From the IMG/VR virus record IMGVR_UViG_3300028800_000057: 26,812 nt of DNA; one strand, written 5' to 3'. The position numbers were made by a program, and so were the translations under genes. Positions 1 to 26,812 of this stretch are shown piece after piece (within the stretch, counting starts at the first letter, position 1; the number at the start of each line of letters is the position of its first letter). The notes below the pieces were generated by a model that made no database searches, was not told the DNA's origin, and was given only the letters and a program-made list of their open reading frames with translations. Origin of the DNA: a virus (taxonomy: Duplodnaviria > Heunggongvirae > Uroviricota > Caudoviricetes).

Positions 1-83
1 AAGGGTTGCCAGCAGTTCAACCTGAACTTGACTAAAGTTACTTGACTCCGCTCGTCTCATAGATAATCATCCTATCAGATCGG

Positions 84-278
84 ATGTACATGAAGATGAA
101 AGTGGTTCGAGTCTCGGCCACTGAGTTCGAATTGGAAGACGGTAGGGTATTTCCCCACGTCACCCCACTCGAACCGGTTCCGACCCCCGAAGAGTTTCAA
201 GTACATTACGACCTTTGGTCAGATCGGTTGAAGCGAAAGGATGTCCCATGGACTTGTCTCGCTCAAAAAAGCGGCTGA
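84..278 (+). CDS. Hypothetical small ORF overlapping the tnpA start. It may be spurious or a remnant of a gene disrupted by the IS insertion.
   Basis: 64-aa ORF in the track with no recognisable motif; it overlaps the 5' end of the serine recombinase gene. Confidence 0.2.
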   Translation: MYMKMKVVRVSATEFELEDGRVFPHVTPLEPVPTPEEFQVHYDLWSDRLKRKDVPWTCLAQKSG

Positions 279-864
279 AATCCTTGGTTGCGGAACCTCC
301 ACACTTCGAACTTGGGATAAGAATGGCTCCTTAGTAGCTGTCAGAACCCCAGGCGGTCAGCGCCGGTACCGCACCGAAGATCTGGATAAGTTCCAGGGGA
401 TAGTCAAGAAAACCTCCCAGAAGTCGGAGTCCGTGGCCGTTTACTCTCGGGTTTCTAGTCATGAGCAGAAGGCTAAGGGAGACCTCGACCGTCAAAAGGG
501 AAGGCTTCTGGAGCATTGCGTCAAGCAAGGATACTCGGTGACCCACGTCATGGAGGAAGTCGGATCTGGAATGACGGACACTAGGCCGAAGATGCTCAGG
601 CTCTTGGAGTTGGCGGTGCGGGGAGAGATTGGACGAGTGGTTATCGAGCACAAGGATCGATTGGCTCGGTTCAATTTCAACATATTCCAGAAGTTCTTTG
701 AGAGCCACGGTGTACAGGTTGAATGGCTGGAGAACGTGCTCCCAAAGTCCTACGAGGCCGAACTCGTTGAAGATATGGTCAGCCTAATGTCCAGTTTCTC
801 AGCCAAAGTTTACGGGAAACGAAGCGCCGAGAACCGAAAGAAAAAGAAGGCCGAAGCGGCATGA
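241..864 (+). CDS. tnpA: IS607-family serine recombinase transposase (TnpA) with an MerR-like HTH followed by a resolvase catalytic domain.
   Basis: N-terminal LKKAAEILGCGTSTLRTWDKNGSL is a MerR-type HTH as in IS607 TnpA. VAVYSRVSSHEQ carries the catalytic Ser-recombinase motif. The stop overlaps the tnpB ATG as ATGA at 861-864. Confidence 0.85.
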   Translation: MSHGLVSLKKAAEILGCGTSTLRTWDKNGSLVAVRTPGGQRRYRTEDLDKFQGIVKKTSQKSESVAVYSRVSSHEQKAKGDLDRQKGRLLEHCVKQGYSVTHVMEEVGSGMTDTRPKMLRLLELAVRGEIGRVVIEHKDRLARFNFNIFQKFFESHGVQVEWLENVLPKSYEAELVEDMVSLMSSFSAKVYGKRSAENRKKKKAEAA

Positions 865-2291
865 AGAAGTGTCGATTCTTCATGTTGCACCCTGAGTGTA
901 ACCCAAGGAAGCTGACAGCCCTTGAAGAACTCCATGCCGAGTACGTCGAGTATGTACGGATCTGCGTCCAGACGATGCTTGAAGCTCACAGGCTGAACCT
1001 ACCACGTTCGGAGAAACAGGACTTCTTCCCACGAGCCAGTAAGCTTACATCACAGATTGAGAAGAACGCCCGCGATCATGCCATCCAGATTGTAAGCACT
1101 TGGGCTAAGTCAGTCTATGCCAGGAAGCTCAAAACTTACATTCGGATTGCCTACAACCAGGGAAGCTTCGACGAGGACTTCCGAAAGCAGCTTTACACAG
1201 TCGGAAAGTACTTGGTTCACGAGCCTAAAGAGACCGTGTCCCAAGAGGCAATCGACCTGTATTGGACTTGGCTCTCTGACCCAGAAATTGCAGGAAACCC
1301 CCCAAGTGTGTCCAATCGGATTCCAATGAGGATGTCAGAGAATACCTGTTCATTAGAAGACCCCGAGGAGGCCATCCACGCGGATCTTTGGCTCAAGATC
1401 TCGACTCTGGTTTCTCGTAAGCTTGCCTGGTTACCCCTAGTTGGAAACCCATATGTAAAGAAGCCATCTGATGTTTCTAAGGGGATTCATGCTAGAAAAG
1501 ACCGTAATGGCCGGTGGCGGTTTGAAGCTGTTGATACCAAAGAATGGCTCGTTCTTGAGGCCGAACCGGATCTTCCCAGGATAGGAGTAGATGTAGGCCT
1601 AAACGTGGTAGCGGCTACTTCGAGCGGACACGTGTTCGGAGCTGACCTGAAGCCCAAATTCAATAAGCTCTATGACAAGGTTAGAGGAATCAGGGCGAAT
1701 CGCCAGAAACAAGATCTTAAGGAGAACTCCCCTCGCCTTGACCGACTTGAGTCCAAGCTCTCCGGCTTGACTAAGAGCATCACTGGACGTGTCTCCAATG
1801 AGCTTCTTCGAGCGTATCCTGAGTCAGTCTTCGTCCTAGAAGACCTTGACTTGTCTGGGTGCAAAGGACAAAAACGCTTTTGTTACCGAGCTTTAGCCCA
1901 TGCTCTTGAAAGTAAAGCTCCAACCGAGAAGGTCAATCCGGCCTATTCGTCTCAGACATGCCCATCCTGCGGGCATGTCAGTCGACTGAACAGGTCTGGA
2001 ACCAGTTTCATCTGCCGCCAGTGCGGCAGGATTTCACATGCCGACGTGGTGGGAGGGATCAATCTGCTCGGACGTTCCGAGTTAAAACAGATTAGTCTCG
2101 ATGATCACCCATCGGAAGTGAAGGGAGTGCTTGTACGACTATACTGGAATAGGAGAAATCCGGATCTCCAGGACTGCCCACAAGACTTCTTGAATAAATA
2201 CGCGCCATTACCGTATGGCCGGAGGCTTACTACCAGGGGTCATTCTCGAAAGAGAAGCACTGGCATAGCTTTTAATCAGGTAGCTGCTTGA
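861..2291 (+). CDS. tnpB: TnpB (OrfB, IS605/IS607 family), an RNA-guided RuvC-like nuclease.
   Basis: 476 aa. RuvC-I is IGVDVGLNVVAA, RuvC-II is VFVLEDLDLSG, the zinc finger is CPSCGH...CRQCG, and RuvC-III is HADVVGGINLL. It is translationally coupled to tnpA. Confidence 0.9.
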   Translation: MKKCRFFMLHPECNPRKLTALEELHAEYVEYVRICVQTMLEAHRLNLPRSEKQDFFPRASKLTSQIEKNARDHAIQIVSTWAKSVYARKLKTYIRIAYNQGSFDEDFRKQLYTVGKYLVHEPKETVSQEAIDLYWTWLSDPEIAGNPPSVSNRIPMRMSENTCSLEDPEEAIHADLWLKISTLVSRKLAWLPLVGNPYVKKPSDVSKGIHARKDRNGRWRFEAVDTKEWLVLEAEPDLPRIGVDVGLNVVAATSSGHVFGADLKPKFNKLYDKVRGIRANRQKQDLKENSPRLDRLESKLSGLTKSITGRVSNELLRAYPESVFVLEDLDLSGCKGQKRFCYRALAHALESKAPTEKVNPAYSSQTCPSCGHVSRLNRSGTSFICRQCGRISHADVVGGINLLGRSELKQISLDDHPSEVKGVLVRLYWNRRNPDLQDCPQDFLNKYAPLPYGRRLTTRGHSRKRSTGIAFNQVAA

Positions 2292-2460
2292 CTACACATA
2301 AGTTTGAGCAACTTCTTGAGTACGGTACAGCAGGTACCCCTTGTCCGTGTCGTAATCGAATTATGTCGTATGCTTGCTGTGGTAGATCTATGAAGTCAGC
2401 AAATTCTAAGTAAACCTGAACTAACCCTGGTTCCAGCCAACTCTGCTCTAATCTAAGGTC
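2150..2460 (+). ncRNA. Predicted omega-RNA (reRNA) region of TnpB, spanning the tnpB 3' end and the right end of the element. This is an inference.
   Basis: In the IS200/605/607 families the TnpB guide RNA derives from the tnpB 3' end plus the right end. The region downstream of the stop is structured: palindrome GGTACagcagGTACC and stem ACGG...CCGT around 2320-2350. No ORF lies between 2292 and 2593. Confidence 0.3.
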
Positions 2461-2577
2461 TCTGCATGCAAAGTCGCTTCGTAATAGTGACGTTTCTCGG
2501 TTTAGATCCTCGTTCGTGCATTCGGTTCCAATGCGATAGTATAGAGTCCAGGAGGGCATTCCACTTCTCATTACCCC

Positions 2578-2583
2578 GGTGTA
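2578..2583 (+). promoter_or_regulatory. GGTGTA upstream element (CCGGTGTA), 10 nt before the ATG at 2594.
   Basis: One of at least ten gene-proximal GGTGTA sites found in sense orientation. Confidence 0.4.
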
Positions 2584-2593
2584 ACGATAGGCC

Positions 2594-2968
2594 ATGCCTG
2601 AAAAAGATCCCTGGGAGGCTTACGGATTCACAGCCGGGGACGAGGATGGGGCCTGGATAGTCCCAGGAGCAGAGATCATTCCTCTCCCAGACAGTAAGTG
2701 TCCAGATCACGTTGCAGACTGGACTATCCCTAGGCAAAAAGACCCGACCCCCTACGACATGCCAGTGTTTGTAATCGATCGGATCATTACCTTCAAGAAC
2801 GGTCGGCGGAGAGTGTTCATCTACATGTCTGGTGCGCCTTCCATCAGGGCTGACCGAGACCTTGAAGACATCAAGGACAAGTGGCGGTTATCACCTGGAC
2901 CCGAGCCAGAACCAGAGATTCAAGAGCCCGTGATCCTCTCTCGATACGAACGCAAGTTCGTAATCTAG
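2594..2968 (+). CDS. Hypothetical protein of 124 aa with a C-terminal SRYERKFVI tail.
   Basis: Track ORF with a GGTGTA element upstream. The C-terminal RYER motif is shared with six other ORFs. Its stop TAG shares bases with the convergent gene's stop (CTAG at 2965-2968). Confidence 0.6.
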   Translation: MPEKDPWEAYGFTAGDEDGAWIVPGAEIIPLPDSKCPDHVADWTIPRQKDPTPYDMPVFVIDRIITFKNGRRRVFIYMSGAPSIRADRDLEDIKDKWRLSPGPEPEPEIQEPVILSRYERKFVI

Positions 2969-3840
2969 ATTCCCCGTATGATTCTCTCGTACCGACTAAG
3001 TGGCTCGGGTGGCTTCTCGCCTTGAACCCAGTGTCTGAGAAATAACCTCAGGGGCATCCCAGCACTAGCCCCACGCCAGTGTTTGATGCGAACAAAAGGT
3101 CCTTGAATCAGGACATTGTTCTCAGTCTCAATGACTTGAGCAAATAAATCCTTGGAGTTGGATCTAACCCAGACACCAGCCCTCAACCAGCTGGGTACAT
3201 CCGCCATTGTGGTTACTGGTTCAACGGGGACAGGTGGCGAGAGTAACTCTTGAGGTACTTGTAGTCCAGCAGCTATCAAGTTACTCATCTGATTGACATC
3301 ATCTATGGCAGTATGTGGGTCATTAAGGCGCAAATACCTTAATCGTTCAAGGTTCGCTAGCCCAGTACTAATAGCATCACCAAATACTGAGTTGTCGAGA
3401 GGTCGGTGCATCTCAGCTGCATAGGGTGGGTCTGTGAAGACATGTGGAAGCTCAGGTATGAGCATAGACCTCCTAGCGGTAGCCGTATAATCCAACCTAG
3501 TTCTTAATGGGACTGCAAATGCTTGACCCAACCGCTCTCTCCGGATCGGAGTGCGGATAAAGTCTTCGATTAACTGTTGGATGTTTCTCGGAGGTCCTGG
3601 TTCATAATCAGGCTCGCGTGGTACGACTTGGTATCTATTAATCTCTCTCGCTAGTTGTTCGTCATAGGGGCGTTCCCGTCCTTCATAGAAAAGAACCCCA
3701 ATAGTGATTGACCCCCTGCTACTAGTAAGGTCCACCTGTTGAACGAACTCATCCCGGCGCAAGCGGTAGGCGTGGTCACGAGCTTGAACTCGAGCATCAA
3801 CCGTTGCATCATATCTGAGGGTCCAGTGAGCTCCAGGCAT
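2965..3840 (-). CDS. Hypothetical protein of 291 aa with a C-terminal SRYERIIRGI tail.
   Basis: Long ORF with no recognisable domain. It is the last gene of a co-directional minus-strand cluster running 4870 to 2965. Confidence 0.6.
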   Translation of the reverse strand: MPGAHWTLRYDATVDARVQARDHAYRLRRDEFVQQVDLTSSRGSITIGVLFYEGRERPYDEQLAREINRYQVVPREPDYEPGPPRNIQQLIEDFIRTPIRRERLGQAFAVPLRTRLDYTATARRSMLIPELPHVFTDPPYAAEMHRPLDNSVFGDAISTGLANLERLRYLRLNDPHTAIDDVNQMSNLIAAGLQVPQELLSPPVPVEPVTTMADVPSWLRAGVWVRSNSKDLFAQVIETENNVLIQGPFVRIKHWRGASAGMPLRLFLRHWVQGEKPPEPLSRYERIIRGI

Positions 3841-3844
3841 GACT

Positions 3845-4048
3845 TCAACCTAGGACCGTAATCTTGAAACAAACTAAGTGCCAAAAGGTATCCCTTGTAC
3901 CTTCAGCTGAAGAGAACGGAAGTACGAAACCCCTATCGTGTTCGAGAAAAGATCCTTCACAGTGAAAGCACTTCTCGGTGACAGGGACCGGTACTTGCTC
4001 AGTACCCTCACATATAGGGGCACCCCAAGAGGCACCAAACCACTTCAT
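3845..4048 (-). CDS. Small Cys-rich hypothetical protein of 67 aa.
   Basis: Its ATG overlaps the stop of the upstream gene (ATGA at 4045-4048). CxxC-type cysteines: CEG...CFHCEG. Confidence 0.4.
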   Translation of the reverse strand: MKWFGASWGAPICEGTEQVPVPVTEKCFHCEGSFLEHDRGFVLPFSSAEGTRDTFWHLVCFKITVLG

Positions 4049-4524
4049 ACAGAGCCTTCCTTCATGAATCGTGGGCGGTACTTGCCATCAGGCCACTTCA
4101 CAATCTCAGACCACTCCTGTAGGGTTCTGACAAATACGTCACCAGCTTTGCTTGAGTAGACCACGGCGGGCTCCCCCTTAGGTCCTTGGAGCAAGAGTGC
4201 CTTGCCGTATACCAAGTAGAGTGTCCCTTTGAAGTGGAGGTACGGACCTGAATTGGGATTGCGGGCATCCTTGTAGTCCCCGCGCCAGATGCATTGAAGC
4301 AAACCCTCGGCCTCCTCGACTTGCTCTAGGGTTGCCTTCATCATCGGATTCTGAGCTGGATACTGCTCAAGGAATTTACCTAGAAGAGGTGGATCAGCAG
4401 AACATACTTTCTTAGCCCTATTCTCAGCGTCCTGCAGGTCTCCAACAGAGATATCTCCAAGAGGCCTGCATAAGGCGTAACAAGCAAGGGCTGCGTAAGG
4501 GTTCGATATGCAAGGAGTTGCCAT
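4045..4524 (-). CDS. Hypothetical protein of 159 aa.
   Basis: Track ORF. A minus-strand GGTGTA (TACACC at 4534-4539) lies 9 nt upstream of its ATG. Confidence 0.55.
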   Translation of the reverse strand: MATPCISNPYAALACYALCRPLGDISVGDLQDAENRAKKVCSADPPLLGKFLEQYPAQNPMMKATLEQVEEAEGLLQCIWRGDYKDARNPNSGPYLHFKGTLYLVYGKALLLQGPKGEPAVVYSSKAGDVFVRTLQEWSEIVKWPDGKYRPRFMKEGSV

Positions 4525-4533
4525 GCAACCCTA

Positions 4534-4539
4534 TACACC
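4534..4539 (-). promoter_or_regulatory. GGTGTA upstream element for the gene starting at 4524.
   Basis: Reads TGGTGTAtagggttgcATG on the minus strand. Confidence 0.4.
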
Positions 4540-4543
4540 AGGT

Positions 4544-4870
4544 CTAGGCGTTTCTACCACGTTTTCGTTGGTCCCTGGACAAAACAGCTCTGTATCGTCG
4601 ATTGGGATCTTGCTTGGCGAGGAAGGCTACCATCTTCTGAACTCGCTCGTCGGCGAGCAGTGATTCCACGGTGTTGTACTTGCGTTCAAGCTCCTTGTTC
4701 GAGAACAAGGAGTGGATCATTCGGTGGCAATCCGAACAGATCAGCTGCTTAGTCTTACCCCCACGACACTTAGGAACTAGATGGTGGTCGCTCTTGTGGA
4801 TCGCTGGGCGCGTGCACAGAGGACATATCTCGTAGTTCTGATCAAGACTTACTTCTACCGCATTAGACAT
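4544..4870 (-). CDS. HNH endonuclease, free-standing.
   Basis: CPLC...HHLVP..GG...LIC..CHRMIH matches the HNH zinc-finger nuclease signature. Confidence 0.75.
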   Translation of the reverse strand: MSNAVEVSLDQNYEICPLCTRPAIHKSDHHLVPKCRGGKTKQLICSDCHRMIHSLFSNKELERKYNTVESLLADERVQKMVAFLAKQDPNRRYRAVLSRDQRKRGRNA

Positions 4871-4878
4871 AAAAATAA

Positions 4879-4939
4879 CGGCTCTGGAGGAACTGCACCC
4901 AAGAGGGGGGGTACGGGTGCAGTCACGCGTCCAGAGCCG
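4879..4939. repeat. Nested perfect hairpin: outer stem 10 bp CGGCTCTGGA/TCCAGAGCCG, inner stem 8 bp CTGCACCC/GGGTGCAG.
   Basis: Read directly from the sequence. It sits in the 353-nt noncoding island between the HNH gene start and the NADAR gene start. Confidence 0.6.
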
Positions 4940-5118
4940 TCCGGTCGAGGTTGATGGTATCGAACCACCATAGAATATGGTCCTATAGCCGACTCCAAAG
5001 TATCATTCGGCTAAACCCCGATAGTGACAAGGAGCATTCCCCGTCACACCAAGAAAGGTACACCAATTAAGTTAGGACTTCAAGTAGTATTTTGATAAAC
5101 AACGATCCCCAAAGAATC

Positions 5119-5150
5119 CATGAGGTGGTTTGAGGTTCAACCACCTCATG
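5119..5150. repeat. Perfect 12-bp hairpin CATGAGGTGGTT-n8-AACCACCTCATG.
   Basis: Read directly. It lies about 40 nt downstream, on the minus strand, of a leftward-facing GGTGTA at 5189-5194. Confidence 0.6.
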
Positions 5151-5205
5151 TGTAGGGTAAACGGGTCCCACGACCCACGATAGGACTTTACACCACCGAT
5201 TCTCC

Positions 5206-5211
5206 GGTGTA
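5206..5211 (+). promoter_or_regulatory. GGTGTA upstream element (CCGGTGTA), 12 nt before the ATG at 5224. It is paired with an inverted copy (TACACC at 5189-5194) facing left.
   Basis: Divergent pair TACACCaccgattctccGGTGTA. Confidence 0.4.
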
Positions 5212-5223
5212 TCCCAAGTCGAG

Positions 5224-5754
5224 ATGGATCAGATCTTATTTTATTCACCAAAAGAGATCCCGTATGGTTGCTTCTCGAACTTTTCGAGACACTCAGTACT
5301 GTACAAGGGCCGGAATTGGAGTACTTCAGAGGCTGCCTTCCAGGCGATGAAGTTCCACCCTCACCGGTTGGATTTGGTGGAAGCAATCCTAAGAGCCCCC
5401 AAGCCAATGGAGGCGGCCGCACTTGGGAGGGACCGTAGCTACCCGATTCGAGATGACTGGGATAGCCCAGTGTCCAATTGGGGTGGGTTGGAGGGGTCTC
5501 TTGTTGATGATGGGCGGGGACCGGCGAAGGCCATTAAACTAGTCAAGGACTTGGTCATGTTCGAAGTGGTTCTAGCCAAGTTCACCCAGCACTCGGATAT
5601 CCGAAGCATCCTTCTGGGCACTGGGACCTTGGCTCTTGTTGAGAACGCCATCCACGACCCGTACTGGGGGATTGGTTGCTCAGGGGTCGGTGTCAACCGG
5701 TTGGGTAAGGTTTTGATGCTAGCTCGACAGTCGCTCAAGGACCAAAAACTCTAG
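5224..5754 (+). CDS. NADAR domain protein (YbiA/DUF1768-like), a putative ADP-ribose-processing N-glycosidase.
   Basis: FYS..PYGCFSNFS...YKGRNWSTSEAAFQAMKF, GRDRSYPIRDDW and DPYWGIGCSGVGVNRLGKVLMLAR match conserved NADAR blocks. Confidence 0.8.
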   Translation: MDQILFYSPKEIPYGCFSNFSRHSVLYKGRNWSTSEAAFQAMKFHPHRLDLVEAILRAPKPMEAAALGRDRSYPIRDDWDSPVSNWGGLEGSLVDDGRGPAKAIKLVKDLVMFEVVLAKFTQHSDIRSILLGTGTLALVENAIHDPYWGIGCSGVGVNRLGKVLMLARQSLKDQKL

Positions 5755-6164
5755 ATCACCCAAGGGCGCTCGTATCGACTGGGCATCCCTTCTGACACTT
5801 CAGAACCGCCGGCTTGGAACGCCTCTCTGATGATAAGGAAGAGGTATTGCTCCAAAGTTCCAGTCCAATTTGCTGGAAACTTGCCAGTAGCACGTAGTTC
5901 TCCGATCATCAGGGTTTCCACTTTGCACTCGACAAGATGGACTTTTGGTCGAAATTGGCACCATTGCCTGGGAAGCTTCAAGTCTAACTTCTTGTTATCC
6001 TTCACCATTGCAAGGGCTAGTGCAAAGATCCCTGGTGTTTTATCGGCGGACACAATCACAGGATCGCCTCGATGGAAAGCGGTCAAAAGAGCCCTAACAT
6101 CGTTTTGAGTCACCAGCTCGGGGCTACTGGGATTCTTTGATGAATTGAAGAACGGAGCTGCCAC
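5751..6164 (-). CDS. Hypothetical protein of 137 aa with a C-terminal SRYERPWVI tail. It has a GTG start.
   Basis: Track ORF. Its stop shares CTAG with the NADAR gene's stop. AGTGTA lies 12-17 nt upstream of its start. Confidence 0.5.
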   Translation of the reverse strand: MAAPFFNSSKNPSSPELVTQNDVRALLTAFHRGDPVIVSADKTPGIFALALAMVKDNKKLDLKLPRQWCQFRPKVHLVECKVETLMIGELRATGKFPANWTGTLEQYLFLIIREAFQAGGSEVSEGMPSRYERPWVI

Positions 6165-6205
6165 GTCAGTAGATTACACTTTTCTGAACTACTTTCCAGA
6201 GCTTT

Positions 6206-6211
6206 GGTGTA
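6206..6211 (+). promoter_or_regulatory. GGTGTA upstream element, 22 nt before the ATG at 6234.
   Basis: Reads ctttGGTGTAgtatctctctaaatcgcatgctATG. Confidence 0.35.
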
Positions 6212-6233
6212 GTATCTCTCTAAATCGCATGCT

Positions 6234-6647
6234 ATGTCGAGAATCCCGAACGGAGGTCCCATGTCATTGGAGTTGAGTAAAGAGATGTTGATGGTCCAGG
6301 GGTATCTTGGAGATGCCAAGTTACTTGTAGACCAACAACTAGGCAAGATTGCTCACGAGAGAATCGGTGTGGTTATTGTTGAGATCGCCAAGATGCTTCA
6401 ACAGGAGCGCCATCACCTACACAAGAAAGCACCTTCTGTAACTACTCCGTCTTCGAGCCCCAAGGGTGATCAGGTGATGGAGAGCGCCCGCAACAACCCC
6501 CAAGTACCTTTGATGGTATCGGCCTCTAATGACGAATCAACACCTCGGAATACCTCTCGAGTTCGAAAGCCGAAGGAGGTAGATCCTCGGGTTCAAAAAC
6601 CCAAGAAGGTTGAAGTTAAGTCAGTGAAGAAGTCACGACGGCGCTAG
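6234..6647 (+). CDS. Hypothetical protein of 137 aa with a Lys/Arg-rich C-terminus.
   Basis: Track ORF with a GGTGTA element upstream and a hairpin plus T-rich terminator downstream. Confidence 0.5.
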   Translation: MSRIPNGGPMSLELSKEMLMVQGYLGDAKLLVDQQLGKIAHERIGVVIVEIAKMLQQERHHLHKKAPSVTTPSSSPKGDQVMESARNNPQVPLMVSASNDESTPRNTSRVRKPKEVDPRVQKPKKVEVKSVKKSRRR

Positions 6648-6666
6648 ATCACAAGCTGACTCCTCA

Positions 6667-6705
6667 CGAGCGTAGTTTCAAAAAGCTACGCTCGTTCTGC
6701 TTTTG
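6667..6705 (+). terminator. Intrinsic-terminator-like hairpin CGAGCGTAG-n10-CTACGCTCG followed by TTCTGCTTTTG.
   Basis: 9-bp perfect stem plus a T-rich tract 20 nt after the stop at 6647. It is flanked by a 9-bp inverted repeat GATCACAAG/CTTGTGATC at 6648 and 6728. Confidence 0.5.
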
Positions 6706-6812
6706 ACTGCAGTAGGTCCCACGCTTCTTGTGATCACCTTTGCAAACTGGGCAAGTCTTCATACTTAGTTAGGTGGACAAGTACTTTACTAGGACATAGA
6801 TGGTACCTAATT

Positions 6813-7370
6813 ATGGGACAAGTACCTATTATATTTCTCGATCTGGATGGAGTTTTGAATTCATTTCGGTTGCTTTTACAGTTGAGTCGCACTGATCCAA
6901 CGGAAGAGGAGGTAGAGTACGCCACCAAGATCGCCACCAAATACTACCATGGGTATCCCGTGGATATGCTGATCCACGATTTAAGAAGCATCGATCCCCT
7001 CTGTGTTGAGTATCTCAACCAGATCATTGAAGCCTCGGATGCTGATGCTGTTCTATCCTCCACCTGGCGCTTCAGTCACAGCATCTCTGGGCTTCAGAAG
7101 CTATTGGAGTTTCGTGGGTTCAAGGGTGAATTGATTGACATCACGCCAGTTAACGTCAAGAGTCCCGCGAAGCTTAGGGGTTATGAGATTCAAGCATGGT
7201 TGGACCTCAACCCCGAAGTTGAGAGCATGGTGATTTTGGATGATGACACAGATATGGCGCATCTTAGTAGCCATCTGGTTCGAACGGACTTAGCTGTTGG
7301 GCTTACTAAAAAAGATGCTCAGCGGGCAATCTCAATCCTCCTCGAACCGGTAAGGCCTGTCAGGACTTAG
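6813..7370 (+). CDS. HAD-superfamily phosphatase, 5'(3')-deoxyribonucleotidase-like.
   Basis: Motif I is IIFLDLDGVLN (DxDGV), motif II is VLSSTW, and motif IV is VILDDDTD. The match is by motif only. Confidence 0.6.
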   Translation: MGQVPIIFLDLDGVLNSFRLLLQLSRTDPTEEEVEYATKIATKYYHGYPVDMLIHDLRSIDPLCVEYLNQIIEASDADAVLSSTWRFSHSISGLQKLLEFRGFKGELIDITPVNVKSPAKLRGYEIQAWLDLNPEVESMVILDDDTDMAHLSSHLVRTDLAVGLTKKDAQRAISILLEPVRPVRT

Positions 7371-7577
7371 GTGCTTGCATTCCTTGCACATGTAGTGCCC
7401 ATCTGACCAGCAAGTACCCGTTCCTGGTCCATAGTCAAACATCTGGCATGGGTTCATTCGGTCACGCACCCCCACCTCACCCACGACGTTGTTACGAATC
7501 TGCTCTTGACGTTCCAAGTACTCGCGTTCCACCTCAAGATAGCGGATTATTCTCTCATATCGAGTTGGGACTGGCAT
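7332..7577 (-). CDS. Small zinc-ribbon-like hypothetical protein beginning MPVPTRYERIIRYLE.
   Basis: Internal ATG at 7577 of the 7332..7712 track ORF. Using it avoids overlap with the phosphatase gene. The N-terminal TRYERIIR is identical in 7 of 8 residues to the C-terminal SRYERIIR of the 2965..3840 gene. CWSDGHYMCKEC are Cys ligands. Confidence 0.35.
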   Translation of the reverse strand: MPVPTRYERIIRYLEVEREYLERQEQIRNNVVGEVGVRDRMNPCQMFDYGPGTGTCWSDGHYMCKECKHLSPDRPYRFEED

Positions 7578-7602
7578 AAAGAACTTATCTAGGCCACTGG
7601 GT

Positions 7603-8160
7603 GTGACCAAAGTCAAGCAATTCCTTCTACGAATTTGGTATTGGATTCGGGCTTTATTAGGGGCAACCCCAACAACGGTGACACACACGATCCCGAATCT
7701 TAGACAAGTCAAACCAGGGTTGTGGAGATCCGGACAACCGAGGACGGTATTTGATTGGGATTACTTGAAAAAGCTTGGAGTCACTCGTGTCGTCAAGCTC
7801 AACTTCGAACGTGAGTATAGTGATAGCTTTGCAAGAGTAGTCGGTATTACTACGTATGTGGTGAGCGTACAACCTGAAGGAGACAAGGATCTCATCAGCG
7901 ACATCACGAACACCTTCGTTCGACCTGACGAAAAGACCATAGAAGAGGCTGAAAAGCTCATTGACTTAAGTGTTGGTACTCTTGTCCATTGCACGCATGG
8001 TCAAGATCGAACTGGGTACTTGATAGGTAGGTATCGCGTAAACTCCGATGGTTGGAGCAAGAACGATGCATACACAGAAATGTTGAAGTATGGGTTCCAT
8101 CCTGAGTTGCATGGTTTGCATGAGGCTTGGGAGGAGTTCACCCCGAACGTGAAGACTTAG
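7603..8160 (+). CDS. Cysteine-type (CX5R) phosphatase of the tyrosine/dual-specificity family, resembling PTP-like RNA 5'-phosphatases.
   Basis: VHCTHGQDRTGYLIGRY is the HCxxGxxR(S/T)G P-loop. HCTHGxxRTG is the form seen in Siw14-like and capping-enzyme/BVP-type cysteine phosphatases. It has a GTG start. Confidence 0.8.
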   Translation: MTKVKQFLLRIWYWIRALLGATPTTVTHTIPNLRQVKPGLWRSGQPRTVFDWDYLKKLGVTRVVKLNFEREYSDSFARVVGITTYVVSVQPEGDKDLISDITNTFVRPDEKTIEEAEKLIDLSVGTLVHCTHGQDRTGYLIGRYRVNSDGWSKNDAYTEMLKYGFHPELHGLHEAWEEFTPNVKT

Positions 8161-8192
8161 TAATGCTAGTCCTTCTATGGGGCTAGTCAGGT

Positions 8193-9185
8193 ATGCTCAG
8201 AACATACCACACGCATAACGGGACCCAACGTCAAGCCCATCTTGGCGGTTGGAAGAAGCAAACTAATGACACTCGGGATGAGGAGTACCGAGTTAAAGTA
8301 CCTCAGGGGCTACTTACTGCAGCCCCGACATCAATGGATCTACGGTCCATCTGCTCGACTATCGAAGATCAGGGTCAGCTTGGTTCATGTACGGCCAACA
8401 TGTTTGCCGGCATGGTTGAATCCAATGAGATCAGTGGTGGAGCGAAGAATAGCCTCATTGGCGCTTCCTCAGCAGCTGTCGTTGTCTCGAGTATTGTCAC
8501 GAATGCCGACGGAAGTATCTCGTTTTCTACAAAGGTGACCCCAGCGGCCGCTCCCGCACCAACCCCCACGCCAACCCCCACGCCAACCCCCACGCCAACG
8601 CCCAAGACCTTGATTCAGGTCAGTAGGTTGTTCGAGTACTACGCCACTCGCAAGATCGAAGGGACGGTCAGTGAAGATAGTGGAGCCACGATCCGTGACA
8701 CGATCAAGGCTGGTGCTCAGTACGGTATCGCTGATGAAGCATCTTGGCCGTACGACATCAACAAGTTCACGACCAACCCTCCGTCGACGATCTGGACTGC
8801 AGCCGCCACCCACAAGGTTACAAGCTACCACTCAATTACGGATGGTGACTTAGTCACGATGAAGGCTGCTATTGCATCCGGATTCCTCGTTGGCTACGGC
8901 TTCCAGGTCTACGACTACTTTATGAGCCAAGATATGGCCACGAAGGCCTTCTTGGATCTACCTGCCAAGACTGAGTCTCTCCAGGGTGGGCACGCTCAGT
9001 GTCTCGTTGGCTACAACGACAACATGGTCAACCCCTTCAGATCAACCTCCAAGGGTGCTTTCCTCGTACGCAACAGCTGGGGAACTGATTGGGGTCTAGC
9101 AGGTTACTACTGGGTCACTTATGAATACCTGAAAAACACGTCACTTGCGAGTGACTTCTGGGTAATCCAGAGCGAAGCACTGTAG
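8193..9185 (+). CDS. Papain-like cysteine peptidase (family C1) with an internal Pro-Thr linker insertion. It has no signal peptide and no propeptide.
   Basis: DQGQLGSCTANMFAG carries the oxyanion Gln and catalytic Cys. GGHAQCLVGYND carries the His. VRNSWGTDWGLAGYYWV carries the Asn and Trp. Confidence 0.85.
   Translation: MLRTYHTHNGTQRQAHLGGWKKQTNDTRDEEYRVKVPQGLLTAAPTSMDLRSICSTIEDQGQLGSCTANMFAGMVESNEISGGAKNSLIGASSAAVVVSSIVTNADGSISFSTKVTPAAAPAPTPTPTPTPTPTPTPKTLIQVSRLFEYYATRKIEGTVSEDSGATIRDTIKAGAQYGIADEASWPYDINKFTTNPPSTIWTAAATHKVTSYHSITDGDLVTMKAAIASGFLVGYGFQVYDYFMSQDMATKAFLDLPAKTESLQGGHAQCLVGYNDNMVNPFRSTSKGAFLVRNSWGTDWGLAGYYWVTYEYLKNTSLASDFWVIQSEAL
8541..8606 (+). repeat. Pro-Thr/Pro-Ala tandem codon repeat ((CCAACCCCCACG)n) encoding PAAAPAPTPTPTPTPTPTPTP.
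   Basis: Read directly. It lies inside the C1 peptidase ORF, between the Cys and His regions. Confidence 0.85.
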
Positions 9186-9203
9186 GCCTAGCTAGTTAGC
9201 TCG

Positions 9204-9233
9204 AAGGCCTCAGCTCGAGAGGGTTGGGGCCTT
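9204..9233. terminator. Weak hairpin AAGGCC-n18-GGCCTT between convergent gene ends.
   Basis: 6-bp stem between the stop at 9185 (+) and the stop at 9240 (-). Confidence 0.25.
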
Positions 9234-9239
9234 TTCCGT

Positions 9240-10481
9240 TTAACCAGTAGGAGGAGAACAAGGTGACAGCTCAGGACCTTTGGGGCCTTCTGCCTTCTTC
9301 TCAGTTTTGGGGGCAGCCAACTCTTTCATTCGGGATACCAGCTTGAGCACCTTTGATTGAGGTCGATACTTCAGTTGCAGGGCTATCTCCCTTAGATAGC
9401 CGCCGGTGAGACCTTCGGTACACGCTACGATCTCGCTGATGTCCTCCAGTCCTTCGATTCCAAACTCCTTCAGGTACCCGCGCAGGATCTCTTCTCGGTC
9501 GGTAGCGTTGGGATCCTCGAACTCTTTGATCTCATCAATGCGTCCAGGTCGCAAGAGGGCCGCGTCCAGTTTGGTGATATCGTTGATGGTGATGCAGACT
9601 GTGACATTCGGGAACTTGCCCTTGAAGTCAGTGAGAGTAGAGAACAAGGTAGGCAAGGACTTCTCAAGCTCTGCGCAACGGTCGAGGTCGTCGATAACCA
9701 AGAAGTTGGGGGACAGGCTCTGGATGATGAGGTCGAGATCTTTGGTCCCGACGCTGGTCAAGCCATTGGCATCAATGCGTAGAGTGCGTCCACAGGTCAG
9801 CATTGCCAATTGAAGAGCAAAGCTGGTCTTCCCACACCCTTGCTTGCCGGCAAGCAAGTACGTGCGCGGTACCTTGTCGTGGAGATACTTCAGGTGTTGC
9901 TCCTTGAACTCCTCTAGATCTAGGACTAACTGCCCAATCAGCGGGTCCGTCATGAGTGGGATCTCGGAGTAACTGACTTGGATCTCACTTCGACTGGTAT
10001 CGAATACTAGCCCCAAGTGAAGACGGTCGTGGAACTCTTCCCAGAGAGCCCCCATGGTCTTCTCGAAGCTGAACTCCTTGGTATACCAAAAGTTCGCTGA
10101 GTACTCGGGTCTTCCACCCCAATGCCACTCCAGAAAGTAGATAGTCCCTATCACGGGATCTGATGCCTCAACCACGTCAAGAAACTCTCCTATCGGAACG
10201 TGATTGACCTTGAAGCTATTCCTGAGGTCAGTTCCGAAGAACGAGTTCACGAACTGCTGGTTGCTGGCTTCTATGAGGTCCTTGTTGGAAAAGAACTCAA
10301 AGAGAGCGGTGGACTTGCCATTGGTTATCTTGGTGAGAGAATCAAATATTCCCAGAACTTTCACTATGGTTCCGAAGATCCCATCCTTGTGGGTCGGGAT
10401 CTTCGGGATGATATCGGTTGAGAACGCTAGGGCTTGTCTCCAACCAAAACGCTTAGTTTTCTTGGTACCGGGTTTGTTCAT
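9240..10481 (-). CDS. AAA+ ATPase (classical AAA clade) with an N-terminal domain of about 200 aa of unknown function.
   Basis: Walker A is LLAGKQGCGKTS, Walker B is FLVIDDLD (DD rather than DE), sensor 1 is ITIND, and RPGRIDE is the second region of homology with its arginine fingers. Its ATG overlaps the upstream gene's stop as TAATG. Confidence 0.85.
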   Translation of the reverse strand: MNKPGTKKTKRFGWRQALAFSTDIIPKIPTHKDGIFGTIVKVLGIFDSLTKITNGKSTALFEFFSNKDLIEASNQQFVNSFFGTDLRNSFKVNHVPIGEFLDVVEASDPVIGTIYFLEWHWGGRPEYSANFWYTKEFSFEKTMGALWEEFHDRLHLGLVFDTSRSEIQVSYSEIPLMTDPLIGQLVLDLEEFKEQHLKYLHDKVPRTYLLAGKQGCGKTSFALQLAMLTCGRTLRIDANGLTSVGTKDLDLIIQSLSPNFLVIDDLDRCAELEKSLPTLFSTLTDFKGKFPNVTVCITINDITKLDAALLRPGRIDEIKEFEDPNATDREEILRGYLKEFGIEGLEDISEIVACTEGLTGGYLREIALQLKYRPQSKVLKLVSRMKELAAPKTEKKAEGPKGPELSPCSPPTG

Positions 10482-12328
10482 TAGGCGGTTGTGGATACAC
10501 CGGCCTTCTGCAGTTCGATCTCGAAGTCGTCAATTACCGCAGATACAAAGGCTGAATCAGGTTCATCAGCCCCATTGGACTTCACTTGAACCGGCGGAGC
10601 TTTCTTTGGTTCTACCTTCTTGGGCTCAGGAGCTTTCTTTGGTTCTACCTTCTTGGGCTCAGGAGCTTTCTTTGGTTCTACCTTCTTGGGCTCAGGATCC
10701 TTCGTAGACTCTTCTTGATCTAGAAGAGCGGCTAACTCGTCCGCGCTAATGTCCGTGCCTGTAGAGGGTGTGGGAGCAGGTGCTGACGGTTCTGAACTGA
10801 GGACCTCGTCCAACAAGTCAATGTCTAGCTCATCGTCCTTCTTAGGTTCAGCTGATGCTGTTACGGGTTCAATATCGGACGTGTCGACCAACCCACACTT
10901 GGGGCAGTTCGCATGGGTGGCGTATGAGTCTGCGGTTTCAACCTGACTACCACAGAAGCAGCACTTGAACTTATCTGCCGATAGCTCCTGTGACAGCTTG
11001 ATCCGCTCTACTTGAGCCTCTGTAATCCCACTTAGCCCACCATGACCCTTACTGCAAGTAGCACCACTTGGACTATTCAATTGGGGTTCTAGGCATTCCG
11101 GGCAGTATAAACCGTTGGGCTCTAATGTCTTCCTGGTAACGGTGAGCCTATCAATACTGATCTTGATGAAGCCCATCAAATCAATGAGGGCATCACGCAT
11201 CCCTTGGGGGTCTACTGGAGATTCGTCAATCCCCTGTACAAGAGAGGTGCACAGGTTTACCACTTCAGTGGCATCGGTTGGTATAACCAGACCTTGTTGT
11301 GGTACGGCAGTATAGTGGGAGATGAGGTTCATTGTCGTGAGATACGACGTCAGTTCCGTATGCAAGCCCACGAGTACTGAAGTAGCTGACTCGTCGAGTA
11401 CAATGACCCTCAAGGCTTCCTTCAGTAGACGGCGCGCAGTAGTTATTCTCTCTACTGGGGTCTCTGGAGGATCCCTATCACTGTCGTCGTCATCAACCTT
11501 GGATGGTTCGAGAGCATGGGCGGGCTTCTCTTCAGCCTTGGGCGGCTCCGGTGCTACTTCAACGGTGACTGGTTTGGCAGGCTTGGGTGTTGGGATCGGG
11601 GCGCCGGTACTGGCGGTGACAGAGGTACCCCCCTTGGCTGCTTCTCGGATGGTGTCAGACAGCGTCGTCTTGGTGCGCGGGGTCTTGAGGTAGATGACCA
11701 CGTCGTCTGCAGAGGGAGCTCGACTTTCACGCTTGGCAGCTTCCTCAGCGAATTTGATGGCATCAATAACCATAGTGGTAGCCAGTGACTTCGAGTTAAC
11801 CCTGTCCTTGTAGTCCTCGGGGACAATCTTGCTACTGAAGATGATGCGATAGGTGGTGGCAAGCTTGAAAGTGACTCCCAACCGATCAGCCAACTTTTTG
11901 AGGGCCTCCCCTTTCTTGCCCTTTTTGCCCTGTTCACTGGCTTCTAGGATCTGCTCCAACCTTTCAAGGGAGGTAGCCATCCTTCTTGGGTCAAGATGCC
12001 GGCGCTTAGCATTGGCGCTCATCAAGTACTCGAGTTCTTCTTCTTTTGATTCAAAGTTCTCGTGAACTCGAACAGCAATCACTTCCTCTTTGATCTGCGC
12101 GCTGGTCAGGCCGCCTTGTTCGAGAGTCCAACAGAAGCCAGAGTACCTGATGTGGCCCGACAGTATGGTTCCGTCGTCAAGGATGATGAGGGGCTCCTGA
12201 AGGCCTCTCTTCTGGATATCCTCTCTAATCTCTTCGTAACTTGCCTCGTCGGTAGGAAGACCGAAGATCTTTACGTTGTCTGGGTGTAGTCTCAGGGAAC
12301 CAATCTTACGAAATTCAATCTTGTCCAT
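10481..12328 (-). CDS. ParB/Srx-like N-terminal domain protein of 615 aa with two zinc ribbons and a C-terminal KKVEPKKAPEP tandem repeat.
   Basis: GLQEPLIILDDGTILSGHIRY is the ParB box. Two zinc ribbons: CPECLEP...CSKGH and CCFCGSQ...CPKCG. GGTGTA lies 15 nt upstream. Confidence 0.8.
   Translation of the reverse strand: MDKIEFRKIGSLRLHPDNVKIFGLPTDEASYEEIREDIQKRGLQEPLIILDDGTILSGHIRYSGFCWTLEQGGLTSAQIKEEVIAVRVHENFESKEEELEYLMSANAKRRHLDPRRMATSLERLEQILEASEQGKKGKKGEALKKLADRLGVTFKLATTYRIIFSSKIVPEDYKDRVNSKSLATTMVIDAIKFAEEAAKRESRAPSADDVVIYLKTPRTKTTLSDTIREAAKGGTSVTASTGAPIPTPKPAKPVTVEVAPEPPKAEEKPAHALEPSKVDDDDSDRDPPETPVERITTARRLLKEALRVIVLDESATSVLVGLHTELTSYLTTMNLISHYTAVPQQGLVIPTDATEVVNLCTSLVQGIDESPVDPQGMRDALIDLMGFIKISIDRLTVTRKTLEPNGLYCPECLEPQLNSPSGATCSKGHGGLSGITEAQVERIKLSQELSADKFKCCFCGSQVETADSYATHANCPKCGLVDTSDIEPVTASAEPKKDDELDIDLLDEVLSSEPSAPAPTPSTGTDISADELAALLDQEESTKDPEPKKVEPKKAPEPKKVEPKKAPEPKKVEPKKAPPVQVKSNGADEPDSAFVSAVIDDFEIELQKAGVSTTA
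10597..10695. repeat. Perfect 33-nt tandem repeat in three copies, encoding KKVEPKKAPEP three times.
   Basis: GAGCTTTCTTTGGTTCTACCTTCTTGGGCTCAG repeated three times on the plus strand. It generates spurious antisense ORFs such as 10204..10707. Confidence 0.9.
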
Positions 12329-12343
12329 ACTGCTGCAACCCTT

Positions 12344-12349
12344 TACACC
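12344..12349 (-). promoter_or_regulatory. GGTGTA upstream element (TCGGTGTA) for the ParB-like gene.
   Basis: Reads cttcGGTGTAaagggttgcagcagtATG on the minus strand. Confidence 0.4.
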
Positions 12350-12360
12350 GAAGTAAGAGC

Positions 12361-12651
12361 ATGACCCGCCTGTGGAAATTTATAGAAGAGCACTACTTTT
12401 TAGCCGCTTGGATAGTGGTGGTGTTCATTGGTCAGACCTCGAAAGTGATTCAGAGCTTTCTACATATTTTTCACAGGCCCGCTACCATCAACCACTTTGG
12501 AGCAAATGAGGGTGAGAATGAGCCGACACAACCGCCCCAGCGTCCTCGACTAGGGTCTGGAACACCGAGAGCTACTGCACCGGTTCAACGCTCAACGGTA
12601 CTCACAAGAGCCGAGAGGATCATACGAAACCTCACGGGTGGAAACTCCTGA
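12361..12651 (+). CDS. Hypothetical protein of 96 aa with an N-terminal TM helix and a C-terminal TRAERIIRNL.
   Basis: Track ORF with a hydrophobic N-terminus (AAWIVVVFIG). Its C-terminal nucleotides match the RYERIIR tail of the 2965..3840 gene at 13 of 15 positions. Confidence 0.45.
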   Translation: MTRLWKFIEEHYFLAAWIVVVFIGQTSKVIQSFLHIFHRPATINHFGANEGENEPTQPPQRPRLGSGTPRATAPVQRSTVLTRAERIIRNLTGGNS

Positions 12652-12671
12652 TAAGCTACCTCTAGTGTTGT

Positions 12672-12899
12672 ATGCCTTCATGCGTCCTATGTAGCGACTC
12701 CGCTTCTTTTCTACTGGTCTATGAACTACCGACCCATCGTCGCGTGGAAGTACTTCTATGCAAGACTCATTCGGATTTGGTTCAAGATGACATGCCAGAG
12801 CTTACAGCTGAAAGCAAGATAAATGTCCACCTTGATCCGCTAACCAATGCTAGCTTGGTACCTGGCCCCCGAACGACTAGATTCCCGTCTGAGGCCTAA
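12672..12899 (+). CDS. Hypothetical Cys/His-containing small protein of 75 aa.
   Basis: Track ORF with CVLC...LCKTH. Its stop shares CTAA with the stop of the convergent thymidine kinase gene. Confidence 0.35.
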   Translation: MPSCVLCSDSASFLLVYELPTHRRVEVLLCKTHSDLVQDDMPELTAESKINVHLDPLTNASLVPGPRTTRFPSEA

Positions 12900-13435
12900 T
12901 GGGTGAAGCAACGAATGCATCTGGGCTCATAGGATTCGTCAGCTCCTACAAGAATCAAGTCATCCGATTGAATCTTCCGAAAAGTCCTGGAGGCTAGCTC
13001 CCCACATTGTGCGCACTTAGCTGACATCTTCAAAACAGTATCAGCGTAGGCCAAAAGATTAGGCATCGGTCCAAAGGGCACCCCTCGAAAGTCAAGGTCG
13101 AGCCCGGACAGGGTGAAGCTGATCCCCTTGCGCAAGAACTCATTGATTTGGTAAATCGCTATGGGTTCCAAGAACTGAGCCTCATCAATGAAGATGTGGT
13201 TGTGCTCTTGGATGTCCGACAAGTCGTTCGAGACCCAATCGCAATCGATGGTGGTTCCTCGGTGGGATACGAATAGTCCTGGGACGTCCCTTGTGTCTCG
13301 AACGGGCCTGTAGCAGCCGCGAAGCTCACTTGGGATGGCTTTTGCCATGTGGATTAACGTCTCAGTCTTATCTGAGAACATCGGGCCAGTAAGAATTCTG
13401 AGTCTACCTACGCCGGTTAGCACTTCTCGGATCAT
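12896..13435 (-). CDS. tdk: Thymidine kinase (TK1-type) with an atypical P-loop GPMFSDKT.
   Basis: ILTGPMFSDKTETL is the P-loop, IFIDEAQF is Walker B, LDLDFRGVPFG is the substrate loop, and CAQCG...CIRC is the zinc ribbon. Start placed at the internal ATG at 13435 because GGTGTA lies 10 nt upstream of it. The track ORF extends to 13504. Confidence 0.85.
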   Translation of the reverse strand: MIREVLTGVGRLRILTGPMFSDKTETLIHMAKAIPSELRGCYRPVRDTRDVPGLFVSHRGTTIDCDWVSNDLSDIQEHNHIFIDEAQFLEPIAIYQINEFLRKGISFTLSGLDLDFRGVPFGPMPNLLAYADTVLKMSAKCAQCGELASRTFRKIQSDDLILVGADESYEPRCIRCFTH

Positions 13436-13445
13436 GGGGCTTCCA

Positions 13446-13451
13446 TACACC
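13446..13451 (-). promoter_or_regulatory. GGTGTA upstream element (TCGGTGTA) for the thymidine kinase gene.
   Basis: Reads cattcGGTGTAtggaagccccATG on the minus strand. Confidence 0.4.
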
Positions 13452-13832
13452 GAATGAAGTCCTTTTAGAAGTGCTATATCGTGACAACCTTGCGCAGCGG
13501 TCATTATGTCAGTCTTACAGCCGAGGGTCCTGGGGCTCCTCTCTGGTACTCTGAGGATATGGGGTGGGTGTTAGAGCTGTCATTGCGGACTATCTTCATC
13601 AGTGTGCATACTGTCATTGGTATCCCTATACTTGGATTGCCCGCTGGGTATCACACAAGAGTAGTTTTCGAATCGGTGGCTATACCACCTCAACCTCAAA
13701 AAACCTCCAATTGCTGCTGTGAACCTATTTAAGAGGATGTGGGGGTTTCCATGGGGTTGCGGCTACATAGTCAGCTAGCTAAATACTTGATACATCTTAG
13801 TAGCTTAGGTAGAGACTCTCGGAGCACAGCCC

Positions 13833-14261
13833 ATGGGTATGAACCGGTCCAGATCTAGCGAAAATGTATCATCTGAGGTTGTTGCTTTGGAGAATTTGCG
13901 CTCCTGGAAAGCGCAATTCGAAGACAACCCACTAAATCCGGATGTTGTTCGAAAGGGCCTATTAACTCTGAGTGATATTGGAGAGTCGGCTTTGATGCAA
14001 GCTGTCAAGTACGGTAGAAAAGTCGAGGAAATCCATGAGTCGCAACAGAAAGTCCAGGGTCAGCTAGAGCTAGTACAAGCTAAGTTGGATACTACTATCT
14101 CAAGGTTCGAAGGTTCTTCGTCAGTACAGGGCCGAGAGAGTGAATCCATAGCTGAAGAGATGAGAGGGCTGCAGCAAGGGCTGCAAGAGGTCAAGGATAT
14201 GTCTCGCGCAATCGTTGACCACTTCAATATAGAAGTCCCAAGTAAGAAGCCTGGTAAGTAG
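13833..14261 (+). CDS. Hypothetical coiled-coil protein of 142 aa.
   Basis: Track ORF with heptad-like Q/E/L-rich sequence. Confidence 0.5.
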   Translation: MGMNRSRSSENVSSEVVALENLRSWKAQFEDNPLNPDVVRKGLLTLSDIGESALMQAVKYGRKVEEIHESQQKVQGQLELVQAKLDTTISRFEGSSSVQGRESESIAEEMRGLQQGLQEVKDMSRAIVDHFNIEVPSKKPGK

Positions 14262-14490
14262 GCGCTCAGTTTCCTTCATTTTTGAGTCTCTACGTGCTCC
14301 CATAGCTTGGGTGTCGTATTGGTGTCTCAACGAAGCGAAGGCTAAAGCCCTCAAGTTGACTTGGGCGTGAAGGTTAGCTGGATCTTTAGGCCTAGGGTAG
14401 GGATAGGAAAGACGTACAAGGTCTTGCTACTCCTCTCAAAGAAGAACCCGATCCATAGGTCATACCAGCGGAATATTGGTGTTACTTTCA

Positions 14491-14856
14491 TCATTGGGTA
14501 GTCAGTGACTTGAGAATGCTGAGGCCTATGACCAAGTCGTCTTCCGGGGTATCCCGAAGCTCCTTCCACATCTTCCAGACGGCTTCCCCAATAGGTGGGA
14601 TCACATCGTCCTGAAGCTCGATGGTGTTGCGCTTGGTGTCAAAGCCCCCGTGCTCATCCTGTCCGTAAACACAGATGGTCACTCCCTCCTCAGTGAAGAT
14701 AACGAAGACCCCGAGCGGCCATACTGGGGTGAGCCCAGCAGCCTTCGTGACCCCATCCACAATGAAGCTTGGGATGGTCACAAGCTTGCTCAAGTCGTTA
14801 ATAGTTGAGCAGACCGTGAAGGGGACTGGACCCTCTATCTTGTCTCCTGATTTCAC
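14491..14856 (-). CDS. Hypothetical protein of 121 aa with a GTG start.
   Basis: Track ORF. A minus-strand GGTGTA (14865-14870) lies 8 nt upstream of the start. Confidence 0.45.
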   Translation of the reverse strand: MKSGDKIEGPVPFTVCSTINDLSKLVTIPSFIVDGVTKAAGLTPVWPLGVFVIFTEEGVTICVYGQDEHGGFDTKRNTIELQDDVIPPIGEAVWKMWKELRDTPEDDLVIGLSILKSLTTQ

Positions 14857-14864
14857 CTTGATGA

Positions 14865-14870
14865 GTACAC
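14865..14870 (-). promoter_or_regulatory. GGTGTA upstream element (TCGGTGTA).
   Basis: Reads ccgttcGGTGTActcatcaagGTG on the minus strand. Confidence 0.35.
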
Positions 14871-14904
14871 CGAACGGTTATCCTCTTGTTGTTTCTGTTC
14901 GTAG

Positions 14905-16731
14905 ATGCACGAAGACGTCCTTGCTCTCCGAGTAGCCGCACGCTTCCAAAGAAGCGTGATTTCTGCGTTCATCTCGGACAAGTGGTTCAAAGCCAAGAAG
15001 AGTGAGATAAGCACCCTTTTGAAGATTCCCATGCCGTCTCACAAGTCGGAGATGTGGGCATACTACTTAGATGAGAAAGTAGGGGACTTCCTAACTAAGT
15101 TCAACGATGACTTCAAGAGCATAGTTACCTTTGAGCCTGCCCTGGAGTCTGTTGCTCGCAGGACCAATGATGCCAAAGCCGAACTCAAGGTTATCGTTGA
15201 TTCGTTGGAACTCGTTTGCAAGTACCCTGGGCATGTCAACTTCTTGGACCCGGCACAGTACCTGAAGTGGAAAGCGTCTCTCGAAATCCATGACAAGATT
15301 GCTGAGGTCTCGAAGACTCTTGGTGGGTTCCTCAAGTGGAGTTGGACGATCGACAATTCTGTAGTGGAGCGTCTTGTTCAACGAACTCTCAAGGTAGCTA
15401 CTCCGGAACAACTAGCCTCATTGACTTCGGAATATGAGGATCGGATTGATCAGGTTAGGTACAACTTTCTAGCCTCTATCAAGTTTGATGAGTCGGCACT
15501 CAAGGCTCTCAAGAGAACGAAGCTTGATAAGTTTGATCCCATCAAGTGGGTCGATTGGATCTACGCCACCTTGAGAGCTAACTACTCGGAGTCAGTCATT
15601 CAAGAGAAGGATGCCTACCGAGAGTTCGACATGTACGGGATGAAGGTTGTTATCGACGACAACTCTATGCAACCAGAGGATGCCAGGAAGTACATCAAGT
15701 ATATCGATGAGGCTCACACGAGGATGAAGGCCAAGGGCTTTGAGAAGGCCTGGTATGGTACGTTCTTCATTCAGTGTGAGAGGTGCGGCGGGGTCAACCA
15801 CAACACAGGTGGTGGGGTTGGAGGTCACTTCGTTATCGGACCCGATACTGTGTCTTGCTTCGAGCGCCCAAGCTCATTCGTAGTAGAACTCCTAGCTCAC
15901 GAACTAGGTCATCGCTACTGGTACAAGCAGATGACTTCCACTCAAAGAGCTAAGTTTGAGAGCCTAGTAAAAGTCAGGCCGACTGCGATACGTCCATCTG
16001 AGGGTGACATCAAAGCCAACCCCATCCCTGAAGAGAGGGTCAAAGAAGCCCACTCAAAGGTGGATCATGTAGTGGACCAGTTGGACCAGAAATTGGAGCT
16101 CTTTCGCAAGTCTAAGCTCCGTTGGTTTACGAAGATCATTGATGCCTTCTACGAGCCTATCACTAAGGAAGCTTGGAACTTCAAGAACGAGATCATTACT
16201 GCAGTTCACTCAGCAGGCGCTGACTCTACCATCAACCCAACGGTGAAGAAGGCCTTTGAGCCGATCATAGAGCTAGGTACCGAGATTCACACACTTTGCC
16301 TGCACATGGATGATGACTTGAAGCGGATCATGAACACCTACCCTGACGGGACCGACTTCAACTCAGCCTTTAGGGTTGAACGAGGTAAGTGGATTGACCA
16401 GATCTTGACCTTGCTATACCGAATCACCAAACAAGCTCATCGCTACTTGGACATGGCGGTTGAAGCTTACAATAAGGAAGAGGCGGGCAAGGGAAAGAAG
16501 ATTGTAGAGAACTGGGAGCGTCGCTACCAGGAAGATACTCGTCCTGTTGCCCCTGTCTCCGATTATGGTGGGTCCAACATTGATGAGGCGTTTGCTGAGG
16601 CGTTTGCTTATTACGTGATGGGCAAAGAGATGACTCGGGATCAGATTGACTCATTCAAATCCGTCTTCTCCTCAGTGGGTGACCCCCTCGTTGACTTGGT
16701 GGCCCTACGCTATATGCAAAATATTTCTTGA
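14905..16731 (+). CDS. Large HExxH protein of 608 aa, a putative zincin-like metallopeptidase. The family is not assignable.
   Basis: ELLAHELGHRYWY carries the HExxH motif, preceded by CERCGG and a Gly-rich loop. There is a C-terminal EAFAEAFAYY. Confidence 0.55.
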   Translation: MHEDVLALRVAARFQRSVISAFISDKWFKAKKSEISTLLKIPMPSHKSEMWAYYLDEKVGDFLTKFNDDFKSIVTFEPALESVARRTNDAKAELKVIVDSLELVCKYPGHVNFLDPAQYLKWKASLEIHDKIAEVSKTLGGFLKWSWTIDNSVVERLVQRTLKVATPEQLASLTSEYEDRIDQVRYNFLASIKFDESALKALKRTKLDKFDPIKWVDWIYATLRANYSESVIQEKDAYREFDMYGMKVVIDDNSMQPEDARKYIKYIDEAHTRMKAKGFEKAWYGTFFIQCERCGGVNHNTGGGVGGHFVIGPDTVSCFERPSSFVVELLAHELGHRYWYKQMTSTQRAKFESLVKVRPTAIRPSEGDIKANPIPEERVKEAHSKVDHVVDQLDQKLELFRKSKLRWFTKIIDAFYEPITKEAWNFKNEIITAVHSAGADSTINPTVKKAFEPIIELGTEIHTLCLHMDDDLKRIMNTYPDGTDFNSAFRVERGKWIDQILTLLYRITKQAHRYLDMAVEAYNKEEAGKGKKIVENWERRYQEDTRPVAPVSDYGGSNIDEAFAEAFAYYVMGKEMTRDQIDSFKSVFSSVGDPLVDLVALRYMQNIS

Positions 16732-16784
16732 CGCTTCCGAATTGGTGTTGTACCTTCGAAGGGCCAATGGGGGATGACCAGGCT

Positions 16785-16824
16785 TTGCCTTTTAAATACC
16801 TCACCATGGGGACTTAAAAGGCAA
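16785..16824. terminator. Gene-end hairpin TTGCCTTTTAA-n18-TTAAAAGGCAA between convergent genes. It has no U tract.
   Basis: 11-bp perfect stem read directly. It is part of the motif cluster shared with 21324-21407. Confidence 0.45.
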
Positions 16825-16946
16825 CATCACGAATTGTTGGGCAACCCAAATCTAAAGGCCGAGCTGCCTCTACCAGCTTACATTTCCACGCAATAAAGGT
16901 GGAAACCTTGGATGCCCGCCTCTTGCAGTTTTCTAACGAACCCTTG

Positions 16947-17372
16947 TTAGTTGACAGCTAGGTATACGCTGACTGTCATCTTGTTCAGGATGTTCTCGCT
17001 ATTCTCAACGAGAAACGCCCAACGTCCCGAAGGGATCTGATCCGTATTCGTAAAGGCAGCTGTACGCGGTTGTGTCCATGAGGCCAACTCTCGACAGGTT
17101 CCACCCTTAACTGTGCAAGAGGTCACATCTTCTGCATTTACCACTCGTACACGGAAGCCCTTGTCAGTGTGCTTCAAGCCCGCAACCTTCGCCTGAAAAG
17201 TGGCTCCGGAAGTGGAAAATTCTTCTGCTTGGTATGAACCAGCAGCAATCACCCACTCAGCGTCCACGAGGACTTTGGTGTTCCCTTGAGCACGAATGTC
17301 TCTTGGAGCGAATGCGAGGACTGCGAGTGTAAAGGCTGACGCTACTAGTGTAAACTGTCGTGACTTTGTCAT
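16947..17372 (-). CDS. Secreted hypothetical protein with an N-terminal signal peptide.
   Basis: Internal ATG at 17372 gives MTKSRQFTLVASAFTLAVLAFAPRDIRAQ, read as a signal peptide with an AxA site. The track ORF starts 13 codons earlier. Confidence 0.55.
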   Translation of the reverse strand: MTKSRQFTLVASAFTLAVLAFAPRDIRAQGNTKVLVDAEWVIAAGSYQAEEFSTSGATFQAKVAGLKHTDKGFRVRVVNAEDVTSCTVKGGTCRELASWTQPRTAAFTNTDQIPSGRWAFLVENSENILNKMTVSVYLAVN

Positions 17373-17527
17373 GGTACAAAGGCCCTTCCCCGCAGTACTA
17401 CGGCCAATCAACTTAGAACTTGAGGACTGCTAATCCAAGTATGAACGTTGCTTTTCATTCTTGGTAGGCTTTTGTCACACATCTAGCCCGTTGACTCACG
17501 TCACGAGGACAGGCAGCATTACCAATT

Positions 17528-17830
17528 ATGCCTGTCTACCTCATCACATACGATGTCAACACCCTAGATAAGTCCGAGGCTGAAAAGACCAAAGCTGACC
17601 AAAGGCGGAACAAGATCCGAGACAACATTACTGAAGGGTACAAGGAACACCAACGGCTATCAGAATCCACCTACGCGGTTGTCACGACGGATAGTCCCGC
17701 CAGAGTGAGTAGACGGCTCTTTGGGCTCATTGAGAAACAGGATGAGTACCACGTCGCCCTTTTACAGACCCCTGTCGAGAGCCACGCTTCCGAAGGGACG
17801 AAGGCTTGGCTACGGGAACATATTCCATAA
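17528..17830 (+). CDS. Small protein with a Cas2-like N-terminus. The call is uncertain.
   Basis: MPVYLITYDVNT matches the Cas2 beta1 signature hhhhYDv carrying the catalytic Asp. The RR-rich helix that follows fits a Cas2 layout. It overlaps a convergent small ORF by about 100 nt. Confidence 0.35.
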   Translation: MPVYLITYDVNTLDKSEAEKTKADQRRNKIRDNITEGYKEHQRLSESTYAVVTTDSPARVSRRLFGLIEKQDEYHVALLQTPVESHASEGTKAWLREHIP

Positions 17831-17942
17831 CTATGTAGTCGTCTTCAGTAAGTCCTTTGGCGGCAAGCAACTCATGAAAGTTTGGCAAACTCTTGAGTTC
17901 GTCCCATGTACCCCTGGTGATGTAGTACTTTTTCTTCTTCAT
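17727..17942 (-). CDS. Hypothetical small protein of 71 aa beginning MKKKKYYITRGTWDE.
   Basis: Internal ATG of the 17727..18053 track ORF. It lies just downstream of the transposase gene on the same strand. GGTGTA (17978-17983) lies 35 nt upstream. Confidence 0.35.
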   Translation of the reverse strand: MKKKKYYITRGTWDELKSLPNFHELLAAKGLTEDDYIVMEYVPVAKPSSLRKRGSRQGSVKGRRGTHPVSQ

Positions 17943-17944
17943 AC

Positions 17945-19300
17945 CGTTGCTCGTCAATAAATGGTTTAGGGTACTTCTACACCGACGCGAGACAGAATCA
18001 CTCCTGTGTCTTAGATGCCAGAGCCTATGCTGCTTGCCAGAACACAGGATCAATGCCGAGTTCGAACATCTCGTGAACGAGGACAGCCAAGTTGTAGGCG
18101 AGGGTTTTGCAGAGGATCTCGTTCACTTGGGCATCATACATCTTCGATCGAACAGCACTGCCTAGCTTCCTCTTGACCGCACTGAAAGTGCACTCAACAT
18201 TCGACCTCTGATGGTAGTGCTCTAGAAACTCATCCTTCTTGTAGTTGAAGAGATGCCAAAGCTTCCTCCATTGCTTCGATCCATCACTCGTCGAGTTGAT
18301 CTTGAATGGGATGTACGGAACTGCACCTACCTCCGCAATCACATCCAGGTTACCATAGCTCAAGTAGGCTTTGTCGGCAGACACGTCGACTACATCGAAG
18401 TGTTTTGCCGTTGTCTGTACTAATCCAGGAAGCTCAGGACAGTCGGCAACATCACCTTGAGTAACTTCTACGGCCGTCACGATATTTGTGATCGTCCCAA
18501 CCGCGTAATGAGCCTTGAGGTACTTGGCCTTCTTCATCTCCCGTCCGTACTTGTGATCGAACCATCTGTTGTACACGGAAGTTGAGAATCCTGTAGAGTC
18601 TACTGCGAAGGTTGTCTCAACTGCCCTTAGAGGCTGAGTACTCTCCTCGATCAAAGTCTTGAGCAGCGGGGCTAACTCAGGTTGCTCCATGTGAAGGAAC
18701 AAGGTGTTGTAATGAGGGCTGCAGGTGATATGGCCCTTCTCTCGGCATTCTCGAATGTCAGTCGAGGCTCTCCGCCCTGACCAAGTCGAATAGGTCTTCA
18801 TGACGTTACCGAAGACGATATCGCCTAAAGGCAACCGAGGACGGCCTCTACCCTGTTGTGGTGGTTGGGTGATCCCATCGCACAAGCCTTTGAGAAGGGC
18901 CTCTACCACCTCCTTCTCTTGAGTCTGGGCCGCATTGTAGGCTGGCCAATCCTGAGTGTAAGTTACTCGAACCGTATCCGTGGTGAGGATCGTTCCATCT
19001 GATCTAAGGACTCGATGCCTCGTGAACTCTACGGCATACTGGTGCTTACATGTGCACCCTCTGGTTTCGAAGTCCGGACAGGTGCAACTGTGAGCTTTGG
19101 GATCTACAACGTAGGAGCCACCGTGAGACTGGCTGGGGACAACCCAAAGCTTGCCATTCTTCTTGATCCGCCTCGTGCTGGCTATCTGTAAGCCTTTCTC
19201 TTCTCGTGGGCTTAGATTCGATTCTACGTTACTCATACCTAGTATTACGCATGAGAGCGTCGGATCTCAACAAGATTGACGTAATATGTGGGTTTAGGTA
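17945..19300 (-). mobile_element. IS4/IS5-like element. Its ends were not located.
   Basis: Only a 7-nt inverted match was found (CCGACGC at 17981-17987 against GCGTCGG at 19256-19262). The boundaries are a guess. Confidence 0.3.
18025..19236 (-). CDS. DDE transposase of the IS4/IS5 superfamily (DDE_Tnp_1-like) with an N-terminal SWIM-type zinc finger.
   Basis: N-terminal CTCPDF...CKHQYAV is a SWIM CxCx(n)CxH. C-terminal ADKAYLSYGNLD and HYHQRSNVECTFSAVKRKLG match the YxxRxxxExxFxxxKxxxG signature of IS4/IS5 transposases. Confidence 0.8.
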   Translation of the reverse strand: MSNVESNLSPREEKGLQIASTRRIKKNGKLWVVPSQSHGGSYVVDPKAHSCTCPDFETRGCTCKHQYAVEFTRHRVLRSDGTILTTDTVRVTYTQDWPAYNAAQTQEKEVVEALLKGLCDGITQPPQQGRGRPRLPLGDIVFGNVMKTYSTWSGRRASTDIRECREKGHITCSPHYNTLFLHMEQPELAPLLKTLIEESTQPLRAVETTFAVDSTGFSTSVYNRWFDHKYGREMKKAKYLKAHYAVGTITNIVTAVEVTQGDVADCPELPGLVQTTAKHFDVVDVSADKAYLSYGNLDVIAEVGAVPYIPFKINSTSDGSKQWRKLWHLFNYKKDEFLEHYHQRSNVECTFSAVKRKLGSAVRSKMYDAQVNEILCKTLAYNLAVLVHEMFELGIDPVFWQAA

Positions 19301-19935
19301 TCAGCACTCAAGTCACAACGGAAAGTCCAAAGGCTGGTCAAGGACTCCGTTAGGTGAGGTGTCTTCTTGTTCCGCTTCTGTCTCCGGGATCACTTCGACG
19401 TTACCGCATATCTGAACCCAGTTGATCGATCCGTTGAAGTTCAAGTAGTTAGCGGCGACCTGAGATCCAACTACCAAGAACTGGGGTTGGAATAAACCTG
19501 GTGCTAAGCCTGGCTCTACAGCCCAGAACTCTTGTCCAACCTCTTCGACTTGAAGGAACGCTGTCCGGTCTCCATGGACAGGGCTTCTCAGGTTGTACGA
19601 GATCCGAATCTTTAGTTGGTCACCCTGGGGGTTGGCCGATCCAGTTGGGAGGCTTTTCCCAAGCCTCTTCCCGCCGGGGTTGCCAAGTCAAGAGGCCGCT
19701 GGTCTCGATTGACTTGGCTAGCGAATTCAGACTATTCTGGAGGACAGTATGGGCCAGCCCGTCAAGGGGTTTGGGGCGTTAATTAGACAAACACACTCAG
19801 CACCGCTGATTTTCCTGGTAATTGCGCCTATGACACCACCATAACCACATGGTGGGACACCAAAAAATGTAAGAGTCCCATTTTCATTCACTGACCTTTC
19901 TGAGATATTCATTCGAAAGGCAGGCATTGTAAGTC

Positions 19936-20547
19936 ATGAGCGGAAAACTCTTTCGTACATGTGTGTTGATCACAACTCTGGGCGTTGCATGTCAATGCGA
20001 AAGCAAACAGGACAAAGACGCACAAGTCCAGCAAGCTGTAACCCAAGCTCTGGAACAAGAGAGGGCTTCTCAAGCTCAGGCTCGTGAACAAGAAAAGGTC
20101 TCTCAAGCACAAGTCCAGCAGGCCGTATCACAAGCATTGGAACAAGAGAAGGCCTCTCAAGTTCAGGCATTGGAACAAGAGAAAGCCTCTCAAACACAAG
20201 CTCTGGAACGAGAAAAGAAAGCGTTGAGAGATACACCCGACAGCTTTCTAATCACGAGCAATCTTGAGTATTACAACAAGGGTATCATCAACGATTACCG
20301 GCAACTCATCAAGGTGAGTGTTCTGAATCGCTCTAAGTTTCCAGTTGGTGGGCTCTCAGGGGACGTCGAGTGGTATGACGATAACGGAGGTAAATTCGGC
20401 TCTACTACGTTTGCTCTCGGTGGATCGATACCGGCAGGTGACACGAAGAATTTTTCTACGGAAGACGGATCAATGACGAGCACTACAATACAAGGGGGCG
20501 CCAAAAAGGCGGTAGTCAAGTTCACTCATGTCGAGATCATCGAGTGA
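19936..20547 (+). CDS. Repeat-containing protein with a signal/lipoprotein-like N-terminus and QALEQEKASQ tandem repeats.
   Basis: MSGKLFRTCVLITTLGVAC is hydrophobic and ends in Cys. There are five to six degenerate 30-nt repeats at about 20028-20222. Confidence 0.6.
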   Translation: MSGKLFRTCVLITTLGVACQCESKQDKDAQVQQAVTQALEQERASQAQAREQEKVSQAQVQQAVSQALEQEKASQVQALEQEKASQTQALEREKKALRDTPDSFLITSNLEYYNKGIINDYRQLIKVSVLNRSKFPVGGLSGDVEWYDDNGGKFGSTTFALGGSIPAGDTKNFSTEDGSMTSTTIQGGAKKAVVKFTHVEIIE

Positions 20548-20570
20548 ACTAGCCCACTATCTTTTGAGGT

Positions 20571-20801
20571 TTAACTCTCGTAGATCTTATGAGTTAGGAA
20601 ATCCTGGTATAAAACTTCAGCTCTGATAGCTGCACCGTCTTGAAATTGTAAGTCGAGGAAGACTCGTTCGCTAGATTCAACCGGTTTCGAGTCGATGTAT
20701 ATCCCGTCCTCACCCCTAGTCAGGTCTATTGACCGAACTTCTTCGTAACCAATGATTCGTGGACTGAGATGGTGTTCAGGTAAATGATTGATTTCTGACA
20801 T
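20571..20801 (-). CDS. Hypothetical protein of 76 aa.
   Basis: Track ORF with no motif. Confidence 0.4.
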   Translation of the reverse strand: MSEINHLPEHHLSPRIIGYEEVRSIDLTRGEDGIYIDSKPVESSERVFLDLQFQDGAAIRAEVLYQDFLTHKIYES

Positions 20802-20873
20802 GGCTCTAAGTTGAGTTCACAAGAACTTTATCCATACCTAGACGTACTGACCAAAACCGAGTAGGGATGCAGG

Positions 20874-21107
20874 ATGTCGGTTGAATACCTAGATCCAAAT
20901 ACATGTCAGTGGGTTCATCTCAATAACGCAACTGTTGAGCTTTCTGAGTCAAATCGCTATTTAGTAACTCTCACAGTGCAACCATGGGTTCACCTGACCA
21001 CCCTCGACGGCATTCCGCTCCGCATTGATGGGCATGAGAGTTTTCGTGCGTGGGGAACGAGACGTATCGGTGTAACCTTAGTGTTGGATGTACTTGTAAA
21101 GCTCTAG
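20874..21107 (+). CDS. Hypothetical protein of 77 aa, an alternative to the overlapping minus-strand ORF 20971..21198.
   Basis: Two mutually exclusive track ORFs. The plus-strand one looks more protein-like. Confidence 0.3.
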   Translation: MSVEYLDPNTCQWVHLNNATVELSESNRYLVTLTVQPWVHLTTLDGIPLRIDGHESFRAWGTRRIGVTLVLDVLVKL

Positions 21108-21411
21108 CTCCACTCTCTACAAATGCAGCGAGACCTTCGGGAGTCACGAGGACTCCTGACAGACCTTCAGTTGCTCTGTAAGCAATTTGACTGGCCAAGT
21201 CTGGTACGGCAACTTCAGTCTTGTTGATGAACGCAGGGGTGGTAGATATGAGTAGTGGGTGGGTGTTAGATCACCATTCTAAATGGTTGGTTCGTCTAGC
21301 CGGTTAATTATTAGGCAAGTGGGGAATTTGTTGGGCAACTGCCATTTAAAAGGCAAAGCCGGATGACCACTGGCGCCAACCGCTTCCTACGAAGCTTGAA
21401 AGGGCGTTAAA

Positions 21412-21729
21412 GTGGAAAATATTACGATTGGTCGGTACGACCGTGACCCAGAAGCACAAGGGCTAATCAAGCCTGAGAGTGGTCGATGGCAGCTCGTTAT
21501 TGACAAGGATGGTTACCCACACCTATTCGTCGAGTCCAACATCGAGAACAAGGACGGGACGACGAGCAAGGGACTGTTCTGCCTTGAGGATATGCTTCCT
21601 GAAGGTATGAGCGTCAAGGACATCATGAATAGCACCTTCGGTGGAGAACTGACCGATGATGAGGAGCTCAAAGCCCAAAAGGAGTATGAGGCGAGCCGAG
21701 AAGCCACTGGGATCCCATGTCCTCGGTAA
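21412..21729 (+). CDS. Hypothetical protein of 105 aa with a GTG start.
   Basis: Track ORF, preceded by motif cluster B (21324-21407). Confidence 0.45.
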   Translation: MENITIGRYDRDPEAQGLIKPESGRWQLVIDKDGYPHLFVESNIENKDGTTSKGLFCLEDMLPEGMSVKDIMNSTFGGELTDDEELKAQKEYEASREATGIPCPR

Positions 21730-21801
21730 GCAACAAATCCTCTTATAGGTCGTCACTGGTGTAACTAGTTTGACGTTTCGCCATATCTGCGTCCTCTGCA
21801 C

Positions 21802-21836
21802 GAAGCCCCTCACTTCCCTCCGACTTGAGGGGCTTC
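21802..21836. terminator. Gene-end hairpin GAAGCCCCTCA-n13-TGAGGGGCTTC between convergent genes. It has no U tract.
   Basis: 11-bp perfect stem read directly. A plus-strand GGTGTA at 21758-21763 lies 38 nt upstream. Confidence 0.5.
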
Positions 21837-21840
21837 GACT

Positions 21841-22110
21841 TTAACCAGTGACCTCGGTGAGACACTGAATGAAGAATTTGGCATTCTCAATCACGGCCGC
21901 ACCAGCTTCTTCAGGGGTTCTGAATCCGTCACTGATGGTGACCATAGAACCCTTACCCGCGTTCTTCACAATGTGACCTACCCAGTCACCCCAGGGTTGC
22001 TGACTAATCAGGACTCGGGCGTGCTCCGTGAATCCTTCATAGCGATCAAACACCTCTCGGTTTTTCTTCAAGGTAAGCGTGACCGTTCCAACTTTGATGG
22101 TCTGTTTCAT
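21841..22110 (-). CDS. Hypothetical protein of 89 aa.
   Basis: Track ORF with an ATG start. Confidence 0.5.
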   Translation of the reverse strand: MKQTIKVGTVTLTLKKNREVFDRYEGFTEHARVLISQQPWGDWVGHIVKNAGKGSMVTISDGFRTPEEAGAAVIENAKFFIQCLTEVTG

Positions 22111-22138
22111 GATTATGCTTAGAGCAGATATTTAGGTT

Positions 22139-22363
22139 TTATGCGTCTGGCAGTAGCTCACCGAATTCGGCCAGTAGTTCTTTTCTTTTGGCCTCAGCTT
22201 CGGCTTCAGTGGCGTATGCTTTGGATTCCGGTATGAACTCCAGGAAGCAACCCGTCCTAAGTGAGTATCCGTGGTGCTCCGGGACGTACTTACACTGGAG
22301 CTCCTTCTTCTCAATGTTCCCATCGTACTCAACTAGAAACCATCTTTTCACATAGTCCGACAT
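22139..22363 (-). CDS. Hypothetical protein of 74 aa.
   Basis: Track ORF. A minus-strand GGTGTA (22373-22378) lies 9 nt upstream. Confidence 0.5.
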   Translation of the reverse strand: MSDYVKRWFLVEYDGNIEKKELQCKYVPEHHGYSLRTGCFLEFIPESKAYATEAEAEAKRKELLAEFGELLPDA

Positions 22364-22378
22364 GGTGTATTCTACACC
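22364..22378. promoter_or_regulatory. Perfect palindrome GGTGTAttcTACACC filling the 18-nt gap between divergent start codons at 22363 (-) and 22382 (+).
   Basis: Read directly. It places one GGTGTA 9-12 nt upstream of each divergent ATG. Confidence 0.55.
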
Positions 22379-22381
22379 ACA

Positions 22382-22912
22382 ATGTCCATTGAAAGGCTTC
22401 GTGAGTTACTAGCCTTGGGTCCTGCTGGTCGATCCCCGGAGCAGGGTACCGAGTTCGATGAGCTATGGGGAGAACGACGTAGAGAGCAGTTTGCAGCCAT
22501 CCCTAGGCCGAACTGCTGTGAGGCCATTCAAAAGTACCCGGTCTTGAACTTCAGCACCTATAGCGGGCCTGATGGGTATCTGAAGGGGGGTCGATGGGTC
22601 ATTCGCGTTAGCGAGCAGTTCTGGTACGACTTCATGGTTGGGGAATTAGACGAGTACATTAGGGGTATCCCTGACCCTGAGTACTGTCCGTTCTGCGGTA
22701 CTCACGTCCCCAGTATGATATTAAAGAATCCGCCCCCGCCAAACATATGTCGGGTGACCGATGGGGGGTACTATTGCGATACATGCCACGAAAGGCTGGA
22801 TGGTTGTATCTGTGACCCTCCCGGGGCAGCATTTGAAGCTTGCATTGATCCACCGTTGGAGACTATACCGAATAACGGACCACCTTTCGAGAGCGAATCC
22901 GATGAGCCTTGA
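22382..22912 (+). CDS. Cys-rich hypothetical protein of 176 aa.
   Basis: CPFCG, CDTCHERLDGCIC and NCCEA are putative zinc-binding clusters. Confidence 0.5.
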   Translation: MSIERLRELLALGPAGRSPEQGTEFDELWGERRREQFAAIPRPNCCEAIQKYPVLNFSTYSGPDGYLKGGRWVIRVSEQFWYDFMVGELDEYIRGIPDPEYCPFCGTHVPSMILKNPPPPNICRVTDGGYYCDTCHERLDGCICDPPGAAFEACIDPPLETIPNNGPPFESESDEP

Positions 22913-24032
22913 CGAACTGAAGCTACCCAAGAACAACCTTTTCAAACTAACTTGCCGTGATCACCACGATTCTGCAAACTACACGTTTACGTGGGAGCTG
23001 ACCTCTAAAGGGTCTGAGCTACTTCAAGAGAATAGTATCAGATTCCCTTTTATGTACGTCTTTGCTGTCGAGGAACTACCTGCGAGTAAGATCAAAGGGC
23101 ACGCTGAAGGTTGTGGGTGCAGGGGTTGCGGGGGTCATAGTAGGGTGGTTGAAGAAGAACTGTTCTGTCTTCATGAAGGGGCTGGTCAGCTTCAATTCCA
23201 CAAATCAGGTGAGTTCAAGATCTACGCAATGGTCATCTGGGATTACGGACGAGCTGACCCGACATGGCGGAGCCATCGGTCCCATGTGCGAAAGAGCCTA
23301 GACTTCTACAGTCGATCAATACTCGAGGGTGATGGTGATCTAAAAGGCAACTTTCTCTCCCACGTCGAGGAGGATGCTATTCACATTGGAAGTAGCTTTT
23401 TCGCTAACACACCCAACCCAATCCTCTGGTGGTGGGCTAATCTGTGGTTCGATTCAGAGCCTGTTAATACATGTCAGTACAGGAATAGGCTTTGGTTCGC
23501 CCCAGGGCTCTTGATTAAAGTACCCGTCGTAAGTGTGTATGTAGTCATCAGAGGTTTTCTGATGTTTATGGCGTTCCTTGGGTCACTTCTCATTGCCATG
23601 CGACCCAGCTTCGTTCATTGGCGCCCAATGTTCCATGCCTTCAGTAGCACCTGGGGGCAAATGTTCGAGTTCAGTGAGAGTAAGTCCAACTGGGCATTCC
23701 GTGCGAAGGGAGCTGAAGAGGACCGTGGGGTCTTTGGTACCATCATTCGAATGCCGTTCGTTTGGATCGGTAGTCCAAGTGGTATCTACTACTTGATTAG
23801 ATCAATAACTCACTACCCAAAGGCATATCTTGGGGTCGTCCTTGGATTGGTCCTAATCGTGGGAGTAGCACTAGGACTTCACTACCTGACTCAATTCATC
23901 AATTCCAGAAGAAAGTCGGTGCACCTCTACTACGAGGTGGTACCCGTTGAGCAGCCCAAGAAGCGTCGAATCCCGCTTCGGGTTAGGTGGCTTGACGCCA
24001 AAGGGCAAATGTGTCTACCTTACCCCAAATGA
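22899..24032 (+). CDS. Membrane protein of 377 aa.
   Basis: Internal ATG at 22899 overlaps the upstream gene's end by 14 nt; the track ORF starts at 22761. Hydrophobic segments: VPVVSVYVVIRGFLMFMAFLGSLLIAM and LGVVLGLVLIVGVALGL. GCGCRGCGG is Cys-rich. Confidence 0.5.
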   Translation, partial: PMSLDELKLPKNNLFKLTCRDHHDSANYTFTWELTSKGSELLQENSIRFPFMYVFAVEELPASKIKGHAEGCGCRGCGGHSRVVEEELFCLHEGAGQLQFHKSGEFKIYAMVIWDYGRADPTWRSHRSHVRKSLDFYSRSILEGDGDLKGNFLSHVEEDAIHIGSSFFANTPNPILWWWANLWFDSEPVNTCQYRNRLWFAPGLLIKVPVVSVYVVIRGFLMFMAFLGSLLIAMRPSFVHWRPMFHAFSSTWGQMFEFSESKSNWAFRAKGAEEDRGVFGTIIRMPFVWIGSPSGIYYLIRSITHYPKAYLGVVLGLVLIVGVALGLHYLTQFINSRRKSVHLYYEVVPVEQPKKRRIPLRVRWLDAKGQMCLPYPK

Positions 24033-24214
24033 AGAAGCCAGCGCGCTACCACAAGCTGAGCCAAGCCTTGGCCTGCATCAAGGACGAGACTTGGTTCTCG
24101 TGGTCAAAGAATCGTCTGCTCAAGCGTGCTGGGAATGCGGTAAAGCGCGCGAGCCGTCGGGTTAGCAAGCTGCAGGGAAAGCGTGAGATAGCCGATGTCA
24201 CAAGAGAAATGTAA
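24029..24214 (+). CDS. Small basic protein of 61 aa.
   Basis: ATGA overlap with the upstream stop at 24029-24032. Sequence MKKPARYHKL... is Lys/Arg-rich. Confidence 0.4.
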   Translation: MKKPARYHKLSQALACIKDETWFSWSKNRLLKRAGNAVKRASRRVSKLQGKREIADVTREM

Positions 24215-24222
24215 ATGCTGCG

Positions 24223-24576
24223 ATGGATCGGGTTCAGTCCCAACGGGTTGGCATACTCGCCAGGGAACTGAATACATTTTCACTCCAGATGGTGAATTCA
24301 AGGAGTGCTTCGGTTGTGATGGGACAGGTGTACCATTACGCTTACGTGAGGGTACACCCAATGCTTGAGCCTATTGAAGCCGGTGGTACTTGGACTAGTG
24401 TAACCGAGTGTGAAGTATGCTCAACCACCTGTAGTGTCAGATTTGAGCATACTGTAGATGAGCTAGGTCCGAGCCTGAAAGCACAGTTGCCACCCGGGTG
24501 GGCTTTCTTCAAAGAGGCTCCAACTAGTACGGCAATCATGTGCCCTGAGCATGCTGTGACTCAGAGTCATGACTGA
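24223..24576 (+). CDS. Hypothetical protein of 117 aa with CEVCSTTC.
   Basis: Track ORF. Confidence 0.4.
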   Translation: MDRVQSQRVGILARELNTFSLQMVNSRSASVVMGQVYHYAYVRVHPMLEPIEAGGTWTSVTECEVCSTTCSVRFEHTVDELGPSLKAQLPPGWAFFKEAPTSTAIMCPEHAVTQSHD

Positions 24577-24907
24577 GGTCCTCTACTTCAAGCCAGAGGG
24601 TCAACCAGAGACATTCGAGGGGGCTATCGAAGCCCTTGGCAACCGCCTAAAGAATGAGAGCAAGCATTGGGTTCAGACGGAGTCCGATATTGAAGTCCTG
24701 AGGGACGGGCTCCAGGCAATCATCGGGGTGAGCATCCGTAACCTGTTATCCCTTTGGGCTGAGACCTCGCCCTTGTACCTGCACATGGAGAGCCGCTTCG
24801 ATCTTCACGACTCCTACAAGATGGCTGATCTCATCATTCTCGAGTATCGTCGTCGAGCGGTTCCAACTCGGTATGAGCGTGTCCTCGATGGTAACCGTTC
24901 GCCTTGA
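24569..24907 (+). CDS. Hypothetical protein of 112 aa with a C-terminal PTRYERVLDGNRSP.
   Basis: Its start overlaps the upstream gene by 8 nt (ATGACTGA). It carries the RYER motif. Confidence 0.5.
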   Translation: MTEVLYFKPEGQPETFEGAIEALGNRLKNESKHWVQTESDIEVLRDGLQAIIGVSIRNLLSLWAETSPLYLHMESRFDLHDSYKMADLIILEYRRRAVPTRYERVLDGNRSP

Positions 24908-25451
24908 CGAGTCCTGCATCAACTGCGCTCGGTACCACCGAGTGAGCCTTGTGGGCCATCCAATTATCTCGGTACTTCTGAGCTAAAGGCTTGTACTTGA
25001 TGAACAGGGCGTTCTCAGCGTTGTACTTCTCAGCCTGATTCGTGTAGTTGAACGACCCAGTTTCTACGGCGCCTGGGATGATGATGAGCTTGTTATGGGC
25101 AATCGGATGCTTCTTGTCGATGAGAACATCCATACCATTGTTCAGGAAGTCCTGGAGTACCGCGGTCCCAAGGTCAGACCGGTCTAAGAGTATGTGGACT
25201 ATGCCCTTCTTGGCGATGAGGGCGTTCTCGATGCTCGAGTCCGTAAAGCTGTAGGCTTGGACAAGGATCTCCTTGTCCTCGGAATTGATGAAGTTGACGA
25301 TCTTAGCTTCGCAACCACCAGCCGGTGAGAAGCAGACGTCCAGCCCTGAGACAGTGATGCTTGCCCCTACCTCGTCATTTTGAACAATAGTCTGTTCTGA
25401 CTTATGGGTGCAAGAACACAGGAGTAAGGCCAACAGAACAGGTTTCAGCAT
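24834..25451 (-). CDS. Nuc-like endonuclease of the phospholipase D (HKD) superfamily with an N-terminal signal peptide.
   Basis: HNKLIIIPGAVETGSFNYTNQAEKYNAENALFI matches HxK...GSxNxT...N.EN of Nuc/PLD. An internal ATG at 25451 gives signal peptide MLKPVLLALLLCSC. The track ORF starts at 25532. Confidence 0.8.
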   Translation of the reverse strand: MLKPVLLALLLCSCTHKSEQTIVQNDEVGASITVSGLDVCFSPAGGCEAKIVNFINSEDKEILVQAYSFTDSSIENALIAKKGIVHILLDRSDLGTAVLQDFLNNGMDVLIDKKHPIAHNKLIIIPGAVETGSFNYTNQAEKYNAENALFIKYKPLAQKYRDNWMAHKAHSVVPSAVDAGLVKANGYHRGHAHTELEPLDDDTRE

Positions 25452-25468
25452 GATACTAGTCCGGAATA

Positions 25469-25585
25469 TCAACGCATTACCCGGATAATCTCCGGCGGTC
25501 GATAACTGTACCCCGCGATCACGAACGCACAACCCAGGGTGACCAACGCTATGAGGATGACTAAGTTCAGATCTCTAAGGGTCAT
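25469..25585 (-). CDS. Possible 38-aa single-TM peptide MTLRDLNLVILIALVTLGCAFVIAGYSYRPPEIIRVMR. It is below the track's size cutoff.
   Basis: Hand-translated small ORF between the coiled-coil protein gene and the nuclease gene. It is hydrophobic. Confidence 0.25.
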   Translation of the reverse strand: MTLRDLNLVILIALVTLGCAFVIAGYSYRPPEIIRVMR

Positions 25586-25628
25586 AGTAACTGCCAAAGA
25601 TACGCTTGGCTAGTCAGTATGTCCATAG

Positions 25629-26156
25629 TTAGATCACCGGGTCCCGTTCGTATCGGCTCTTACGGTGATGGTCCGCTGGCTTAGGGTTAGGGTCTTCCTT
25701 CTCTGGGGGCTGAGGTTTCTCCGGTATCGAGGGAGAGGGTTCGACGGTCTCCCTCGTGTGAGTGACTCTAATCTCGACGCCTGGTCGGACTAATCCATTC
25801 CCATCGAAGATATGATCTATAGACTGCCCAATCGAATTAAGTGATTGGGCAAGAGCATCAACCACACCAACTGGTCTCCTATCTACACTTCTGGACTGTA
25901 GTGGTAGAGCAGCTGTTAAACTATGAAGTTGCCTTCGTTCCTCTGCAAGACGATCCCGCTCTCTTTGAAGTTCAGCTCGACGAGTCTCCATCTCCTCTCG
26001 TACTTCAGCTCGAAGCCTCTCCTCTATGGTTCGCTCTGAACTACGCGGAACCGGGACATTACCTTCGATTGATTTGATGGTAGCTTTGACCGCCAGCACG
26101 ACTAACGTGATGATTCCAATTGTAGCAAGTATGAACAGGACGACTATTCTAGCCAT
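25629..26156 (-). CDS. Membrane-anchored coiled-coil protein of 175 aa with a C-terminal SRYERDPVI tail.
   Basis: N-terminal TM helix IVVLFILATIGIITLVVLAV. A charged heptad region REEMETRRAELQRERDRLAEERRQL. It carries the RYER tail. Confidence 0.55.
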   Translation of the reverse strand: MARIVVLFILATIGIITLVVLAVKATIKSIEGNVPVPRSSERTIEERLRAEVREEMETRRAELQRERDRLAEERRQLHSLTAALPLQSRSVDRRPVGVVDALAQSLNSIGQSIDHIFDGNGLVRPGVEIRVTHTRETVEPSPSIPEKPQPPEKEDPNPKPADHHRKSRYERDPVI

Positions 26157-26174
26157 TTCGTCCTGTTCCTTGTC

Positions 26175-26812
26175 TCATAGTTGCACTTCTCTGGCAAGCT
26201 CCAATAGCTTCTCCCGAGTATTTAACTCCGGATCATCCGTGACGGACTCCAGGAGGCTTGCCAGGACCTTTCCGATGGCTGGCCCTGGGCTGAGCCCCAA
26301 GTGAGTCATCACGTCGTGTCCGTTGATGACAAGCACCTTGGTTGACGTCGGGATGACCTCGGTCAACCTCATGCTGGCTACTCGAGCTTCCAAGTCGTTG
26401 ATTGTGGCTGGTTCAAGCTCAACTCGGGCACTACCCTTACCGGCGATGTCCGCGCGAGCGAGGGTGCATAGAGTTTGAACGTTCTCCAGTCCAACCTTTC
26501 GAACCCATCTCCTGAGCGCCGGGGCTGACCATCCGATTTCATACCGGATGAAGTGGTGCCTGACCAGGTGGACAATCTTTTCCCGGTCCCCTGTCGAGAA
26601 TTTCATCCTGGTTAGGATTTCATCAGTACGCTTGCCCCCGACGATCTCGTGGTCGTAGAAGGTGGCGTCCCCGTGGACCGGATGCACCCCTTTCGTTTCC
26701 GGCTTCGATACATCATGGAAGAGAGCTCCGAACCGAAGTATCGGGTTATCAGCTGGACAGTTCTCGAGGGTGACCATGGTATGGCCCCAGACGTCGAAGG
26801 CGTGGTACCGGT
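26175..26812 (-). CDS. C-terminal HD domain of a CCA-adding enzyme or poly(A) polymerase-like tRNA nucleotidyltransferase. It is partial; the N-terminus lies beyond the window.
   Basis: RFGALFHDVSKP...HGDATFYDHEIVGG is the HD motif. The frame stays open upstream of the annotated M through to 26812. Confidence 0.7.
   Translation of the reverse strand, partial: RYHAFDVWGHTMVTLENCPADNPILRFGALFHDVSKPETKGVHPVHGDATFYDHEIVGGKRTDEILTRMKFSTGDREKIVHLVRHHFIRYEIGWSAPALRRWVRKVGLENVQTLCTLARADIAGKGSARVELEPATINDLEARVASMRLTEVIPTSTKVLVINGHDVMTHLGLSPGPAIGKVLASLLESVTDDPELNTREKLLELAREVQL

Follow-up and report, generated by a model that had tools for sequence, protein, structure and literature searches.

Phage T4 and phiEco32, a 77-kb podovirus of E. 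coli, both have promoters with a single conserved block. In the late promoters of T4 this is TATAAATA, a nearly invariant AT-rich element of 8 bp in the -10 region, without a -35 element, which defines a temporal class and is read by the phage sigma-like protein gp55; gp33 and the sliding clamp are also required, and the mRNAs have ordinary leaders with a Shine-Dalgarno (SD) sequence. [quoted passage not shown] At the middle/late promoters of phiEco32, host RNA polymerase carrying the diverged phage sigma factor gp36 recognises one strongly conserved element, tAATGTAtA, which has no -35 partner and is followed by the transcription start site (TSS) 6-8 bp downstream (PMC8948821). In bacterial leaderless genes a -10 'TA-like' signal is found about 12 bp before the start codon (PMC3160421, PMC12340547), while the non-virion RNA polymerases of jumbo phages use the promoters TATG in phiKZ and AACA-N6-TA/G in AR9, the 5′ UTRs of the latter being 26-491 nt long (PMC5312081).

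The stretch of DNA analysed here (the window, 26,812 nt, IMG/VR record IMGVR_UViG_3300028800_000057) comes from an uncultured huge phage that is rich in tRNAs and encodes sigma factors; its relatives are found on contigs of 407-442 kb, and the genomes that carry the motif described below belong to an uncultured bacteriophage family, with about 400 kb each. The window contains 20 copies of GGTGTA, whereas 10.26 ± 3.04 are expected and none of 100 shuffles reaches that number; a sequence-only reading had counted about 14 and taken them for roughly random, but the actual count is twice the shuffle expectation. Nine copies lie in sense orientation 9-15 nt before pipeline-called starts, where about 0.1 would be expected. 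Some others are clear chance copies, among them six within coding sequence and one within a tRNA. The individual sites are as follows.

2578..2583, plus strand: GGTGTA, 10 nt before ATG 2594 (124-aa gene)
4534..4539, minus strand: GGTGTA, 9 nt before ATG 4524 (DUF1653 gene)
5059..5064, minus strand: GGTGTA, in front of a tRNA-like non-coding element that is conserved
5189..5194, minus strand: GGTGTA, gene-less in this lineage, facing a 12-bp hairpin at 5119-5150
5206..5211, plus strand: GGTGTA, 12 nt before ATG 5224 (NADAR gene)
6206..6211, plus strand: GGTGTA, 22 nt before ATG 6234, a weak case
10496..10501, minus strand: GGTGTA, 14 nt before ATG 10481 (AAA ATPase)
12344..12349, minus strand: GGTGTA, 15 nt before ATG 12328 (ParB-like gene)
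13446..13451, minus strand: GGTGTA, 10 nt before ATG 13435 (thymidine kinase)
14866..14871, minus strand: GGTGTA, 9 nt before GTG 14856 (121-aa gene)
17978..17983, minus strand: GGTGTA, 35 nt before ATG 17942, a weak case
21758..21763, plus strand: orphan GGTGTA between convergent genes, facing a 12-bp hairpin at 21801-21837
22364..22378, both strands: crossing pair GGTGTA-N3-TACACC, with hexamers at 22364 (plus) and 22373 (minus)

At orthologous sites in the relatives the hexamer is unchanged while the flanks diverge. The 2578 site is found again in L015, L016, L017 and L020 with its spacing class unchanged, the 4534 site, which sits in a 19-nt gap behind a co-directional gene, in L015-L017, L019 and L020, and the 14866 site, whose gene is divergent from the gene at 14905, in L015, L017 and L020. 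Upstream of the ParB-like gene, none of the 12 orthologous loci shows any change in the hexamer, while the flanks have diverged and the spacing varies from 9 to 15 nt. The 5206 site, kept in L016, L018, L019 and L020, forms the right half of a back-to-back pair TACACC-N11-GGTGTA (5189-5211), and the orthologue of its left half precedes a gene of about 500 aa in L016, L017 and L018. The crossing pair fills the 18-nt gap between the divergent ATGs 22363 (minus) and 22382 (plus), so that each gene owns an oriented copy, at 9 and 12 nt; it is kept in L015, L016 and L017, with a variable central triplet (TTC, GAG, CAT or GGG).

All ten pairs of hexamer and start codon proposed by the sequence-only reading exist where they had been placed, but those at 6234 and 17942 are weak and the site before 10481 had been missed. 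The gene after the 6206 site has its pipeline start at 6261, preceded by GGAGG, and no hexamer is found at the orthologues of this site in the relatives compared. At 35 nt, the 17978 site does not belong to the 8-16 nt class, and the segment around it, which L015 lacks, is a lineage-specific insertion. The 10496 site is located within the end of the ParB-like coding sequence and is kept in L015 but not in L016, and is hence doubtful or lineage-specific. The two orphan sites, 5189 and 21758, do face the hairpins ascribed to them, with 12-bp stems; the latter site is kept in L015 only and mutated in L016, and is probably non-functional or lineage-specific.

The enrichment of the hexamer upstream of starts, which had been suggested from the window, is borne out on a larger scale. 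In a 43.6-kb composite with 66 pipeline-called genes, a start is found at a distance of 8-15 nt for 14 of the 36 copies, as compared to 0.22 expected (p=3e-22), and five of these 14 fall in flanks outside the window. GGTGTA is also the top de novo 6-mer of the extended contig, being present in 14 of 66 upstream regions against 0.95 expected (p=6e-13), and it ranks first among upstream 6-mers in eight diverged relatives as well (L015, L016, L017, L018, L019, L020, L032 and L033; ParB-like identity down to 31%, GC 50-58%). Independently of gene calls, a long-ORF ATG follows 87 of 194 copies, whereas 59 permuted hexamers average 3.2%; the associated ATG is the first in-frame one in 77 of the 87 cases, and the spacing peaks at 9-10 nt (25 cases at 9 nt and 24 at 10 nt). 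Across the approximately 265 kb surveyed, which cover accessory-gene regions, 99 of 215 exact copies are start-associated (long-ORF ATG at 8-15 nt), and at most 6.5% of the copies are so for each of the 18 single-mismatch variants tested. The motif precedes about 22% of the genes in the sampled regions. Copies away from starts occur at about the chance rate (107 versus roughly 114 expected), and the bare hexamer is under no counter-selection inside genes, which implies that it is insufficient alone or that spurious initiation is tolerated.

The motif is a single block, (Y)GGTGTA, in which every base of the hexamer is invariant, even across phages with proteins only 31-50% identical and with differing GC content. 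The preceding base is a pyrimidine in about 90% of the sites and a G in 1 of 86; the CGGTGTA form accounts for about half of the sites, so the YC prefix proposed earlier is correct only in part. Nothing else is conserved between -45 and +20 in an alignment of the motif sites, not even in the -35 region, so these starts have no other nearby sequence that could act as a promoter. At the modal spacing the TA of the motif occupies positions -12/-11, counted from the ATG, and the conserved -7 T of sigma-70-type -10 elements is absent from the motif sites. The hexamer is found at 5 of 73 operon-internal starts versus 63 of 225 transcription-unit heads or other starts (p=9e-5), and an SD sequence of five or more bases at 1 of 69 motif genes versus 40 of 237 other genes; both contrasts pool syntenic relatives, and p-values from them overstate independence. 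A symmetric operator is unlikely, since the sites stand singly and always point towards their gene.

The element preceded by the copy at 5059 is the following.

4871..5058, minus strand: structured non-coding RNA candidate with a cloverleaf-like core and a GGTTCGA T-loop

The core is followed by a stem (4878-4940) and a U-tract that ends just before ATG 4870. The candidate has a fold z-score of -5.4, is 70-80% identical in L015, L016 and L017, and its consensus structure contains five compensatory pairs; Rfam gives only a weak match to tRNA-Sec (18 bits), and ARAGORN made no tRNA call for it in the window. A conserved CTTGAA lies at 5079-5084, 14 nt further upstream of the hexamer, and both TGGTGTA and CTTGAA are invariant in the four aligned genomes, while downstream of the hexamer the sequence contains indels of 1 and 5 nt and lacks an ORF. 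Translation is thus irrelevant to the conservation of the hexamer at this site.

The start of the thymidine kinase gene can likewise be assigned with the help of the motif. The internal start at 13435 (179 aa), favoured already by the sequence-only reading, is supported as the true one, as seven relatives have the hexamer at a distance of exactly 10 nt from this ATG and the source pipelines call the protein as 179 aa; the Pfam domain begins at residue 34 of the long form. A stop codon breaks the upstream extension in L015 and L023, which also speaks against the start at 13504.

The reading that we consider probable is that a phage factor recognises (Y)GGTGTA as a -10-like promoter made of one element only, from which mRNAs arise that are leaderless or have leaders of 1-5 nt. 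The earlier suggestion of a promoter core with a very short or no 5′ UTR, as opposed to an SD sequence, finds support in the single block, the bias towards unit heads, the exclusion of SD sequences and the non-coding site. We infer that the hexamer works as a promoter at the DNA level, where the TSS lies, that translation is leaderless and which factor is the reader, the TSS being placed purely by geometry and analogy. The hexamer would occupy the -10 region as the only sequence-specific element, and with a spacing of 9-10 nt transcription would begin at the A of the ATG or a few bases away from it; the drift from 9 to 15 nt at the ParB-like gene indicates that many transcripts would not be strictly leaderless. 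The leaderless pathway would serve the messages from motif promoters, for which no SD sequence would be needed, whereas downstream genes of tight operons would rely on translational coupling or on an SD of their own.

Of the described systems, phiEco32 shares with this arrangement a single conserved block in the -10 region, the lack of a -35 element and a TGTA core, and aligning the two cores would put the TSS, 9-11 nt after the A, on the ATG. The phage is, however, unrelated to this clade, its block is AATGTATA whereas GGTGTA is G-rich on the upstream side, and its description includes no leaderless transcripts (PMC8948821), which are predicted here. Bacterial leaderless genes similarly have a TA at around -12/-11, no SD and a promoter abutting the ORF, but their signal is TAnnnT, read by the housekeeping sigma and with a conserved -7 T, while here that base is not conserved, an invariant GGTG precedes the TA, and the spacing of up to 15 nt predicts some leaders of a few nucleotides. 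The T4 late element is comparable as a single near-invariant -10-region element without a -35, and differs in its AT-rich 8 bp and in leaders with SD; a gp55-like gene did not turn up in the sampled regions. The phiKZ and AR9 promoters likewise consist of very short sequences on or close to the TSS without a -35, in giant phages, but these phages use multisubunit polymerases of their own and no sigma factors (PMC5312081), whereas here sigma genes are present, and polymerase genes were not seen in the sampled 265 kb.

Two conventional promoter types were also found in the window.

19234..19274, minus strand: second promoter class, CTTGTTGAG-N16-CGTAATA-N6-ATG, before a DDE transposase
23992..24031, plus strand: host-type promoter TTGACG-N18-TACCTT-N7-ATG, abutting the start of gene 24029

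The box of the former class recurs at L004 3496 (minus) and L016 919, and a sigma-70 scan of the 19234 locus yields TTGAGA-N18-AATACT. For the latter type, TTGAC clusters at -37/-39 from ATGs, with nine cases against about 0.17 expected per position. As both classes abut start codons, start-adjacent promoters appear to be a general design in these genomes. The reader of GGTGTA is most likely phage-encoded, given that the hexamer is invariant despite the divergence in protein sequence and GC content, and it would be a conserved factor that partners the host RNA polymerase. The best candidate is sigma2, a clade-specific diverged sigma (L004 4631-5263) with only eight homologues, all of this clade, including those on 442-kb and 435-kb contigs. 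Sigma2 has a recognisable region 4, which in sigma factors normally reads the -35 element, and this sits oddly with sites that have none; gp36 of phiEco32, in contrast, lacks region 4, which explains the absence of a -35 from its promoters.

Other explanations account for parts of the pattern. It is rather unlikely that GGUGUA works at the mRNA level, as a signal for SD-independent initiation of translation 8-15 nt before the AUG, through which a phage RNA-binding factor or a phage-modified ribosome favours phage messages transcribed from promoters further upstream with no conserved sequence. The short fixed distance to the AUG, the near-exclusivity with SD sequences and the tolerance of 8-15 nt, similar to that of ribosome-binding sites, would all fit, as would the 10496 site, placed inside an upstream coding sequence ahead of a translationally coupled gene; the lack of counter-selection elsewhere would be natural if the signal worked only beside an AUG and was otherwise inert. 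Operon-internal starts would nevertheless need such a signal equally, yet rarely have it, the 10496 site is missing in L016, and an invariant hexamer also precedes the conserved non-coding RNA gene. No other promoter-like conservation is seen upstream of the motif genes, and the divergent pair 18 nt apart would require both promoters to lie inside the partner's coding sequence. Like an SD sequence, GGTGTA is a short purine/G-rich word at a fixed short distance before starts, but it is invariant rather than degenerate, an all-or-none behaviour unlike that of base-pairing signals; moreover, going by the standard anti-SD sequence, only GGUG would pair, with CACC of the 16S 3′ tail, and too far from the AUG, the word is scarce at operon-internal starts and it also precedes a non-coding gene. 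Sigma2 itself uses a canonical GGAGGAG SD.

An asymmetric regulator site, be it an operator, a 'stoperator'-type roadblock or an activator site beside weak or non-conserved promoters, seems improbable. The sites are intergenic and strictly gene-oriented, as are the oriented stoperators of mycobacteriophage L5, their invariance suits recognition by a protein and two inverted pairs exist (5189/5206 and 22364/22373); each half of these pairs is, however, accounted for by its own gene, the hexamers are mostly alone, non-palindromic and short for a typical repressor site, a roadblock has no need of a sharp 9-10-nt spacing to the ATG, and about 22% of the genes would be left without a detectable promoter. 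We regard as very doubtful that an endoribonuclease of phage or host trims transcripts, at GGUGUA or immediately after it, to leaderless or short-leader mRNAs: the position just before AUGs without SD would agree with this and the copy before the tRNA-like gene could serve maturation, but the hexamer is scarce at operon-internal junctions, where trimming would be most useful, no nuclease candidate was identified, and transcription of the divergent first genes would go unexplained with no other promoter visible. Lastly, it is hardly credible that chance, base composition, coding bias or gene-caller preference produced the pattern; although the copies in a tRNA and in window coding sequence are clearly accidental, the positional p-value, the permuted-hexamer and single-mismatch controls, which are free of gene calls, the recurrence in flanks beyond the window and in the eight diverged relatives, and the invariance of orthologous hexamers amid diverging flanks all speak against this.

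If (Y)GGTGTA is the promoter proposed here, the regulation of these phages may follow a cascade from host-type promoters through sigma2 to the GGTGTA genes, as suggested by the sigma2 gene having no GGTGTA upstream but a conventional box and an SD leader. A phage gene switch of this kind is already known, and GGTGTA would be a new example of it.

The hexamer GGTGTA occurs 20 times on the two strands of the window, rather than the roughly 14 times, near the random expectation, at which the sequence-only reading had put it; dinucleotide-preserving shuffles contain 10.3 ± 3.0 copies, and 0 of 100 reach 20. All ten hexamer/start pairs listed there are present, with 10, 12, 22, 12, 9, 15, 10, 9, 35 and 9 nt between hexamer and start codon (the distance d), and an eleventh, overlooked pair lies at 10496-10501 (−), 14 nt before the ATG (10481) of an AAA-ATPase gene. 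A de novo comparison of upstream words returned GGTGTA as the most enriched 6-mer in the 40 nt before genes (14 regions vs 0.95 expected, p = 6e-13). The copies of the window that were retrieved match it at 99.4-100% identity and served solely for extension to a 43.6-kb composite, the statistics of which rest only on the 66 gene calls supplied with the source records. Of its 36 hexamers 21 are intergenic, and 14 are found at 8-15 nt from a start where 0.22 would be expected (p = 3e-22), so the positional enrichment proposed from visual inspection is borne out; five of the start-associated composite sites fall in flanks outside the window.

The ten pairs had been taken as one class, and eight of them are supported as such, whereas the hexamers at 6206 and 17978 lack conservation support. 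The former (d = 22) is absent at the orthologues, and its gene is a long ORF from 6234 (+) that the source pipelines start at 6261, with GGAGG and a 4-nt spacer before that codon. The latter (d = 35) is located in a ~4.7-kb segment (window ~16732-21411) with a DDE_Tnp_1+SWIM transposase gene and several small ORFs, which is a lineage-specific insertion, as it is missing from a relative's locus (L015), where a 608-aa and a 105-aa gene adjoin. The site at 10496, the single operon-internal one of the window, that is, close behind a co-directional gene, is not conserved in another relative (L016). Separately, an opposite-strand pair of hexamers at 24327-24358, inside the CDS 24223-24576, forms an imperfect 14-nt inverted repeat (GGTGTACCATTACG / CGTGAGGGTACACC) that may be due to chance.

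Alignment of the sites yields a single block of six invariant bases, preceded by a pyrimidine in ~90% of cases and by a G in one of 86. No other conserved position, including a −35 partner, is found between −45 and +20 in either the 14 sites or 86 unique sites. A canonical sigma-70 −35 element (TTGACA-like, 16-18 bp upstream of the −10) is absent, with no information content from −45 to −2, and so is a −10 of the TAnnnT type with a conserved T at −7, the position four nucleotides after the TA being A 23, C 21, G 25 and T 17 times in the 86 unique sites. The canonical bipartite sigma-70 promoter is rejected on both grounds, and so is the extended −10 (TGnTATAAT), since in GGTGTA the TG directly abuts the TA and TAnnnT is absent. 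Generic sigma-70 and terminator consensus scans remained at chance level.

The hexamer behaves in an all-or-none manner: of 215 exact copies in 265 kb of non-redundant sequence, 99 have an ATG 8-15 nt downstream that opens an ORF of at least 60 aa, the baseline being ~3%; all 18 single-mismatch variants are at most 6.5% start-associated and are thus rejected as functional sites, and 59 permutations of the same composition average 3.2%, the highest being GTGTAG, a one-base shift of the hexamer, at 18.9%. The distances d of 8, 9, 10, 11, 12, 13, 14 and 15 nt are represented by 6, 25, 24, 5, 11, 6, 5 and 5 sites, respectively (n = 87), and in 77 of these no other in-frame ATG intervenes between the upstream stop and the associated ATG. 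Copies away from starts occur at the chance rate (107 vs ~114 expected), so the bare hexamer is not counter-selected within genes, and either it is insufficient alone or spurious starts are harmless.

The gene content of the window is that of a very large phage's accessory region. Exact-protein matches come from soil, rhizosphere and sludge metagenomes, from contigs in the 0.2-1 Mb class, and the relatives' contigs measure 407, 435 and 442 kb, one of them catalogued in IMG/VR as a viral genome. Among GenBank phages, megablast finds no close match to the window, tblastn with the ParB-like protein and with sigma2 (one of two phage sigma factors encoded right of the window) finds no clade member, and these searches yielded no cultured or annotated relative. 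In IMG/VR, single-protein locus searches gave no match and a profile search only the distant 407-kb relative. No tRNA genes are found in the 26.8-kb window and the Rfam gathering scan of it returns no family; 14 tRNA genes are present in the sequence adjoining its left end. To its right lie two sigma-70-family genes, a response regulator and a nucleoside deoxyribosyltransferase.

Features of the window and its left flank
241-2291 (+): IS607-like element, directly upstream of the first putatively GGTGTA-driven gene
241-864 (+): MerR-HTH serine recombinase, overlapping the TnpB/Cas12f-like TNB gene
861-2291 (+): TnpB/Cas12f-like TNB protein of the IS607-like pair
window: DUF1653, HNH-like protein and NADAR genes
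window: 'Swiss-army-knife' HAD and PTP RNA-repair domains
window: papain-like protease, AAA ATPase, ParB-like protein
window: thymidine kinase, DDE transposase, PLD-like protein, end of CCA-adding enzyme
L011 (a contig extending the window) 1748-6477, left of the window: array of 14 tRNA genes with interspersed small ORFs (Arg, Asp, Trp, Gln, Ala x3, Thr x2, Gly x3, Ile, Cys)

In the tRNA array, a pipeline gene call at L011 4470 overlaps the tRNA-Ile, and GGTGTA-N9-GTG at 4509 suggests that the real start of the gene is downstream of this call. The ParB-like gene (window 10481-12328, −) has in-frame length variants of 561, 604 and 615 aa in near-identical contigs of the same population (L009, L010), which map to the low-complexity middle part.

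The comparative set was made up of the neighbourhoods of the ParB-like homologues (24 proteins, 31-98% identity) and of two sigma2 homologues. GGTGTA is the top upstream 6-mer in all eight diverged relatives with gene calls (p from 5e-6 to 3e-13), which range from 50 to 58.5% GC, and at orthologous genes the hexamer is kept while the surrounding sequence has changed. Before the ParB-like gene it is invariant in 12 of 12 loci, with d varying from 9 to 15 nt; before the thymidine kinase gene it stands exactly 10 nt from the same ATG in 7 loci. Together with a stop codon in the upstream extension of the long ORF in two relatives (L015 and L023), this fixed position confirms the internal thymidine kinase start at 13435 that had been favoured from the motif. 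In the divergent pair 22363/22382, GGTGTA-N3-TACACC occupies the 18-nt gap, the triplet being TTC, GAG, CAT or GGG depending on the genome.

Leaderless gene architecture is familiar from Actinobacteria, Deinococcus-Thermus and the Thermus phage phiYS40. At the predominant distances of 9-10 nt (49 of 87 sites) the T of the TA falls at −11/−12 from the ATG. The accepted mark of leaderless genes in bacteria is a TA-like −10 signal that begins with a T ~12 bp before the start codon (PMC3160421), and in Deinococcus an ORF-adjacent −10 element drives leaderless expression (PMC12340547). The genes preceded by GGTGTA, hereafter motif genes, show both a TA-like signal at about −12 and a scarcity of Shine-Dalgarno (SD) sequences (1 of 69). 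The phiEco32 sigma factor gp36 recognizes a single highly conserved element, tAATGTAtA, without a −35 and with the start 6-8 bp downstream (PMC8948821); if the two elements are aligned on the shared TGTA, +1 would be placed 9-11 nt after the A, i.e. on the ATG. GGTGTA would accordingly occupy the slot of a −10 element, with transcription starting at or near the ATG, and sites with d of 12-15 nt would give leaders of a few nucleotides.

Boxes of other types likewise lie close to start codons. TTGAC cluster at −37/−39 from ATGs (9 cases vs ~0.17 expected per position), and a bipartite box precedes the DDE transposase gene:

window 23992-24031 (+): host-type TTGAC (−35)-like box, TTGACG-N18-TACCTT-N7-ATG; orthologues in the relatives L015, L016 and L017
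window 7575-7618 (−): host-type TTGAC (−35)-like box; orthologues in L015, L016 and L017
window 19234-19274 (−): bipartite box CTTGTTGAG-N16-CGTAATA-N6-ATG, before the DDE transposase gene

The last of these is also present upstream of 3496 (−) in L004, a contig extending the window to the right, and at L016 882-921. The fixed position of TTGAC would put transcription starts at or next to the start codons in a third gene class, and since other promoter classes also abut start codons, leaderless or near-leaderless expression looks like a general design here.

Four observations from the comparative sequence data favour a promoter acting at the DNA level: the position at transcription-unit heads, the lack of any other conserved element, a site before non-coding sequence, and a word unlike an SD. 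Among 306 pipeline-called genes, 225 have starts that are divergent or lie more than 15 nt behind a co-directional gene, and 63 of these carry the motif, as against 5 of the 73 with operon-internal starts (Fisher p = 9e-5, which overstates independence because the loci are syntenic). As nothing else is conserved upstream, a mere RNA signal would leave ~22% of genes, including the first genes of divergent units, without a recognizable promoter, and in the 18-nt divergent pair would require both promoters to lie inside the partner's coding region. In addition, the hexamer at 5059-5064 (−), invariant in four genomes, precedes a conserved element:

window 4871-5058 (−): non-coding structured element; orthologues at L015 16585-16774, L016 19035-19227 and L017 16505-16691

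Indels of 1 and 5 nt and the lack of an ORF show the element to be non-coding, so translation is irrelevant at this site. It is 70-80% conserved, with a fold z of −5.4, a cloverleaf-like core with a canonical GGTTCGA T-loop, and a terminator-like stem (4878-4940) followed by a U-tract up to the ATG at 4870; the anticodon-loop sequence varies between relatives. ARAGORN returned nothing for the element and Rfam only a weak tRNA-Sec match (18 bits), and it may represent a tRNA-like or tRNA-derived RNA gene.

The SD core pairs with the CCUCC of the standard 16S 3′ tail at 5-10 nt from the AUG. A GGAGG-type core is missing from GGUGUA, of which only GGUG could pair, with CACC and 11-17 nt away from the AUG; such pairing leaves the invariant UA unexplained. 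Motif genes are not SD-enriched, whereas the non-motif genes are: an SD of five or more bases precedes 1 of 69 and 40 of 237 (17%), respectively, against a random background of ~7%. This enrichment and the GGAGGAG in the sigma2 leader indicate that the host ribosomes evidently use ordinary SDs. An SD ribosome-binding site is rejected on the weak complementarity, the 11-17 nt distance, the operon distribution (5 of 73) and the site before the non-coding element, and the earlier statement that GGTGTA is not a Shine-Dalgarno sequence stands on the same evidence. An RNA-level signal effective only beside an AUG would explain why non-start copies occur at the chance rate, but its rarity at operon-internal starts and its invariance before a non-coding element make it rather unlikely. 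The same low probability is given to GGUGUA being a phage-private, SD-independent translation-initiation signal, an mRNA 'zip code' recognized by a factor that the phage encodes or by a ribosome that it has remodelled, or, more mildly, the promoter of an unrecognized sigma-like protein or polymerase.

Binding of a repressor offers another explanation. The mycobacteriophage L5 stoperator is a ~13-bp asymmetric repressor site that is present in many copies oriented with transcription. Orientation and copy number of GGTGTA are as expected for such a site, but the conserved length is only 6-7 bp, and a symmetric operator is rejected since most sites are single and oriented; an operator function is rated improbable. 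An RNA processing site is more improbable still, and the likelihood of an artefact is negligible.

That GGTGTA has stayed invariant in phages that differ in GC content and in which a neighbouring protein has diverged to 31% identity points to a conserved reader of the proposed promoter, encoded by the phage. The two sigma genes are located 5-10 kb beyond the right end of the window:

L004 63-911 (+): sigma1, 282 aa, RpoH-like
L004 4631-5263 (−): sigma2, ~170-200 aa, FliA/WhiG-like

Sigma1 aligns end to end with RpoH/RpoS models and has five close phage homologues, followed by cellular sigma-32-type proteins at 40-46% identity, the few named ones of which belong to Polyangiaceae or Myxococcales. 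It thus resembles a gene derived recently from the host, a weak hint at the host's identity, and as lineage-restricted and host-like it was set aside as the reader. One GGTGTA site (5059) has a sigma-32-like CTTGAA 14 nt upstream. Sigma2 has eight homologues in 5.8 billion proteins, all from this clade and including the 442-kb and 435-kb contigs, so it is clade-specific and co-distributed with the motif, and is the candidate reader, with the caveat that it has a recognizable region 4, the usual −35 reader, while GGTGTA sites have no −35. Its gene lacks GGTGTA and has instead a conserved TAATAC/TTATAC box and an SD leader with GGAGGAG, which suggests a cascade in which a host-type promoter would drive sigma2 and sigma2 in turn the GGTGTA class. 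The 210-aa call is probably too long, as the homologues have 167-200 aa. Between two assemblies of this phage population (L003 1898-2530 and L004 4631-5263) the sigma2 gene differs, being one ORF in one of them and two ORFs of 70 and 125 aa in the other, from either a strain-level disruption or an assembly error. Alternatively, the reader could be another sigma-like protein or a phage polymerase encoded in the remaining ~350 kb; for the genes retrieved, which cover ~45-60 kb of each ~400-kb genome, the precomputed Pfam hits include no RNAP domain.

With one block in the −10 region and no −35, GGTGTA appears to behave as a single-element promoter of the phage-sigma kind, as for phiEco32 gp36 and T4 gp55, combined with a leaderless architecture. 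The start 6-9 bp downstream of the element in these two systems is compatible with its geometry, although it shares only TGTA with tAATGTAtA and nothing with the T4 element TATAAATA. The promoters of the jumbo-phage nvRNAPs (phiKZ TATG, AR9 AACA-N6-TA/G; PMC5312081) differ in sequence, and sigma genes are present here. In a literature search GGTGTA turned up only within primer sequences and not as a phage promoter.

The observation is solid and useful for annotation of the clade, with a minority chance of something more unusual. A reader acting on RNA rather than DNA would, if true, constitute a new type of translation control, and the 'zip code' would mean that a huge phage steers ribosomes to a quarter of its genes; in the milder version, six all-or-none bases would suffice, and deliberate leaderless mRNAs would be a host-takeover strategy. 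As an all-or-none hexamer across deep divergence, the motif is a clean, testable target. For an uncultured family of ~400-kb phages it serves as a ready-made regulatory map, in which it marks transcription-unit heads, corrects start codons such as that of the thymidine kinase gene and flags non-coding genes, and the suggested use of leaderless or near-leaderless expression as a general design bears on how huge phages capture the transcription and translation machinery of their hosts.

Follow-up and report, generated by a model that had tools for sequence, protein, structure and literature searches.

Among the described systems closest to the peptide analysed here, encapsulin cargo-loading peptides are about 10 residues long, lie at the extreme C-terminus behind a flexible Pro/Gly-rich linker and bring unrelated cargo proteins to one receptor surface. 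In phage T4, a short terminal capsid-targeting sequence is common to unrelated accessory proteins (IPI-III and Alt) and has a conserved Glu as a possible protease site. AAA+ proteases recognise degrons such as the ssrA tag (with ClpX/SspB) and the C-terminus of MuA, unstructured terminal tags with a hydrophobic end that can serve at either terminus; in Vps4 (MIT-MIM) and p97 (VIM/VBM) an AAA+ N-domain binds short helices containing Arg, the MIM, VIM and VBM. The HslU tail (EDLSRFIL), which docks into HslV, and the HbYX-type tails of proteasomal ATPases place an L-S-R-[F/Y] and two aliphatic residues at the C-terminus, with F and Y interchangeable in the HslU octapeptide (PMC4106860). PTS1 (SKL-COOH, read by Pex5), a eukaryotic organelle import signal, is a proteome-wide C-terminal tag with upstream enhancer residues that gives unrelated proteins one receptor.

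The terminal peptide analysed here has the appearance of a docking or address tag that had not been described before. It was seen in a window (the whole stretch of DNA analysed, 26,812 nucleotides) which is from a metagenomic huge phage; relatives of the window lie on contigs of 435-512 kb, several of them IMG/VR viral contigs, and the uncultured phage group with the tail is about 440-510 kb. The shared peptide has 9-12 residues, [S/T]-R-[Y/F]-E-R...V-I, and follows a flexible Pro-rich linker. In form A the core [S/T]-R-[Y/F]-E-R is followed by x-x-V-I and a free C-terminus; in form B it is followed directly by [V/I]-[L/I] and then by a short, mostly acidic extension, with 3-18 variable residues beyond the core. 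Both Arg of the core are invariant, and in some variants the Glu is replaced by D, Q, H or T. S-x-x-E is a classic helix N-capping box, and in the AF2 model of the 2965-3840 product the tail forms a short helix (residues 283-290, pLDDT about 72) after the Pro linker. The sequence-only reading had claimed seven ORFs with the motif, and all seven sites are present, with correct coordinates and frame:

2594-2968, plus strand: carrier of 124 residues with a Pro-rich linker; form A tail SRYERKFVI-stop at 2939-2968.
2965-3840, minus strand: carrier of 291 residues; tail SRYERIIRGI-stop at 2997-2965.
5751-6164, minus strand: carrier of 102-137 residues by start choice; form A tail SRYERPWVI-stop at 5780-5751.
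7332-7577, minus strand: Zn-ribbon protein of 81 residues; N-terminal motif MPVPTRYERIIRYLE, core at 7565-7551.
12361-12651, plus strand: membrane-anchored carrier of 96 residues; form B tail TRAERIIRNLTGGNS-stop at 12604-12651.
24569-24907, plus strand: carrier of 112 residues with a Pfam DUF6794 domain (residues 13-96), the tail lying outside the domain; form B tail TRYERVLDGNRSP-stop at 24866-24907.
25629-26156, minus strand: carrier of 175 residues; an N-terminal membrane segment is followed by positive charges, which predict a cytoplasmic tail, and there are also a coiled coil and a Pro-rich linker; form A tail SRYERDPVI-stop at 25658-25629.

The first two genes are convergent and overlap by 4 nt.

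The observation is confirmed, and the motif is spread more widely than had been noticed. Enrichment was checked against shuffles: a six-frame count of [ST]R[YF]ER in the window gave six copies (TRAER is additional), against a mean of 0.14 and a maximum of 2 in 300 dinucleotide-preserving shuffles, and 626 proteins of the sample hold 120 strict cores, with 0.56 expected. Placement is strongly terminal: of the 120 strict cores, 110 are no more than 22 residues from the C-terminus, two are N-terminal and eight internal, and in 95 of 126 carriers the core begins at a distance of exactly 9 residues from the end. Pro, said to stand just before the motif, is indeed common there: the 15 residues that precede the core are 16.2% Pro, versus 6.4% in the rest of the carriers. 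The existence of form B and of internal copies indicates that a free C-terminus is not strictly required, and hence that the binding mode may differ between the forms.

Selection acts on the peptide rather than on a DNA element, as had been argued from the window alone. The information content of 25 distinct nucleotide versions of the tail has a three-base period with approximately 0 bits at third positions; among these versions Ser is encoded by TCN (14) and AGY (10), Arg by both CGN and AGR, and the stop codon is TAG in 8, TAA in 8 and TGA in 9, with no conservation 3' of it. The back-translated DNA pattern MGNTAYGARMGN has seven matches over both strands, of which six are tails in sense and in frame, in keeping with the earlier claim on orientation, and the seventh, at 21603, is an out-of-frame chance occurrence. 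The codon observations made in the window (TCT, AGT and AGC for Ser; CGN, AGA and AGG for Arg) are correct. The ATCTAG or ATCTAA ending holds inside the window but fails as a general rule, since in relatives the Ile codon may be ATC, ATA or ATT and the stop any of the three. A rival reading, in which gene ends are overlapped by chance by a DNA or RNA element such as a terminator, a promoter, a recombination site or a small mobile element, could draw on the likeness of the core nucleotides within the window (CGRTAYGAR) and on a perfect 7-bp hairpin, TACGAAC-GCAA-GTTCGTA, inside one tail. However, the hairpin was not found in the other tails, and the codon-structured conservation, the switches of Ser and Arg codon family, the varied stop and Ile codons, the lack of conservation beyond the stop and the in-frame pattern matches refute such an element, which is left with practically no probability.

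In the window flanks and related contigs there are 126 distinct tail-bearing proteins, which fall in at least 86 unrelated BLAST families, bearing out the claim that the tag is common to otherwise unrelated proteins. Tail-bearing proteins make up about 21% of predicted genes, a figure biased upward because most loci were fetched for containing a tail; less biased shares are 6 of 40 in the window and 9 of 35 in the related contig L055, all of them based on crude ORF selection. Known domains are almost never present, the Pfam matches among the 126 carriers being DUF6794 twice (the second among the relatives), Tad2-like once and RecA-like once. Two carriers have tail-less homologues in the tail-less relative L053 which end where the tail would start, and the tail is modular. 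Membrane segments (one to three each), followed by K/R-rich sequence, are predicted in 14 of 128 carriers (11%), and this charge pattern predicts that the tail faces the cytoplasm. Carrier genes have non-structural neighbours (tRNA enzymes, sigma factors, nucleotide metabolism) and adjoin a tRNA array. Relatives whose AAA+ identity is at most 55% showed no tails in neighbourhoods of 17.8-21 kb. A single codon-restricted scan over 185,579 genomes of bacteria and archaea yielded chance matches only, and the tail appears to be restricted to one clade of huge phages.

The likeness to the described systems goes only part of the way. Unlike encapsulin cargo, the phage tails lack anything like GSLxIGSLK; their carriers are linked to no encapsulin or capsid gene, are far more numerous and include membrane proteins. 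The T4 signal is N-terminal, serves under ten proteins and has an unrelated consensus, and for the phage tails packaging and cleavage are only putative. In contrast to ssrA, the tag is encoded in the gene and not added by tmRNA, and ends in VI rather than LAA. Compared with HslU, the tails have E-R in addition and a variable x-x ahead of V-I, position -3 is acidic in one lineage, form B extends further at its C-terminus, and the tail is found on about 100 different proteins and not on one ATPase. PTS1 is a tripeptide, here the motif has 9-12 residues, and no compartment is known in the phage system.

Orthologues in sister phages keep the tail, but in lineage-specific versions: SRYER-[PKD][PW]-VI in one and P-TRFER-[ED][DE]-VI in the other. 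Form A of the Y lineage (n=44) has S37/T5, R44, Y44, E39 and R44, then [P14 K13 D7], [P22 W20], V43 and I44, whereas that of the F lineage (n=46) has P at -1 in 37, T40, R46, F46, E45 and R46, then [E31 D8], [D30 P7 E7], V46 and I39. The 2594-2968 carrier ends SRYERKPVI in L020 and PPTRFEREDVI in L055, and the 5751-6164 carrier SRYERAWVI in L028 and APTRFERADVI in L055 (15866-16273). For the 2965-3840 carrier SRYERI is kept in 8/8 orthologues (75-35% identity), including those at only 35-39% overall identity; its orthologues in L055 and L020 end RTRFERILMDDD and PRHTRPWVI, respectively. The degenerate TRAER case at 12361-12651 proves a true member, its L055 orthologue (7641-7943) ending PPTRFDRINNS, and so does the N-terminal TRYER of the Zn-ribbon protein, which is kept as MPVPTRYERIIHYIE in L028 and becomes MNRFTRIL at the start of the L055 orthologue. 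The whole tail shifts together between lineages, equally in orthologous carriers, in unrelated carriers and in the N-terminal copy, which points to one co-evolving receptor. The change from Y to F between lineages speaks against the Tyr hydroxyl being modified.

The motif is best explained, with a probability of roughly 0.75, as a genetically encoded, modular terminal docking peptide (a short linear motif) that would be read by a single co-evolving receptor; this figure covers the reading as a whole and not any hand-over to an unfoldase or protease. One receptor would bind the core, the aliphatic pair and a negative charge, would co-evolve with the phage lineage, and would read on the cytoplasmic side a tag that a sizeable and varied part of the proteome bears in one huge-phage clade. 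It is probably phage-encoded, because sister phages differ and bacterial genomes hold no real match. Against this reading, no receptor was found. The nearby AAA+ ATPase, papain-like (C1) protease and cysteine phosphatase, earlier proposed as readers, all have homologues in tail-less settings: the AAA+ ATPase at 55%, 47% and 25% identity in tail-less neighbourhoods, the protease (71-57%) and the phosphatase (57-35%) in non-syntenic, tail-less huge phages. None of the three is specific to tail-bearing phages, which leaves them as candidates but removes proximity, the sole reason to favour them.

A receptor encoded by the host could also explain the lineage shift if hosts differ, and the tail might then imitate a host docking peptide and target a host machine, or a PDZ-like or clamp-like hub. 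The tails are similar to the HslU octapeptide in their L-S-R-[Y/F] and the aliphatic pair after it, and the [W/F]-V-I end of 21 of 44 Y-lineage form A tails resembles F-I-L. However, position -3 in the F lineage is D, E or P rather than aromatic, the added E-R sets the tails apart from HslU, the form B aliphatic pair is buried behind the extension, no genome using the tail appeared among the 185,579 species scanned, and the resemblance was picked out after the fact from many known tails, so that such mimicry is improbable. Still more so is an effect exerted during synthesis from the ribosome exit tunnel, where the nascent tail would act on termination or on stalling at the stop codon, with no tag on the finished protein. 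It would fit the form A conserved residues being exactly the last 9 before the stop and the frequent Pro or Trp at positions -3 and -4, a feature of known arrest peptides, and its effect would not depend on the final location of the protein; but form B places variable residues after the core, N-terminal and internal copies exist, convergent pairs such as the first two genes listed have no downstream gene to regulate, and the three stop codons are used about equally.

If the docking tag is read as proposed, its outcome could take several forms. Loading into the assembling virion, where the tail would bind the inside of the procapsid (scaffold, core or coat), is a minority possibility: many small accessory proteins, for instance anti-defence proteins, would be packaged and injected with the DNA, and a prohead protease may subsequently cut the tail behind the conserved Glu. 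The architecture matches that of encapsulin cargo, a near-invariant Glu followed by Arg would suit cutting after Glu, as T4 gp21 and phiKZ gp175 do, the Tad2-like carrier would, as an anti-Thoeris sponge, be useful on cell entry, some carriers have weak, partial PHROG matches to head proteins, and T4 internal-protein genes also lie near tRNA genes. However, the PHROG matches span only 53-100 residues, the predicted membrane proteins would be hard to load into a capsid, the genes are in non-structural surroundings (the 25 most frequent families listed for 108 neighbours include none of head or tail), and the Glu position varies. A little less probable is recruitment of the carriers, membrane-anchored ones included, to a phage scaffold, condensate or infection factory without proteolysis or packaging, comparable to dockerin-cohesin or PTS1-Pex5 but located in the cytoplasm of bacteria. 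The tail, predicted to face the cytoplasm, is common to soluble and membrane carriers, form B with the internal and N-terminal copies suggests binding without a free terminus, and the tail shifts with lineage. In the tail-bearing genomes that were examined (L055, the contig of P0016 and the window), though not in L052-L054, the immediate neighbour of the AAA+ gene encodes a large ParB-like protein with long low-complexity, repeat-rich regions, but this is three genomes against three and confounded by synteny loss; no scaffold was found, and a pattern search for ParB-like relatives found none. Some other outcome carries about the same weight as virion loading.

Tentatively, the docking tag may instead hand its carriers over to an AAA+ unfoldase/chaperone or protease as a conditional degron or processing tag, an outcome a little less doubtful than the others though still a minority one. 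If so, the phage would be able to dispose of an entire class of accessory proteins at once, or to remodel it. Known degrons are usually far less sequence-specific than the tail, and tagging about 20% of genes for removal is, to our knowledge, without precedent. The phage does encode a Bcs1/YjoB-type AAA+ ATPase, which is chambered (PMC9565160), together with a second AAA gene and two putative proteases, and the carrier genes lie in a non-structural context.

All seven sites at which a sequence-only reading had placed a shared [S/T]-R-Y-E-R peptide are present in the window, each in the frame of an open reading frame (ORF). Proteins bearing this peptide or its [S/T]-R-[Y/F]-E-R variants (hereafter the tail) are referred to as carriers.

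Motif sites in the window and to its right
Five C-terminal tails, window (ORF listing and six-frame scan): SRYERKFVI-stop, SRYERIIRGI-stop, SRYERPWVI-stop, SRYERDPVI-stop, TRYERVLDGNRSP-stop
One degenerate C-terminal tail, window (ORF listing and six-frame scan): TRAERIIRNLTGGNS-stop
One N-terminal motif, window (ORF listing and six-frame scan): gene 7332-7577, 81 aa, begins MPVPTRYERIIRYLE
Additional tails, 10 kb right of the window: SRYERPPVI-stop, SRYERIADPLKWVI-stop, NRYEREPVI-stop, TRYTRVLEGQVI-stop

Six-frame translation of the window contains [ST]R[YF]ER six times, against a mean of 0.14 and a maximum of 2 in 300 dinucleotide-preserving shuffles, which confirms the enrichment. The claim that the motif lies in sense orientation and in frame also holds: the back-translated pattern MGNTAYGARMGN matches seven sites over both strands, six of which are the in-frame sites.

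Conservation of the tail is a property of the peptide and not of the DNA encoding it. Protein and nucleotide comparison of the tails used 25 distinct nucleotide versions of form A (the core followed by x-x-V-I and a free C-terminus). Information is about 2 bits at codon positions 1 and 2 and about 0.1-0.5 bits at degenerate third positions, giving a three-base period. In these 25 versions serine is encoded by TCN (14) and AGY (10), arginine at both positions by CGN and AGR, and isoleucine by ATC, ATA and ATT, while the stop is TAG (8), TAA (8) or TGA (9); no conservation is found in the 12 bases 3' of the stop. The CGN and TAR counts lean upward because half of the versions came from a pattern fixing CGN and TAR, the AGR and TGA cases having come from a protein-level scan. 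Periodicity and mixed codon use together uphold the earlier argument for selection on the peptide. A repeated DNA element (REP or MITE, terminator, promoter or recombination site) is rejected on the codon-periodic conservation, its loss past the stop and the in-frame position of 6/7 pattern matches, and a hairpin formed by the tail DNA is rejected as the feature since one tail only has a hairpin. Orthologs of the 291-aa carrier (window gene 2965-3840, minus strand), at only 35-39% overall identity, keep ...EKPxEP[LT]SRYERI... unchanged, and the two tail arginines are among the 31 invariant columns of an alignment that includes two sister-lineage orthologs.

The tail recurs outside the window. 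A degenerate DNA pattern for [ST]RYERxxVI-stop retrieved 28 loci from a metagenome collection. In 12 of them, with GC of 0.50-0.56, the match closes an ORF of 65-211 codons, and these loci (48 kb) hold 22 form-A-type tails; 15 others, with assorted GC and ORFs of 9-35 codons, are chance matches, as probably is the match in locus L017 (GC 0.63, 65-codon ORF). The same pattern gave seven matches, all of the chance type, in the bacterial and archaeal genomes of 185,579 species (one genome each). A sister lineage uses P-T-R-F-E-R, with an AAA+ ATPase 59% identical to that of the window and the same gene order. In one of its loci, L055, the tail is found on 9 of about 34-35 called genes. A TRFER pattern retrieved 24 IMG/VR loci, six of which belong to a complete-looking genome of 512,571 bp (IMGVR_UViG_3300028654_000001), and 6 kb of this genome (L080) contain ten ORFs with the tail, nearly every gene there. 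IMG/VR scans with an AGY-serine-codon pattern and with the 291-aa carrier returned no match; later patterns did retrieve the clade. With a profile built from 35 tails (40 aa each) and run on 5.8 billion proteins, nine candidates got through the word filter and a single match, at E=3.4, resulted. The whole sample holds 126 distinct tail-bearing proteins, and the tail is present on 143 of 670 crudely predicted genes, a share inflated by the way in which most loci were retrieved, through a tail match. The window alone has it on 6 of 40 crudely predicted genes.

Strict cores are C-terminal in 110 cases, N-terminal in two and internal in eight, where 0.56 matches in all are expected by chance. Form A accounts for 95 of the 126 carriers, the core beginning exactly 9 residues before the end.

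Residue counts in form A, in order along the tail
Y-lineage (window and SRYER relatives, n = 44): upstream R at -2 in 25, then [L/P/V]; S37/T5/N2, R44, Y44, E39, R44, [P14 K13 D7 E5], [P22 W20], V43, I44
F-lineage (sister phages with TRFER, n = 46): P37 at -1; T40/S6, R46, F46, E45, R46, [E31 D8], [D30 P7 E7], V46, I39

In form B, [V/I]-[L/I] comes directly after the core and is followed in turn by a brief extension that is mostly acidic, as in TRFERILEDDD, TRFERVLGDHALDPD, TRYERVLDGNRSP and SRYERIIRGI. Core, aliphatic pair and negative charge (carboxylate or Asp/Glu) are common to both forms. Proline makes up 16.2% of the 15 residues ahead of the core and 6.4% of the remaining protein. The pattern S/T-x-x-E is that of a helix N-capping box (Ser, Thr or Asn at the N-cap and Glu at N3, where a helix starts), which the tail may form: in form A position 0 is S/T/N in 90/90 and position 3 is E in 84/90. 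An AF2 model of the 291-aa carrier predicts a short helix at residues 283-290 after the proline linker, at only a moderate pLDDT of ~72; mean pLDDT of this model is 59, and a Foldseek comparison with viral models was uninformative. One of the two N-terminal cases is the Zn-ribbon protein of the window, whose orthologs retain the motif (MNRFTRIL in the F-lineage), and the other is a ThiF-like enzyme with RYER[QN].

Carriers are otherwise unrelated, as had been proposed from the window: 128 bodies compared with the tail removed form 86 BLAST families. Their median length is ~130 aa. Their genes are clustered along the genome and lie in tight operons, the median gap on the upstream side being 3.5 nt where other genes have 41 nt; no carrier-specific upstream promoter motif was found. 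Pfam matches among the 126 carriers fall in five families only, DUF6794 (two), Tad2-like (one) and AAA_25, RecA and DnaB_C (one each), the last three being overlapping P-loop models for which the PHROG result suggests a single RecA-like ATPase. PHROG matches to 'major head protein' and 'head decoration' are weak and cover 53-100 residues only. One to three membrane segments are predicted in 14/128 carriers, each with Lys/Arg-rich sequence after the last segment, from which the positive-inside rule predicts a cytoplasmic tail. Large tail-less neighbours encode sigma factors and enzymes of tRNA, nucleotide and DNA metabolism. Neither head or tail families, nor a shell or capsid family such as encapsulin cargo would call for, nor a PDZ family are among the 25 most frequent of the 48 Pfam families found for 108 neighbouring proteins, the genomes being sampled in part.

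Two carriers have homologues in L053, a locus that lacks tails. One homologue is 60% identical over 129 residues and ends where the 16-residue tail segment of the carrier starts; the other is a 68-aa Tad2-like protein. No tails or other recurrent C-terminus occur in L052 and L053 (38 and 36 called genes), and no tails in L054, these three being the neighbourhoods of AAA+ homologues at 55%, 47% and 25% identity. By these comparisons the tail is modular and limited to the clade. At least four tail positions change together between the sister lineages, in orthologs, unrelated carriers and the N-terminal copy alike. Such a coordinated shift is difficult to account for unless the carriers all bind a single partner that changed as well, and the Y-to-F change argues against dependence on the tyrosine hydroxyl. 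Because of this shift, the tail is best read as a peptide that docks onto a single receptor facing the cytoplasm (probability about 0.75), and the receptor is probably phage-encoded.

Several fates can be considered for docked carriers. The one ranked first, though well below even odds, is that the tail acts as a conditional degron or processing tag and passes carriers to a protease or to an AAA+ chaperone or unfoldase; a simple degron is disfavoured by how specific the sequence is and by how many carriers there are. Degrons of the ssrA or ClpX type end in a small non-polar tripeptide (LAA-like), added by tmRNA in the case of ssrA, whereas the tail ends in V-I or an acidic extension and is gene-encoded, and no tmRNA gene (for a related tag either) was found in 41 scanned sources. 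Loading as virion cargo, possibly with cleavage after the glutamate, is ranked second and slightly less likely. Like encapsulin cargo-loading peptides, the tail is C-terminal (110/120 cores) after a flexible, proline-rich linker, but the encapsulin consensus is rich in Gly, Ser, Leu and Ile (GSLxIGSLK-like), unlike [ST]R[YF]ER..VI. The T4-type capsid-targeting sequence is N-terminal, about 10 residues long and cut off by the prohead protease, which cleaves after (L/I)-x-E, whereas the tail is C-terminal in 92% and has R-[Y/F] ahead of the glutamate; membrane carriers and non-structural neighbourhoods also count against a virion destination. Recruitment to a scaffold or factory comes third, slightly less likely again, and the remaining probability falls to mimicry of a host docking tail, an effect on the nascent chain or something else.

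For host mimicry, one lead is the C-terminal octapeptide of HslU, EDLSRFIL, where F can stand in for Y and Y for F (PMC4106860). This octapeptide resembles the tail in L-S-R-[Y/F]...[I/V][I/L], but neither the F-lineage nor form B conforms to it. Tails of the HslU or HbYX type have a free C-terminus with an aromatic residue at -3 (F/Y-I-L) or at -2 (HbYX), whereas position -3 of the tail is W/F in 21/44 of the Y-lineage and D/P/E in 44/46 of the F-lineage, and form B continues for 3-18 residues beyond the aliphatic pair. Class II PDZ ligands are hydrophobic at 0 and -2, where the tail has I at 0, V at -1 and P/W/D/E at -2. The beta-clamp-binding motif, a QL[SD]LF-like terminal pentapeptide of DNA-transaction proteins, has a Gln-Leu core that the tail lacks, and tail carriers are mostly ORFans, membrane proteins included.

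Candidate receptors for the docking peptide were sought among genes of the window and its relatives, including the three that the sequence-only reading had named (an AAA+ ATPase, a papain-like protease and a phosphatase).

8193-9185, plus strand: papain-family protease
9240-10481, minus strand: AAA+ ATPase
10481-12328: ParB-like protein, 615 aa
14905-16731, plus strand: 608-aa protein (side observation)

None of the three named candidates is tied to the tail by distribution: the AAA+ gene is present in tail-less relatives too, and the protease and the phosphatase have homologues (71-57% and 57-35% identity) in non-syntenic, tail-less huge phages. The AAA+ ATPase belongs to the classical clade and has a 200-residue N-domain. 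The best full-length matches of its AF2 model (pLDDT 85) are Bcs1 and Bacillus subtilis YjoB, which the N-domain resembles; this fold was considered as a tie to the tail and set aside, the model giving no connection with it. YjoB is a substrate-specific chambered chaperone (PMC9565160). Both Bcs1 and YjoB are AAA proteins of the chambered kind and hold or move substrates in the folded state. Two related contigs have another AAA gene (396-405 aa), which in one of them is ~6 kb from the first. A 12-bp tandem repeat at 8559-8604 encodes a (Pro-Thr)n linker in the papain-family protease. Horizontal exchange of the protease gene is suggested by its close homologues (71-57%), which lie in unrelated huge phages whose GC spans 0.53-0.67.

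The ParB-like gene adjoins the AAA+ gene in 3/3 tail-bearing and 0/3 tail-less genomes, an association confounded by loss of synteny, and no ParB-like relatives were confirmed in IMG/VR. It contains a perfect 33-bp tandem repeat at 10596-10697 (3.1 copies) encoding PEPKKVEPKKA units. Between the population variants L001 and L002 the array changes by one unit, and the called protein measures 561, 604 or 615 aa, so the repeat number is polymorphic. The 608-aa protein, which bears the zinc-protease motif HELGH and weakly matches the anthrax lethal factor family, is a putative second protease. ThiF/MoeB-like E1 enzymes of tail-bearing phages (L056, 5101-5886; L085, 12416-13150) start with ...RYERQ or RYERN, which we take to be native to the ThiF/MoeB family. 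The match to the tail core, the sole tail-like string found in a known enzyme family, is probably a coincidence, and such an enzyme was dropped as a reader acting on C-termini, given its own N-terminal motif and, in L085, an adjoining RNA ligase gene.

A broader proposal, made tentatively and at somewhat below even odds, is that a clade of huge phages has its own proteome-wide sorting, in which an address tag of 9-12 residues on ~100 diverse accessory proteins per genome would be bound by a dedicated, phage-encoded and co-evolving receptor that gathers them for a common fate. This fate could be passage of an effector arsenal into the virion, delivery to a phage-built compartment or factory, or joint removal. 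Such a system, if real, would be the first tag-and-receptor system at this scale in a bacterial virus. An address tag would define a functional class covering about one fifth of the otherwise unannotatable genes in a group of very large phages, imply a new receptor or sorting machine, and possibly serve as a portable tool to direct proteins in phage-infected cells. It also yields an annotation rule, by which an ORF ending in [ST]R[YF]ER..VI is assigned to the class, and the coordinated shift over dozens of genes between sister lineages offers an unusually clean natural case of ligand-receptor co-evolution. Terminal address peptides are already known (T4 capsid targeting, encapsulin cargo peptides, PTS1 and degrons), from which the tail differs in sequence, scale, membrane carriers and visible lineage co-evolution. 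The motif had not been recognised as a described signal, and a literature search agrees: among the matches listed there was no description of it and no use of the peptide strings as a motif, and no work linking a shared C-terminal motif to huge phages was found. PDB sequence searches with two consensus tail peptides, RRLSRYERPWVI and LPPTRFEREDVI, gave no match. In GenBank phage records the window had no match at nucleotide level and its AAA+ ATPase none at protein level, while the tail peptide matched by chance only, as it did antisense to Arthrobacter phage genes.

The window also contains two mobile elements.

241-864 and 861-2291: IS607-type pair, serine recombinase TnpA and TnpB, adjoining the 124-aa carrier (2594-2968, plus strand)
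18025-19236, minus strand: DDE transposase with SWIM zinc finger

At the position of the IS607-type pair, L055 has a gene for a 346-aa carrier, and a 107-codon ORF of the window (2272-2595, minus strand) shows a weak likeness to the N-terminus of that carrier (31% over 29 aa, E=0.5), so the element may have cut a carrier gene. The window has 16 copies of the heptamer YGGTGTA against 4.7 expected (for example at 2577-2583, 5205-5211, 6205-6211, 12344-12350 on the minus strand and 22363-22369), many copies lying ~10-25 nt upstream of start codons. Between the genes of related loci, GGTGTA likewise outnumbers every other hexamer. The element may act in ribosome binding or as a promoter, in either case an unusual one.

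Carrier proteins identical to those of the window are found on ENA, JGI and Logan metagenome contigs, one of them in the 0.2-1 Mb size class. The window AAA+ ATPase is its own family, with members on contigs of 435-512 kb, and is itself located on a contig of 443,068 bp. Several relatives are IMG/VR viral contigs, and tail-less relatives measure 458-463 kb. The source sites are Carex rhizosphere and peat. The flanks of the window encode sigma factors, a CCA-adding enzyme and a nucleoside deoxyribosyltransferase, and anti-defence proteins (Tad2-like, Apyc1-like and Acb1-like) occur in relatives.

L003 5902-10631, directly left of the window: 14-gene tRNA array (Gly x3, Ala x3, Thr x2, Cys, Ile, Gln, Trp, Asp, Arg)

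From the contigs, the viral relatives, the tRNA array, the flanking genes and the anti-defence genes, we conclude that the source of the window is a huge phage infecting a bacterial host. A 463 kb contig of this phage group (P0024, an NCBI record) is deposited as 'Candidatus Pacearchaeota archaeon', a label that is probably a binning error.
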